Origin: Candidatus Cloacimonadales bacterium
GTDB lineage: Bacteria; Cloacimonadota; Cloacimonadia; Cloacimonadales; DAONDQ01
Length of the DNA: 64,000 nucleotides
Direction: 5' to 3'
Assembly (NCBI GenBank): GCA_963662275.1
Contig: OY759316.1
Span: 64,001-128,000, forward strand
In this document: positions 1-64,000 of the stretch, piece by piece
Layout of the letters: every line of letters begins with the position of its first letter
Numbering within the stretch: the first letter of the stretch is position 1
Position numbers and translations under genes: made by a program
Notes under the pieces: generated by a model
Seen by the model: the letters and a program-made list of their open reading frames with translations, nothing else
Databases searched by the model: none
What the model was told of the DNA's origin: nothing

Positions 1-410
1 CCTCAGTTGGTGTAACTGTCGGTATTAGTATGGCAAAACTAGGCTATGCCTGGGTCGATCCATTTGCAGGTGCACTTGTGGCTATCTTCATTTTAAAGAC
101 AGGTATAGGAATTATCAGTGATTCATCTCGTGATCTGATGGATGCTTTGCCTGATGATGAATTTCGAAACATTATTATTACTACAGCCAGACAAGTGGAA
201 GGTGTAAAAGAGGTTGATGATATAGGTATTCATCGTTATGGTCCTAAGTTCACCTTGAATCTGAATATCCAGGTGAGTGGAATTATCTCCGTTGAACAAG
301 GTGATGTGATAGCAGACCAAGTTGAGAAAAAGCTCATTTTACAGTTTGGAGGGTCACTCTCCAGGGTGCACATTCATTATCATCCGTATACTGCAAAAGG
401 TGACAAGTAA
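1..410 (+). CDS. Cation diffusion facilitator (CDF/FieF-like) transporter, 3' part; frame is open to the left window edge
   Basis: Last TM helix 'WVDPFAGALVAIFILKTG', 'RDLMD', and ZT-dimer domain ending 'VHIHYHP'; no stop in frame upstream of 30. Confidence 0.85.
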   Translation, partial: SVGVTVGISMAKLGYAWVDPFAGALVAIFILKTGIGIISDSSRDLMDALPDDEFRNIIITTARQVEGVKEVDDIGIHRYGPKFTLNLNIQVSGIISVEQGDVIADQVEKKLILQFGGSLSRVHIHYHPYTAKGDK

Positions 411-431
411 CTGGTAACAGCTAACAGGGTT

Positions 432-646
432 CAGAGCAGAGAAGATCTCTCTCTCGTTTGTAAGGAGAGGGATTAAGGGGGGATGGATCACGAAGTGATG
501 GGGGGTTGCTCCATTTCTCCCTTTTGTAAAGGGAGATGTCATGCAGTGACAGAGAGTTAGTTCTGCTCTGCGACTGCATTCCTCCCTCAGATGAAGGGAG
601 GTGGCAAGGTTGCTGAGAGTAGTCGAAGTATTAGTGTCGGAGAGTT
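432..646. repeat. Cluster of REP-like palindromes (ctccct..agggag type) with CAGAGCAGAGAAGA motif
   Basis: Hairpins ctcccttttgtaaagggag and ctccctcagatgaagggag; related copies at ~4743-4890, 8966-9003, 9538-9575, 25250-25280, 53600-53630, 53740-53783, 62943-63324. Confidence 0.65.
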
Positions 647-765
647 ATTTTAAAAAATATTCGCTTCTTATAATTCACAGTTTGTTCGTACTACCTTCAC
701 TTGTTGCAAAAAAAAGCTGCTCATTAGAACAGCTTTCTCTACGAGGTATTGTCTTTATGTTTTAA

Positions 766-1053
766 CTAACATGACCAGGGATATGTATCACCCTTTCTCA
801 CATTATTATTCCAGTTTAATGGTTGCAGATTACTCATATCATCTGTACCACCTTTCGCAAGGGGTTTGATATGATCAATTTCCCAACCATACTTATTATT
901 TCTATCTCCGTATTTGTCTTTTTGCATCCAGCTTCCACATTTATCTTTTCTATAGATGTTAGCATTTTGACTAGGATCAATTATTCCTTTAACCCAAACG
1001 GAATCAATCTCCGATTGAGTAAAAGAAGTGTTATTCGCTTTTTTATTTGGCAT
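766..1053 (-). CDS. Small HNH endonuclease
   Basis: 'WEIDHIKPLAKGGTDDMSNLQPLNWNNNVRKGD' HNH motif; GGAGG RBS upstream. Confidence 0.85.
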   Translation of the reverse strand: MPNKKANNTSFTQSEIDSVWVKGIIDPSQNANIYRKDKCGSWMQKDKYGDRNNKYGWEIDHIKPLAKGGTDDMSNLQPLNWNNNVRKGDTYPWSC

Positions 1054-1118
1054 TATGACCTCCTTTTTTTACCCCGTAGAACTATATTCAAATTAATTAA
1101 GTGCCTCTGTTATTTTCC

Positions 1119-3650
1119 TTACTTTATTTCAAGTACTTTCGTACTCTCTTCACCAAATTGCGAAACAACCCTTACTGCTATCTTCTGTTGCTTGCCTGGT
1201 GTGAGAATAATTTGATGTGATATATGCCCATATACTCTATCGAATGCATCATCATCAATATCTATTTTAAGAGTCTGATTCACTTTCTTACGTGCACTAT
1301 CTTTTGCAAGGTTAGTCAGACCACGTTTCCATTTATCAAATTCAACTTTATCTCCACCACAGAAGAAGATCTGACGTACCATGAAGTTAGAACCATCATA
1401 ATCATCATCGATCATCCAGTAGGCAATATCATGCACATCACGGGGTTTCACAGTATCTGTGATCGGATCATAGATATCCAGCCCAACGATTTCAACCGTG
1501 AATTCCTTTTCTGTTTTGTGAATGGCGATTTCAGGTTCACCGATTGTAACAAAGGAAGCTGCTTTGGGATCACGTTTCAATAAGCCATCCTGCATAAGGT
1601 CATCATGCATTCTCACTTTGGTGACCATGAAGGAACCCATTTGCATATTCACTTCCTTGTTTTCTAAATCTGTATCAAAAGAAAAGCCTAATATTACCAG
1701 CCAATCTGCATCTCCTCTAGCACGACATTCCTTGATCGCTTCATTGACACCCTGCTTACTAACAGTACCGAACTTCGGACCAATATGCAGATAAGCTTTT
1801 CTTTCCCCGGCACCACTCATATAATACCCTTCTGCATGAAGCCAGGTGCTGTTCAGTCTATCTATCCTGATGAACTTTGCCTGTTCATTCTTTATGCCGT
1901 TTTTAATACCTGCTTCTTTCAAGTGGGCAAATACTCTTTCTTCGAATACTTCATCACTCATCGATTTGGCAGAAAACTCCTCTGGAGCTATTACATCCAA
2001 GCTTTGTAACGTTTCCACAGTGAAGGGACCGCTTACCCTAAATTTCTTTTTATCTTCTGCTGGTTGGTCATACAGGATTTCTTCTTCTGGTTCTTCATTG
2101 TTCGCCAACGACTTCAACGTAATATGCGGCACTGTTTTATATTGAAATCCCTGCCGAATATCTTGTCCATTTTCATCATACAGCTTGTAGTAGGGAAATG
2201 AAGCAGTTGTTAGGCGAGTTTTCGCAATATTCAAGGCAATACGGCTTGTATCAATGGTAATCCAACGTCGTCCCCATTGTTCTGCCACAAATGCTGTGGT
2301 ACCACTGCCACAGGTTGGATCTAAAACAAGATCACCAGGATCAGTGGTCATTAATATACAACGCTTAATAATCTCTTTGGATGTCTGAACAACATATATC
2401 TTTTCACGGCTACCGATAACTGTATCAGTCCAGATATTCTTTAAGGGATTGACTTTGAAATCGTCTCTGAATCTTAAATACCTAATTGATTTATCTGTTA
2501 CAATAAGACGGTCAAGTTCAAATAATCTCTGGATTCCTTTAAGAGTCGTTTTCCAATGTTGCTCTCCTCCAGGATAATACTTTTTATTATTTAACACCAC
2601 ACAATCATCCGAGTTGCTTTTACCTTGAGACATCAGAGATTGAGATGTAGCTATTTTAGCATCTATTGGAATTTTCGTTACATCAGCCTTTTCTTCAACT
2701 GTGAAAGAACGAGTTTTTCCTTTTTGATAAATTAAGTTGTAATGTCCTAAATCCTCTTCTTTCATTTCATACAATTGATGATATTTGATATTCGTTGAAT
2801 TACGAGCATACCATAAAATATAATCACCTGCTCTGGAAAGTGTCAGAGAAGGAATGCCTGAGGTTGATGTAAAACTTATGAGACTAATAAAGTTCTCGCT
2901 TCCAAACACTTCATCCATCAGGCAACGAACAAGATGCACATTTTCATCGCTGATCTGGACAAAGCAGGAACCTGACTCTGTGAGTAATGATCTGGCAATT
3001 AATAAACGATCTCTTAGGTAACTTAAATAGCTATGAATCCCTAACTCCCACGTATCACGATAGGCTTTGATCTGTTCCGGTTGACCGGTCAGGTCTTCAT
3101 CATTACCATCCCTGACATTCCGGTTATTCAGTTTCATCTGCCAATTACTGCCATACTTGATACCATAAGGCGGATCAATATAGATCATCTGCACTTTTCC
3201 AGCCATGCCTTCTCTTTCCAGGAGACTATTCATGACTAACAGTGAATCACCCAGGATCATCCGATTTGACCAATTATCCATATGCCTATAGAATTTGGCA
3301 GGTAAATCTATTTCATCTGTCTGCAGACTCTTGCCAAACATTTCAAACAAATCAGTCTGTTCCGGATTCTCATACCGATAGAGCTTTTCTATCAGCAATT
3401 GAGGAGCGATATGTTCGGAACGATACAGAGAACGAATATCCACATTCAAGTATTGCTGGAGATTACTTTCGCCATACTTATGCAGCCAGAACAACTCCGG
3501 ATCCTGACCTCTTGTTACAACAGGATTTAGTGGTATGGCACTGCTATTTGCATCCTGGACATCGGAATCCTGCAATTCATAACCAGCTTCTTCCTTGGAT
3601 GGTATCAATGGACGTTTGGCATGATTGTGCTTGATGGTATCAATAGACAT
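1119..3650 (-). CDS. mod: Type III-like R-M DNA methyltransferase (Mod, amino-MTase beta class)
   Basis: Catalytic 'IYIDPPYG' precedes SAM-binding '[11 protein letters not shown]'; '[10 protein letters not shown]'; linked to Res helicase-nuclease. Confidence 0.9.
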
Positions 3651-3665
3651 ATATACCTCTATTTC

Positions 3666-4190
3666 TTAATGGCTTATGGATAAAGGAGATAATCTTGTTT
3701 TAAGTGGCTCATGTTGTTTCTTATCTTCTAAATACTGATCATCAATTATCTTAGAAATTACTTGTTCAAATGATAAATCCTTTTCCGATGCTTCTTTAGC
3801 TACAAATTCCTGCTGTCCTTCAGTTAATGTAATTACAACTTGATTCTCCTGCAGGAAATCAAATTTCATATTTAAAGCATTTGTCAATTTGAGCATGAAC
3901 TCAAGTGTTGGTTTTCTTCCGAAATGTTCAAAACGGGAGATGACAGATTGAGTAGTTCCCATGGTTTTGGCTAAGTCTTCCTGTGATATATTCAGTTCTC
4001 TTCTTCTCATTACCATTTTGATCACAAAATCACGTTGGAAGAAATATGCTTTCATGTCATCAGTATCATCAGGAGAAGCATGTACAGTCTCCCATTCAGG
4101 AAGTTCCACTCCTTCTCTCTCAAGTTGTAATGCATGATCTCTTAATTTGATCAATTCAGCCAATTTCTTTTCAGAGATTTGGTATTTCAT
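3666..4190 (-). CDS. XRE-HTH antitoxin (HigA-like) with a possible C-terminal ribbon-helix-helix
   Basis: 'RRRELNISQEDLAKTMGTTQSVISRFEHFGRKPTL' HTH_3 pattern; 4-bp overlap with upstream toxin gene. Confidence 0.8.
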   Translation of the reverse strand: MKYQISEKKLAELIKLRDHALQLEREGVELPEWETVHASPDDTDDMKAYFFQRDFVIKMVMRRRELNISQEDLAKTMGTTQSVISRFEHFGRKPTLEFMLKLTNALNMKFDFLQENQVVITLTEGQQEFVAKEASEKDLSFEQVISKIIDDQYLEDKKQHEPLKTRLSPLSISH

Positions 4191-4561
4191 GACATCCCTC
4201 TTTGTCTCTTTTTTGCGTTTTCCAATTTTTTTGATTTTGTTTCATTTTTATATTCAACTTCGATAATGATGATGTGAGAGCTATCCTCTGCAAATGAGAA
4301 ATAAATCCTGATAACTCCTCTTTTTGACTGCGGTGGAATTCGTATTTCATATAAATTAACTGTGATCGTTCTAAACATCTTCGTATTTGTGTGTATCTTC
4401 TCAACAAGATCTTTCATATCATGCGCTTTAATATCTTCCAAGCATTGATCAGCCATTTCCCAAAGATCACGATGTTTGTTTTTAATTTTAACATTCAACT
4501 CTTTATAAGCAGTTGTATTTTTTTCTAATTTATCAACTGGATCGTACTTAATTACAACCAT
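4187..4561 (-). CDS. RelE/HigB (Gp49-like) toxin
   Basis: 'LYEIRIP...GVIRIYFSF...IIIIEVEYK' RelE-fold pattern; basic 124 aa protein upstream of an XRE gene (toxin-first order). Confidence 0.7.
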   Translation of the reverse strand: MVVIKYDPVDKLEKNTTAYKELNVKIKNKHRDLWEMADQCLEDIKAHDMKDLVEKIHTNTKMFRTITVNLYEIRIPPQSKRGVIRIYFSFAEDSSHIIIIEVEYKNETKSKKLENAKKRQRGMS

Positions 4562-4576
4562 AATTAATCTACTCCT

Positions 4577-4604
4577 AATATATAGCCACTTGGCTATATG
4601 TCAA
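4577..4604 (-). promoter_or_regulatory. Sigma70-like promoter with palindromic operator for the TA(-mod) unit
   Basis: Minus strand TTGACA-16 nt-TATATT then AGGAG; perfect 9-bp inverted repeat ATATAGCCA-ct-TGGCTATAT (4580-4599) spans the spacer. Confidence 0.7.
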
Positions 4605-4742
4605 CAAAAATATTTATTCCTATAGCTTTTTCAATACCACACTTTAACTACCAATGAATGGGGTGGAGAATTCCGATTCTCCACATGCCAAATCGGAGCT
4701 TGGCATCTCAACTTTCATGTAACGTCCACAGTAGCAGAATCA

Positions 4743-4892
4743 AACTCTCCCTTAATCCCTCCCTTTATCCAAAGGGAGGGAAATCAGACAGGATGCGTGT
4801 TACCAATTCCTCTATTTGGATAAAGAGAGGTTCAAATACCACTCATTCCTCTCTTTGGATAAAGAGAGGTGGCACTTTAGTGTCGGAGAGTT
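4743..4892. repeat. REP-like palindrome cluster between res and the toxin gene
   Basis: ccctccctttatccaaagggaggg and two ctct(a/c)tttggataaagagagg copies; near-identical inverted copy at 53741-53783. Confidence 0.65.
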
Positions 4893-4938
4893 TGAAAAGC
4901 TGATTGTGAACTTAGTATTGCTTCTAAACCCGACACTC

Positions 4939-7920
4939 TCAGCTTTCTATAAACTCCAGAAACTTATTCTTAAAAAATCTTATATCTTCTGCAATTTCAA
5001 GAAAAGCCCATTCATGATTAATCTCAGGATAGTCAGACCTAATAGAATTGACAGAAGGCAACCAACGGTTTTGCACATACAAGGTTTTGATATCCTTATC
5101 TTCTTTATTCCTTCCTGTGATTTCAAGCACCAAATTGATAATGGTTCCATCAGGCTTTCTAACTTTGGCTATAAAGTCAGGATAATAGGGTTTATCTTCT
5201 TTATCATCTTTTACGTAAGGGATGGTAAATCCCAGGAAGCTGTTTTTAACATAGGAGATCACTTCCGGCATTTCTTCCATTGATTTTGCTGCGATCTGTT
5301 CCCAGGTTTGAGTATCTGCCACCACATAATTCACATGGCTTTTTTTCGTGGGATACACTTCCCTTGCTGTTGTCCCAACTACATGCTTCGTTGAACCAAG
5401 AGGATTATAGTGATTTAATATAGGTATAATTCTTAACTGGTCTCTCTGCGTTGCTTCAATACCCTGTATGATATGATTACATATCGTATGAGAATCATAA
5501 TAGAAAAGCATATTCAAAAAGGCACCACCAACACAAACGGTTTTTGTTTCCAGCCATTCTTCAACAATGCTTTTGAGAATAGGGAAATATTGAAAATTTC
5601 GATTCATCTTATAATCCGGATATTTCTGAGAAATCAGACTCTTGGTGATATAATAAACAAGCTCCTGTTTTCGTTTTTGTTCAATCTGCTTAGGAGTTAG
5701 TAATCTTATTTCATCTGAAAAAGGAGTTCCCAAGGTAGTTTCAACAGGATACTTCGTTCCATCAATTTCAAACATGCCCACATTCGAAAAATCAGCTTCG
5801 ATAAGATCGCTTTCATTTTCAATACGATAGCTTAGGACATTCGGGAAATAGATCATATGCTTTTCTTCACGCTCTGGGAGTGCTTTGATTTGGGTAACAA
5901 TAGAATCATCTGGTGTAGAAACTGTCTTTCCACCTTTGAAGAATTGGAAAGGCACACCGATCACATGCGCATATTCAGGCAGGAACTTACCTTTGTTCTT
6001 TCCCTTTTCAGAAACGACATAATTAGTACGACGTAACGCTCTGCCAACAACTTGTTCACATAAAAGCTGGGAACCAAAAGCCCGAATTCCCATGATATGC
6101 GTGACTGTGTTTGCATCCCAACCTTCTGTTAACATCGAAACAGATACTACACAACGAATATGAGAGCCTAAGCTCAACGGTTTACCTACCGTGTTGACCA
6201 CTTCACGCAGGATATCTCCATCCGTCAGATTTTCTACCGAACGATCGGGATGGAAAGTCCGATAATCAGCTTTGAAACGATCTATCTCCGGTTCAAATAT
6301 TCTTTTAAATTCATCAGTGATTTGATTTGATTCTTCTAACGATTCAGAATCAATCAATAACGTAGGTGGCTTTGACAAAGTTCGTTTTAATTGTTCGTCA
6401 TAATTGCTGAATAAGTCAAACTTACCTGGAATGACTGTTCCGTCATCACGTTCATAACCTGCAAGATAACGAAACACTTCAGACGAAAGGCTAGTATTAT
6501 TACATACCACAATAAAGACAGGTGGATTATCGGTGAACATATCCGTTCCCTTAAATCTATTATATTCCTTTTGATAATGAGAATAGAACTGATCGAGAGC
6601 GTTTTTCAATAATGTAGGAAGTTGCGGATCTACCTTTACATTCTGCTTCTGCTTGCCTTTCTTTGGTAGTTCATCTTTGATGTGTTCATATAAATTCTTC
6701 AGTACAGGTTCAGATATGTTTTGGGTAGTGTCGCTTTCAGGCATAAAAGGAATCTTCACCAAACCTGACTCCATGGCTTCGACCAATCCAAAATCACTAA
6801 CTACCCAGGGAAACAAGCTATAAGCTTCATATCCTGAACCACTGATGTAATAAGGAGTAGCACTGAGATCATAAACAGCACGAAGATTATATTTTTCTGA
6901 TAACCTGACTATGCCATTGAACCAAACAGCAGCATGTGCATTTTCATCATCTTCATTTTTCTTATTTGATTTGGGATAATAACAGTGATGTCCTTCATCG
7001 TTCAGTACAAGCAGTCTTCTGCCTTTTTTAAACTTGCCGAATTCCCTTTTAATGAGAAGATCAAAATCTTCAATACCTTCAGATTTCTTCCCATCTGCAT
7101 CTTTCTTGCCATCAAAACAACTTACTTTGTTGCCTTTTAATGAGCGACATTCAAGAGAATGGCGATTAGTTACGATAATATGATTATTCAATTCATATAG
7201 AATATCCCGATAATTATGAGGAACGAGATCTAAAACGCGATAATAATCTTTGGCGTTTCCCTTCGTTGTATCAACATACAAGACGCCCAATCGATCTTTA
7301 ATAGTAATACCGGGTGTCAGTACCAGGAAGTAATCAACAAACCTGGTATCATTTGTATATTCTTTTCGATTGAAGAAATGATACAATATCTGCATTGCCA
7401 TCACAACAGTCTTACCACCACCAGTCGCTATCTTGAAGGCGAACCTTGGTAAATTCATTTTAGGTTCGAGTTCACTAATATAATTCCCATGTCTAATCTG
7501 ATCAAGAATGAAGGAACCAATACTTGATTTTTCAGCAATTTCATTCAGCCAGATCGTTGTTTCAATCGCTTCTCGCTGGGCAAAAAATAGCTTCCTATGC
7601 CGCATTAGATTTGAAAACCAATAAGTAAGCAGTTCTTTCGTAATGCGTGTACTACCGGGATAATTATCTTTTCGCCATTGTCCCACTTCTCTACGCAAAA
7701 TATTGATGATATGCTCTTGTTTGGATTCAGTAAGTTCATTGAAGAGTTCTAACTGCTGCTTTCTACCTGATTTGACGGGATTAGGTTGCGTAGATGCTGA
7801 GAATGGTCTTCTGCCATTTATGATTTGCGTATAATCTAAAACGCCATCTGATTCAGTATAATAGTGTTTTGTCGGTTCATCATAAGGATTATTCAATATT
7901 GGATTAAATTCATCAGACAT
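4939..7920 (-). CDS. res: Type III-like restriction helicase-endonuclease (Res)
   Basis: Walker A 'ATGGGKT', 'LNDEGHH', 'LSATP', 'MLTEGWD', 'EQVVGRALRR'; C-terminal 'YYPDF...LVLEITG' PD-(D/E)xK-like. Confidence 0.9.
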   Translation of the reverse strand: MSDEFNPILNNPYDEPTKHYYTESDGVLDYTQIINGRRPFSASTQPNPVKSGRKQQLELFNELTESKQEHIINILRREVGQWRKDNYPGSTRITKELLTYWFSNLMRHRKLFFAQREAIETTIWLNEIAEKSSIGSFILDQIRHGNYISELEPKMNLPRFAFKIATGGGKTVVMAMQILYHFFNRKEYTNDTRFVDYFLVLTPGITIKDRLGVLYVDTTKGNAKDYYRVLDLVPHNYRDILYELNNHIIVTNRHSLECRSLKGNKVSCFDGKKDADGKKSEGIEDFDLLIKREFGKFKKGRRLLVLNDEGHHCYYPKSNKKNEDDENAHAAVWFNGIVRLSEKYNLRAVYDLSATPYYISGSGYEAYSLFPWVVSDFGLVEAMESGLVKIPFMPESDTTQNISEPVLKNLYEHIKDELPKKGKQKQNVKVDPQLPTLLKNALDQFYSHYQKEYNRFKGTDMFTDNPPVFIVVCNNTSLSSEVFRYLAGYERDDGTVIPGKFDLFSNYDEQLKRTLSKPPTLLIDSESLEESNQITDEFKRIFEPEIDRFKADYRTFHPDRSVENLTDGDILREVVNTVGKPLSLGSHIRCVVSVSMLTEGWDANTVTHIMGIRAFGSQLLCEQVVGRALRRTNYVVSEKGKNKGKFLPEYAHVIGVPFQFFKGGKTVSTPDDSIVTQIKALPEREEKHMIYFPNVLSYRIENESDLIEADFSNVGMFEIDGTKYPVETTLGTPFSDEIRLLTPKQIEQKRKQELVYYITKSLISQKYPDYKMNRNFQYFPILKSIVEEWLETKTVCVGGAFLNMLFYYDSHTICNHIIQGIEATQRDQLRIIPILNHYNPLGSTKHVVGTTAREVYPTKKSHVNYVVADTQTWEQIAAKSMEEMPEVISYVKNSFLGFTIPYVKDDKEDKPYYPDFIAKVRKPDGTIINLVLEITGRNKEDKDIKTLYVQNRWLPSVNSIRSDYPEINHEWAFLEIAEDIRFFKNKFLEFIES

Positions 7921-8381
7921 GAATGTCTCTCCTCAGGCACAATAAAATTATTATCTATGAGTCTTATACGTTAATAAGTATTTTGAAGGCAAGGAATAAT
8001 TTGATTGTACCCTTCTTATGATTTATGATCGAAGTTAGCACATGTGTTTAAAAAGCTTGAACAGGATTTGGAAACTCTGTGGTTACTTGAAAATAGTGTA
8101 AAATAAAAACCCGTTTTTTTATAAAGGGGTTATAATAGATATGTGAACAAAATATCTTGTTCATAAAAATAAAGAATGTAGATATGGGTATCTACATGAA
8201 GGAAGAAAACATGAATATTATTGAACATTTGGTTTGGGGATAGTTGTTCTCCTGGTTGTTAATTAATGGTCTGTAGGAATTTCTGAACATTCGGTTAACA
8301 ATGTTAGACAAAATCATAATTAGTATTCTGTTACACTTTGTTCTATTTGTTTGTATTGAGTAAAAAAAATGTCACTTCAAG

Positions 8382-8409
8382 AAAAGGGTTGGGTTACAAA
8401 CCCAACCCC
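8382..8409 (-). terminator. Intrinsic terminator after the 8431-8889 gene
   Basis: gggttgggtt-aca-aacccaaccc stem followed by TTTT on the minus strand. Confidence 0.6.
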
Positions 8410-8430
8410 ATAACAGCTTTCAAAGTTATA

Positions 8431-8889
8431 TTACATCACATGTGTCAACATCGACGCCTCTTCAATTTCCAGCAACAAACCATTCTGCATAGCTTCCACA
8501 ATTGTCCTTACTAGATACCCATTCTGCAGGATATCTTCTCTCGTAAGAGTAGCCAGATCAATCTCCGGGTGTTGTTTCTTCAACGACCACATCATCCGGG
8601 AAAACAGACCATACGCTCTGATTGCAATTTTATCTTTTGAGGGATGGGTGCTTTGCAGAGCCAGGGCATAATTGGCAAGATCACGTTTGTATTCAGTTGA
8701 TAGAGATTCAAACAGGACATGCAGGTTTTTGGTGATTTTACCGAATTTATGATTATCTTCTGTGATTTCACGGATGGGTAGATTTTTAGTGATGGGTAAT
8801 TCCCCATTATTATACAGGGTATAGACAAGTTTCTCTTTGCGATTGATACCGTGGAAACTTCTGACGGCATTTTTGAATTTAGTTTTCAT
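8431..8889 (-). CDS. Hypothetical protein, probably a lineage-specific family
   Basis: 152-aa ORF with AAGGAG RBS and downstream terminator; no recognised catalytic motif. Confidence 0.75.
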   Translation of the reverse strand: MKTKFKNAVRSFHGINRKEKLVYTLYNNGELPITKNLPIREITEDNHKFGKITKNLHVLFESLSTEYKRDLANYALALQSTHPSKDKIAIRAYGLFSRMMWSLKKQHPEIDLATLTREDILQNGYLVRTIVEAMQNGLLLEIEEASMLTHVM

Positions 8890-8904
8890 GAGATAACTCC
8901 TTCG

Positions 8905-9740
8905 TCGTTATAGGTTTTAGGTGTTAGGTTCTAGGTGCAAGGTGCCAGAGTAGAGAAGAACTAACGCCCCCTTAATCCCCCTCTTTACAAAATTGGGGGG
9001 GAATGCAGAGCAGAGAAGATCAGACAGTAAGATCGGCATCTTACTCCACAATTGGATATACTACCGTAAATCCCTACACTCTTACATTTTACATATTCCA
9101 TCTTCCATTTCTCCCCTTAACCTGTTAGCTATGGAGCGAAAAGAATTCGCTCATCCGCCTTAAAGAATAAGGCGCTACAGTCTGAACCTGTTAGCTGTTC
9201 CCTATACTAGTACCTAATACCTAGAACCTTCTTCATACACATATCTAGCCGGACAAAATGCAAAAATTTGAGACAAATATGGAATTATTTTCCAAATTGT
9301 GAAAATAATGGATGAAGTTAAGAATTGGCTTTGCAGAAGGGAATAGGGAATAGGGAATAGCAAATAGGGAATAGGGAATAGGGAATAGCTCAGAGAAAAG
9401 CTGGCAGAATTGAAGAGTGAAGATTGAAGATTTGGCAGAACAGAGAAGAACTAGCTCTCCCGTCACTTCGTGCCAGTTGCTTTACAAATGGGAGAAATTA
9501 GTAAGATCGGCGTCTTACTCTACACGGAGCAGAAGAAACTCTCCCCTAACCCCTCTCTTTAGTAAAAGCGAGGGAACAGATTGCTCTTCTCTTCTTACTT
9601 CTTATTTCTTGTTTCTTACTTCTTACTTCTTATTTCTTACTTCGATATGAGTTAGTTCTGCTCTTTCTACAAGCTTTTACAATGCCACTCTTCAATCTTC
9701 AATTCTGCAAGCTCTGCTATTCCAATTCTTAATTTTTAAT
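8905..9740. repeat. Intergenic mosaic of heptamer tandem repeats and GTAG-type REP hairpins
   Basis: (GGGAATA)n 9339-9388; (CTTCTTA)n 9591-9643; agtaagatcggc(a/g)tcttact palindromes at ~9027 and ~9500; gcgccttattctttaaggcg hairpin at ~9156-9175. Confidence 0.8.
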
Positions 9741-9742
9741 TT

Positions 9743-10216
9743 TTATTTTTTAATTAAGCGTAGCGTTAAGCTTCTCACTTCGTCCTTCGCACTTCTCACT
9801 TCGTACTTCCCCACGTCCACCCAGCGTTTTGTTCCATTATAATGAAAAGATAACAACCAAGTCCCCAGAGGTAATAATTTCTCTGCAAGAATAGGCCATT
9901 CAATTACAGTGATTCCACTATCAATCATATCTGTGATACCTAAATCCAAGACTTCATATTCTTCTTGCAGACGATATAGGTCAAAATGAAAGACCGGAAT
10001 TCTACCAGTAAAATACTCATTTAAAATGACGAAAGTAGGACTTGTGACAGATTCATTAATGCCAAGTGCTTGGCATAAACACTGAGTGAAGAATGTTTTT
10101 CCAGCTCCCAGTTCGCCGGAGAGCGCTAAAACGTCTCCGGCTTTCAATTGGGGAGCAATCAATTTTGCAAAGTGGACAGTGTCCTTTTTTGAATTAAGCT
10201 GATAGTTATTTTTCAC
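9743..10216 (-). CDS. tsaE: tRNA threonylcarbamoyladenosine biosynthesis ATPase TsaE
   Basis: 'LSGELGAGKT', 'VTSPTF', 'HFDLYRL', 'IEWP'. Confidence 0.95.
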   Translation of the reverse strand: MKNNYQLNSKKDTVHFAKLIAPQLKAGDVLALSGELGAGKTFFTQCLCQALGINESVTSPTFVILNEYFTGRIPVFHFDLYRLQEEYEVLDLGITDMIDSGITVIEWPILAEKLLPLGTWLLSFHYNGTKRWVDVGKYEVRSAKDEVRSLTLRLIKK

Positions 10217-10222
10217 AAATTA

Positions 10223-11779
10223 TCATGTTTTAGGACGGCAAATAGAAACCGGTAAGATCATTTCTTCCATGGATACACCACCATGCTGGAATGTGCCATT
10301 GTATTGTTTTTGATATTGATGATAAGAATTTGGATAAACAAAGTAATAATCATCTTTGGCAAAGATAAAACTATCGACGATATTCTTGGAAGGTAATCCG
10401 AATTCCTCCGGTTTTTTCAAATAAATCGCATGTCGTTCATTACATGTAAGATTCTTCCCTTCCTTATAACGAACCGTTATTGTTGTTTCACGATCTCCCA
10501 CTACCTGGGTGGCACGGTTTACCTTAATTGAACCGTGGTCAGTTGTCATGACGACAATTCCTCCCTGCTTACTGATCAGCTTTAAAGTTTCATAGAGGGA
10601 AGAATGCAGGAACCAATGTTTAGTGAAAGCCCTGAGAGCTTCTTCATCCGGGATTGTTTCCTGGAGGATCATATCTCGCGAACGATGATGAGCTAACAGA
10701 TCAAGGAAGTTATAAACCAGTACGACCAATCTTTCTTTGTTCCAGGTATCAATCTTTCTCAAAACAAAATTGCCTTCTTCCATATTAAAAATCTTCACAT
10801 ATTTGGAAACGGGGTCGATCGTATGACCCAAATCTTCGATATGTTCATCTAGCAACTGATGTTCATTACGATTTTTACTATTATCCATTTCAGAAGATTC
10901 ATTCCAGTATTCGGGAAATCTCTTTGCGATATCGTTGGGTAACATACCACTAAAAATTGAATTACGTGAGTAAGGTGTTGCCGTAGGGAGAATAGAAAAA
11001 TAAAGATCCAGGTCAACTTCGAACAATTCCTTGAGGAAAGGTTCAATGGCAAAATATTGATCTAGTCTCATACAATCAAGGATGATAAAATAAACGGGTA
11101 CATCTAAATCAAACTGAGGAGATAGATATTCCGAAACAACGTCAAAAGAGAAGTTTGGACGGTCATCTGTTTTTAGCCATTTGGCATAATGACGTTCAAT
11201 ATAATTCGTAAATTCAGTATTGCAATTGCGCTTTTCCAGAAAATGCGTTTGGGCAAGAGAGGGATCATTAATTTCATCAAGCTTCAAATCCCAACTGCAT
11301 AACTGCTGATAAATCTGAATCCAATCCTTCCAGTCAGGATCGGTAAACAGTTTTTGGTTCAATTGAGCAGAAAATTGTGAATACTGTTCACCAATTTTAT
11401 TCTGTCTAATTTCATCTGCCTGGAATATCTTCTTGATCGACATGATGACTTGGTTCGGATTGATTGGTTTGATGAGATAATCGGTGATTTGGCTGGCAAT
11501 TGCATTATCCATCAAGCCTTCTTCTTCACTTTTCGTGACCATAATGATAGGAATAGAATTATTGATTTTCTTCATTTCGGCAAGAGTCGTTAGACCATCT
11601 AATCCCGGCATCATTTCATCCATAATTACAAGATCGAATTTGTCTTTTAGAAATAGTTCAATCGCATCTCCGCCATTATTGGCAGTAGCAACTTTATAAT
11701 CGCGATCTTCAAGGAATAGAACAAAGGGTTTCAGAAACTCAATTTCATCATCAACCCAAAGAATTTTCATTTGTTTCAT
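10223..11779 (-). CDS. porX: PorX-type response regulator (REC + PglZ/alkaline-phosphatase domain)
   Basis: 'ILWVDDEI', 'DEMMPG' receiver; 'LPTATPYSRNSIF', 'TTDHG', 'FQHGGVSMEEM'; adjacent to tsaE as in Bacteroidota. Confidence 0.9.
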   Translation of the reverse strand: MKQMKILWVDDEIEFLKPFVLFLEDRDYKVATANNGGDAIELFLKDKFDLVIMDEMMPGLDGLTTLAEMKKINNSIPIIMVTKSEEEGLMDNAIASQITDYLIKPINPNQVIMSIKKIFQADEIRQNKIGEQYSQFSAQLNQKLFTDPDWKDWIQIYQQLCSWDLKLDEINDPSLAQTHFLEKRNCNTEFTNYIERHYAKWLKTDDRPNFSFDVVSEYLSPQFDLDVPVYFIILDCMRLDQYFAIEPFLKELFEVDLDLYFSILPTATPYSRNSIFSGMLPNDIAKRFPEYWNESSEMDNSKNRNEHQLLDEHIEDLGHTIDPVSKYVKIFNMEEGNFVLRKIDTWNKERLVVLVYNFLDLLAHHRSRDMILQETIPDEEALRAFTKHWFLHSSLYETLKLISKQGGIVVMTTDHGSIKVNRATQVVGDRETTITVRYKEGKNLTCNERHAIYLKKPEEFGLPSKNIVDSFIFAKDDYYFVYPNSYHQYQKQYNGTFQHGGVSMEEMILPVSICRPKT

Positions 11780-11798
11780 GTAGTCACCTCATATTCAG

Positions 11799-11890
11799 AT
11801 TCAGCAGGATTAATATCCTACTTTTCAACATTCAGCAGGATTGACATCCTACTCTACAACATTCAGCAGGATCGGAGTCCTGCACTACAA
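11799..11890 (-). repeat. Three tandem 31-bp GTAG-type REP units
   Basis: attcagcaggat....cct(a/g)c.....aa starting at 11799, 11830, 11861; minus strand GTAG-tgcagga-ctccga-tcctgc. Confidence 0.8.
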
Positions 11891-11924
11891 GCAATCATCT
11901 GATAACCATGGTGATGAGCAAACT

Positions 11925-12551
11925 TTATTGAACTCCTCCCTGTTTTTGGCTTTCTTCTTCAAAACGACGTTGCCTTTCTTTGATGGTTTGCCTCATTTGA
12001 TCAAGATCTTCATCTTGAAAATAGAGAGCAAGTTTAAAATTTAATTCTTTTGTTGAGCAATTGAAGAAGGCAGTCATTTTTTCGAGATACTGTTCAGCAA
12101 GGACATCCTTCAGTGTTTTATCCAATTTCTTTTCTTTCAGTTTGATTTCTTTAATTTTATCCTTCAAATCTTGTGTAGGAAGAGTTCTTGCCTGTTCCAA
12201 CCATTCTTCCTGTTCTTCGAAGGTTGCTTTCTGGATGATGGGTTTGATCATGGCTAATCGATCAACACCGATATTCTTAACATCGGTCTCATCCACATCC
12301 AATTCTTCTACATAGAGTTCATAGATACCAATCAGTTTATTCGCCATGGAGTTATTTAACTTCAATTCAGTTTCTACAAAATCTCTAAAATTCTGATACC
12401 CTTTTAACCGGTATGCATGAGAGCGTTTAATCTGTGAGAAGATTTCTCCAAGAGCTAAAAAATGGTCTTCTATCTTGCTTCTTAGGGTAACAATCATTTC
12501 AAATTTTTCTTCTGGAGTCATCACTTCACTATTTTGTTGGATTGGTGGCAT
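11925..12551 (-). CDS. Hypothetical helical protein, possibly DNA-binding (DUF3102/partition-protein-like N-terminus)
   Basis: 'FLALGEIFSQIK...Y...GYQNFRDFVETEL.L...MANKLIGIYE'; GAGG RBS; inside operon. Confidence 0.6.
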   Translation of the reverse strand: MPPIQQNSEVMTPEEKFEMIVTLRSKIEDHFLALGEIFSQIKRSHAYRLKGYQNFRDFVETELKLNNSMANKLIGIYELYVEELDVDETDVKNIGVDRLAMIKPIIQKATFEEQEEWLEQARTLPTQDLKDKIKEIKLKEKKLDKTLKDVLAEQYLEKMTAFFNCSTKELNFKLALYFQDEDLDQMRQTIKERQRRFEEESQKQGGVQ

Positions 12552-12568
12552 TGATTACCTCTAATATG

Positions 12569-13384
12569 TTATTCTGTTTCCTTGTGAATCGGAAAATAGA
12601 TGTGTTCTTCAGCAGGGAACTGATTCGATTTTACATCATGGATGTAAGCCTTTATGGCATCAGGAATGACTTTTGATAGATCTGCATATTGTTTCACAAA
12701 CTTGGGAAGTATATCAGACATCCCTAGAATGTCATGATAGACCATGACCTGTCCATCGGTATATCTTCCTGCACCGATACCAATTGTGGGAATGCTGATC
12801 TTTTCTGAAATTTCCTGACCAAGAGCTTCCGGGATTCCTTCCAGGACAAGCATGAAAGCACCTGCATTCGCAACCGCATATGCTTGTTCAAGGATGATCT
12901 GATATTCCTTCTCTTCTTTTCCCTGCACTTTGTAACCACCAAAGATATTGATGGATTGCGGGGTTAATCCAAGATGGGCAACGACAGGTATCTCACAATC
13001 AATGATTGCATGTATGGCTTGAAGACGGCTGGGATTTCCACCTTCAATTTTGACTGCATTTGCTCTTCCCCTGATAATTAATTCAGATGCGTTTCTTTTT
13101 GTTTCATCCAAGGAAAGATGGTAAGTCATAAAAGGCATATCAGCAATGATAAATGCTTCCGGAGCACCTTTACGAGTTGCTATGCAATGTTGTACCATAT
13201 CTTCCATAGTTACTTGGATAGTATTTTCATAACCATGCATTACCATGCCAACACTATCTCCGACAAGGATAACATCTACCTGTGCTTCTACTGCAAATTT
13301 AGCAGAAGGATAATCATAAGCAGTCAGCATCACAATTTTCTCGCCTTTCTGCTTCATTTTTTTGAATGAAGTAATATTTGGCAT
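12569..13384 (-). CDS. panB: 3-methyl-2-oxobutanoate hydroxymethyltransferase
   Basis: 'MLTAYD', 'ILVGDSVGM', 'ADMPF', 'VKIEGG', 'HLGLTPQ'; start moved to MPNITSF to remove overlap with upstream gene. Confidence 0.95.
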   Translation of the reverse strand: MPNITSFKKMKQKGEKIVMLTAYDYPSAKFAVEAQVDVILVGDSVGMVMHGYENTIQVTMEDMVQHCIATRKGAPEAFIIADMPFMTYHLSLDETKRNASELIIRGRANAVKIEGGNPSRLQAIHAIIDCEIPVVAHLGLTPQSINIFGGYKVQGKEEKEYQIILEQAYAVANAGAFMLVLEGIPEALGQEISEKISIPTIGIGAGRYTDGQVMVYHDILGMSDILPKFVKQYADLSKVIPDAIKAYIHDVKSNQFPAEEHIYFPIHKETE

Positions 13385-13394
13385 ATGAGGATTC

Positions 13395-13916
13395 TTATTC
13401 TTTAGTATTTTGATCCCCTTCTCTTTGATTGGCATCACCTTCACCTTCAGCCTTAGTATCGGTTGACAATGATCGATCATCATTTGCCATGAAAGCAGCA
13501 TCAGAATCTAACCGTCCCTCTTTGTATATCAGGTTGTACATGACAGCTCCATACGCATACCAACCAAAGAATTGACCATCTAATCTGCCATCCTTATAAT
13601 CTGCAAACATCATCTTTTGTCCCAGTGAATACCAGGCGTAAGTAGGTCCATTCCGCAATCCGTCACGAAGGTAGATTACCTTTTTTAATTTTTCATTGGC
13701 ATATTTGTCAAAGATAACACCTGTAAAGGGCTTATCTTGAAAGCTATAGTGCTCATCGTTGACCTGCATGGATGAAATTGGAATAGCAGCAGCAGGTAAT
13801 TTATAGCTATCAATATCAACATCATCTTCCAGTGAATAAATGATATAGGCAGGAATAAGCAATACTAGGCACAATAACAAATTGCGTAAAAGCGAGAACG
13901 TAAGAAGTTTTTTCAT
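13395..13916 (-). CDS. Membrane-anchored MORN-variant repeat protein
   Basis: N-terminal TM helix; 'KPFTG', 'DGLRNG...WY..GQK....YKDGRLDG' repeats. Confidence 0.75.
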   Translation of the reverse strand: MKKLLTFSLLRNLLLCLVLLIPAYIIYSLEDDVDIDSYKLPAAAIPISSMQVNDEHYSFQDKPFTGVIFDKYANEKLKKVIYLRDGLRNGPTYAWYSLGQKMMFADYKDGRLDGQFFGWYAYGAVMYNLIYKEGRLDSDAAFMANDDRSLSTDTKAEGEGDANQREGDQNTKE

Positions 13917-13991
13917 CTTGATTCCTCATTTTATGACTATACATGTATTATAAGTTATATTGATTCAGAGTGAAGTCAAGCGTCAAGGGAA

Positions 13992-16444
<2,453 letters not shown>

Positions 16445-16522
16445 ACAACTCCAAAGCGTAATTTTTTATTAAAAGACCAGTTAGAAAGACATCATACGTT
16501 GGTCAAGAGAATTGCAGTTATG

Positions 16523-17008
16523 TTATTTATCTCCGAGAACTCGATTGAGAAGATTCGTTGTTTCTCTTACATTCTCGAACAAATCCCGATAATCAGCATC
16601 TGGTTGAATATCCAGACCGGCAACTTTCTTATCAACATTAGTTTCACCCCAATTGTAGGCTGCCAGGGCAAGACTCCAATTCTGATCATACTTCTTGAGT
16701 AGATAATGCAAATACTGGGCAGATATTTTCAAGTTATAATAAGGAAAAAAGAGCATTCCTCGATGATACTTAGAATCCAGGTAACGGGCGGTGGCTTCTC
16801 TTACCTGACCAGGACCTATCGCTTGCTGTGGTGAGATGACAAGGCTCCTGAATGTACTTTCCTGCTTGATGAGTTTATAAAAATACAGAGTTTTTAAATG
16901 ATATGAATGCGCTATGCTATATGCCATGATCCTTACCGAAAATGGATTATAAATAAGGATGATAAGGGTTAATACCAAAAAGAGGAATTTGATGATCAGT
17001 GATTTCAT
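16523..17008 (-). CDS. Lytic transglycosylase (SLT domain) with N-terminal anchor
   Basis: 'IKQES', 'AIGPGQV', 'ALAAYNWG', 'ET'. Confidence 0.85.
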   Translation of the reverse strand: MKSLIIKFLFLVLTLIILIYNPFSVRIMAYSIAHSYHLKTLYFYKLIKQESTFRSLVISPQQAIGPGQVREATARYLDSKYHRGMLFFPYYNLKISAQYLHYLLKKYDQNWSLALAAYNWGETNVDKKVAGLDIQPDADYRDLFENVRETTNLLNRVLGDK

Positions 17009-17658
17009 ATCTTCATTTTATGCCTGAAATATACAATATTTCGCTTAATCTTCTCGTTTTCAGGATCTAAGCTTAAAGCCTTTTCAAAATGATCCAGGAT
17101 CTCTTCATTGGAACGCTTCAAGGAAATCAGTATTGCTCCAATATTATTCGGAATTTGAGGATTCTGCGGATCAAAGGCTTCTGCTTCTCTCAAGTGTGTG
17201 AGAGCTTCATTCAATTGCCCTTTTTCTACTTCTGTTTGCGCCAGGTTTACCAGCTCTCTTGCACAAATGTTCTTTTCTCTTTTGATAGAATTACGGACTA
17301 ATTCCAAATATCTTTGGTAGGATAAATTCGTAGGATGCTGAGCAGCTAAATGAGTGAAGCTTTCCGTCGCTTCCTCCCAATGACGCAGCATGGATTGAGA
17401 TTGAGCATAGGCAAGCAGCGCAATTTCGTTATCAGGAACGGCAATAAGAACTTTATGCAAGTAATCCACGGCTTCTTCATATTTATACAGGCTAAGAAGT
17501 ATGATTCCCATATCGTACTGATATTCGGGTGTATTGGATATCATTAACACCTTTTGCATCCAATGATAAGCTTTCACATACCTGCCTTTCACTAAAGCCA
17601 TGATGCCCTTATAATGAAAGAATTTCAGCATGATATAATCTAACAAGTCCTTTAGCAT
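17005..17658 (-). CDS. Tetratricopeptide repeat protein
   Basis: Repeated 'YEEAVDYL', 'NEALTHLREAEAFDPQN', 'FEKALSLDPEN'. Confidence 0.85.
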   Translation of the reverse strand: MLKDLLDYIMLKFFHYKGIMALVKGRYVKAYHWMQKVLMISNTPEYQYDMGIILLSLYKYEEAVDYLHKVLIAVPDNEIALLAYAQSQSMLRHWEEATESFTHLAAQHPTNLSYQRYLELVRNSIKREKNICARELVNLAQTEVEKGQLNEALTHLREAEAFDPQNPQIPNNIGAILISLKRSNEEILDHFEKALSLDPENEKIKRNIVYFRHKMKI

Positions 17659-17677
17659 ATTACTTGATAATTCCGAT

Positions 17678-18922
17678 TTAAAACAGTTTATTAATCATGA
17701 TCCGCTTACTGGGTGTCAAAAACTCTTCGCTTGCCCTGCGGATATTGGCAGTTATTTCATCTTCCGAGATATCCAGCATTTTACCAATTTCATAGATACG
17801 TGCCTTTTCATTGGTTTCCAGCCTTCCATCCAATAACGCAATGGGAATGAGACGTTCAAAGAGGATAAATTTATCTCCATCATGCAAATTGGAATAATAC
17901 GCACAGATTTCCTGAGTTTTCTTTTTTAAATCATCTAAATCCTGGAAATTCATATATACTTCAGGTTGGGTTGTATAGGCAGCGAGCCATTCAAATAGCA
18001 TTTTCCATTCTTTTTCACCGACTTCACCACCAGCTAAAGCAAGATAAAAACCGGCAGTAGATATGAGTTCAACAGCTTTTTTATCTTTTTCCTTCTTCGG
18101 ATGAATTTCCAGCAAGTTTAGCAAATCCAGGTTTTCCTTAAGCAGTTCTTCGCTTGATAATGCCTCGGATGATTCCTGGAAGGGATAGATCTTCGAATTG
18201 GAAAAGAGCTGAAGATTACGTATCCTGACAAGATGATTCGGATGTGAAGAAACAGAATCACCTTTGGCAATTTCACGAATCTGATCAAGTTGTTTCAAAT
18301 ACTCATCCACATCGAAGTTCAAATGCTGTTCAGATACACCTGCTGCAAATTTAAAGAAACACATCCCAATCGTCTTGATATTCGGAGCAGCCAGGAAACC
18401 TATCCGATCTGATGTGGTTTCAGCAAAACGCTGCCAGCGCATGAAATTTAACGCGATGAAAGCAGGGATTTCCTCATTTTCACGATTCCCCAATATCTTA
18501 TTTACTACATCAAGTTGACTATGTTTGTAGATCAGATGCCCAATCTCATGCCCGATCACAAAACGCAATTCATCATCGGAAAGTAAATTTATGAGCGAGG
18601 AAGTGAAGCAGATCATATGAGGGACAATGTTAAATCCGTTAATCGAAAAAGCATTCACCTCTGATGAAGCTTGCAGATAAAAGTCTATTGCTTCATGAAA
18701 ATCAAGAAGTTCAGATACTTCCCGACAAATATCATACAAACGGGGAGCAATGACCGGATTCAATTTTACAGAATGTGATAATAGATAGTTAGTGATGTCC
18801 TCAAGTTCTTCCTTATTATCAAAAATGTCATAATAACTGGATAAAGCAAAATCGTCTTCCAGCATCCTTACTAGTTCTTTTTCCGCTTCAAATCGCAATA
18901 GGTTAAAATCGAATTTTGCCAA
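17678..18922 (-). CDS. M48 family zinc metallopeptidase with C-terminal TerB-like domain
   Basis: 'VNAFS', 'ELRFVIGHEIGH', 'AETTSDR', 'SHP....RI'; C-terminal 'IALLDGRLETNEKARIYEIGKMLDIS'. Confidence 0.8.
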   Translation of the reverse strand: MAKFDFNLLRFEAEKELVRMLEDDFALSSYYDIFDNKEELEDITNYLLSHSVKLNPVIAPRLYDICREVSELLDFHEAIDFYLQASSEVNAFSINGFNIVPHMICFTSSLINLLSDDELRFVIGHEIGHLIYKHSQLDVVNKILGNRENEEIPAFIALNFMRWQRFAETTSDRIGFLAAPNIKTIGMCFFKFAAGVSEQHLNFDVDEYLKQLDQIREIAKGDSVSSHPNHLVRIRNLQLFSNSKIYPFQESSEALSSEELLKENLDLLNLLEIHPKKEKDKKAVELISTAGFYLALAGGEVGEKEWKMLFEWLAAYTTQPEVYMNFQDLDDLKKKTQEICAYYSNLHDGDKFILFERLIPIALLDGRLETNEKARIYEIGKMLDISEDEITANIRRASEEFLTPSKRIMINKLF

Positions 18923-19225
18923 TTGTACCTCCAGTTTATTACATGATAAGCTCTCTCATAAGGAAAAAAAGCATGTCTACAAAGCTATTATAATATAGGT
19001 TTTTAAGCTCAATTTAGTCATTTCTGTCAATCGTTTTCTTTTCACTGGAAGATAGAAAGCATGTATTTTGATCATATCTTCTCCTGTAAGTTGCCTGTTG
19101 TATGCTCTGATTATAGTTGACATATTCTCTGGTCTTAAATTTGCATCATCAGTCTCATTAAGAGATAGGAGAAGTGAATTCTCAATAATAATTAGGGTAT
19201 AAAATTAAGGAACAAAGGAAGCAAC

Positions 19226-20659
19226 ATGTTTAGAAAACTAGTGTCCTACTTAGCCATTATCATGATGGTATCAACTGCAATCGCTGCAAATAATACAGTA
19301 AGTTCCACCTCTCAGCCAACATCTGAGGCTCAACTTGTCAGGGATTATTACACACCTGTCTCCGGCTTGACCGGAACTGCCCTGAAAAATGGGCTGCATA
19401 CTTTGATCAGTACCAATACATATTCCAATTATGATGGAGCCAGGGTTCTTATGTTTCAGCATCTGGATAATACTGCTGGTGTTGTCAGATGTGTTTACAC
19501 TGGTCAGGATTTTACAATAGCTGCTAGTTATTCAGGTCAGGACAGCCCAAACACAGAGCATACTTATGCCCAAAGTTGGTTTACAGTCTCTCCTTCAGTC
19601 GAAAAAGCGGATCCTCACCATTTGTTTGTCACAGAGTCTACAGTTAATTCCACTCGTGGATCATTCCCTTTCGGAAAAGTAATGGCTCCCACAAATTCAT
19701 TTCCCAGCCAAAATGGCTATGTCAGTAAATTGGGCAACAATCAGCTCAACCAGACTGTATTTGAACCTGCTGATGCGCATAAAGGCGATTTAGCCCGTGC
19801 TCTGTTATATTTTAATGTGCGTTATAATGAAACATTAACCATTGATGGAGTTGATCAACTTCCAGCATGTCTTCAATGGAATTATTTCGATCCTCCAACA
19901 GCAGCAGAAGTAACTCGCAATACACTTATTCAACCAGTGCTCTCAAATCGTAATCCCTTTGTTGATCATCCTGAATATGCAACATCGATTTGGGTTGGAA
20001 CTACGAATAACACAATGTTGAATTTTTCTCCTGTTTCTTCCAGTGCCCAGGAGAATGTTGGAACTGCTCATTTATCGATTCAGATACAGAATCCAAATAC
20101 CTATTTATCGACTGCCAAGGTTGTTCTGAAGAGTGGAAATGCAGCTCATATTGGAAATTACACACCAATCAATATCACTTTTCCATCCAACAGCACAGCA
20201 GTCCAAACGATCGATATTAATGTTACAGATGACCAAATTATCGATGGTAATGAGACTTTTATCTTTGAAATACAAAATGCACAAGGTGGATATTATGCAA
20301 TACCCGGCTTGCAAAGAACTTACACTTTAACGGTATTGGACAATGACACTATTCTGAACGATGACCCCATGATATCAACTCCTTCTAGCGGGATCAGTTC
20401 CATTTATCCCAATCCTTTCAACCCTGAAACCAGGATTCAGTATGCTGTTTCTCATCCAGGACTTGTGAATTTGGATATTTATAATGTGAAAGGACAAAAA
20501 GTGACAACTCTGATCTCTCAAAATCAAGCTGCCGGGAATTATACTCAAACCTGGAATGGTAAAGATGATATCGGTATTCCACAAAGCAGCGGTGTCTATT
20601 ATGTTCGATTGAATTCAGGTAATGATCAATCTGTTCGAAAAGTCATTTTGATGAAATAA
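19226..20659 (+). CDS. Secreted endonuclease I family nuclease (signal peptide-EndoI-Calx-beta-FlgD/T9SS-type CTD), paralogue A
   Basis: 'NTEHTYAQSW', 'DPHHLF...NSTRG', 'FEP.D.HKGDLARALLYF.VRY', 'NRNPFVDHPEY'; CTD 'YPNPFNPET...KVILMK'. Confidence 0.88.
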   Translation: MFRKLVSYLAIIMMVSTAIAANNTVSSTSQPTSEAQLVRDYYTPVSGLTGTALKNGLHTLISTNTYSNYDGARVLMFQHLDNTAGVVRCVYTGQDFTIAASYSGQDSPNTEHTYAQSWFTVSPSVEKADPHHLFVTESTVNSTRGSFPFGKVMAPTNSFPSQNGYVSKLGNNQLNQTVFEPADAHKGDLARALLYFNVRYNETLTIDGVDQLPACLQWNYFDPPTAAEVTRNTLIQPVLSNRNPFVDHPEYATSIWVGTTNNTMLNFSPVSSSAQENVGTAHLSIQIQNPNTYLSTAKVVLKSGNAAHIGNYTPINITFPSNSTAVQTIDINVTDDQIIDGNETFIFEIQNAQGGYYAIPGLQRTYTLTVLDNDTILNDDPMISTPSSGISSIYPNPFNPETRIQYAVSHPGLVNLDIYNVKGQKVTTLISQNQAAGNYTQTWNGKDDIGIPQSSGVYYVRLNSGNDQSVRKVILMK

Positions 20660-20680
20660 AGAGTCATCTCTTAGAAAAAT

Positions 20681-20705
20681 GGCTAGCAAAAGCTAGCCTT
20701 TTTTT
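20681..20705 (+). terminator. Intrinsic terminator
   Basis: ggctagc-aaaa-gctagcc followed by T7. Confidence 0.75.
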
Positions 20706-20889
20706 CTCTGAAAAAAGCGTTAAATTTTATGTATGGTACTGATTCAGTTATCTTTGAATACTTTCAAGGATATCAATTGGCAGTATCTTGTTGATTTAAT
20801 AATGAATGTAATTGATAAAGTCGATATATTGCTTAGGATTAAAAGATATATTTGATTTTCGGAAACGAAACAACAAAGAAGGAGTTATA

Positions 20890-23800
20890 ATGAACCAAAA
20901 AATGTTTCTGATGATAATGTTCTGTTTTTTTGCCATATCATTAAGCTATGCCATCAATATCAGCGGTGGTATTACATTAACAGAAGATTTTACGATTGGT
21001 ACAACAGCCACAGCAACTCTATCTCCTGATTGGAAAGTAGATAAAAACACGACTGTCAGGACTGTTGGCACTTATACATCTGCTGTCACTGCCACTGAAC
21101 GTAGCGGTGGAAACGCCATGGGTACAACAGCAGCAAATGGTATTTATAATTATGGAGCTGGTGATGCAGCTACAGCTACAGATCGTTCTGTGGGCTGGAT
21201 ATCTTCCGGCAATGCTACTAAAAGTGGTAACTTATATGTTCAACTTGTCAATAATGGCAATACAGCGATTGGAAATTTCACCATATCTTTTGATGTGGAG
21301 AAATATCGAAAAGGTACAAATGCAGGTGGCTTCTCCATCCAAATGTATTATTCTGCGGATGGTGCAACTTGGACAAGTGCTGGTAGTGATTTTTTAGTTA
21401 GCTTTCCGGGAGTAGATGCAGACAATGCCGGTTATACCACAGCTCCAGGGGCAACAACATCGATATCTCTCATGTCTTTACCACAAGCTTTGGTCGCCTC
21501 TGATACTCTTTATCTTGCTTGGAATTATTCTGTAACGTCTGGTGCTGTTACCAGTTATGCCCAAGCTTTGGGCATCGATAATGTAGTCATCACGGCGAAT
21601 AGTTCAGGTCCTTCCTTGCCATCACTTTCTACAACTGCTATTTCTGAAATTACACCGACTACTGCCTCCAGCGGTGGTAACATTGTATTTGACGGTGGCT
21701 CTGGTATTTCAGCCCGAGGTGTTTGCTGGAATACTGGTGGAGCTCCTATCATAACTGATAGCCATACTTCAGATGGAACTGGAGCCAGTTCTTTCGTAAG
21801 TACCATTACTGGTCTGACTGCCTCTACAGCATATCACGTAAGAGCTTATGCAACAAACAGCACTGGGACTGCTTATGGAAATGAACTTACATTCACCACA
21901 GGCGGAAATGGTCCACCTCCTGCCCCAGTTGCCGTAACTGCAACATCGATTACTTACAATTCCTTCATCGCCAATTGGAATAACGTTGCAGAAGCAACTT
22001 CCTACCGATTGGATGTCTCGACAACTGAATCATTCACTTCTTTTATCGCTGGATTTGAAGACGTAAGTGTGAATGCTTTAGCTCATGCTGTCAATGGTCT
22101 TACATTTTCAACTACTTACTATTATCGTGTTCGAGCAGTCAATGCTGATGGAGCAAGTCCCAATTCAAATACCATTTCTGTACTCACAGATGTTAGTCCA
22201 GAGATTCCAAATGCTCCTGTTGCCCTTGCTGCATCGGGTGTTTCATCTTCAGGGTTTATTGCAGGATGGAATGCATCCACAAATGCAACAAGTTATCACT
22301 TGGATGTTTCCTCATCTGATACATTCTCTTCATTCGTCACTGGCTATGAGGATCTCGTAGTGAATGGACTGACACAATCTGTCAGTGGTCTTTCAGCTAC
22401 ATCTACATATTATTATCGCGTTCGTGCTTCCAATATATCCGGTACAAGTACGAATTCAAACATCATAACTGTATTTACAAACGAAGCTGGAACGATCATA
22501 TTAACTGAAGGCTTTGAAGATGCTTCCACGGGCACACCTCCAGTTGGTTGGACACTTTCTGCACCAGGTTCCTATATTCTCTCTAATGGTGCAAATTCTC
22601 ATGGCGGGACTAATTATGCTGGTGTCAATGCGATGAATGGTTGGGTGATGACTCCGCTACTTGTGAATCCAACCGAATTATTCTTCTGGGGACGTACTTC
22701 CGGTACGACATCAAATTTTACAATTACATTGCAGTCTTCTCCTGATTTATCATCATGGACTGATGTTACAACTTATATTGCTAACGGCACTGATACCGGT
22801 ACGGTGAATAGTACCTATTCTCAGAAAAATGCTGGTCTGAATCTGACAGGCAGTTATTATCTGCGCTGGATGATGACAGCTCGTACGGGAGGAAGCTTCT
22901 ACTTTGATGATGTTGAAGTGACTTCCGGTTCTGTTATCCCGACAATTCCTACAGCGCCAGTTGCCTTAGCAGCTACTTCCATTGTCGCAGTTGGATTCAC
23001 CGCAAACTGGCACGCATCTATATCGGCAACAAGCTATCGTTTGGATGTTTCCACTTCCAATGCATTTGACTCTTTTGTTCTCGGTTACGAGGATTTGATT
23101 GTCGAAGATATTACTCAATCAGTATCAGGTCTGAATGCTGCTACAAACTATTATTATCGTGTCCGCGCCGTCAATCATGTCGGTACCAGCACCAATTCAA
23201 ATGTGATCACGGTTTTAACTGCTAATACTTCAGTCATTCCAGAAGCCCCAATTGCAGAAACTGCAAGCGGAATCACTTCTGCAGGCTTCATAGCGAATTG
23301 GAATGTATCCACAAATGCTACAAGCTACTTCCTGGATGTTTCCTTAACTAATGCATTTACTACATTCGTTACTGGTTACCAGAATTTGACTGTGAATGAT
23401 ACTTTAAAACTGGTGACAGGTCTTTCTTCTTTAACGAATTACTACTATCGTGTCCGTGCTGATAATATTGCCGGAACAAGTGTTAACTCCAATATTATTG
23501 AAGTCATGACGACTGATTTTGATCCCAATTTTACGTATTACAATCCTGTCGCTGGACTGACAGGTAATGCTCTGAAAACCGGGTTGACTAATCTGATCAG
23601 TACCAATACATATTCCAGCTACAATGGTGCCAAAGTCATCATGTTTCAGCAGTTGGATAACACGAATGGTGTTGTAAGATGTGTTTATACAGGTCGTGAT
23701 TTTCCAATTGCGTCTGATTATTCAGGACAGAACAGTCCAAATACCGAACATACATATGCTCAAAGCTGGTTCACTGCTTCTGCTTCTGTAGAAAAGGCTG

Positions 23801-25125
23801 ATTTGCACCATCTGTTTGTCACAGAATCTACAGTCAATTCCACCCGCGGTAACTTACCGTTTGGTAAAGCAATCACAACAACAACGACCTTCCCCAGTTT
23901 TAATGGTTATGTAAGCAAAAAAGGAACAGATTATAACGGACAGATAGTATTTGAGCCGGCTGACCAGCATAAAGGCGACCTGGCACGAGCTCTCCTCTAT
24001 TTCAATGTACGTTATGAGGAAAGCCTGTTCATTCAAAACGTCGACCAGCTTCCCGCATGTATTCAATGGAATTACCTGGATCCTCCTTCTCCGGCTGAAA
24101 TTGCTCGCAATAACCAGATATATTCAGTTTTATCGAATAAGAATCCATTTGTCGATCATCCTGAATATGTCACTTCCATCTATGTACCCACTGCAACCAA
24201 CACAATGCTGAATTTTGCTCCTGTTTCTTCCAGTGTGCAGGAGAATGTGGGAATAGTCCATCTATCCATTCAAATTCAGAATTCGAATACGTATGCCTCT
24301 ACAGCAATGGTTGTCCTTAAAAGCGGAAACGCTGCTCATTTAGGCAATTTTACTCCGGTAAACGTTACATTTCCTGCCAGCAGCACAACTGCTGTCAGCG
24401 TTGATGTTAGCGTAACGGATGACGATATTTCAGATGGCAATGAGAACTTCGTTTTTGAAATTCAGAATGCACAGGGTGGATATTATGCCATTCCCGGTCT
24501 TCAAAATGATTATACCTTAACAGTAGAAGATAATGATGGCGGAATTCCTGTTCCTGTCGCTCTTCCGGCAATCCAAGTATCCAATACTAGCTTTATAGCT
24601 CATTGGCTGCCGGTAAATGGAATCAATAGCTACTCTCTTGATGTAGCTACGGATGCTGATTTTTCTTCTTTCGTGGGAAATTTACATAATTTCGTTCTAG
24701 GCGATACAACATACACGGTTTCAAATCTTGAACAAGGTCATTCCTATTACTATAGAGTCCGTTCTGTCATGAATGATGCGCAAAGCACAAATTCAAATCT
24801 CATAATGATCATTCTCACAGGCAACCAGGATCCTACTGTTTCAGTACCTATCACTGGTATTCGTTCCATCTATCCCAATCCTTTCAATCCTGAAACCACA
24901 ATTCAATATTCATTAGCTAAATCAGGATTGATAAATATTGAGATTTATAATGTGAAAGGACAAAAAGTAATTACATTGGTATCTCAGAATCAGTCTGCTG
25001 GTAATTATTCACAAGTATGGAATGGAAAGAATGACCAGGGTAAATCACTGAGCAGCGGCATCTATTATGTGCGTATGAAATCAGCGAATGATTCGTCTGT
25101 GCGGAAAGTTGTCTTAATGAAATAA
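20890..25125 (+). CDS. Secreted multidomain endonuclease I (6 Fn3, MAM/adhesin-like, EndoI, Calx-beta, FlgD CTD), paralogue B
   Basis: Start at MNQKM after AAGGAG; repeated 'YYYRVRA.N' Fn3 motifs; intact EndoI motifs at ~23535-24180; CTD '...KVVLMK'. Confidence 0.88.
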   Translation: MNQKMFLMIMFCFFAISLSYAINISGGITLTEDFTIGTTATATLSPDWKVDKNTTVRTVGTYTSAVTATERSGGNAMGTTAANGIYNYGAGDAATATDRSVGWISSGNATKSGNLYVQLVNNGNTAIGNFTISFDVEKYRKGTNAGGFSIQMYYSADGATWTSAGSDFLVSFPGVDADNAGYTTAPGATTSISLMSLPQALVASDTLYLAWNYSVTSGAVTSYAQALGIDNVVITANSSGPSLPSLSTTAISEITPTTASSGGNIVFDGGSGISARGVCWNTGGAPIITDSHTSDGTGASSFVSTITGLTASTAYHVRAYATNSTGTAYGNELTFTTGGNGPPPAPVAVTATSITYNSFIANWNNVAEATSYRLDVSTTESFTSFIAGFEDVSVNALAHAVNGLTFSTTYYYRVRAVNADGASPNSNTISVLTDVSPEIPNAPVALAASGVSSSGFIAGWNASTNATSYHLDVSSSDTFSSFVTGYEDLVVNGLTQSVSGLSATSTYYYRVRASNISGTSTNSNIITVFTNEAGTIILTEGFEDASTGTPPVGWTLSAPGSYILSNGANSHGGTNYAGVNAMNGWVMTPLLVNPTELFFWGRTSGTTSNFTITLQSSPDLSSWTDVTTYIANGTDTGTVNSTYSQKNAGLNLTGSYYLRWMMTARTGGSFYFDDVEVTSGSVIPTIPTAPVALAATSIVAVGFTANWHASISATSYRLDVSTSNAFDSFVLGYEDLIVEDITQSVSGLNAATNYYYRVRAVNHVGTSTNSNVITVLTANTSVIPEAPIAETASGITSAGFIANWNVSTNATSYFLDVSLTNAFTTFVTGYQNLTVNDTLKLVTGLSSLTNYYYRVRADNIAGTSVNSNIIEVMTTDFDPNFTYYNPVAGLTGNALKTGLTNLISTNTYSSYNGAKVIMFQQLDNTNGVVRCVYTGRDFPIASDYSGQNSPNTEHTYAQSWFTASASVEKADLHHLFVTESTVNSTRGNLPFGKAITTTTTFPSFNGYVSKKGTDYNGQIVFEPADQHKGDLARALLYFNVRYEESLFIQNVDQLPACIQWNYLDPPSPAEIARNNQIYSVLSNKNPFVDHPEYVTSIYVPTATNTMLNFAPVSSSVQENVGIVHLSIQIQNSNTYASTAMVVLKSGNAAHLGNFTPVNVTFPASSTTAVSVDVSVTDDDISDGNENFVFEIQNAQGGYYAIPGLQNDYTLTVEDNDGGIPVPVALPAIQVSNTSFIAHWLPVNGINSYSLDVATDADFSSFVGNLHNFVLGDTTYTVSNLEQGHSYYYRVRSVMNDAQSTNSNLIMIILTGNQDPTVSVPITGIRSIYPNPFNPETTIQYSLAKSGLINIEIYNVKGQKVITLVSQNQSAGNYSQVWNGKNDQGKSLSSGIYYVRMKSANDSSVRKVVLMK

Positions 25126-25128
25126 AAA

Positions 25129-25280
25129 GTAGGGATAGACCCATGTGTCTATCCTCTTCTTGAAAAAATGTAGGGATAAACCCATGTGTTTATCCTCTTC
25201 TTAATGAATACGAAAGGGCAGATCAATTGATCTGCCCTTTTTCTAATATCCCCCCTTGGGAAGGGGGGCAGGGGGGTCAA
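25129..25280. repeat. GTAG-type REP cluster
   Basis: GTAGGGATA(G/A)ACCCATGTGT(C/T)TATCCT at 25129 and 25170 (compensatory change in stem); aaagggcagatcaattgatctgcccttt 25213-25240. Confidence 0.8.
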
Positions 25281-25646
25281 TTTCTGCTCCTTTTCGTGTT
25301 TTTCGTCTGTTTCGTGGTTTCTTCTCTTTCTTCTCTGCCAATCTTCCATCTCTGAGGTTCACACCACAGGCTATCGGATTTCATATCTCCGATATTTCAT
25401 TTTGATTTTCTGCTCTTTTTTCTTTCTGCCACTTTTAGTTTTTAGTTTCCTCCTCTTCTTTCCCCAATTCATAATTCGTAATTATTTTGAAATCCTCTCT
25501 CGATTTTGCCACATAGCTCCTTCCTATATATAGGGGAAGGTGTCAGGTTTCAGGTGTCAGCTAACAGGTTCAGAACAGAAAGAAGAGTTCTCCGAGTGAT
25601 TGGATTTATCCAATTGTATCGAGGAGACGTCATATGTGATAGCCAA

Positions 25647-25781
25647 TTATAAATCTCATGGAAGACAAAAAAAACAGAAAAGAAACAAAAACTAAAGAAA
25701 ATCTAAGGATAATCTAAAAAAGTCTAGATGATCCCTAGATGATGCCTAGATGAAACCCAGCTCAAAAAGAAAGTGCGAAGT
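25647..25781 (+). repeat. Dispersed ~140-bp element, copy 1
   Basis: Near-identical to 49853-49998; internal 11-bp ctagatgat(c/g)c tandem. Confidence 0.85.
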
Positions 25782-25957
25782 TCGAGGTTCGAAGTTCGAA
25801 ATTGCAGAGTTGTGGAGTAAGATGCCGATCTTACTAAATCTGCTCTTCTCTGATCTTTTCTGATTTATTTCTCCCTTTGGTTAAAGGGAGAAATTCGAGC
25901 AGATATTGAGTTTTGTTTGCGAAAGTTCGGGATGATATAGAAGGATTCACAAACATC

Positions 25958-26002
25958 TTGACGGTAATTCTACTTACGATACATAATTTTTCAGGTAGGA
26001 GG
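25958..26002 (+). promoter_or_regulatory. Putative sigma70 promoter and RBS for the ATPase operon
   Basis: TTGACG-18 nt-CATAAT, then AGGAGG. Confidence 0.5.
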
Positions 26003-26003
26003 A

Positions 26004-27161
26004 ATGATGATTAAAAAGTTAAATGTCTCGAATTTTGCTAAATTGAAAGATGCAGAATTCAACTTCAAGGATTTGAATTTATTCGTAGGTCCTCAGGCAT
26101 CTGGTAAGTCATTAACCTTACAATTGATTAAGCTGCTTATAGATTACCGAGATATTGTCAACAACTTGAAGCGCTATAACTATGATTGGAAAGGCAAAAT
26201 CAATCTATTTCCCGAATTGTATTTCGGAGAAGGCATGAGCGGACTTTTAGAGAATATACTTGTCACTCAAGTTCCAAAGGGTAAGGATATTAATTATAAT
26301 GTTGATTATGCCAGAGGATATGATAGACTACAGAGCCCTCAATGTTTTTATATTCCAGCTCAAAGATTCCTCGTTATTGAAGAAGACTGGCCTAAAGCAT
26401 TTGAAACCTTCGAGAACAAGTATCCTTATGTAGTTCGTGAATTTAGTGATGTGTTAAGAACCATCTTGAATAAACATCCTGAGAAAAGCATTTTTCCTTA
26501 TAGTCCCAAATTGAAGAAGAGTATTAAGAAACAAATTGAAGAAACTATCTATCAGAACTCTAATATCGAATTAGTTTCCCAAAAAGGCAGAAAAAGGGTG
26601 ATGCTGAAAGTAGGTGGAACTGATCGAGAACTACCAATGACATTGATCTCAACAGGTCAGAGAGAATTTCTTCCTTATTTGATTTCCTTATATCACCTTT
26701 TACCCGCAGGGAAAGTGGAAAGAAATGGCGAGATAAATACAGTTATCATTGAAGAGCCAGAAATGGGATTGCATCCCCAAGCAATCAGGACTTTCCTTTT
26801 TACGGTAATCGAAATGCTGTCCCGCAATTATCGAGTGTTTATCTCTACCCATTCTGTTGACCTGATGAATTATATATGGGCTTTCATTGAGATTTCCCAA
26901 TGTAAAGATAAGATAAAAAGGAATACAGCCATATTAAGAATGCTGGCTCTCGAACCAAATGAACTATCAGATGCCTATTTAGATACGATAGCAAAGAAGA
27001 AGGTATCTGTCCATTACTTCAAACCCGAAAATGGCAATATTTCAGTTAAAGACATTTCCAAATTGCCAATCAGCTCAGGTGATGATAGTGACGATCAGTC
27101 AGAGTGGGGTGGTCTATTAACTTCATCAGATTTGATGAATAGCATTATTTCATCTCTCTAA
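26004..27161 (+). CDS. Non-transporter ABC-superfamily ATPase (AAA_15/AAA_21-like)
   Basis: 'IKKLNVSNFAKL', Walker A 'GPQASGKS', 'YIPAQR', signature 'STGQRE', Walker B/D-loop 'IIEEPEMGLHP', H-loop 'ISTHS'; no TM segments. Confidence 0.88.
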   Translation: MMIKKLNVSNFAKLKDAEFNFKDLNLFVGPQASGKSLTLQLIKLLIDYRDIVNNLKRYNYDWKGKINLFPELYFGEGMSGLLENILVTQVPKGKDINYNVDYARGYDRLQSPQCFYIPAQRFLVIEEDWPKAFETFENKYPYVVREFSDVLRTILNKHPEKSIFPYSPKLKKSIKKQIEETIYQNSNIELVSQKGRKRVMLKVGGTDRELPMTLISTGQREFLPYLISLYHLLPAGKVERNGEINTVIIEEPEMGLHPQAIRTFLFTVIEMLSRNYRVFISTHSVDLMNYIWAFIEISQCKDKIKRNTAILRMLALEPNELSDAYLDTIAKKKVSVHYFKPENGNISVKDISKLPISSGDDSDDQSEWGGLLTSSDLMNSIISSL

Positions 27162-27171
27162 GGCGGGTACT

Positions 27172-27627
27172 ATGAATCAGCGGAGGAATCAGAACATTGC
27201 TTTACCTGGATTCATGGTAGCGGAATTGAATGCCTTACAAAGAGATGAGCGCGGGAAAATCATATGTGCTAATTTACCAGATCTTCAATCTGGAGATATT
27301 GACACATTTTACAAAAAAGTAAGAGAACATTCCAATGCAACACGATGGGATTATATCTTGTTCCGAAATTCGGATCAAAGAGTATGGTATGTCGAATTTC
27401 ACGAAGGAACTTCAGATGGATATTCTGATGTTGTTAAGAAGCTTCAATGGTTAAAGATTATGATAAACGATCCAAGTACTGAACTATGTGTTTTCCGTAA
27501 TCTATGTTCGGTTGAATACTTTTGGCTTAGAACCGGCAAGAATATGTTACATCCTGCTTCAAAACAAGCTAAGCAATTAGCAAAAAATAAAGAACTGAAG
27601 TATCAGGCGACATTGACTATAGATTAA
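27172..27627 (+). CDS. Hypothetical protein, putative PD-(D/E)xK-fold nuclease partner of the ATPase
   Basis: 'RWDYILF....VWYVEFH.G.....VVKKLQWLK'; starts 10 bp after the ATPase stop. Confidence 0.6.
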   Translation: MNQRRNQNIALPGFMVAELNALQRDERGKIICANLPDLQSGDIDTFYKKVREHSNATRWDYILFRNSDQRVWYVEFHEGTSDGYSDVVKKLQWLKIMINDPSTELCVFRNLCSVEYFWLRTGKNMLHPASKQAKQLAKNKELKYQATLTID

Positions 27628-27721
27628 TCAATCAAACTCTCTCTCAGATTGAAGTACAAGGCTCGAAGTTCGAAATTCAGAGCAGGTATTGAGTTTTGTT
27701 TGAGAAAGAATGGGATGATTG

Positions 27722-27755
27722 GGAACGCCTGACGGGGTCAGGCGTTCCGTTTTTT
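27722..27755 (+). terminator. Strong intrinsic terminator after the ATPase operon
   Basis: GGAACGCCTGAC-ggg-GTCAGGCGTTCC 12-bp stem followed by gTTTTTT. Confidence 0.8.
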
Positions 27756-27766
27756 GATTGTTTTAA

Positions 27767-28162
27767 CTTTCCAAGAATTTCGAAGTAGCCGAGAAAGCAA
27801 GAATAGCAGAATGTTATGATGCTGCTATCAGTCGTTATTATTATGCTCTTTTTCAATCGATTAGCAATTATCTTATAAATCATAATCAATACAACCCAAA
27901 CAGTTATATAGGGGAAAGCAGTCATATTGAATTAGGAAAGCAATTAAAATTATTTATGGATGGTGAGCATAAGAAAGATTCATATCTTTTAGATATTGCT
28001 ATATTTTATAGATTGAAAGAACGTAGAAGAGAAGCTGATTATGACGGAACTAAATTTACTTCTAATAAAGCAGAATTTGAAAAATTTGCTTTGGATTTCA
28101 ATATTATGAATAGCTTATTATCACGATTTGGATTATCTTCACTTCAAAGGATACCTATATGA
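27767..28162 (+). pseudogene. HEPN-domain gene (UPF0332-like), 5'-truncated or lacking a canonical start
   Basis: Frame of the 27956 ORF extends 63 codons upstream: 'NFEVAEKA...YDAAISRYYYALFQ...SH...RLKERRREADY'; in-frame TAA at 27764-27766 and no ATG/GTG/TTG before 27956. Confidence 0.7.
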
Positions 28163-28410
28163 AAGATACGCTCTATAATCGAATTCTTCAATTTAAGAAG
28201 GATGTTCTTGATCAATATCCGCAATTGCATATTTGGATTGAGCAGGACTCTAATGGTTCCTATTGGATTAATCACGATAACAAACAATTGCAGTACTTCG
28301 ATGAAGAGTTTCATGAATTTGTCGGAGAACTATATTACAAGTATTTTAAGGATGATGATTTATTCGATGTAAGTTTCAGCTACGAAACTCCAAAAGCTGG
28401 TTCAAAGTAA
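28159..28410 (+). CDS. Small acidic hypothetical protein coupled to the HEPN gene
   Basis: ATGA overlap with HEPN stop; AAGGA RBS; 83 aa. Confidence 0.7.
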   Translation: MKDTLYNRILQFKKDVLDQYPQLHIWIEQDSNGSYWINHDNKQLQYFDEEFHEFVGELYYKYFKDDDLFDVSFSYETPKAGSK

Positions 28411-28990
28411 ATGGGTGCCACTAAATGTATGGGTATTAAGAAAACGAATCATGTTGATAAGGTCGGAGAAGAATAAGGCATATTGCAGAAGCTTGAAGGC
28501 TTAGCATAATTACGAATTACAAGTTACGAATTGGCAGAGGACTGCTGACCGCTGGTCATTGAGCGAAGTCGAAATGTCGGTGGTCGTTGCATTACTTGCA
28601 ACGCTCTGCAATTATGGTTAAGTTTCAAATGAAGAGAATCACAGATAGATTTACATCGCAAATCCCTATTCTTTAATCCTGAACTTTAGATTTCTTCAAA
28701 ATCTATTCTGCATCAACCTTTCAAGCCTTCGTATTTCGGACTACGCACTTCGAACTTAAGATTTATTTTTCCTTTTTGAAGAATAAATCGAAATGCTCCC
28801 TCCTATATATATATATGAGAGGACTAAAAAAGCTGAAGCTTTTCTAATTAAAAATTAAAAGATAAAAATTAAAAAATGGCTGAGCAGATGGATTCCCGAT
28901 CAGGTCGGAAATGACAGCTCGCTTTCGCAAGGATTATAACCTGATCAAATGCACAGAATGCAATGCACCCATAATAAATGGAGGGTAAAG

Positions 28991-29574
28991 ATGCTTACTT
29001 ACAAATGGGAATTATCCGGCAATAACTGTCGTATTACATCCAATAGTGGATTATCGTACACTATCCCCAATCGGAATGGCGTTTATTACTTATCTGAACT
29101 GCTGAAACATCCGGGGCAGGAAATACTGTATTCAAACCTGGTTTCCCGCGGAATGTCCTGCATAGTAGACATTGAGTTTCGAGGACATTATCAATTTGAA
29201 TTATTGCAGTATGGTCTCCATGAAGAAGATTTTTATAGATCCATACCTGTCACGGATATGTCAACAGTGAATGAAATTGCGAAAGAATACCGTGCTGTAA
29301 AAGCAAAGATCGATATATATGAAGAATATCATGACCTGGCAAGAGTGGAAACACTCAATGCAGAACTGCTGCAGTTGAAGAAATATCTTCGTTATGCCTG
29401 CATCGATGCTATTGTGCCATTGAAAAGAATGATACCTTGTTATCTACATTACTGGTTGAGCATGTGCATATGAAAACAGAATCGATTCAGATGGATCGGT
29501 TGGAGGAGGCAGTCATTCAAGTAGAATTAAAAATTAGGAATTGCGGAGAAGAGCTGAAGGGAATAGCCATTTGA
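28991..29574 (+). pseudogene. Hypothetical coiled-coil protein, possibly frameshifted near 29414
   Basis: GGAGG RBS before 28991; 'GVYYLSELLKHPGQEI', 'DLARVETLNAELLQLKKYL'; main frame ends at 29473 in an atypical tail while the -1 frame continues 'AIEKNDTLLSTLLVEHV...' to 29574. Confidence 0.45.
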
Positions 29575-29691
29575 AGCGCGATTTACGAAGTACTAAGTTA
29601 AGAATGAGCAAAGCATGCAGAATGGAAGATTTAAAATTGAAGATGTGCAAAGAAGAAAAGAAGAATTATCGGCAGGTTTTCGCTGCCGAGA

Positions 29692-29799
29692 ATGAAAGGT
29701 CGGTTTGAAGTCCGAATGCCCTTTTAGTTAAGTATTCAATGATAATTTGTTTAGGGCATTTGAACTCCAAACTCTTTGCTTTCATGTAAATTCCGAATT
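29692..29799 (-). repeat. Dispersed ~110-bp hairpin element, inverted copy of 60427-60535
   Basis: Shared 'tattcaatgataatttgtttagggcatttgaactccaaa' and flanks. Confidence 0.85.
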
Positions 29800-29836
29800 C
29801 TTGCTTTCAAAGGCGATATTACTCATACGTGTTTAT

Positions 29837-29869
29837 AAAAAAGACACCGGCTTTTCAGTCGGTGCCTTT
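29837..29869 (-). terminator. Intrinsic terminator of the giant nuclease gene
   Basis: Minus strand ggcaccgact-gaaa-agccggtgtc followed by TTTTTT. Confidence 0.7.
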
Positions 29870-29883
29870 GTATTTTAATTGTC

Positions 29884-32800
29884 TTATTTAGCCGTTGGGA
29901 GAGCGATTACTCTGAAGAACTTCAGATTGTCCACAGGAGTTTGTTTCCAGGTTACTACACCTGCATCTTCTGCAAATGTCCCGTTGGTTGTGACATCCAA
30001 GAACAGTTCAGTATTAAATGGATCGTTGGATGCTTCCACACGATAAGAAATAGCACCGACAATACTATTCCAGGTTAGGATGACATCAATTCCATCGGTG
30101 GTGATGGTAATCTCTGGTTTATCTAACGTTGTTGAAGCTCCTGTATGTGAACCGATATATGTGAAAGTATCCACATCATATACAGTCCATTCAGAATTTA
30201 CAGTTGTTGTACCGGCTGATGCAGTCCAATCCAGGTTTCCGTGAATTGTTTCTGATTTACGGACAAGAGTATGATCTTTTGTTGCGGTTGTAACTCCTGC
30301 TACATTCCACCCAGCTCCAGGTACGCCTGCGCCAAGTCCAGGTATTCCGACAACATCAATTAACAGCGTATCTGAAGGTGTTATTTTTTTAAATAAACCA
30401 ACAGCATCATTTCCGTTGAAATTGAATGTAATCAAAGAGACATCTGCAACAGCCAAAATAGCTGCATTTGCAGTTGAATGCGATATTACAATCACATCAT
30501 TTGCTGCTAATGTGCCTGTTAAAGCTACTGTTGTTGACCAGGTTGCTCCATTAAAGGCTTCTTTAACTACATATTGGGTCAAATCAATAGTTGAACTTGT
30601 CGGATTATAGATTTCAATCGCTTTGTTATTGCTTGATCCTTCAATATATTCAGAAATGAAAAGTTCAGGTGTTGTTATTACAGCAGTTGTTACAACTGTG
30701 ATTGTATCTGAATTTGCACTTGTTCCAACAGTGTTGACAGCACGCACTCTATAATAGTAAGTCGTTGCAGCAGTAAGTCCTGACACTGCTTGTGTAAGAC
30801 CAGCTACAGTCAGATCATTGAAGCCTGTTACGAAAGAAGCGAATGTAAGAGATGTAGAAACATCCAAACGATAGCTAGTTGCCGTTGCAGAGGCAGCCCA
30901 ATTTGCTGTGAATCCTGTGGTACCGATACTTGTTGCAGCAGAGGCGACCGGAGCAGCAGGAGCGACTGGTGTCGTGCCTGTAATAACAGTAATTGTATTA
31001 GAATTCGCACTGGTTCCATTGGCATCAACAGCACGGACTCTATAATAATAGGTTGTAGTTTCAGATAAACCAGTGACAGATTGTGATAATCCAGCTACTG
31101 TCAAATCTGAATAACCAGTTACTAATGTAAGGAATGTGTTGACAGTGGAAACATCCAGGCGATAGCTTGTTGCTGTTGCGACAGCATTCCACTTCGCTGT
31201 GAAGCTTGTTGTCAGTGTATCGGTGGCAGCGATTGCTACTGGTGCTGTTGGTGGAATTGTAGGCACATTATGCAATCCCAGACCTGATATTGTATCAATT
31301 GGATAGACAATCCATTCTGAACTTGATGAATCCGTTCCAGCAGAGGTAGTCCAATTTGTATTTCCTTTAGTAATGCTTAGTTTGCGGATTAATGTATGGT
31401 TTGCAGTTGCTGTTGTAACACCTGCAACGTTCCAGCCTGTTGCTGTTACTGTATCAGGAAAACCTACAACATCGATCAGTACAGGAGTTATACCTTTAAA
31501 CAGACCAACAGCATCATTACCATTAAAAGTTAGGGCACCTGATGTTAAGTTTGCTAAGGCAAGAATAGCTGAACTGGCTTGATTATGTGAAATCACATAT
31601 ACACCACCAGCAGCCAATGTACCAGTGGGAGAAATACTTGTGGTATTCCAGCCTTCCCCATTTGGTGCAAGCTTCACTTTATATTGTGTCAAATCAATAC
31701 TGGAAGCAGTTGGGTTGTATAATTCAACTGCCTTATTATTGCTGTTACCTTCCAAGTATTCAGAAATGAAAAGGTCGCTTGTTGAAGTAGTATTTGTCAG
31801 GACAGTGATTGTGTTTGAATTATCGCTTGGACCAATAGCATTAACTGCACGAACACGATAGTAATAATTTGTGTTTTCAGCAAGACCTGTAACAGCCTGG
31901 GTGAGACCAGCCACAGTGAGGTCATTATAACCAGTTACAAATGTTCCGAAAGTATCGGAAGTAGATACATCCAAGCGATATCCTGTTGCCTCTGTAACAG
32001 TGCCCCAGTTAGCAGTGAAGCCTGATGTTGTAATAGAAGTACCAGCAGTTGCCACAGGAGCAGCGGGTGGAGTTGGAATGACTTCACCGGACGTTACTTC
32101 GACATCGTCGAAATACAAACTTCCACCACTACGTACAGTCATATACCAACGGAGGTAGTAGCTACCTGTCAGATTCAGGGCGACAGTTTTCTGCGTATAT
32201 GTACTGGTTATCGTTCCTGCATCAGTTGGAGTAGCCACATATGTGGTAATGTTTGACCAGCTAGCAGAATCTGCAGTGGTAGCTTGAATTGTAATTGTAT
32301 AGTTTGCACTGGCAGCGGAAGTCCGTCCCCAGAATGTCAGTTGAGTAGGATTGGTTAATAATGGAGTCCTCACCCAGCCATTGACTTTATTGGTACCGGC
32401 ATAATTGGTTCCGGCATGAGCATTTCCTGAAGTGCTTTGAATATATGCACCTGCAGCAGAGATTGCCCAACCTGTAGGAGGCGTCGTAGCACCTTCAAAG
32501 CCAGCGGTTAGGATGACTGTGCCGGAGCTACCTGTCGTAATCGCTGTAATTACATTAGAATCGAGACTTGTTCCAGCAGCATTTACTGCACGGACCCGAT
32601 AATAATATGTCGTGGAAGCAGTTAATCCACTAACAGCTTGAGTAAGTCCACTTACTGTTAAATTCTGGTAGCCTGTCACATAAGAAGCAAAGACATCAGA
32701 CGTGGAAACATCCAAACGATAGCTTGTGGCAGTTGCAGAGGCATTCCAGTTGGCAGTGAAACCAGTCGTTGCAAGATCTGTAGCAGTAGTTGCAACTGGA

Positions 32801-35800
32801 GCTGCTGGTGCTACAGGAGCCGTTTCAGTAAGTGCAGAAATCACATTTGAATTCGCACTAGTACCATCTGCATTCACAGCACGCACACGATAATAATAAG
32901 TTGTGGCAGCAGTCAAACCACTAACGGCTTGAGTAAGACCACTTACTGTCAAATCAGAATAACCTGTTACATAAGAAGCAAATACATCGGAAGTGGAGAC
33001 GTCCAGACGATAGCTTGTTGCTGTCGCAGATGCATTCCAGTTGGCAGTGAAGCCTGATGTTGTAATAGAAGTACCAGCAGTTGCTACAGGAGCTGCGGGA
33101 GGAGTTGGTGTGACGGCACCGGAAGTAACTTCCACATCGTCGAAATACAAACTTCCACCACTGCGTACAGTCATATACCAACGGAGGTAGTAGCTACCTG
33201 TCAGATTCAAAGCGACAGTTTTCTGGGTATATGTACTGGTTACCGTTCCAGCATCTGTTGGAGTAGCTACAAATGTCGTGATATTTGACCAGCTAGCAGA
33301 ATCTGCAGTGGCTGCCTGAATTGTAATTGTATAGTTTGCACTTGCTGCGGAAGTTCGTCCCCAGAATGTCAGTTGAGTAGGATTGGTTAATAATGGAGTC
33401 CTCACCCAGCCATTGACTTTATTGGTACCGGCATAATTGGTTCCGGCATGTGCATTTGTTGAATTGCTTTGAATATATGCACCTGCAGCAGAGATTGCCC
33501 AACCTGTAGGAGGCGTAGTAGCACCTTCAAAGCCAGCGGTTAGGATGACTGTGCCGGAGCTACCTGTCGTAATCGCTGTAATTACATTAGAATCGAGACT
33601 TGTTCCAGCAGCATTTACTGCACGAGCACGATAATAATATGTCGTGGAAGCAGTTAATCCACTAACAGCCTGAGTAAGTCCACTTACTGTTAAATTTTGG
33701 TAACCTGTCACATAAGAAGCAAATACATCGGAAGTAGAAACATCCAAACGATAGCTTGTGGCAGTTGCAGAGGCATTCCAGTTGGCAGTGAAACCAGTCG
33801 TTGCAAGATCTGTAGCAGTAGTTGCAACTGGAGCTGCTGGAGCAACAGGAGCCGTTTCAGTAAGTGCAGAAATCACATTTGAATTCGCACTAGTACCATC
33901 TGCATTCACAGCACGCACACGATAATAATAAGTTGTGGCAGCAGTCAAACCACTAACGGCTTGAGTAAGACCACTTACTGTCAAATCAGAATAACCTGTT
34001 ACATAAGAAGCAAATACATCGGAAGTGGAGACGTCCAGACGATAGCTTGTTGCTGTCGCAGATGCATTCCAGTTGGCAGTGAAGCCTGATGTTGTAATAG
34101 AAGTACCAGCAGTTGCTACAGGAGCTGCGGGAGGAGTTGGTGTGACGGCACCGGAAGTAACTTCCACATCGTCGAAATACAAACTTCCACCACTGCGTAC
34201 AGTCATATACCAACGGAGGTAGTAGCTACCTGTCAGATTCAAAGCGACAGTTTTCTGGGTATATGTACTGGTTACCGTTCCAGCATCTGTTGGAGTAGCT
34301 ACAAATGTCGTGATATTTGACCAGCTAGCAGAATCTGCAGTGGCTGCCTGAATTGTAATTGTATAGTTTGCACTTGCTGCGGAAGTTCGTCCCCAGAATG
34401 TCAGTTGAGTAGGATTGGTTAATAATGGAGTCCTCACCCAGCCATTGACTTTATTGGTACCGGCATAATTGGTTCCGGCATGTGCATTTGTTGAATTGCT
34501 TTGAATATATGCACCTGCAGCAGAGATTGCCCAACCTGTAGGAGGCGTAGTAGCACCTTCAAAGCCAGCGGTTAAGATAACTGTGCCTGTTCCTGTACCT
34601 GTTGTCAGAGTTGTGATTGTGCTGGAACTGGTACCTCCGGTTTCATTATAGAAAGAGCGAACTCTGTAGTAATATGTGGTTCCAGCAGATAGTCCAGTCA
34701 GGGCAACACTGGTTCCAGTAACTTGCAGGGCATCATAACCAGTCACAAATGTTGAGAAGTCACTACTCGTAGATAAATCAAATTCATAGGTAGTGATTCC
34801 TGACGCTGCTGACCAATTGGCTGTAAAACCTGTATCTGAGATAGAGGTAGCGGCTGATGCAGTGACATTCGGTATATCATTATCCAGGATAGTTAAATTA
34901 TACGAATCGTATGCACCAGCAGTAGCGCTGGTTCCGCCACTTATACTGGCAAGTGAGAAAACGAGAGTTTCATCGCCTTCTAATACAGCATCATCGGTAA
35001 CAGTCACGGTGATTGTCTGATTTGCAGAGCTTCCTGCCGGGAAAGTTATCGTTTGAGTTGTATAACTATTTACATCAGAAGCAGTGCCATCAGTTAATTG
35101 AATCTGGGCAGTTGTCGCCGTTGTTGCACTTGGATTCAAGATACCGACGGTTAATGTTACCGTACCTGCATTTTCATTTACAGAAGCACTTGCAGGACTG
35201 AATTGAATTGTAGTATTGGCAGTGGAACCACCCCAGATGGATGTTACATATTCTGGATGATCAACAAATGGATTACGATTTCCTAGAAAAGAATAAATAC
35301 TTGCATTACGTGCCAATTCCTTGGCATCTACAGGGTCTGAACTATTCCAGGTAATCATTGTGGGAAGCATATCCACACTGCTGATGCTAAGACTCATGTT
35401 ATAGCGAACAGAAAAATAAAGCAGAGCACGGGCTAAATCACCTTTTTGCTGGTCTGCCGGTTCAAAGACGATTTTACCTGAAGCATTGGTTCCCTTTTTA
35501 CTGACATAACCGTTATAGGAAGGGAATGTATTGCTTACAGTAGTAACGACGTCGAAAGGATAGTTTCCGCGAGTTGAATTCACAGTTGAATTCGTGGGGA
35601 AAAGATGATGTATGTCAGCTTTTTTCTTTGAAGCATCTGTAGTACCAAACCAGCTCTGGGCAAATGTATGCTCTGTATTTGGATTAGATGCTCCATCATA
35701 ACTTGAGCTAATTGTGTAGTCCTGTCCTGTGTAAACACAACGCACCACACCGGCAACATTATCCGCAGTTTGGAACATATAGAGTTTTGCTCCATCATAA

Positions 35801-36969
35801 TTGGAGTATGTGTTGGTGGCAATCAGGTTATGAAGCCCAGTTTTCAGCGCATCTCCTGTGAGACCGGTAACGGGATCATAGTAACCGCTATAAGGGTCTG
35901 AAGCAGATGTAGTAACTGTAATTGTACCAGAATTTCCACTTGTTCCAGCAGTATTGTATGCACGTACACGATAATAGTAGTTTGTGCTGACAGCTAAGCC
36001 AGTAACAGCTTGATAAAGTCCTGTTACTGTCAAATTATTATAACCTGTTACAAAAGTGGTAAATGTATTGGAAGTAGAAACATCCAAACGATAGGATGTT
36101 GCGCCTGAAACAGTAGTCCAATTGGCAGTAAAGCCCGAAGAAGTGATGCTGGTTGCAGCAGTGGCAGTAGGAGCATCAGGAATAACGACACCGCTTGAAG
36201 TAACAGCTGTAATAATACTTGAATTACTACTCGTACCATATGTATTATTAGCACGTACACGATAATAGTAGGTTGTTGCAGCAGTTAAGCCACTCACAGC
36301 TTGAGTAAGACCGCTGACAGTCAAATCATTGTACCCGGTAACAAAGGTGCCAAATGTATTGGACGTAGATACGTCCAAACGATAGCTGGTAGCTCCAGAA
36401 GAAGCATCCCAATTCGCTGTAAAACCAGTTGATGTAAGTGACGTTGCACTCGTAGCATTCGGAGCATCTGGAGCTGTACCAGAAGCATAATCAGTGATAA
36501 TGATGTCATGAACATAGACCGCTGCACTTGGAGTAGATAAGCGAATTCTGGCTGCTGAAGTTGTGTTCAGATTATATGTGAAAGTTGTACCAGTAGTACC
36601 GATTGTAAATGTTGTCAAATCAGTCCAGGTGCTGCCAACGTATTGTTGAAGTTTTAAGGTTCTTCCGGCACCACCTGCGTGGATACGAAATTCTATCGTT
36701 CCGATGGATGCAAGTGAGGGTATTTCCAGAATTCCATTGGTTGCCTGCATTTGTACATAACCAACGGAACCAGTACCGTTTGCCGCACCAGTAGGTGCAA
36801 CAATGCAAGCCGTCATACTCACGGTACCAGCAGTAATTGTCTGTGTGTAGGCACCATAGGATGCGTGGGATGTCCACGTGGAAATATTCTCATTCACCAG
36901 GTTTGCTGCTGATAAAGCACCAATACTGAGTGTGAGAATCAGTGTTATGAATAACACAATATTTTTCAT
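29884..36969 (-). CDS. Giant secreted endonuclease I (2361 aa: 10 Fn3, EndoI, Calx-beta, 3 MAM/adhesin-like, 2 lamin-tail domains, non-FlgD C-terminal domain), paralogue C
   Basis: Start MKNIVLF after AAGGAG; 'NTEHTFAQSW', 'DIHHLFP', 'NRNPFVDHPEY'; LTD 'LFISEY.EG.SNNKA.E.YNPT' twice; ends 'KFFRVIALPTAK'. Confidence 0.88.
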   Translation of the reverse strand: MKNIVLFITLILTLSIGALSAANLVNENISTWTSHASYGAYTQTITAGTVSMTACIVAPTGAANGTGSVGYVQMQATNGILEIPSLASIGTIEFRIHAGGAGRTLKLQQYVGSTWTDLTTFTIGTTGTTFTYNLNTTSAARIRLSTPSAAVYVHDIIITDYASGTAPDAPNATSATSLTSTGFTANWDASSGATSYRLDVSTSNTFGTFVTGYNDLTVSGLTQAVSGLTAATTYYYRVRANNTYGTSSNSSIITAVTSSGVVIPDAPTATAATSITSSGFTANWTTVSGATSYRLDVSTSNTFTTFVTGYNNLTVTGLYQAVTGLAVSTNYYYRVRAYNTAGTSGNSGTITVTTSASDPYSGYYDPVTGLTGDALKTGLHNLIATNTYSNYDGAKLYMFQTADNVAGVVRCVYTGQDYTISSSYDGASNPNTEHTFAQSWFGTTDASKKKADIHHLFPTNSTVNSTRGNYPFDVVTTVSNTFPSYNGYVSKKGTNASGKIVFEPADQQKGDLARALLYFSVRYNMSLSISSVDMLPTMITWNSSDPVDAKELARNASIYSFLGNRNPFVDHPEYVTSIWGGSTANTTIQFSPASASVNENAGTVTLTVGILNPSATTATTAQIQLTDGTASDVNSYTTQTITFPAGSSANQTITVTVTDDAVLEGDETLVFSLASISGGTSATAGAYDSYNLTILDNDIPNVTASAATSISDTGFTANWSAASGITTYEFDLSTSSDFSTFVTGYDALQVTGTSVALTGLSAGTTYYYRVRSFYNETGGTSSSTITTLTTGTGTGTVILTAGFEGATTPPTGWAISAAGAYIQSNSTNAHAGTNYAGTNKVNGWVRTPLLTNPTQLTFWGRTSAASANYTITIQAATADSASWSNITTFVATPTDAGTVTSTYTQKTVALNLTGSYYLRWYMTVRSGGSLYFDDVEVTSGAVTPTPPAAPVATAGTSITTSGFTANWNASATATSYRLDVSTSDVFASYVTGYSDLTVSGLTQAVSGLTAATTYYYRVRAVNADGTSANSNVISALTETAPVAPAAPVATTATDLATTGFTANWNASATATSYRLDVSTSDVFASYVTGYQNLTVSGLTQAVSGLTASTTYYYRARAVNAAGTSLDSNVITAITTGSSGTVILTAGFEGATTPPTGWAISAAGAYIQSNSTNAHAGTNYAGTNKVNGWVRTPLLTNPTQLTFWGRTSAASANYTITIQAATADSASWSNITTFVATPTDAGTVTSTYTQKTVALNLTGSYYLRWYMTVRSGGSLYFDDVEVTSGAVTPTPPAAPVATAGTSITTSGFTANWNASATATSYRLDVSTSDVFASYVTGYSDLTVSGLTQAVSGLTAATTYYYRVRAVNADGTSANSNVISALTETAPVAPAAPVATTATDLATTGFTANWNASATATSYRLDVSTSDVFASYVTGYQNLTVSGLTQAVSGLTASTTYYYRVRAVNAAGTSLDSNVITAITTGSSGTVILTAGFEGATTPPTGWAISAAGAYIQSTSGNAHAGTNYAGTNKVNGWVRTPLLTNPTQLTFWGRTSAASANYTITIQATTADSASWSNITTYVATPTDAGTITSTYTQKTVALNLTGSYYLRWYMTVRSGGSLYFDDVEVTSGEVIPTPPAAPVATAGTSITTSGFTANWGTVTEATGYRLDVSTSDTFGTFVTGYNDLTVAGLTQAVTGLAENTNYYYRVRAVNAIGPSDNSNTITVLTNTTSTSDLFISEYLEGNSNNKAVELYNPTASSIDLTQYKVKLAPNGEGWNTTSISPTGTLAAGGVYVISHNQASSAILALANLTSGALTFNGNDAVGLFKGITPVLIDVVGFPDTVTATGWNVAGVTTATANHTLIRKLSITKGNTNWTTSAGTDSSSSEWIVYPIDTISGLGLHNVPTIPPTAPVAIAATDTLTTSFTAKWNAVATATSYRLDVSTVNTFLTLVTGYSDLTVAGLSQSVTGLSETTTYYYRVRAVDANGTSANSNTITVITGTTPVAPAAPVASAATSIGTTGFTANWAASATATSYRLDVSTSLTFASFVTGFNDLTVAGLTQAVSGLTAATTYYYRVRAVNTVGTSANSDTITVVTTAVITTPELFISEYIEGSSNNKAIEIYNPTSSTIDLTQYVVKEAFNGATWSTTVALTGTLAANDVIVISHSTANAAILAVADVSLITFNFNGNDAVGLFKKITPSDTLLIDVVGIPGLGAGVPGAGWNVAGVTTATKDHTLVRKSETIHGNLDWTASAGTTTVNSEWTVYDVDTFTYIGSHTGASTTLDKPEITITTDGIDVILTWNSIVGAISYRVEASNDPFNTELFLDVTTNGTFAEDAGVVTWKQTPVDNLKFFRVIALPTAK
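32005..34587 (-). repeat. Intragenic tandem duplication, 1032-bp (344-aa) unit, ~2.5 copies
   Basis: 'GTVILTAGFEGATTPPTGW' recurs every 1032 bp; identical out-of-frame ORFs 32954-33181 and 33986-34213. Confidence 0.95.
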
Positions 36970-37162
36970 ACAAATCTCCTTGTTCGATTTAATACTAAGC
37001 CTGATAAGCGTATGTTTTGTTGTATCTATTGACTCTTTGCCTTTCATTTCATTTCTTTTGCTGATTAATAAACAAAAACTTTGACCAAGTAAACATATAC
37101 AAAATATTCAGGTTAAAGTGGGTAAACGATTAAAATTATAGAAAGTCTGTCAATGGATATCC

Positions 37163-37198
37163 AAAAAAAATACAGAAATAAGGCTATTTCTGTATTTT
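37163..37198 (-). terminator. Hairpin/terminator after the 37280-39145 gene
   Basis: aaaatacagaaata-aggc-tatttctgtatttt with T-run on the minus strand. Confidence 0.6.
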
Positions 37199-37279
37199 GC
37201 ATCAGAGATTTGTCATTATTTGAAAAACAGGAAGTAAATCATCAATGCCAAAATCAAGTCAAATTGAAGAATTAGAAAG

Positions 37280-39145
37280 TTATTTCATTAAAACGACTTT
37301 CTGTGTAGAACTATACTTCCCGGCAATCATGTGATAGAAATAGACACCACTGCCAGCTTCCTTTCCAGTTTCATCTTTACCATTCCAAATAAGATTATGG
37401 CTCCCTTCATTCCAATTTTTGGAAGTGAGTGTTTGTATTTTACGCCCTTTGATATCATAAATAGCGATATTCACAAAACACGGAGTTTTCAAAGTAAATG
37501 AGATATTGGTTTCTGGATTGAATGGATTCGGGTAAGCTGGATTTAGCTTAGTAAACATAGGTATTACAGGTGGAATATTTGGATTATCCTGTTCATGAAC
37601 TTGTATCATTACTGGTCCAGTGAAAGAGCTTATACCACCGAAATCGATATTCTCCAGCCAGTAATAGTAAGTATGAGGCGCTTCAACGCTGGGATCAGAG
37701 AAAGTATATGTGTGTAGTGTTGATGTATTTGTTCCAGGGATAATACTAGAATTTACGTACATACCATCTGATATATTCGATCCATCAGTACGAAGAATAT
37801 TGAATCCCAGGTTGTTCGTCTCAGATTCAGTCGTCCATTGCAAGTTTACCAGTAATTGGGAAGTGGAAGATACTGCCGTGAAGGACGAAAGCTCAACGGG
37901 CAGTTCACTTGAGACATCATTTAATGTTCCCAAGGTATAGAAGCCATTATTAGTCACCGAAGTAAGAGGATTAACAGTGAAGGAAATCACTCTGCCAACG
38001 ATAGTGGGAGAACCTGTCACAATTGAATAATTGTCTTTTGTGTCATTTCTGAATAACAGACGGTAATCACTGCCACCAGGCGTGAATGAAGGCAGTCCCA
38101 AGTTATCAAGATTAAAGCTGAAAATGGTATTCAAAGATCCAGAAAATTCCATAAACCACTCTCGATGCAATCTAAGAAAGTGGGGATAACTTACTATGCT
38201 CGGATTGCTTGCAGCCGTTGTTCCTGTTCCTATATCATGTCCTGCACGAATTCTGGCAAAAGCACTGATGTAAGTACCTTTAATCGTTAAGCCATCGGTT
38301 GCTTGTGTTACTGAACCAGCACCTGGCAAAGAGATTTCAATCATATCAGTGTAATGCTCTGGGCTGGTTGTATTAGCTAACGTCAACGCATATTTAGTTG
38401 AAAGATAATTCTCAACCGTTTTGCGTTCGGTATCGGATAAATAGCGATTATAAATAATGAATTCCGTTACCCAGCCGTTGAAATGAGAGTGAGTGGTTGT
38501 ACCACCATAATACTTCCCAATCGCTGATCCAGTCCATTCTGCCAAATGAGCAAGCCTGCCGGAAGTAGCAGTATTCATATTTAATCCACGTAATCCACCG
38601 TTGATATATGTATCATTCCCGAGAGTATTGGAATGTCTGAGTGATACGATAATAGGTGCTTCTCCACTGACATAGTTATTCATTCTCATGTCATAGTCAT
38701 TTGTGTATTGAGCATGGGTGAACGTATTATTTGTACGCCAGCCAATATGCATATTCTTTTGCTGAATCGGGTTTGAACCGCCTAAAAAAAAGTTAAAGAT
38801 AGCATTTGAAGAACGTTTCACAACTGCAATGATAGTGTAATTGGTATTTACTACAAGATTGCCATCAAAGTTTAGATAGCTTGTTGAACCATTGAAAACA
38901 ACAGCAGGCTTACCACTGATGAGGTTTGTTTTATATATAGGTCTACACGACAAAGTATCTTGGAGAGCATGTTTGGCATTTCCACTTAGATCAGTCCAAC
39001 TGCTAACTGCTGTCCCATCTGCTAAACCTAGTGAATTAGCATCCAGCCACATTGTTAAACCGCTACTGACATTACCAGGTCCGACAGCAAATAATGCTGA
39101 GAGGTTGAAAGCAATCAGGATAAGTATTAGATTTTTTTTCTTCAA
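37280..39145 (-). CDS. Secreted LamG/ConA-like domain protein with FlgD/T9SS-type CTD
   Basis: 'LTMWLDA...VSSWTDLSGN', 'EFIIYNR.LS..ER..VENYL..KY', 'LPVELSSF', 'YPNPFNPET...KVVLMK'. Confidence 0.75.
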   Translation of the reverse strand: MKKKNLILILIAFNLSALFAVGPGNVSSGLTMWLDANSLGLADGTAVSSWTDLSGNAKHALQDTLSCRPIYKTNLISGKPAVVFNGSTSYLNFDGNLVVNTNYTIIAVVKRSSNAIFNFFLGGSNPIQQKNMHIGWRTNNTFTHAQYTNDYDMRMNNYVSGEAPIIVSLRHSNTLGNDTYINGGLRGLNMNTATSGRLAHLAEWTGSAIGKYYGGTTTHSHFNGWVTEFIIYNRYLSDTERKTVENYLSTKYALTLANTTSPEHYTDMIEISLPGAGSVTQATDGLTIKGTYISAFARIRAGHDIGTGTTAASNPSIVSYPHFLRLHREWFMEFSGSLNTIFSFNLDNLGLPSFTPGGSDYRLLFRNDTKDNYSIVTGSPTIVGRVISFTVNPLTSVTNNGFYTLGTLNDVSSELPVELSSFTAVSSTSQLLVNLQWTTESETNNLGFNILRTDGSNISDGMYVNSSIIPGTNTSTLHTYTFSDPSVEAPHTYYYWLENIDFGGISSFTGPVMIQVHEQDNPNIPPVIPMFTKLNPAYPNPFNPETNISFTLKTPCFVNIAIYDIKGRKIQTLTSKNWNEGSHNLIWNGKDETGKEAGSGVYFYHMIAGKYSSTQKVVLMK

Positions 39146-39414
39146 TATATCTGACTCCAGTATTAAACATTAATAATTTCATAGAGGAAAGTTAATTAAT
39201 TCACAGCTTTCGCTCATAAATGTTTTCCATATATCTTATTTAGATTCACGAACTTTTTTGGTTACATATATGTCAAGGACAAAGTACTATATTTACCTGT
39301 AAAACAAAAATACGGAACTGCATGACCCAATGTACAATACAAATAAGGTACTAATACCTATTATATTCAAAATTGTTATTATACACAAATCCCATTCTGC
39401 GAATTATCGACTCA

Positions 39415-42400
39415 TTATTTTGTCTCAGAAATTGCAATTACATGATAGAATTTCATCATTTCAGATAATGTAGTTGTCCAAGTAAAAGACCCTTCAGTTT
39501 CATTAAAAATGCCATCGGAACTGACGTCACTATATGTCCCATTCGGCATATCCGCCGCTTCCACTCGATATGTTACAGGAGTTTGGGGAATTGCATGCCA
39601 TGATAGCACAATAGAATCTGAATCTATCGTAATTTGCATTTCCGGTGTTTGTATATTTTGGTTTGAACCAATATGAGAGCCAAGATAGGTTGCTGTATCA
39701 ATAGGATAGACAACCCATTCAGAATTAGCTGTATTTGTACCTGCAGAAACAGACCAGTTAGTATCTCCAAAATTTATTGTAGAATGCCGTATGAGTGTAT
39801 GATCTTTTGTTGCAGCTAAGGTTCCAGCAACATTCCAGTCTGTTGATGGATCAGAACCCGGTACACCAATAACATCGATTAGTGCTCCGTTCTTCTCTAA
39901 TCCAACAGCATCATTACCATTATAGATAAGTGCAGAACTAGCTAGATTTGTTTTAGCAAGAATATCAGCATTTGCTGATGAATTGGAAATAACATAAGTT
40001 GAATTTGAAGCAAGAGTTCCACTTAAAGCTATTGATGAAGTATTCCAGGCACTTCCATTCATCGCTTGTTTGATTGAATATATCGATAGATCAATCGTCG
40101 ATGTTGTTGGATTATAAAGCTCTATTGCCTTGTTATTGCTGCTTCCTTCCAAATACTCAGATATGAACAGATCACTTGCACTCGAGAGTACAGGAGTCTG
40201 TACTATTATCACATTGGAATTGAGACTCGCACCAGCTACATTCACTGCACGAACACGATAATAGTAGGTTGTATTAGGTGTCAATCCCGTCACCGCTTGT
40301 GTAAGACTAGATACTGTCAAATCCTGGTATCCGGACAAATAGCTGTCAAATAGATTAGACAGCGAAACATCAAAACGATAGGAAAGAGCTGTTGATACAG
40401 AATTCCACTTAGCGGTAAAATTATAGCTGGATAGATCAGCATATACAATCGCAACCGGTGCCACCGGTAATGACAATGTTGTAGAAGTGATAACATTTGA
40501 ACTGGTTCCGCTTGTTTCATTGAAGAATGCATTGACTCGATAATAATAAGTCACACCAGGAGTTAATCCATTCAATACGAGACCTGTACTATCAACTTGC
40601 AAGGCTTCATAACCTGTTATATAGGTTGAAAAGTCATTACTTGCTGATAAATCGAATTCATAGACTGTTATTCCTGAAGCTGCTTGCCAGTTTGCAGTAA
40701 AGCCGGTTGTTGAGATATTTGTAGCTGTTAGTGCGGTCACTGTTGGAATATCGTTGTCAATAATGGTCAGGTTGTAAGAATTATTAGTACCAGCCATGGC
40801 ACTTGTGCCACCTGTGATACTGCTGAGAGTAAATACAAGCGTTTCATTTCCTTCAATGACAGCATCATCAGTCACATTCGCTGTGATTGTTCTACTAGCT
40901 GAACTACCAGCGGGAAATGTCACGGTTTGTGTTGTATAATTATTAACATCTGAGGCAAGACCATCTGTCAAAACAATTTGGGCACTTGTAGCAGCGGATG
41001 CACTTGGATTTTCGATAGTAACGGTTAATGTTACAGCACCCGTGTTTTCATTGACAGTAGAACTTGCAGGATTGAATTGAATAATTGTATTCGTGACTGT
41101 ACCTCCCCATATGGAGGATACATATTCCGGGTGATCTACAAATGGATTGCGATTATGCATAAAAGTATAAATACTTGCATTTCGATTTGTTTCTTTAGTA
41201 TCCGGCGGATCAAAGCTATTCCAGGCTATCATTGTAGGAAGCATATCTACACCACTTATACTTAGACTCATACTGTAACGAACAGAAAAATACAGGAGTG
41301 CCCTTGCAAGATCACCCTTATGCTGATCGGCTGGTTCAAAAACTGTCTGTCCACCTGCATTTCTACCCAATTTACTCACATATCCATTGTAGGAAGCAAA
41401 AGTATTCGTCACGGTTGTTACTACATCGAAAGGATAATTTCCTCTTGTGGAATTGACAGTGGCATCAGTGGGGAATAGATGATGAATATCGGCTTTCTTG
41501 ATACTTGCATCCGTGGTTCCAAACCAGCTTTGGGCAAAAGTATGTTCCGTGTTGGGATTGGTTGCACCATCATACGAGGAATTAATCGTAAAGTCCTGCC
41601 CTGTATAAACACAACGGACAGTACCACTAACATTATCGGCGGTCTGATACAGGTACAGTTTAGATCCGCTGTAATCATTATTTGTATTGCTATCAATCAG
41701 GTTGTGAAGTCCATCCTTTAGCGCCGTACCTGTTAATCCGGCAACTGGGTCATAATAACCACTATACGGATCCGAAGCAGAGGTTGTTACAGTAATTGTG
41801 CCTGAATTACTGCTTGTTCCACTTGTGTTCACGGCTCGGACTCGATAGTAATAATTTGTGGAAACACTCAGTCCGGAAACTGATTGGTTAGTGGAAGTCA
41901 CAGTCAGATCGTTGTAACCTGCTACATAACTAGAGAATGAGATATTGGGTGAAACATCGAGTCTGTAGGAATTCGCTCCTGAAACAGCACTCCAGTTAGC
42001 TACACAGCTTGTGCCTGTGATAGAGCTTGCAGCTAGTGCTGTGGGTGGGGAAGGCGGAGCACCTCCACTGGTCGTGAAATCGATTTCTGCACCATAAGCT
42101 GTATCAACACTGTTGGTTGCATAAGCCCTAACATGGTAAGTAGTTCCTAACGTTAGTCCGGTGATTTCACTTGTGAAAGAACCGGAACCTGATCCGTCAC
42201 TTGTATGACTGCCTGAAAGAATTGGTGTACCGGTTGTATTCCAGCAAACACCTCTTGCAGATACAGCAGCTCCTCCATCAGAAGTAATACTCCCTCCTGA
42301 GGAAGCCGAGATATTGGTAATAGCTGTAATGGCAACTGTCGAAAGAGTTGGGGGTGTAATAGCACCATCTGTCTGGGTAAGGAGGAAATTATCTAAATAA

Positions 42401-42897
42401 AATCGATTATTAGCAGCTACTTTTGCTGTTATCTTAATTTTTGAAGAAGCTGTTCCACCAGTAATATTCACTGTCATGGTCGTCAAGGTTGTCGGGACAG
42501 CAATATCGCTTCCCACCTGCGTAAATGTTGTACCCGTTGGTGCAAAAAGTACTTGGATATATTTACCGGTATCAGAAGCCCAACACATGGTATCAAATTG
42601 AAGTGTTGCAACTCCTGAATTGGCAGAGAGATTTACGGTCTTAGTTACTACATATCCTAAAGCGCTTGAAGAGCCTATCTTTGCTTCACCGACAGTCTCA
42701 ACATAGATCTTCGAACCTGTCCAACCTGTTGTTTGGAATTTGGCATCCATTGTTGTTTGAGATGTTGAAATATCTGTTCCTGCATTTGCAGGAGTAAACC
42801 CACTAAAATTTTCACTTAATACAGTTGTTATACCTACTAATTGAATGGATAATAGCAATAGGAATAACAAGCTTCCACATGTCTTCATTAGTTTCAT
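39415..42897 (-). CDS. Secreted endonuclease I (4 Fn3, EndoI, Calx-beta, lamin-tail domain, non-FlgD C-terminal domain), paralogue D
   Basis: Intact EndoI motifs at ~41110-41765; LTD 'LFISEYLEGSSNNKA'; ends 'KFYHVIAISETK'. Confidence 0.88.
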   Translation of the reverse strand: MKLMKTCGSLLFLLLLSIQLVGITTVLSENFSGFTPANAGTDISTSQTTMDAKFQTTGWTGSKIYVETVGEAKIGSSSALGYVVTKTVNLSANSGVATLQFDTMCWASDTGKYIQVLFAPTGTTFTQVGSDIAVPTTLTTMTVNITGGTASSKIKITAKVAANNRFYLDNFLLTQTDGAITPPTLSTVAITAITNISASSGGSITSDGGAAVSARGVCWNTTGTPILSGSHTSDGSGSGSFTSEITGLTLGTTYHVRAYATNSVDTAYGAEIDFTTSGGAPPSPPTALAASSITGTSCVANWSAVSGANSYRLDVSPNISFSSYVAGYNDLTVTSTNQSVSGLSVSTNYYYRVRAVNTSGTSSNSGTITVTTSASDPYSGYYDPVAGLTGTALKDGLHNLIDSNTNNDYSGSKLYLYQTADNVSGTVRCVYTGQDFTINSSYDGATNPNTEHTFAQSWFGTTDASIKKADIHHLFPTDATVNSTRGNYPFDVVTTVTNTFASYNGYVSKLGRNAGGQTVFEPADQHKGDLARALLYFSVRYSMSLSISGVDMLPTMIAWNSFDPPDTKETNRNASIYTFMHNRNPFVDHPEYVSSIWGGTVTNTIIQFNPASSTVNENTGAVTLTVTIENPSASAATSAQIVLTDGLASDVNNYTTQTVTFPAGSSASRTITANVTDDAVIEGNETLVFTLSSITGGTSAMAGTNNSYNLTIIDNDIPTVTALTATNISTTGFTANWQAASGITVYEFDLSASNDFSTYITGYEALQVDSTGLVLNGLTPGVTYYYRVNAFFNETSGTSSNVITSTTLSLPVAPVAIVYADLSSYNFTAKWNSVSTALSYRFDVSLSNLFDSYLSGYQDLTVSSLTQAVTGLTPNTTYYYRVRAVNVAGASLNSNVIIVQTPVLSSASDLFISEYLEGSSNNKAIELYNPTTSTIDLSIYSIKQAMNGSAWNTSSIALSGTLASNSTYVISNSSANADILAKTNLASSALIYNGNDAVGLEKNGALIDVIGVPGSDPSTDWNVAGTLAATKDHTLIRHSTINFGDTNWSVSAGTNTANSEWVVYPIDTATYLGSHIGSNQNIQTPEMQITIDSDSIVLSWHAIPQTPVTYRVEAADMPNGTYSDVSSDGIFNETEGSFTWTTTLSEMMKFYHVIAISETK

Positions 42898-42930
42898 TTT
42901 CTGCTCCTATATAACCGGATATTCCGGTTT

Positions 42931-45687
42931 TCAATTCATGAACATTGTCTTAGTTATGATTGATTTATCTTTCGTCTTCATTTGAATTAAATAAATACCT
43001 GAACCAACTGTCTTCCCTGTGACATCCTTACCATCCCAAGATGTATCTAATTTGCCTTTGGTAACGAGACCTGAATGCAAGTTACGCACTTTCTGCCCTC
43101 TAATATTGTAGACATCTATTTGCACATTCCCTGTTTTGGAAGTGTTGACAGTTATGTTGAGAGTTCGATAGAAGGGATTTGGATATGTTTTAACTGAAAT
43201 TACAGGAGCAACCCCAGGATTGTCCTGATTCATTGTAGATGTATCTAAATCAAAATAATCAAACATGATCGTATGCAGCATATCGTTAATACTCGGATTC
43301 TCTCCAGTGAGACCATTCAATTCAAAGGCAGATGCTATCGTTTTATAAGTATCTGTTTGGTGATAAATGCCGATGATATCAGAGTTCTCTGCAATAGCTG
43401 TTTTGAAAATTGGAAGATCATCTTCCTGGGACATAAATGGCTTATTCATCAAATTGTAGCCTGTGTAATTCCAAACATGACCGGAGGCAAGATCAAATCC
43501 ATAAATACTCTGAATATTTGCTAAATGTGAGAAGGGAGCAATTGCCATAAATTTATCGATAAACGCATTCTCCATATCTCCTGAGAACTGATCACCTTCC
43601 AGGTACACTTTACCACCGGCATCGAGATAATCTGACAATAATTGGCTTTCTTCCGGGTGATTGGAGAAGTAATATGTGTTTTCTGCAAAACCCGAAAGAA
43701 TAAAGATCGCTTTAAAGTTATTTAAGTATGAATAGTCAGGTATGAGTTTATCCGTATAGATGACATTCATTTCACTCACAGATCGAATCGCTTGGATAAG
43801 ATTTGAAGAGTGGGCATTCAAAGCCGGTTCCCAAACCAATACTTCTCCATCATTTGTAATAAAATCACTTTGATAGCCAATTGCAGGATCACCGAATAAA
43901 AGGTATGTATAGATATTCTGCAACTCAGGCCAGATAATGCCGTCAGAATCAACAGGATCACCAAATAGAAAATAATTGCTATACAGAAAATTCATATTAC
44001 CCAGCGATTGCCCAATAGTCTGGTGAAAATTGACATAATTCTCAAGAAAATAGTAATTATAGGAGTTTAGACCACCCCAACCGGGATTCTTCCAACCAAT
44101 CTTTCCCCAGCCTGTTCGAGTGGCTGCAATAGCAGCAACGGCTTTCTTTTGGAGTATTGTTTCACCTAATGAGATACCTTCCATATCGAGCATACCATTA
44201 TTACAAGAGGCGCAAAAATAGACGGAACCATCCTGGTTTGCCAGATTATCGAAAGTAGTTAAATTAACCAATCCATGCCATTCTGTTTCGCTATTTTGCG
44301 GAATACTATCAAGATTCGTATCCTCAACCCATAGTTTACGAGAAGATGACACACTACTTCCATGTGCTGCCCAGTCGACAATACCATAACTGTTTGTATT
44401 TAATAGATTTGTTAACTCGTCCTGATTTAATGGGTAATCCGAAGGCATTGAAGTAACTAATCCTTCCTGCTCATACATTGTCGTAACATCATTACTGTTA
44501 AAAATATGAGTCTTCGCAAATTCACCCCAAATATCGTTATTTGTCATTAGCCATGGGTTGCCGTTCTCTTGAGCATAATTCAGGATCGCTCCGGGAATAA
44601 GTACATGGTTTTTCCAATCTGCGGTTGTGTTTTCGAAGGCTATGATACGTGCTTCGACCTGGTTCACTCTTGTTGAATCATTAAAGGGAATTCTACCCAC
44701 ATACAGCTCAGGAGTGAAGTCAATACCGTAATCCTCATCTCCATTTCCCATCGAATATTCCCCTAAGATTCCATCATTATCGGTATCAAAATCAGAACTG
44801 AGATCGGAATAATAAAAATCAGAAGGAACCAAAACCGTGCTATTAGGTTCAGGTCCCAAATATTGAATTGGTATTGTATCCACGTCTCCCACAAGTAGAA
44901 GGTATGTGAAAGGAGAGGTTATATAAAGACTAACAAGGTAATTTCGTACTTTTTCTGCGTCATTAAAACCTTGTTGAGTTGCCCGGATGGAATCAACCGA
45001 TACCATCTGAACCTGCATTCCCTGTTGCTGGTGAAATTGTATTAAAGGCAGCAATGCAGGGAATAGGGTTTGCTTAGTAATTATTAAATAATCAAAATTG
45101 CGTAGTCCTGTATCGTGATAATTCAGACGCAAGGCTTCAGGATTAAGAAACTGACCTTCATTCCCATTAATGGATGGAGGAATCCTATTACTGGCAGTTT
45201 TCCCATTGAACGTATAATTTACATCAATTGAGAGATCAGTTATATTTTCCAAGGTACAAGCATTCTCATTGAAGGTATAAGGTAACACATCAAACCTGGC
45301 AAATGCTACATCTCCCCAATGACCAACCCCGACATATTTTATATGTTCTTTCTCGTGATTGTCATAATTCGATGATAGGTATTTTTTATCACCATAGAAA
45401 GGAGGGTTCTTTTCAGGAAATTTCGGTGAATTCATAGTCTCTTTTGAATAATTTGCCTTCCAACTGATATTAACTGCATTAGGAGGTAGAATTATATTCA
45501 CTCTCTTATGAGGTAACCGATAGCTGCCTGGAGCAGTTAAGGTACCGTATCCTTCCATGTTTATGGACACACTGTTAACGTTATTCTCTATTTGGATATC
45601 ATTTATCTTCATCAGGACAGTCGTTGTTTCTGACCAGGCTATAGAAGTAAAGACAGTTATAATGAGATACACTACAAACTTCTTCAA
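42931..45687 (-). CDS. C25 family (gingipain-like) cysteine peptidase with propeptide and FlgD/T9SS-type CTD
   Basis: 'YLLLVGDV..IP', 'SDFYYSDL', 'VGRIP', catalytic 'AAHGS' and 'ASCNNG', 'LLFGDPA', 'YPNPF'. Confidence 0.88.
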   Translation of the reverse strand: MKKFVVYLIITVFTSIAWSETTTVLMKINDIQIENNVNSVSINMEGYGTLTAPGSYRLPHKRVNIILPPNAVNISWKANYSKETMNSPKFPEKNPPFYGDKKYLSSNYDNHEKEHIKYVGVGHWGDVAFARFDVLPYTFNENACTLENITDLSIDVNYTFNGKTASNRIPPSINGNEGQFLNPEALRLNYHDTGLRNFDYLIITKQTLFPALLPLIQFHQQQGMQVQMVSVDSIRATQQGFNDAEKVRNYLVSLYITSPFTYLLLVGDVDTIPIQYLGPEPNSTVLVPSDFYYSDLSSDFDTDNDGILGEYSMGNGDEDYGIDFTPELYVGRIPFNDSTRVNQVEARIIAFENTTADWKNHVLIPGAILNYAQENGNPWLMTNNDIWGEFAKTHIFNSNDVTTMYEQEGLVTSMPSDYPLNQDELTNLLNTNSYGIVDWAAHGSSVSSSRKLWVEDTNLDSIPQNSETEWHGLVNLTTFDNLANQDGSVYFCASCNNGMLDMEGISLGETILQKKAVAAIAATRTGWGKIGWKNPGWGGLNSYNYYFLENYVNFHQTIGQSLGNMNFLYSNYFLFGDPVDSDGIIWPELQNIYTYLLFGDPAIGYQSDFITNDGEVLVWEPALNAHSSNLIQAIRSVSEMNVIYTDKLIPDYSYLNNFKAIFILSGFAENTYYFSNHPEESQLLSDYLDAGGKVYLEGDQFSGDMENAFIDKFMAIAPFSHLANIQSIYGFDLASGHVWNYTGYNLMNKPFMSQEDDLPIFKTAIAENSDIIGIYHQTDTYKTIASAFELNGLTGENPSINDMLHTIMFDYFDLDTSTMNQDNPGVAPVISVKTYPNPFYRTLNITVNTSKTGNVQIDVYNIRGQKVRNLHSGLVTKGKLDTSWDGKDVTGKTVGSGIYLIQMKTKDKSIITKTMFMN

Positions 45688-45866
45688 TTTTTGCGCTCCT
45701 TTCTGGTCATATATGTGTATGACCTTATCTAATAATACGATGCAAGAAAATGACCATCTTTGAAAATAATATGAAAATCATGCTTGACATCATCATAAGT
45801 ATTATCAAATTAACGAAGAAGTAATTGCTCTTTCATGAATTGTATACCTAAAAGGAAAACCCGGTA

Positions 45867-46709
45867 GTGAAGAAAGTTAAGATAAAAAACAATATTGTCC
45901 AATCAATCAGGCAATCGATACATAGAAATAGAATCAAGAATTTCCATCCCAAAATCTCTCTGTATATTGAAAAACAGAACTATATCATTAAAACTGCGGA
46001 AAATACTGATGAACTGCAAAAAGCTCTTAGATTGCGGCATGATGTGTTTATTGAGGAGATTTTGCATAAAAAGAAATTACTGAAAACAGATATAGACAGA
46101 TTTGATAAAAAATGTGACCATCTTATTATCATTGATAAACAAACCAACCAGATTATCGGAACATATCGTCTGAATTCTTCCCTATATACGAAGAAATTTT
46201 ACTCAGCAACAGAATTTCATATGAAGCATATCCAAAAACTGCCTGGCAATAAATTAGAACTTGGTCGAGCATGTGTTCATAAGGATTATCGAAATGGCAT
46301 TACCATTTCTTTACTGTGGGAAGGTATCATGGCATATCTATTAAAAAGCGATACAAAATATATGTTTGGATGCTCCAGTGTCAAGACTATGGATAGAGAC
46401 AAAATACTGGGTATGATCCATTATTTTAAAGAAAAAGGGCATATGTCTGATTATACGAAAATCAGTCCTCGCGGTAAGTTTAAAATTCACGGAATCAAGA
46501 AATCCATCAAACTCAATAATTATGATAATCCTGAACAAGATATTAAGGCTAAAGAAATGGTTCCCTCTTTATTAAATTCATATCTGAAAGCCGGAGCAAA
46601 GATATGCGGAATACCTGCTTTGGATAGAAGTTTCCGTTGTGTTGATTTCCTGACACTTCTTGACGTGGAACAACTCAAACGATCTTATGATCGAAAATCG
46701 GAACGATGA
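45867..46709 (+). CDS. GNAT N-acyltransferase, OlsB-like (Acetyltransf_5)
   Basis: 'LRLRHDVF', 'DRFDKKCDHL', 'IGTYRL', 'FYSATEF', 'ELGRACVH.DYR', 'MFGCSS'. Confidence 0.8.
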   Translation: MKKVKIKNNIVQSIRQSIHRNRIKNFHPKISLYIEKQNYIIKTAENTDELQKALRLRHDVFIEEILHKKKLLKTDIDRFDKKCDHLIIIDKQTNQIIGTYRLNSSLYTKKFYSATEFHMKHIQKLPGNKLELGRACVHKDYRNGITISLLWEGIMAYLLKSDTKYMFGCSSVKTMDRDKILGMIHYFKEKGHMSDYTKISPRGKFKIHGIKKSIKLNNYDNPEQDIKAKEMVPSLLNSYLKAGAKICGIPALDRSFRCVDFLTLLDVEQLKRSYDRKSER

Positions 46710-47491
46710 CCTATTTTCTTAAACTGATAGCTGCTATATTCGAAATTATTAAATTCACATGTCGTGCCCTGACTATCAATTTATCTACTCATAATGCCCA
46801 TAAAAAACATATTCTCTTGATGCAAAATACTTCCCGAACAGGAAAAGCATTAGTTCGGATCATTGGGTTTAAACTGCACATAATCAACCCTGGAATCATA
46901 TCCAATTTCTCAAAACATAATCATTTATTCGTTGCTAACCATGTTTCCTATATGGATATTCCAATCTTAGCATCTATTTATCCGATGATCTTCATTACTT
47001 CCACGGATATGGGTAAAACTCCATTTTTGGGTCAGATCACACAGTTGGGTGGTAGTTTATATACCAATCGAACTCGTATCGCTACATTAAAGAATGAAGT
47101 GAGTAAAATTACGGCAGCATTACAGGATGGATTGGATCTTTCTCTTTTTCCCGAAGGAACAAGCTTTAACGGAGAGACTATCTATCCATTTAAGAAATCT
47201 TTGTTTGAAGTAGCAATACGCTCTAAAACACCAATTCAACCTATATGCATTAAATATCTATCAATAGATGGAAAAACATTTGGATTAGCAAATCGAGACC
47301 AAGTATGCTGGTATGGTGATATGGCATTTGTTCCTCATTTCCCGAATATGCTGAAACTCAAGGAAATCAAAGTTGAGATTACATTATTGGATGAAATACC
47401 TATTGAAGAAGGTATGGATAGACAAATTCTGAGTGAAATGACTTATCAGAAAATCATGGATGTGTTTAAGACTTATCCGTCACTCGTCTGA
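46706..47491 (+). CDS. PlsC-family acyltransferase, OlsA-like
   Basis: 'ANHVSYMDI' (HxxxxD), 'FPEGT', 'WYGDM'; ATGA-coupled to the GNAT gene. Confidence 0.85.
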   Translation: MTYFLKLIAAIFEIIKFTCRALTINLSTHNAHKKHILLMQNTSRTGKALVRIIGFKLHIINPGIISNFSKHNHLFVANHVSYMDIPILASIYPMIFITSTDMGKTPFLGQITQLGGSLYTNRTRIATLKNEVSKITAALQDGLDLSLFPEGTSFNGETIYPFKKSLFEVAIRSKTPIQPICIKYLSIDGKTFGLANRDQVCWYGDMAFVPHFPNMLKLKEIKVEITLLDEIPIEEGMDRQILSEMTYQKIMDVFKTYPSLV

Positions 47492-47542
47492 AGTTTGAAC
47501 TTCCCCCTGTAATCTGAACCTAGTGCCCAACACCTTCTGCCA

Positions 47543-49603
47543 TTACCACAGTCCCTTTTTATAATTAAACGTCGAACTGTTCTTCCACTTCAATCCTTGC
47601 TGATAGGAATCTACAATCTCACTTAATTCGTCTTTATTTGGTTCCATAAATGAAAGATCGATCAGGAAACGCGAATATCCATATTCTTCTATCTTATTAC
47701 GATATTGGAAAACCGAAACTGCTTCCTGGGGGATCACAAATGTCCAGCCTTTTCGCGTAAGAACCTGGTATTGTCTATCCGCATCTGAGAATTTCTGTTT
47801 CAAATGCACAGGTTGACGGGAATAGAATAACTGAGGATGGAAGAATAATGGTACAATACCGCCTTTGTTTCGATAATGCATCAAATTAGGTATGTCATTC
47901 TCAAGCGGATAGATAAACCCTTTCACATCTTGGTCAGCGTAGAAATTGATGGCAGCATCATTCATGCAATATACCCATTCATTCGCCATGATATCCAGCT
48001 TACTAAGTTCAGAAAATAGCAGCATTTGGGAAATATGACTAATCAGGAATTTACGATAACCGTCGTTAACAAGTGCTTGTAATTGGCTTTTTATACTATG
48101 AAGAGCTTTCTCTTGGATAAAACGTGGCAATTCAATCCTAGTTTGATTTTTCGAGTAACAGCTTGGAATGTTGGCATCTTCCAATATGGAAAGGGGTACG
48201 AATATTTCTTCGCAATTAATTGTCTGCAAATAATCAAACCAGTCTTTATCATCGATTCGGAAATACAAACCTTGCTTTGTAATGAAATTACGTATTTTGC
48301 ACATCTGTTCCATTACTTGCCGAAACTGCGGTGAGAGAGGTTTCAGATGAATTGGTTTACGATACGGTATCTTCAGTTTTGGTTTAAAAGAGCTTTTATC
48401 GGTCAGGAAGACAGTATTTCCAACTGAGTATTTACCTTCCGGAATAGGCAATGAGACAATTTCTTCCGATTTCGCTATTTCTACTTTTTTCCCATCCACT
48501 TCCATCATTGATGCTGGAAATGAAGGTCTATCTTCTCCAGATGAAGGAAGAATACGCAATGTATCTCCTGGATGAATAGATTGAGACAGTTTGAATGAAA
48601 TTTTATCTTTTGATAGCTCTGCTACATAACCAATGGGCAGTCCTGTGAAGGGAAATTCAGCTATGTTATTTGCGAGAGGGCTTTGCATAAAATAGGCAGT
48701 TCTTTCCCTATTCAATCCTTCATTCAAGATGATCTTAGCCTCCGCTAGCTGTTCTGGGTGATCAATCACCATACGATAGGCTTTTGCTGCAGAATAGACA
48801 TAGTCAGCACGCTTCATCCTGCCTTCTATCTTCAAAGCATGTATTCCAATCTTCATTAGTTGCGGGATCATTTCGATCAATTGCAAGTCTTTCAGGTTGA
48901 ACCAGTATTTTTCACTACTTTCGGATGAATATAATCGTCGACATGGCTGTTTACATAAACCACGATTGGCACTCATACCACCTGCATAACTGGAGAACAG
49001 GCAGCCTCCTGAAAAGGAATAACACAATGCTCCGTGAACAAAAAGTTCCAGATCAATCTGGCTGAGATGCCTGATCTCCTGCAATTCAGGAAATGTCAGC
49101 TCACGAGCCATGATGATTCGTTCTAATCCAGCCCTTTTAGAAAACTGCGCCCCAACAGAATTATGTAATCCCATTTGGGTACTGCCATGTAATGGTATCC
49201 TGGACAGCTTATGAATCAGGTTAAATACTCCCCAATCCTGGACAATAATGGCATCTGGAGGATACGAATTCAGATATTGCACAATCTCCAGTAATTGTCT
49301 AATTTCCGCATTTTTAATCAGTGTATTTAAAGTAAGATAGACTTTCACTTGATTTTGATGCGCAATTTCCACTAATGGTTGCAAATCTTCCACATGAAAG
49401 TTCTTTGCCCGATTCCTGGCATTGAATTTCTCCAAGCCCAAGTATACAGCATCAGCTCCACCTTCTATCGCAGCAGCGAATGCTTCCCGACTGCCAGCTG
49501 GAAGCAGGAGTTCGGGCTTTGAGTTGCCGAATTCCGATTCGGCAATCTTCTTCTGGTTGCTGAATCCTTCTCTGGAGAACTTGTTCTGTCTGTATTTATG
49601 CAT
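47543..49603 (-). CDS. U32 family protein (RlhA-like Fe-S hydroxylation protein)
   Basis: 'ELLLPAGS', 'GADAVYLG', 'HGALCYSFSGGC...NRGLCKQPCRR', 'LKIEGRMK'. Confidence 0.85.
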   Translation of the reverse strand: MHKYRQNKFSREGFSNQKKIAESEFGNSKPELLLPAGSREAFAAAIEGGADAVYLGLEKFNARNRAKNFHVEDLQPLVEIAHQNQVKVYLTLNTLIKNAEIRQLLEIVQYLNSYPPDAIIVQDWGVFNLIHKLSRIPLHGSTQMGLHNSVGAQFSKRAGLERIIMARELTFPELQEIRHLSQIDLELFVHGALCYSFSGGCLFSSYAGGMSANRGLCKQPCRRLYSSESSEKYWFNLKDLQLIEMIPQLMKIGIHALKIEGRMKRADYVYSAAKAYRMVIDHPEQLAEAKIILNEGLNRERTAYFMQSPLANNIAEFPFTGLPIGYVAELSKDKISFKLSQSIHPGDTLRILPSSGEDRPSFPASMMEVDGKKVEIAKSEEIVSLPIPEGKYSVGNTVFLTDKSSFKPKLKIPYRKPIHLKPLSPQFRQVMEQMCKIRNFITKQGLYFRIDDKDWFDYLQTINCEEIFVPLSILEDANIPSCYSKNQTRIELPRFIQEKALHSIKSQLQALVNDGYRKFLISHISQMLLFSELSKLDIMANEWVYCMNDAAINFYADQDVKGFIYPLENDIPNLMHYRNKGGIVPLFFHPQLFYSRQPVHLKQKFSDADRQYQVLTRKGWTFVIPQEAVSVFQYRNKIEEYGYSRFLIDLSFMEPNKDELSEIVDSYQQGLKWKNSSTFNYKKGLW

Positions 49604-49852
49604 TTATCTTCCTCATATTAACTCTACAACGTATTATATATAATATGAGCAAGGAATTTTTTATTACCTTTAATGATAAAGGAAGGGAGATCAGTCAAAT
49701 TTCCTCTAGTTATGATGAGATGTTATAGTCATTGATTTCATCGTAGGGCGTGCCGAAGTAAACCCTTCCTGGGAAAATGTAGGGGTTTGCGGCAGTAAAC
49801 CCATCTGTGTACATGAGTCCATGAGGATGGCACGATATAATACATTCTCTAT

Positions 49853-49998
49853 TTATAAGTCTCATGGAAGATAAAAAATACATAAAAGAAATAAAAACTA
49901 AAGAAAATCTAAGGATAATCTAAAAAAGTCTAGATGATCCCTAGATGATCCCTAGATAATGCCTAGATGAAACCCAGCTCAAAAAGAAAGTGCGAAGT
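49853..49998 (+). repeat. Dispersed ~140-bp element, copy 2 (one extra 11-bp unit)
   Basis: Matches 25647-25781. Confidence 0.85.
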
Positions 49999-50239
49999 GT
50001 GAAGTAGGAATTGCTAAATTCATAGCAGTGAAAAGCTGATTTTCCTATCATAAATCCCTTTTTTTACATATTCCATCTACCATATCTGCGCTGAATTTGT
50101 CAGTTATTTCCTGAGACCTGAAACCTGGAAGCCTTTTTTTTGTTGCCAAATTCGCAACAATAGCAAAAAAGGATAATTCGAGATTAATTAATCTGGGAAA
50201 ATATTGGAAAGAAATAGAAAAACAGGGAAAGCAGGTTGC

Positions 50240-51247
50240 ATGAATAGATTTGATCTCAGTTCCAAACGAAAAAAATCACTAGTTGAAATACCAGATGGAA
50301 TTGGTGTCTTTTTTTTCTCAGATGGAACACACATATTATATACAGGGAAAACTGCAAATCTAAAACGCACACTTGCTCAAATTCTCTATGCTCCTGATCC
50401 CGAGCCAAAACTGAAGGCAATGCTGGATACAGCAAAAGTATTGGAATGGGAAACTAAAGAGACGCTAATCGAGTGTCTTTTATGGCAGAAGCGGGTCTTC
50501 AACAGTACGGTACCTTTACTTCAAGCAAAGATAAGGTCATCTGATGATTACTGTTATCTCGCGATTAATTTTGAACAACCACCCTTCGTATGTGCCAGTG
50601 AATATACCGGTAATGCGGATTGTTATATTGGTCCATTTCGCGATCGTTTCTATTTGTATGATCTGATGGAGATTGTCTCTGAAATACTGCGCTTGCCGAT
50701 ATGCCCCCTGGACGAATATCCATGTGAACGTATGCATAATGATCTTTGTCCCGGATATTGCCTGGAGGAAGATAATACAAAACTGACTCACTTGATTCGC
50801 CAGACTTATCTCATTCCGACACCAATACTAGTGCATTCATTAAAGACAAAATATGATAAACTTTTTGATGATTTGGAGTTTGAGGAAGCGGATCGGATGC
50901 AATGGAAGATGGTTCAGCTTCGCAAGTATTATGATTATCTGAAGTTCTTTTATATTTCCAAGAATATGAACCTTGTGCTTTCAGATGCAAGCGGTACATA
51001 TCATATCATAAATGGGCTATTAGATTCTTTTAAAAGTACTGAAGGCATGGAAGAGAAATTTACCGTAGTCAATAATACCCAATATCGAGATACAGAATAT
51101 CTTGCCATAAATAAAGAGCAGCTTGATGAAATGTGGATTTTGTACCAACATGCGAAGCAGATACAGCCTGATTTGATCGAAGATATTTATGCGAATTCAC
51201 TGAAAGCAGGATTGGAATTAATTACTCATAAACAAATAGAGGATTAA
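50240..51247 (+). CDS. UvrC/Cho-like protein (degenerate GIY-YIG, Cys cluster, UVR coiled coil)
   Basis: 'IPDGIGVFFF...ILYTGKTANLK', 'YIGPF', 'CPLDEYPCERMHNDLCPGYC', 'LEFEEA'; no RNase H-like or HhH half. Confidence 0.7.
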   Translation: MNRFDLSSKRKKSLVEIPDGIGVFFFSDGTHILYTGKTANLKRTLAQILYAPDPEPKLKAMLDTAKVLEWETKETLIECLLWQKRVFNSTVPLLQAKIRSSDDYCYLAINFEQPPFVCASEYTGNADCYIGPFRDRFYLYDLMEIVSEILRLPICPLDEYPCERMHNDLCPGYCLEEDNTKLTHLIRQTYLIPTPILVHSLKTKYDKLFDDLEFEEADRMQWKMVQLRKYYDYLKFFYISKNMNLVLSDASGTYHIINGLLDSFKSTEGMEEKFTVVNNTQYRDTEYLAINKEQLDEMWILYQHAKQIQPDLIEDIYANSLKAGLELITHKQIED

Positions 51248-51256
51248 GGAGTACTC

Positions 51257-52144
51257 ATGAGCCAAAACATAGCAGAACTACCCATTGTGAAAAGAACATA
51301 TAATGGTAAAGTACGCGATATTTATGACTTGGGAGATACTTTGCTGATCGTCACTTCAGACCGGGTATCAGCTTTTGATGTTGTTTTTCCGAATCTAATC
51401 ACAGGCAAAGGCAAGATTCTAAATCAAATATCCGTTTATTTCTTTGAAAAGACAAAACATATTATCCAAAATCATTTCATTACAGATAAAGTGGAAGAAT
51501 ATCCTTCTGAACTTCATCCCTTCAAAGCAGAAATTGAAGGAAGGAGTATGCTCGTAAAAAAGACACGCGTCTTACCCTTTGAATGCATCGTCCGTGGTTA
51601 TATATCTGGTTCAGCCTGGCAGGAATATAAGCGTTTCGGCACAGTACATAATATGATTATGCCTGATGGTTTGAAAGAAAGTCAACGTTTCCCAAAAGCA
51701 CTTTTCACACCTTCAACAAAAGCAGTTGATGGTCATGATGAGAATATCTCTTATCATGAAATGGCTTCACGAATAGATGAACTAATTGCTGAACGTCTCA
51801 AAAATGTATCACTAGCTCTATTTAAATATGCTCATGATTTCCTGAAAGGAAAGCATATCTTATTAGCTGATACTAAATTTGAATTCGGAACTATAGGATC
51901 AGAGATTTATTTGATTGATGAAGTATTCACACCTGATTCTTCACGTTTATGGGATGCACATGAATATGTAGCAGGAATTGCGCAAACCAGTCTTGATAAA
52001 CAATTTATTCGCGATTATGTACAACAGATTGGATGGGATAAAGAACCTCCAGCACCTGAATTACCTTTAGAAGTAATCAAGGCTACTCTTTCCAAATATA
52101 AAGAAGCATATCATCGGATAACCGGAGAGAATAAATTCTTATGA
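51257..52144 (+). CDS. purC: SAICAR synthase
   Basis: 'GKVRDIY', 'SDRVSAFD', 'ECIVRGYISGS', 'FTPSTKA', 'ADTKFEFG', 'TPDSSR', 'DKQFIRD'. Confidence 0.96.
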   Translation: MSQNIAELPIVKRTYNGKVRDIYDLGDTLLIVTSDRVSAFDVVFPNLITGKGKILNQISVYFFEKTKHIIQNHFITDKVEEYPSELHPFKAEIEGRSMLVKKTRVLPFECIVRGYISGSAWQEYKRFGTVHNMIMPDGLKESQRFPKALFTPSTKAVDGHDENISYHEMASRIDELIAERLKNVSLALFKYAHDFLKGKHILLADTKFEFGTIGSEIYLIDEVFTPDSSRLWDAHEYVAGIAQTSLDKQFIRDYVQQIGWDKEPPAPELPLEVIKATLSKYKEAYHRITGENKFL

Positions 52145-52536
52145 GATATAAAATTGTGATCGTTGATGACGAAATAGAATTGATAAAGAACCTGAAGTAT
52201 GAACTAGAAGATCTTGATAAAAATCTTGAAGTGACGTATTTTACTTCCGGATATGCAGCTCTTAATACTGTGATGCAGGGAAAAACTGATCTTGTCCTCT
52301 CTGATATTGCTATGCCGGACATGGATGGATTCGAACTCTATTCCCGTATCAAAGAGTATGATACAAATATTCCCATCATCTTGATGACGGGTTTTGGCTA
52401 TGATCCAAATCATGTTGTTGTACGTACAAAACGCGAAGGTCCTGTTGACATTATTCCTAAACCATTCATCACTGAAAATCTATTCGGGTTATTATTAAAA
52501 CGTCTGAAAGAACGTAAGGCTACCAAAGAAGATTAA
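52141..52536 (+). CDS. Single-domain response regulator
   Basis: 'IVIVDDE', 'SDIAMPDMDG', 'ILMTG', 'PKPF'. Confidence 0.9.
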   Translation: MRYKIVIVDDEIELIKNLKYELEDLDKNLEVTYFTSGYAALNTVMQGKTDLVLSDIAMPDMDGFELYSRIKEYDTNIPIILMTGFGYDPNHVVVRTKREGPVDIIPKPFITENLFGLLLKRLKERKATKED

Positions 52537-52598
52537 CATGGAAGATACACCCACTGATTTGATTCCTGTGTGAATGATCGGTGTCAAGTAGTTCTATC

Positions 52599-53549
52599 AT
52601 GAAGTATAAAGCTATCTTTGTTGCTGTTTTTCTACTCATTATCTCCATATCCCTCTCTGCCATACAATTTACCCGGATTCACGGCACAAATGTTGTCTTT
52701 TATTGCCAGGCGAAGGATATAAAGTATGCTCATTTCCTATTGCAGAAAACTGATGATAAAATCAGCAACTTCCAGGAATCCATGGGTTTTTATCCTGATA
52801 AACCCCTAGCTGTCATTATTGCACCGGATAAGGAATATTACAATCACATCGCAAGGAAACTGGGATCAATTGGAGAAGAAAGCAGGGCATTATTCACTTC
52901 AGAGCATAATATTGTCTATATTCGAAGTCCAAGGGATGGAAATTCCTTTCAAGGAATTGTATACACTTTATTGCATGAGTATATACATTATTTCGTTAGT
53001 TTGAGCTATTATGATGCTCCTCTCTGGTTTCATGAAGGGATGGCAGTTTACTTTTCCGGGCAATACAATTGGGAGATGGGTTATGTCCTGGCGAAATCCT
53101 ATCTGCTTGGGACAGCACAACCTCTCAGTGCGATGAATCAATATCCGGCTAATCGACTTGAGTGGCAGTCTTTCTATGCAAAATCTGCGATGGCTGTCAG
53201 ATATTTATCCATGGAACATCGTGAACAATTTACCAGGTTCTGGCAATTATCCAACCGTACACATTCTTATCCAACCGCATTCTACCAGGCATTCTATCAT
53301 ACTGTAGAGTCCTTTAATAAAGAAGCTGATGATGCAATAAAAAGAGATATGATCGGCTACATGATCATGGTGATTTCCGGTCTGATTTGGGCTGCTTTAC
53401 CTATCGTGCTTGTTTTTGGATACTTTCGGAAAAGAACCTATCCTAAGGATGCAGATGAAGATTTTGAAAAACAAGCCATTGAAAATGGTGAGGATTATTG
53501 GAATCAACCGATTGAATCGGAGGAGAAGCCGGAAGAAGGTGACAGGTAA
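52599..53549 (+). CDS. Membrane-anchored peptidase MA-like zinc metalloprotease
   Basis: Signal peptide, 'LLHEYIH', 'PLWFHEGMA', C-terminal TM helix. Confidence 0.8.
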   Translation: MKYKAIFVAVFLLIISISLSAIQFTRIHGTNVVFYCQAKDIKYAHFLLQKTDDKISNFQESMGFYPDKPLAVIIAPDKEYYNHIARKLGSIGEESRALFTSEHNIVYIRSPRDGNSFQGIVYTLLHEYIHYFVSLSYYDAPLWFHEGMAVYFSGQYNWEMGYVLAKSYLLGTAQPLSAMNQYPANRLEWQSFYAKSAMAVRYLSMEHREQFTRFWQLSNRTHSYPTAFYQAFYHTVESFNKEADDAIKRDMIGYMIMVISGLIWAALPIVLVFGYFRKRTYPKDADEDFEKQAIENGEDYWNQPIESEEKPEEGDR

Positions 53550-53579
53550 CAGGTAACAGGTGATAGTGAGGGAATAGGT

Positions 53580-53783
53580 GGTAGGGCGATTTCGACAATC
53601 CTCCCTTGAGAAGGGGGGTAGGGGGGTCTCTTTCTGAGAGTTATTTGAAGCACTATTTTACATTCCCTACATCTTCTGCAAATAAGAATGAGTTTAATTC
53701 TTCTATTTTCAATACTCGCACTTTTACATCTAACTCCGCACTCTCCCTCTCTTTGGATAAAGAGAGGGATTAAGGGTGAGTTT
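53580..53783. repeat. REP-like palindromes between convergent genes
   Basis: cccttgagaaggggggtaggggggtc at ~53603-53628 is identical to part of 63293-63324; 53741-53783 is an inverted copy of ~4743-4785. Confidence 0.75.
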
Positions 53784-53801
53784 GATTCCCTATTTCCTTA
53801 T

Positions 53802-56297
53802 CTAATACGGAAAATCCTTTCCAGCGATGATCTTTTCAATGAGAGAAGCCATCTCATCAGGAATCACCGGTTTCATAAGCATTTTTCTTATTCCAAGAAC
53901 CTTGGCTCGTTCTTTGGTTGCCTGGTCACTAAAACCACTACAGAGAATAACCGGAATATCCGGTCGAATTGCTAAAATCTCCTGGGCTAGTTGAATCCCT
54001 GTCATTCGGGGCATGGTTAGATCGGTAATTACGATATCAAATCGATTCGGATCCTTTTGGAATAATTCAAGAGCAGAATAACCGCTCATTACCGCTTCCA
54101 CATTATAACCATAATATGCTAATGACTCCTGGTACATTTCGGCAAGAGATTCTTCGTCATCAACAAAAAGAACACTGGCATTACCTTTCTTAGGAATTAA
54201 CTCACTTTCAGGAACTTCTTCGGATATTGTATCCAGAGAGGGAAGATATATCTCAAATGTAGAGCCTTCACCTACTTTAGAGTCAAAACGGATGATGCCA
54301 TTATAGGATTGGACAATACCTTGGACGATAGGCAGACCCATACCTGTACCCTCACCTTTAGGTTTCGTAGTGAAATATGGATCAAAAATTCTATCCTTGA
54401 TTTCATTACTGATCCCTGTACCATTATCCTGGACAGAGAGCTTCACATACTGATCATACGTGAATGGTATATGTTTGCGCTGCAATTCCTTGTGAGTGAC
54501 ATCCTCCAGTTTTACGGTCAACATTCCACCATTTGATTTCATGGCGTGTGAGGCATTTGTACACAAATTGATCATGACCTGTTGTATCTGTGTAGAATCG
54601 GCAGCTATCATTCTATTGCTTTTAATCTCAGTCTGAATTTCAATTGTTTGCGGAATTGAAGCACGGAGCAGTTTCAATGACTCAAGTAAAATCTGCTGAA
54701 TAGATATTGGTTTACTTTCCTGTTCAGAAGATCGACTATATGTCAGGATTCGCTGGATCAAATCACGGGCACGGTAACTGGCTTTAATTGCTTCATTCAA
54801 ATCCCCGGCAGCTTTACTTTCGGGGAGTACTTCATTTTTTACCAGTAGCATATAACCTAAAATAACTGCCAAGATATTGTTAAAATCATGAGCTATTCCA
54901 CCAGCTAGTGTTCCAACTGCTTCCATTTTTTGAGCTTGGCGTAACTGAAATTCGAGATTCTTTTTATCAGTAATATCGTGCCCCATGGCAAGCAGACATT
55001 CTTTATTATCAAAATTGATGATGTCTATAGCTAAGAGGAGAGTAAAAACTTCCCCAGTTTTTTTATGAAATTTTAATTCATAATTTGTATATTTCCCTTT
55101 CTCCAATAAGTGTCTTTTAATCCGGGCTATATCATTTATTGAATCCCAGAGACGCATACCGATTGTTGATTTTCCAATAACTTCTGACCTTAAAAATCCA
55201 AATGCAGTAGAAAAGGCATCATTAATCTCAATTAAAAGATCGTCTTCCATAGAAGAAATAAAAATAATATCGGGACTGCACTGAAAAACCTTGGTGAAGC
55301 GTTCTTCACTCTTTTTTCTTTCAATAATTTCTTCTTCCAGTTGCTTCCTTTGAACTACAGATTTGCTTATTAACCTTGAGATTTCCCCAAACTCTGTATC
55401 AGAAGTCGATAGAGTTTCTAATAAACCTGCTTTGTCTTGTTTTAAGCTTTTTGAGATCAACGTCAATGGATGATGAATCCATTTAAAAACGACATAAGAA
55501 AAAAGAATAATGAACAGGAATGTCACTAAAACAAACCAAATCATTGTTGTATTGCTAATCTGACGTGCACTATGCAGGAACTGATTATAAGCAAGAAACT
55601 GAATCTGTGCAACATCTATTCCTCTGAAATCCCTGGCAAACCTAGTGATATTGATATTATAGCCAGGTTCATTCCGGATAATCTGCCTTAAAACGATATG
55701 CACAATCTTGATTTTATAATTAGTCTGCTCTTCTAAAGAACTGATATAATTGCTAGTCCATTTGGTTCCTAAAAGTAAAAATCCTTCGGGAGCAGAGTTA
55801 CCGAATCTATCATTAGATGGGCGAATTGGTGCTCCGTTAATTTCAATTAATTCATCGTTCCGATATATATCAAAACTGAAAGATCGTTCTTTTACTAAAT
55901 TTATAAATATCGAATCAGGGATATCAGGAATAATCATTTTCATTGATGGTTTAACGGTTTTAGAATAAATGAGGTGTCCTGTTTTATCATAGATCCATAC
56001 AAAATCATACGGATTAGTTGATAGCATCGTATTCAGATAATTATCCATCCATGAGATCTTAGGGTCTTTCGTAAATTGAACCATTTCATCAAGGTTCGCA
56101 TAATCACCGAGAATCTTCTGATTATGTTCTTTTTTCAGGTTTAAAATCGTGTCTATGATGATATTACGCTGTTCAAGATCAGATAAAAGGAAAAGACTGT
56201 TTTCTTTTTCGATGGTGTACATAAAGAAATATATGAATGAAGAAAAAATGAGGATCATGAATAAATACAGAACCATGAGCTTTGTCGAAGCTTTCAT
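53802..56297 (-). CDS. Hybrid sensor histidine kinase (CHASE4-like, PAS, HisKA, HATPase, REC)
   Basis: 'AGGIAHDFNNIL', 'NLCTNA', 'DNGTG', 'FTTK..GEGTGMGL', receiver 'FVDDE...TDLTMP'. Confidence 0.93.
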   Translation of the reverse strand: MKASTKLMVLYLFMILIFSSFIYFFMYTIEKENSLFLLSDLEQRNIIIDTILNLKKEHNQKILGDYANLDEMVQFTKDPKISWMDNYLNTMLSTNPYDFVWIYDKTGHLIYSKTVKPSMKMIIPDIPDSIFINLVKERSFSFDIYRNDELIEINGAPIRPSNDRFGNSAPEGFLLLGTKWTSNYISSLEEQTNYKIKIVHIVLRQIIRNEPGYNINITRFARDFRGIDVAQIQFLAYNQFLHSARQISNTTMIWFVLVTFLFIILFSYVVFKWIHHPLTLISKSLKQDKAGLLETLSTSDTEFGEISRLISKSVVQRKQLEEEIIERKKSEERFTKVFQCSPDIIFISSMEDDLLIEINDAFSTAFGFLRSEVIGKSTIGMRLWDSINDIARIKRHLLEKGKYTNYELKFHKKTGEVFTLLLAIDIINFDNKECLLAMGHDITDKKNLEFQLRQAQKMEAVGTLAGGIAHDFNNILAVILGYMLLVKNEVLPESKAAGDLNEAIKASYRARDLIQRILTYSRSSEQESKPISIQQILLESLKLLRASIPQTIEIQTEIKSNRMIAADSTQIQQVMINLCTNASHAMKSNGGMLTVKLEDVTHKELQRKHIPFTYDQYVKLSVQDNGTGISNEIKDRIFDPYFTTKPKGEGTGMGLPIVQGIVQSYNGIIRFDSKVGEGSTFEIYLPSLDTISEEVPESELIPKKGNASVLFVDDEESLAEMYQESLAYYGYNVEAVMSGYSALELFQKDPNRFDIVITDLTMPRMTGIQLAQEILAIRPDIPVILCSGFSDQATKERAKVLGIRKMLMKPVIPDEMASLIEKIIAGKDFPY

Positions 56298-56432
56298 TAA
56301 CTCTCCTTTACATAAGAGACATTCATTTTATTAATCTTGGAAATTCAGATAATCTGCCTGATACGTCAAGAAAATAAAAAAACCGCTCGTTACTTATTAT
56401 GAAACAAGCGGTTAATATAGTACTTTATGCTT

Positions 56433-59132
56433 TTAATGGATTCGAACCAACTTTCTTGTTATCGAGTTGCGAGGAGTTACTAATTTGTAGAAAAAGACAC
56501 CAGAACTGGTATCTTTTCCTATATCACTTTTTCCGTCCCAAGTCAAATTCGTAACACCTGATTGTAATGTGCCATTGTAAAGTGTGCGAATCAATTCGCC
56601 TTTGAGATTATAAATTTTTAAAGTCGCTTTCTCATTGTTACCACTGACCAGTTTCATCGTGGTAGAATCAGAAAATGGGTTTGGTGAAGTGGTTAACTGA
56701 ATCGCTGGAACAGCAGTTTGTCCTTGATCGTCATTTGGTGTACCAGTGCTAATCGTAACAGTAATAGAACTGCTTGAAAGCAAATTCACCCGGACATAGG
56801 CAATATTCTTGTCACCAGTTCTATCCACTTGTTCTAGTGTACCATTTTGAACGGTATAATTATCAGAACCATGAGGCATTTTGAATTTGACCATTGTATC
56901 TTGGAATGACAATGCCAGATTATTTGCAATAGTGGCTGAGACAGTCGAGGAATTACCATCGTTATTAGTTGAATAGCTGATTTGGATATTACTCCCATTA
57001 CTTCCGGCTCCGCTTGTAGTTTGCGGTTGAAGTGTAGAACCATTAACCCGAATTACTCGATATGCTCGATTTCCATCAACACAGCTTTTTGTTGCCAGAT
57101 CATAAGGTTGGGAAGTTGTAGAACCGGAGTTTGTGTGAATATGACCCCAAAGTCCCATATCGACTCCTAATTGAGTCAAATCCAATTGAGAAGAAAAGTC
57201 ATAATGATAAAACATGACATTCGTAGTTGCCTGGGAAACATTCAAATCATTCTGAAGCCACATCATCTGGGTTTGCGTAAAACTCTGATCTCCATAAATG
57301 GATTGCAGGTAATTCTCATAATTAATATAGGCATCCATTCCAATAAAATGTACTGGACCATAGTCAAAAGAATAATCCTGGGTATGATATGGATAACTGG
57401 CACTTGTATTGTTTAACCAAGACCAGCCAAAGAATCTGAACCAATCAACACGGGATGTACCAGCCGTTGGAGGTGTACTTGTCCATCCTCCAACATCATG
57501 ATTCCCTGTGATGATATATACTGGAACTTCAAGTTCACCAAGTATCCGTTTCGCTTTTGAAAACCAATACAAGCTTTGATAATCCTCCAATTCCCCTGAA
57601 TTTACTATATCTCCTGTAATAAGAACGAATTCCGGGTGTATGATATTGATGTCCCGTACAACTTCGCGGAAGTCATTCATAGCGGTAGAATCAGTATCAT
57701 AACCTGCATCGGGATAAAAAATATGAGTAGGTAAATGCAAATCCGTAACCTGTACAAAATAATAGTCAGTTTTTCGGGATGGCAGTACCTGTACAGAATG
57801 CTTTGTCATATCATTGATGTTACCGGAAGCAGTTACTTTCAAATTATATAAATCATAAACAGGAACATTCGGAACAGTGGCATGAATAACCCAACGTGGT
57901 GGACTCAGTTGATAATTGGCATCCGTTATCGACATAGGGATATCCGTAGTCCCTCGAGTTAAATGCAGATTCCAATTCGTCGTAGCCGTTGGAGCATTAC
58001 ATTCAACGGTCATAATTTCACCAGGTAGAACAATATTGGGCATCGTCGGTAAAGGACGCTGAATAACTGTTAGTATCTCCTGCACTTCAGGATGAATGAC
58101 GTAAACATCTACCTGACCCGGCATAATACCAGTTATGTCCGTATTATTATATTGAAATTGTGTTATTGTGATAGGTGTTGTACCTTCTTGGATCGCTGTG
58201 AAATTGAGAATAATCAACAAACCTGAACCAGTTAGTATTCCATTTCCAGAATAATTCACATTTAATACTCCAGGAGTATTCGTTACGTTGACGACTCCCT
58301 GTCCTGAGATTGTTGCCATTTGACTGTAACTCTGATAGCTGATATAGTTGGAGTTATATGTCATCGTAAAGTGATAACTGGTAAAACCTTGAGCCAAGGA
58401 TAGCGTGGAAGTATTGATGGCAATAGCAAAGCTGGTTCCCACTAATTGCGTCAATGTCGGTAGGCTAATGGATACGCCTTGCCCACCTAATTCCAAGTCT
58501 AAAGGACTTCGTGGATTGATAGTATAAGAATTGTAAGAAGAATAGAAACCAACCCCCCGTAAATAGCTGAACTGCAATCCGGGTGCAATCGTATAGCCGA
58601 GTGCTGTGGTGTCGATAAAAATATCATTGAAAACACAAGCTCCACTTCCATCGCTAACGGTCCATTCATTATATGAATTCAAACCTATTGTCACATGGGC
58701 ATTCTGAACTTGGACTAAAACACCTTCATAGATTTCTGAACATGCTTCAGAAGTAGCTACTTGCACTGCTGGAGGCATTGTATTGCCTGAACTTAACACT
58801 TGATAAGCAGTAATTGTGGTTAATTCAGTCATCCCGTTGTACTCTGTAACTAATCCAGTCATTTGAACCAGGTCGCCCTGTGCAGGAGAATGAGAATTTT
58901 CATAGATCAAAACACCTTTCCAAGCTCCACCTTCAGGCATAGATATTACATAGCCGTGACCATTCGCATAATTGGTGGCAGTGACAATACCTGAAGTCGT
59001 TACAGTTTGCCCTGATAGTAAAGATGGATACGTACCATCACCGGCTGCTGTTGTATATTGAATATCATATATTGTGGTTGCAGAAATGATTCCTGCAAGT
59101 AGTAGCAAAATACCAATGAATATACTTCTCAT
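56433..59132 (-). CDS. Secreted metallophosphoesterase (OB-fold, cohesin-like, calcineurin-like catalytic domain, FlgD CTD)
   Basis: 'TIYDIQ...GQTVTTSGIVTA...GDLVQMTGLVTEYNGMTEL'; 'TDLH', 'GDIVN', 'GNHD', 'GHIH'; 'PNPF...IYNLKG...WDGK'. Confidence 0.82.
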   Translation of the reverse strand: MRSIFIGILLLLAGIISATTIYDIQYTTAAGDGTYPSLLSGQTVTTSGIVTATNYANGHGYVISMPEGGAWKGVLIYENSHSPAQGDLVQMTGLVTEYNGMTELTTITAYQVLSSGNTMPPAVQVATSEACSEIYEGVLVQVQNAHVTIGLNSYNEWTVSDGSGACVFNDIFIDTTALGYTIAPGLQFSYLRGVGFYSSYNSYTINPRSPLDLELGGQGVSISLPTLTQLVGTSFAIAINTSTLSLAQGFTSYHFTMTYNSNYISYQSYSQMATISGQGVVNVTNTPGVLNVNYSGNGILTGSGLLIILNFTAIQEGTTPITITQFQYNNTDITGIMPGQVDVYVIHPEVQEILTVIQRPLPTMPNIVLPGEIMTVECNAPTATTNWNLHLTRGTTDIPMSITDANYQLSPPRWVIHATVPNVPVYDLYNLKVTASGNINDMTKHSVQVLPSRKTDYYFVQVTDLHLPTHIFYPDAGYDTDSTAMNDFREVVRDINIIHPEFVLITGDIVNSGELEDYQSLYWFSKAKRILGELEVPVYIITGNHDVGGWTSTPPTAGTSRVDWFRFFGWSWLNNTSASYPYHTQDYSFDYGPVHFIGMDAYINYENYLQSIYGDQSFTQTQMMWLQNDLNVSQATTNVMFYHYDFSSQLDLTQLGVDMGLWGHIHTNSGSTTSQPYDLATKSCVDGNRAYRVIRVNGSTLQPQTTSGAGSNGSNIQISYSTNNDGNSSTVSATIANNLALSFQDTMVKFKMPHGSDNYTVQNGTLEQVDRTGDKNIAYVRVNLLSSSSITVTISTGTPNDDQGQTAVPAIQLTTSPNPFSDSTTMKLVSGNNEKATLKIYNLKGELIRTLYNGTLQSGVTNLTWDGKSDIGKDTSSGVFFYKLVTPRNSITRKLVRIH

Positions 59133-59277
59133 ATTTTTTCTCCATTAATGCTTACACTTCAATTGATATTTGATAAAGAAAGTAGTGAATGCTTGCGCTA
59201 CCAAACCAATTCGTGTTTATATATAAATAGTATGCAATTCTCATTCTCAGTTCAAGCCTATTTAATTCTTAAGACAT

Positions 59278-59308
59278 CACAAGGCTTGAGGTTTACTCAA
59301 GCCTTGTG
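59278..59308 (-). terminator. Hairpin downstream of gap
   Basis: cacaaggcttgag-gttta-ctcaagccttgtg 13-bp stem. Confidence 0.6.
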
Positions 59309-59329
59309 TTCATGAATTCAATTCAATGT

Positions 59330-60343
<1,014 letters not shown>

Positions 60344-60376
60344 CTATTTTATTGAATTTATCTGAAAGCTAAGATT

Positions 60377-60535
60377 TTGGAGTTCAAATTTCCTTCGCAT
60401 CTTTTAGGATAATTCAAGAAATAGGAAATTCGGACTTTACATGAAAACTGAGGTTTTGGAGTTCAAATGCCCTAAACAAATTATCATTGAATAACTGATT
60501 AAAAGGGCATGTGGACTTCAAACCCGACCTTTCAT
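60377..60535 (+). repeat. Two tandem TTGGAGTTCAA-hairpin elements between fba and gap
   Basis: Arms start at 60377 and 60456; second unit matches 29692-29799 inverted. Confidence 0.8.
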
Positions 60536-60567
60536 CATCTATAGCTAAAACTCCATTTCAGGTATGT

Positions 60568-61542
60568 TTACAAGAAAACACTTTGATTAGCACTGCCAGT
60601 CATCACGACAAAATCTTCAATTGTCTTCTGCACTGCAGCTTCTGTAGCTCCCATCCATTTGCGGGGGTCGAATTTGCTCTTATCTGGGAAATAATCATTT
60701 GGATTCACATCTGCTGGGCATACAATGGCATATTTTTCTTTTTCCCAGAACTTCTGAATTGCTGTAGCCATATCCATTTGGTATTGTGTATCCTTGTTGA
60801 TTTTTACAACTCCATTTTTGATGGCTAGATGTTGCTGTTCATCTGTAAGCCCTGATGCGCCATGTAAAACGATTCCTCTTTCAATGCCATTCGAGATAAG
60901 CAAATCATCAATCGCCTTGATCAGATCTAAATGAAGTACAACTTTTGCACCTTTAGTGACTCCGTGATTCGTACCAACCGAAGCAGCAAAAAGATCGACG
61001 TTCGTTTTCATCACAAATTCCAATGCTTCTTCCGGTTTTGTATATAATTCTGTATCAGACACGATCTCATCTTCAGAACCTTTGATGTGTCCTATTTCAC
61101 CCTCCACTAAGATATTGTATTTATGAGCAATACTAACAACTTCTTTGGTGATACGGATATTTTCTGCAAGTTCTTCTTTGGAAGCATCAATCATAACGGA
61201 AGATACCAATCCATTTTCCACACAATATACGATAAAATCGAAGTAATTTGGAGTTGCATGATCAATATGCAAACCAACACCGGAACTCTTATACTGATTT
61301 GATAATATCTTTATCGTATTGGAAATCAACTGAGCCCCAACTTTAATATCCTGGGTTGTACCGGCAGCATATTTCACTGCTCCAGAACTCATTTGCAGCA
61401 ATCCATCTGATTTCTTTGCTTCGTATCCCTGAACCAAGCCACGAATGGTTGAATCAAATACTACATTGGAAGCGATGATTCCGAAACGTTCTTTTTTAGC
61501 TTTCAGGAATACTTCTTTCAGTTTTGTTCCATCTAAAAACAT
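60568..61542 (-). CDS. fba: Class II fructose-bisphosphate aldolase
   Basis: 'LHIDH', 'SVMIDAS', 'VEGEIG', 'GTNHG', 'VLHGASG', 'KIN.DT', 'DPRKW'. Confidence 0.88.
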   Translation of the reverse strand: MFLDGTKLKEVFLKAKKERFGIIASNVVFDSTIRGLVQGYEAKKSDGLLQMSSGAVKYAAGTTQDIKVGAQLISNTIKILSNQYKSSGVGLHIDHATPNYFDFIVYCVENGLVSSVMIDASKEELAENIRITKEVVSIAHKYNILVEGEIGHIKGSEDEIVSDTELYTKPEEALEFVMKTNVDLFAASVGTNHGVTKGAKVVLHLDLIKAIDDLLISNGIERGIVLHGASGLTDEQQHLAIKNGVVKINKDTQYQMDMATAIQKFWEKEKYAIVCPADVNPNDYFPDKSKFDPRKWMGATEAAVQKTIEDFVVMTGSANQSVFL

Positions 61543-61565
61543 AATTTCTCCTTTTTTCTAATGTA

Positions 61566-62462
61566 TTACAAGCGGAGTATTTTTTCCACAATATCTTTTG
61601 TTGTGATTACTCCGACTACTTTTTTATCCTTCTCGGCTACTGTCAAATGATACAAATTATTCTTTAACATGACAAACACGACTTCTACCATCGTACTACT
61701 AGGTGGTACTGTCTTTTGCAGTTTAATGATATTTTTTATCAGCATGGTTTTTTCTTTCTTCAGGAACTCCTGGAATGGCTCTAGGTTCAAGAGGAAGGAA
61801 AGATCTTCCATCATAAATACGTACTCGGGGAGACTGAGCCTGAGGATATCCAGGTTGTTGATTTCACCAACATATCGATCGTTATCATCCACCACAGGTA
61901 AAAAACCCATATGATTCTTCTTCATAAGATCTGTTACTTCTTGGACAGTCGAATCTTTAGATATGGTGATGGGGAGTGTCATGATATCTCGGGCAAGTAA
62001 ATTCGTTTCTAATTCTACTTCGGTCATTTTCACAAGATCCAGGATCTGTTGACCATTCGAACTTTGAATAATCTGCTTATAAATATGTTCAAATCGTGAA
62101 GATATTTTAGCAAAACCAGCTACTGTCTTCAAGTAGAGCGATGCTTTTTCTGGCGAAGTAATGATCATGACGATCATTCGAACTTCTTCCTTCTCAAAAA
62201 CAACAGGTTTTTTAAAGGTCGCTATTGATACCGCTAATTCTGAAAATCCATCTACTCTTGCATGAGGAATAGACATGCCACCCGGATATACCATTGATCC
62301 CAATTTTTCCCTCTCTTCCAATCCTTGAAGACAAATGGAAGTATCCAAATGAGGATAGACTTTATGCATTTCCTCCAATAAAAACTTGTATACTGGTATT
62401 TTCCCATCCATCTGAAGATTTGGAAAGATAAGTTCGGGTTTTACAAGACTGGCTAAATTCAT
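61566..62462 (-). CDS. PTS EIIA (Ntr/fructose-type) domain fused to tandem CBS domains
   Basis: 'EREKLGS', phospho-His 'SIPHAR'; CBS 'ARDIMT', 'LPVVDD', 'VGVITTKDI'; start reset to MNLAS after GGAGG. Confidence 0.85.
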   Translation of the reverse strand: MNLASLVKPELIFPNLQMDGKIPVYKFLLEEMHKVYPHLDTSICLQGLEEREKLGSMVYPGGMSIPHARVDGFSELAVSIATFKKPVVFEKEEVRMIVMIITSPEKASLYLKTVAGFAKISSRFEHIYKQIIQSSNGQQILDLVKMTEVELETNLLARDIMTLPITISKDSTVQEVTDLMKKNHMGFLPVVDDNDRYVGEINNLDILRLSLPEYVFMMEDLSFLLNLEPFQEFLKKEKTMLIKNIIKLQKTVPPSSTMVEVVFVMLKNNLYHLTVAEKDKKVVGVITTKDIVEKILRL

Positions 62463-62819
62463 AATTCCTCCAACAGTTACATCACCATTTTTCTGCATCA
62501 AACACATGCTGAATACAAAATATTCATTTTGTTTAAAAACTTCTATATAAAATCTATACGTCAAGTTAAAAAAAGGGAATTCTTAATTTTTATCTTCCCG
62601 ATATTCTATCTGACACCATATACTGCATGTCATTTACATCTCTTTTTTCTCCATTCAATAAACACTATACATCCTCTATCCATAAAGCATCCATAAAGCA
62701 TGCCTTGGAAGAAATTGAAACTTGTATATATTTTGATAATGATTTGTTATGGTTTTTTTTCTTCTAAGCTATCTATTGAGATTTAAAGAAGCGGGATTAG
62801 TTAAGAGTTCCAGCAACCC

Positions 62820-62902
62820 TTGGAGTTCAACTTGTCAAAATAATCTTTCCATAAATCTAATCTGATAGGCAAGTTGGACTTCAAGCCCGAATTGAACTCC
62901 AA
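62820..62902 (+). repeat. TTGGAGTTCAA-hairpin element
   Basis: ttggagttcaa-cttgtc...ggcaag-ttggacttcaa, then ttgaactccaa. Confidence 0.7.
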
Positions 62903-62942
62903 ATCCTTACACTCAGCTTTTCAAACGCTCCAACACTAAAAA

Positions 62943-63324
62943 GACCCCCCTACCCCCCTTCTCAAGGGGGGATTTAGGCAGTCCCCTTCTCAAGGGGGGA
63001 TTTAGGCAGTCCCCTTCTCAAGGGGGGATTTAGGCAGTCCCCTTCTCAAGGGGGGATTTAGGCAGTCCCCTTCTCAAGGGGGGATTTAGGCAGTCCCCTT
63101 CTCAAGGGGGGATTTAGGCAGTCCCCTTCTCAAGGAGGGATTTAGGCAGTCCCCTTCTCAAGGAGGGATTTAGGCAGTCCCCTTCTCAAGGAGGGATTTA
63201 GGCAGTCCCCTTCTCAAGGAGGGATTTAGGCAGTCCCCTTCTCAAGGAGGGATTTAGATGATCATCCATCTCTATGGGAGATTGTAACTATGAATCCCCC
63301 CTTGAGAAGGGGGGTAGGGGGGTC
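62943..63324. repeat. 11 x 28-bp tandem array bounded by perfect 32-bp inverted repeats
   Basis: Unit ccccttctcaagg(g/a)gggatttaggcagt every 28 bp from 62955 to 63235; inverted repeats 62943-62974 and 63293-63324. Confidence 0.95.
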
Positions 63325-63327
63325 GGT

Positions 63328-64000
63328 TCATCTTGTCTTCTTAATTAAAACAAATCTGGTGATAAAAACAAAGACGATGGTCATGAAAATAATCATGCCA
63401 ATATCAATGAACAAATTATCTGCATTAAAACCGATGGCATCTGTAATGACTGAATTATCTTCGAGAATAACAAGCTGTTCAAAAGCCCAACGGCTTAGCA
63501 TGAATCCAGCTAAGATATTAACGCCTTCCGGTATGTTGCCAAAAGGAACGATCAAACCACCTAAGATGACTTGTGGTATCAGGGTTATGGGAACCAATGC
63601 CATGGCAGTTTCTCCTGTCTTTACTACAGCAGATAATGCTAATCCCATACTCAGTGCGGAGATAGATGTCATAGTTAGAGTGAGGTTAAGAATAAAAAAG
63701 TTCACGCTCATATCAGCAGTAATGTATGCTGCAAAGCTTAATATTAGGCATTGGAATGCACAAAGCAAAGAAAGAACGCAAACTTTTGACCACAGGTAAG
63801 CATCGATATTGAGATTGGCTTTTTGCTCTCTTTTAAAGATCGTCTGTTCTGTGACAATTTCCCTGGCTGAATTGGAACACCCTAACCAGATAGCTGCTAC
63901 AATTAGCACAAAATAGAGTGACTCAATCCTATCAGTTGATCTGAATACAAGAAAGATAAAGAGACCAATGATCGGAGCTTGCAAAAGCAGGACTGCGGCA
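63328..64000 (-). CDS. ABC-2 type membrane domain (C-terminal part of a larger ABC exporter), runs off right edge
   Basis: 'LLLQAPIIG', 'SNSAREIVTEQTIFKRE', 'YLWSK', 'IPQVILGG', 'SRWAFE'. Confidence 0.85.
   Translation of the reverse strand, partial: AAVLLLQAPIIGLFIFLVFRSTDRIESLYFVLIVAAIWLGCSNSAREIVTEQTIFKREQKANLNIDAYLWSKVCVLSLLCAFQCLILSFAAYITADMSVNFFILNLTLTMTSISALSMGLALSAVVKTGETAMALVPITLIPQVILGGLIVPFGNIPEGVNILAGFMLSRWAFEQLVILEDNSVITDAIGFNADNLFIDIGMIIFMTIVFVFITRFVLIKKTR

Follow-up and report, generated by a model that had tools for sequence, protein, structure and literature searches.

Endonuclease I enzymes (PF04231) are secreted, non-specific nucleases. The gammaproteobacterial members of the family, Vvn of Vibrio vulnificus, EndA of E. 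coli and Dns of V. cholerae, are single-domain proteins of about 210 to 235 aa found in the periplasm or the medium, whereas in the locus described here a domain of about 200 aa of the same family lies inside proteins of 477 to 2361 aa together with Calx-beta, Fn3, LTD, head and sorting domains. Similarity to the solved structures, which include Vvn (1OUO/1OUP), is low, 33 to 38 bits, with the C-terminal half of the domain being alignable. For Riemerella anatipestifer, a review (PMC12398890) gives Endonuclease I as exported via type IX secretion (T9SS), a cargo type shared with genes A and B of our locus, and PMC10202324 gives AS87_RS02955 as another T9SS-secreted nuclease. There the two are separate, small, virulence-associated proteins of an animal pathogen, whereas our gene E fuses both modules and belongs to an uncultured anaerobe from the environment. 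In Ca. Izemoplasmatales, the 'DNA-degradation loci' presented by Wasmund et al. (2021, PMC8289736) combine several extracellular nuclease genes, up to five per genome, with a lamin-tail-domain protein; they resemble our locus in the co-location of such genes, in having a large multidomain protein that carries both nuclease and lamin-tail domains, and in being read as a means of extracellular-DNA foraging in anoxic habitats. The likeness is one of locus content, and phylum, cell envelope and secretion route differ. In view of PMC8289736 and PMC12398890, the earlier note's statement that such a locus had not been described was too strong. Classing our block as a nucleic-acid utilisation locus, either PUL-like or of the Izemoplasmatales type, was rejected, as no nucleotidase, phosphohydrolase or transporter was found in 19226-45687 and gene order was not conserved beyond the genus.

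The window is a stretch of 64,000 nucleotides, and its source genome is one 4.38 Mb contig of an uncultured Cloacimonadota bacterium, 99.97% complete with 0.5% contamination. Four intact Endonuclease I genes, A, B, C and E, lie within 19226-42897 (Table 1), confirming the cluster of four nucleases observed earlier, and the ORF calls reproduced the lengths of 477, 1411, 2361 and 1160 aa. A profile search of the whole genome placed Endonuclease I at six sites, so that four of the six copies fall inside 23.7 kb of 4.38 Mb, which argues for local duplication and not chance. Absent from the earlier note were the T9SS C-terminal domains (CTDs), the LTDs, the head domains (carried N-terminally by B, C and E), the opposite strands of A and B (+) and of C, D, E and F (-), and the 4.7-kb insert separating B from C.

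Table 1. Features of the locus and its surroundings, in window coordinates; signal peptides were predicted by inspection, and domain positions are in amino acids (for B, in the 1437-aa ORF).
Feature	Position (nt)	Strand	Description
Gene A	19226-20659	+	477 aa (ORF call, profile searches); signal peptide, Endonuclease I 49-250, Calx-beta 262-374, T9SS type A CTD 394-477
A, Endonuclease I	19370-19975	+	
Hairpin	20681-20698		Terminator-like, bidirectional, with T-runs; 22 nt past stop of A
Gene B	20812-25125	+	1437-aa ORF, 1411 aa from ATG at 20890; signal peptide, head 48-273, Fn3 x3, internal head-like domain ~553-697, Fn3 x2, Endonuclease I 917-1118, Calx-beta 1130-1242, Fn3, T9SS type A CTD 1354-1437
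B, Endonuclease I	23560-24165	+	
Repeats	about 25120-25800		Dispersed, short; flank insert
Insert	26004-27627	+	AAA ATPase and 151-aa protein; PADLOC candidate defence pair
Repeats	about 29680-29780		Dispersed, short; flank insert
Gene C	29884-37047	-	2387-aa ORF, 2361 aa from ATG at 36969; signal peptide, head 49-190, Fn3 x2, Endonuclease I 397-599, Calx-beta 611-724, Fn3, three units of [head-like domain-Fn3-Fn3], LTD 1754-1862, post-LTD module, Fn3 x2, LTD 2124-2234, post-LTD module, terminal Fn3-like module
C, terminal Fn3-like module	29887-30147	-	
C, tandem array	31777-34629	-	Three 1032-nt (344 aa) units
C, Endonuclease I	35251-35859	-	
Gene D	37280-39145	-	621 aa; signal peptide, T9SS type A CTD 538-621
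Gene E	39415-42897	-	1160 aa (ORF call, profile searches); signal peptide, CBM-like head 23-187, Fn3 x2, Endonuclease I 389-591, Calx-beta 603-716, Fn3 x2, LTD 905-1011, post-LTD module, terminal Fn3-like module
E, terminal Fn3-like module	39418-39663	-	
E, Endonuclease I	41125-41733	-	
E, head	42337-42831	-	
Gene F	42931-45687	-	918 aa; signal peptide, Peptidase_C25 200-603, T9SS type A CTD 835-918
Secreted 899-aa protein	56433-59132	-	Possible accessory outside 19226-45687, 10.7 kb away

Against a curated cut-off of 25 bits, the Endonuclease_1 profile matched A with 117.5 bits (9.9e-34, model positions 10-235), and B, C and E over model positions 1-235 with 128.9 bits (3.3e-37), 139.1 bits (2.6e-40) and 140.9 bits (7e-41), respectively. 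All of the motifs quoted in the earlier note fall in invariant columns of the four-way alignment, which reads NTEHT.AQSWF, AD.HHLF, VNSTRG, KGDLARALLYF and NPFVDHPEY. The Asn of VNSTRG, invariant in A, B, C and E, is aligned with the Asn of the segment EVNGDRSN of Vvn; the E-H dipeptide is also invariant, and the alignments to solved structures begin downstream of it. This E-H would correspond to Glu79-His80 of Vvn, its His being the putative general base, and the Asn of VNSTRG to the metal-binding Asn127, and the catalytic His is putatively assigned to E-H from the full-length Pfam match and this correspondence. The Calx-beta domain reported after each nuclease domain was recovered in all four proteins; the Pfam cut-off of 27 bits is exceeded in C and E and narrowly missed by A (26.3 bits) and B (24.9 bits), whose copies are 41 to 45% identical to that of C. 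Identity between A and B is 75% across the Endonuclease I plus Calx-beta stretch, that between the Endonuclease I domains of C and E is 81%, and A is 56 to 59% identical to C and E.

The N-termini of A, B, C and E are all Sec-signal-peptide-like by inspection, as had been proposed, and the earlier counts of 0, 6, 10 and 4 Fn3 repeats were correct after four partial 'Fn3' matches had been reassigned to the internal head-like domain. The description of these repeats as a stalk held for the counts and not for the position, since the array is N-terminal of the nuclease in B, where the nuclease adjoins the C-terminal anchor, and mostly C-terminal of it in C and E. The large differences in length were borne out, and the distance from nuclease domain to C-terminus is also strongly different among the four proteins. 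The tandem units of C share 95.6% (units 1/2) and 84.9% (units 2/3) DNA identity, and C has three internal head-like copies in comparison to two in its sister-species orthologue.

The head of E was modelled as a beta-jellyroll nearest to CBM22/CBM4/CBM29 (pLDDT 69; Foldseek E 7e-6, TM about 0.5) and is profile-related to the head of C (hhalign probability 82%); its stand-alone relatives have about 250 aa and 34 to 42% identity, with a CTD in three of four. This model would fit polysaccharide binding as well as nucleic-acid binding. The head also matched NF052644, the AS87_RS02955 family, with 7.4e-17 at profile positions 1-181 of 251, which, backed by the stand-alone relatives, shows homology at the level of this domain only; E as a whole was rejected as a member of that family (61.5 bits against a cut-off of 260, N-terminal domain only). 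For the LTDs of C and E, matches with 4.9e-47 and 2.1e-27 were obtained to the LTD part of NF033680, the ExeM/NucH model (Shewanella oneidensis ExeM). The two proteins were likewise rejected as ExeM/NucH, covering profile positions 21-175 (C) and 16-164 (E) of 884 with 160.5 and 95.6 bits against 1300; since neither matches past the LTD part at the N-terminus of these models, they lack the catalytic part of ExeM, and in contrast to ExeM/NucH their nuclease is Endonuclease I. LTDs also occur on non-nuclease surface proteins of the genome and are thus no marker of nucleic-acid function.

A (47.3 bits), B (43.1 bits), D and F (both 37.8 bits) end in a T9SS type A CTD (TIGR04183/PF18962, cut-off 23 bits), while C and E gave no match to TIGR04183 or to the type B or type C models at E<=0.01. 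These two proteins each end instead in a six-stranded Fn3-like module, additional to the counted Fn3 repeats, for which hhalign favoured Fn3 (probability 60%) over the CTD (5%), and no CTD structure was among its best 50 Foldseek matches; C ends 6 residues past an F-strand-like motif, FFRVIA. The T9SS machinery is, to judge from PorU, encoded in the genome, where the PorU model NF033707 has a single match over its cut-off (genome 549282-552497, 582.4 bits against 420). A type A CTD was found on 255 ORFs, and the 293 secreted-cargo ORFs take 17.9% of genome length.

The copy-number census suggested in the earlier note was run on 158 Cloacimonadota genomes, 150 of which contain the family and none of which has more than six copies; our genome is therefore at the maximum, which upholds the claim of an unusually high copy number for this secretion-targeted, non-specific family. 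In 78 related loci there are 75 stop-terminated Endonuclease I ORFs. The short class with a CTD accounts for 49 of them, and Calx-beta is present in 23, where the protein ends in the terminal Fn3-like module in 13 cases and in a CTD in 10; the Fn3-like module also closes two giants (2402 and 2862 aa), and a single ORF is outside both classes. Cloacimonadota genomes usually have one short and one long form, and these two architectures are phylum-wide. A tree of 86 Endonuclease I domains placed A, B, C, E and G inside a 10-row clade (SH-aLRT 90) whose other members are only sister-genome copies and one other Cloacimonadaceae sequence, so that the four copies of the cluster are, as judged from this tree, a genus-level expansion of the phylum's "long" form. 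Gene order was conserved for A-B and F-E-C only, and only within the genus. The sister species has these two groups about 40 kb apart and in the other orientation, suggesting that the four-gene block arose by rearrangement. A second Endonuclease I was nearby in two of 78 other loci, that of the sister genome (L001) and L012.

We consider it probable that in this locus the Cloacimonadota 'long' cell-surface Endonuclease I has expanded at the level of the genus and serves to scavenge nucleic acid from outside the cell. From family membership and motifs, domain architectures and sorting domains, copy numbers, phylogeny and synteny, all of them observed, we infer the activity, location, substrate and physiological role of A, B, C and E as follows. 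An ancestral gene with signal peptide, head domain, Fn3, Endonuclease I, Calx-beta, Fn3/LTD spacer and C-terminal sorting module would have been duplicated locally into the pairs A/B and C/E, whose copies would later have gained or lost spacer and head domains, with the apparently still active 1032-nt tandem amplification in C being part of the spacer change, and an inversion would have set the two pairs side by side. The Sec pathway would carry all four nucleases over the inner membrane; A and B would pass the outer membrane through the T9SS, with C-terminal tethering being probable, and C and E would be exported by a route involving the terminal Fn3-like module. Once exported, the His-Me-finger domains would cut DNA and RNA non-specifically while the head domains keep the enzyme on polymer or debris and spacer length sets its distance from the cell surface, and the products would supply phosphorus, nitrogen and carbon. 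These neighbouring giant secreted nucleases probably nourish the cell on nucleic acids from dead biomass. A predicted downstream capacity was counted in favour of scavenging, namely two 5'-nucleotidase-family genes, far from the block, and the secreted 899-aa protein, the nearest candidate to the block, which starts with an N-terminal ExeM/NucH-like stretch (46-170) followed by a phosphoesterase domain of calcineurin-like type (459-667) and has a T9SS CTD. Counted against it were the nucleoside uptake families NupC-type (PF07662) and Bmp-type (PF02608), which had no match in the 99.97% complete genome, the lack of a nucleoside or phosphate transporter in the block, and that of a recognised outer-membrane export signal in C and E.

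The other secreted proteins of the block are less closely tied to the nucleases. D was noted earlier as a LamG-like protein, and it does come near the Laminin_G_3 profile (PF13385; positions 1-149 of 151), but with E=0.064 and 13.8 bits it is under the cut-off of 27.6. Its unique N-terminal part, with a weak LamG-like/DUF8202-like signal, precedes a pre-CTD module, of which the genome has 42 further occurrences; its language-model features are nearest to DUF8202/Por_Secre_tail clusters (score 0.95), and Laminin_G_3 is on 16% of the members of the best-matching cluster. Neither this genome nor the sister's yielded a relative of its N-terminal 270 residues, the 78 related loci had none next to a nuclease, and no orthologue of D turned up in the sister species. 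D is an unrelated secreted neighbour. The C25 protease of the earlier note was verified in F (Peptidase_C25, 1.4e-46), one of 17 C25 paralogues in the genome; F was rejected as the PorU sortase (no NF033707 match at E<=0.01) and may be loosely associated with the nucleases.

That nucleases, protease and lectin-like protein form one co-regulated, graded-length system for degrading nucleoprotein, comparable to a polysaccharide-utilisation locus, therefore seems unlikely. F, E, D and C do share a strand, their gaps measuring 33, 269 and 232 nt and containing no terminator-like site, the adjacency of F and E is kept in the sister species, the nuclease-to-C-terminus distances are strongly unequal, and one Ca. 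Cloacimonas locus has a short Endonuclease I at 4 kb from a relative of F (42% identity). A further Endonuclease I gene, H, is also 1290 bp from a pair of C25 genes; of 277 other secreted-cargo ORFs, only 11 have a C25 ORF within 3 kb, a count made post hoc and with small n. However, C25 relatives were near Endonuclease I in just three of 78 related loci, one match being weak, D lacks a sister orthologue or a conserved nuclease link, F is one paralogue among many, A has its own terminator-like hairpin, the block is split in the sister species, a candidate defence pair interrupts it between B and C, and profile searches found no transporter, regulator or nucleotidase in 19226-45687; the claim of one functional unit was accordingly not sustained. 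A role in surface or biofilm biology or in defence, through trimming of an eDNA matrix to control attachment and detachment or destruction of foreign DNA at the cell surface, is in our view improbable in place of nutrition. The Endonuclease I enzymes of Vibrio (Dns) reportedly shape biofilms, modules typical of adhesins (Fn3, CBM-like and LTD) are present, secreted cargo occupies a large share of the genome, and C varies fast in length, a behaviour common among surface proteins under diversifying pressure. PMC12398890 also names competition and evasion of DNA traps among the roles proposed for secreted nucleases. These points are compatible with nutrition, no result separates the two, and a family near-universal in the phylum, usually as one short and one long form per genome, fits housekeeping scavenging better than strain-specific defence.

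An assembly artefact joining two separate regions is very improbable as the origin of the four-gene block, even though the two halves are separated in the sister species and many of the dispersed repeats, which have up to about 90 genomic copies, lie at the B/C junction. The insert between these repeats, whose proteins match PDC-M56A (2.4e-114) and PDC-M56B (1.6e-20), is an insertion outside the nuclease set. No short-read contig from two studies bridged the B/insert/C junctions, and one contig of run X1 joined 25129 to 29702 on opposite strands, its shorter side being 31 nt. Against an artefact, the genome is a single, nearly complete contig, the contigs in runs of the two studies cover 30 of 30 bins of 19000-31700, depth is even to either side of the repeats, at about 49 and about 16 in the two studies' runs, and synteny is conserved on the outer side of each half.

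The six large open reading frames of the interval comprise four Endonuclease I (PF04231) genes, here called A, B, C and E, a weakly LamG-like neighbour D and a C25 peptidase gene F, with A and B on the plus strand and C, D, E and F all on the minus strand. An earlier note had described this block as a cluster of four secreted nucleases of graded length which, together with the protease and a lectin-like protein, would form a nucleic-acid harvesting locus. The observation of a four-nuclease cluster is real: the Endonuclease_1 domain is full-length in A, B, C and E, with Pfam E-values of 9.9e-34 to 7e-41, the motifs quoted as intact are invariant columns in the four-way alignment, the N-termini of all six proteins are Sec-like by inspection, and the lengths read for B and C match when internal ATG starts are used. 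Solved Endonuclease I structures (Vvn, 1OUO and 1OUP, and Vibrio relatives) align with the C-terminal half of the domain, where the Asn in VNSTRG pairs with that of EVNGDRSN in Vvn, presumably Asn127. The same alignments stop short of the N-terminal half with the E-H motif; the invariant E-H dipeptide of A, B, C and E is presumably the site of the catalytic His.

Positions in the window, strand and domain order (N- to C-terminal) of the cluster genes and associated features. CTD, T9SS type A C-terminal sorting domain; LTD, lamin-tail domain; head, N-terminal domain of B, C and E.
Feature	Coordinates	Strand	Description
A	19226-20659	+	ORF; Endonuclease I, Calx-beta, CTD
B	20812-25125	+	ORF; 1411 aa with internal ATG start; head, Fn3 x3, internal head-like domain, Fn3 x2, Endonuclease I, Calx-beta, Fn3, CTD
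Spacer B-C			4.7 kb
Insert	26004-27627		AAA_15/AAA_21 ATPase (385 aa) and 151-aa protein
C	29884-37047	-	ORF; 2361 aa with internal ATG start; head, Fn3 x2, Endonuclease I, Calx-beta, Fn3, three tandem units (head-like domain, Fn3, Fn3), LTD, post-LTD module, Fn3 x2, LTD, post-LTD module, terminal Fn3-like module
Terminal Fn3-like module of C	29887-30147		
D	37280-39145	-	ORF
E	39415-42897	-	ORF; head, Fn3 x2, Endonuclease I, Calx-beta, Fn3 x2, LTD, post-LTD module, terminal Fn3-like module
Terminal Fn3-like module of E	39418-39663		
F	42931-45687	-	ORF
Phosphoesterase gene	56433-59132	-	899 aa, secreted; ExeM/NucH-like N-terminal stretch (NF033681, 2e-11), calcineurin-like phosphoesterase domain, T9SS CTD

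The domain maps of A, B, C and E confirm the Fn3 counts of 0, 6, 10 and 4 reported before, but not a uniform stalk geometry, as the placement of the array varies among the proteins. The Fn3 array of B lies N-terminal of the nuclease, which adjoins the C-terminal sorting domain, and most of the array in C and E lies between the nuclease and the C-terminus. The tandem units of C are 1032 nt each, with 95.6% DNA identity between units 1 and 2, and the orthologue in the sister genome has one unit fewer, with two internal head-like copies and 2115 aa in comparison to 2387 aa; the near-identical units, together with the lower count in the sister species, show that the length of C has been changing over a short evolutionary time. 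This array was detected by a repeat search and a script; Tandem Repeats Finder reported no C array, having missed it because the period is greater than 500. With regard to the heads, that of E has stand-alone relatives of about 250 aa (a CTD in three of four), its match to the family model of Riemerella AS87_RS02955 is far under the cut-off, and its structure model (pLDDT 69) is a beta-jellyroll with CBM22, CBM4 and CBM29 as nearest folds. The head of C is profile-related to that of E (hhalign probability 82%), the relation of the B head to the others is doubtful (10-31%), and an atlas look-up with the B head returned unnamed clusters only (best score 0.90). We read the heads as putative polymer-binding modules. 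The LTD was ruled out as a nuclease-specific marker, being present also on BNR/sortilin-like, beta-helix and DUF5689 proteins; ExeM is reportedly an extracellular nuclease with a lamin-tail domain.

The genome is a single contig of 4.38 Mb with 99.97% completeness, and it holds six Endonuclease_1 places, namely A, B, C, E, G (in a 1022-aa frame) and a divergent H (in an 839-aa frame). The results showed that Endonuclease_1 is present in 150 of 158 Cloacimonadota genomes, among which the six of this genome are the maximum, followed by five in one genome, four in four genomes and zero to three in the rest. The Endonuclease I-Calx-beta profile recovered relatives that almost all carry the label Candidatus Cloacimonadota. 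A quick tree of 86 Endonuclease I domains (LG+G4, midpoint root) showed a 'short' clade (50 rows) apart from a 'long' clade (27 rows) whose members bear Calx-beta. Within a 10-row subclade (SH-aLRT 90), A, B, C, E and G are joined only by copies of the sister genome and by one further Cloacimonadaceae sequence; the branch leading to H is very long. When Endonuclease I and Calx-beta are compared together, identity is 75% between A and B and 56-59% between A and either C or E; for the Endonuclease I domain alone, C and E share 81%. The subclade and these identities thus point to one ancestral long gene that was expanded at the genus level. Typical Cloacimonadota Endonuclease I genes were also seen in a Desulfuromonas MAG (L024) and a 'Candidatus ainarchaeum' MAG (L060), and as their sequences fall within Cloacimonadota clades of the tree, both contigs are probably mis-binned.

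In the sister genome, A and B again follow the M48 peptidase gene; next come about 20 kb of other DNA and then a housekeeping block (here 50204-62564), beyond which U32, acyltransferases, F and E are found in inverted orientation; on a second sister contig the end of E is directly followed by the C orthologue, with no D. The four-gene block is therefore seen as the product of an inversion that united the sub-clusters A-B and F-E-C. When 29884-62564 was compared with contig C3 of the sister genome, the segment with C-E-F, the ornithine-lipid-like genes and U32 was inverted and lay on the other side of the housekeeping block, with one breakpoint in the repeat-rich B/C spacer. The ornithine-lipid-like genes are adjoining GNAT and acyltransferase genes at 45867-47491, kept beside F in the sister genome, which score 128.8 and 119.7 bits against the OlsB-like and OlsA-like models, under the cut-offs. 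The insert in the B/C spacer matches the PADLOC candidate defence pair PDC-M56 (A 2.4e-114, B 1.6e-20), has a strong terminator-like hairpin behind it at 27722-27748, and is flanked by dispersed short repeats (25120-25800 and 29680-29780) with tens to about 90 genome copies. No inverted repeat of at least 25 nt joining the insert ends was found. In public runs, the contig depth rises 12-15 fold at the flanking repeats; in four runs (two studies) the contigs that match 19000-31700 are interrupted at repeats, B, insert and C are not bridged by any of them, and one contig of run X1 links 25129 to 29702 on opposite strands.

The claim of an integrated nuclease-protease-lectin harvesting locus found weak support with respect to F and none with respect to D. 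F, which combines a Peptidase_C25 domain with a CTD, is one among 17 C25 places of the genome; the possibility that it is the T9SS sortase PorU was ruled out, since the PorU model exceeds its cut-off only at genome positions 549282-552497. The nearest C25 gene lies 34 bp from E and 1290 bp from H, in comparison to 11 of 277 other cargo ORFs within 3 kb of a C25 gene by a post hoc count on few loci, and this proximity favours a nuclease-protease link; a C25 relative near Endonuclease I was found in three of the 78 related loci of other genomes, one of them a weak match. Near H (genome 2154195-2169151), two C25 peptidase genes stand side by side, each encoding about 1800 aa, which gives the genome a second site where nuclease and protease genes are neighbours. 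D is identifiable by its CTD alone: it matches Laminin_G_3 only under the threshold (E=0.064), in language-model features it is similar to DUF8202/Por_Secre_tail clusters, and neither this genome nor the sister genome holds a relative of its first ~270 residues. A role of D as a conserved nuclease partner was ruled out, because only its pre-CTD module (residues ~395-537) recurs, at 42 other places in the genome and in 15 of the 78 related loci, and the N-terminal part of D was found near Endonuclease I in none of the 78. With regard to transcription, a terminator-like hairpin follows A, no terminator-like site was found in the F-E, E-D and D-C spacers, so that F, E, D and C may be co-transcribed, and the sigma-70-type promoter matches were not in excess of shuffled sequence (55 versus a mean of 55.6, and 27 versus 33.8). 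The public runs listed for 37280-45687 included no RNA run.

Searches with domain and family models found no transporter, nucleotidase or regulator in the interval. The 899-aa phosphoesterase, which lies 10.7 kb beyond F and is kept in the sister genome, may process nuclease products; its gene adjoins that of a hybrid histidine kinase (53802-56297). Two 5'-nucleotidase-family genes are located elsewhere in the genome, and no NupC-type or Bmp-type nucleoside uptake protein was found in the genome.

Type A CTDs are carried by A, B, D, F, G and H, and as the genome also encodes PorU and 255 ORFs with a type A CTD, the predicted T9SS export of these six proteins is well supported. No recognised T9SS signal was found in the sequences of C and E. 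Their final 82-87 residues form an Fn3-like module that ends a few residues past the F-strand motif, is modelled confidently as a six-stranded sandwich (pLDDT 90), and in alignment matches Fn3 (columns 7-74 of 84) but not the CTD; among solved structures it gave weak generic Ig/Fn3 matches only. In this genome, 38 large ORFs end in the module, stopping just after (F/Y)Y(K/R)V.A, with no overlap with the 255 CTD ORFs, and the 293 ORFs together occupy 17.9% of the genome. In other Cloacimonadota the module is found at the end of 13 of the 23 nuclease ORFs with Calx-beta, as well as of two giant nucleases of 2402 and 2862 aa. A profile search in 1.84 billion proteins gave 59,456 matches at E<=0.001, the best 150 of which hold 7 to 46 internal copies each; the search was swamped by such internal copies. 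One reading, which we put forward as improbable, is that the nucleases would form a Cloacimonadota surface 'brush' of differing reach, with repeated CBM-like capture domains and stalks changing length fast by tandem amplification, and that a large share of them and 36 other large proteins of this genome would be exported or anchored via the six-stranded terminal module, which would then represent a C-terminal sorting class of the phylum that is additional to the type A CTD and so far undescribed.

Cloacimonadota are uncultured anaerobes of high abundance, and almost all of their genomes encode a secreted Endonuclease I, often a giant multidomain surface protein. In our preferred reading, the nucleases of this block represent a lineage-specific expansion of this phylum-wide class of giant surface Endonuclease I proteins, and their most likely use is the scavenging of extracellular nucleic acid; the near-universal presence of the enzyme and the six copies here suggest that such nucleic acid regularly serves the phylum as a substrate. 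The earlier remark that no description of such a locus was known is too strong, since the general concept has been published for other bacteria. A T9SS-secreted Endonuclease I and the nuclease AS87_RS02955 are described for Riemerella anatipestifer (PMC12398890, PMC10202324). Ca. Izemoplasmatales loci combine several extracellular nucleases with phosphohydrolases, transporters and a lamin-tail-domain protein, and five nucleases per genome are termed an unprecedented gene dosage (PMC8289736); the nuclease interval here differs from them in having no transporter or nucleotidase. In two papers on Cloacimonadota, the members of the phylum are described as fermenting sugars, amino acids and proteins (PMC11129491, PMC8542988). 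The word 'nuclease' is absent from the main text on Antarctic-lake genomes (PMC8542988), and for Black Sea cultures 33 nucleases are counted in one Cloacimonadota genome, with no further description of the proteins in the text available (PMC11129491). In a limited search of the literature on nucleases, lamin-tail domains, T9SS and Cloacimonadota, based on main texts, we found no account of multidomain Endonuclease I for the phylum. The novelty lies in the domain architectures, the number of copies, the fast evolution of the stalk and the unexplained module at the C-terminus, and the architectures provide natural examples of non-specific nucleases joined to binding and spacer modules.

Elsewhere in the window, the stretches 1119-7920 and 10223-11779 hold a type III restriction-modification-like pair with an HTH gene between its members and, nearby, a gene for a response-regulator-PglZ fusion; the methylase of the pair matches PADLOC MTase_III (1.2e-160), and its partner is a ResIII helicase-like 993-aa protein.
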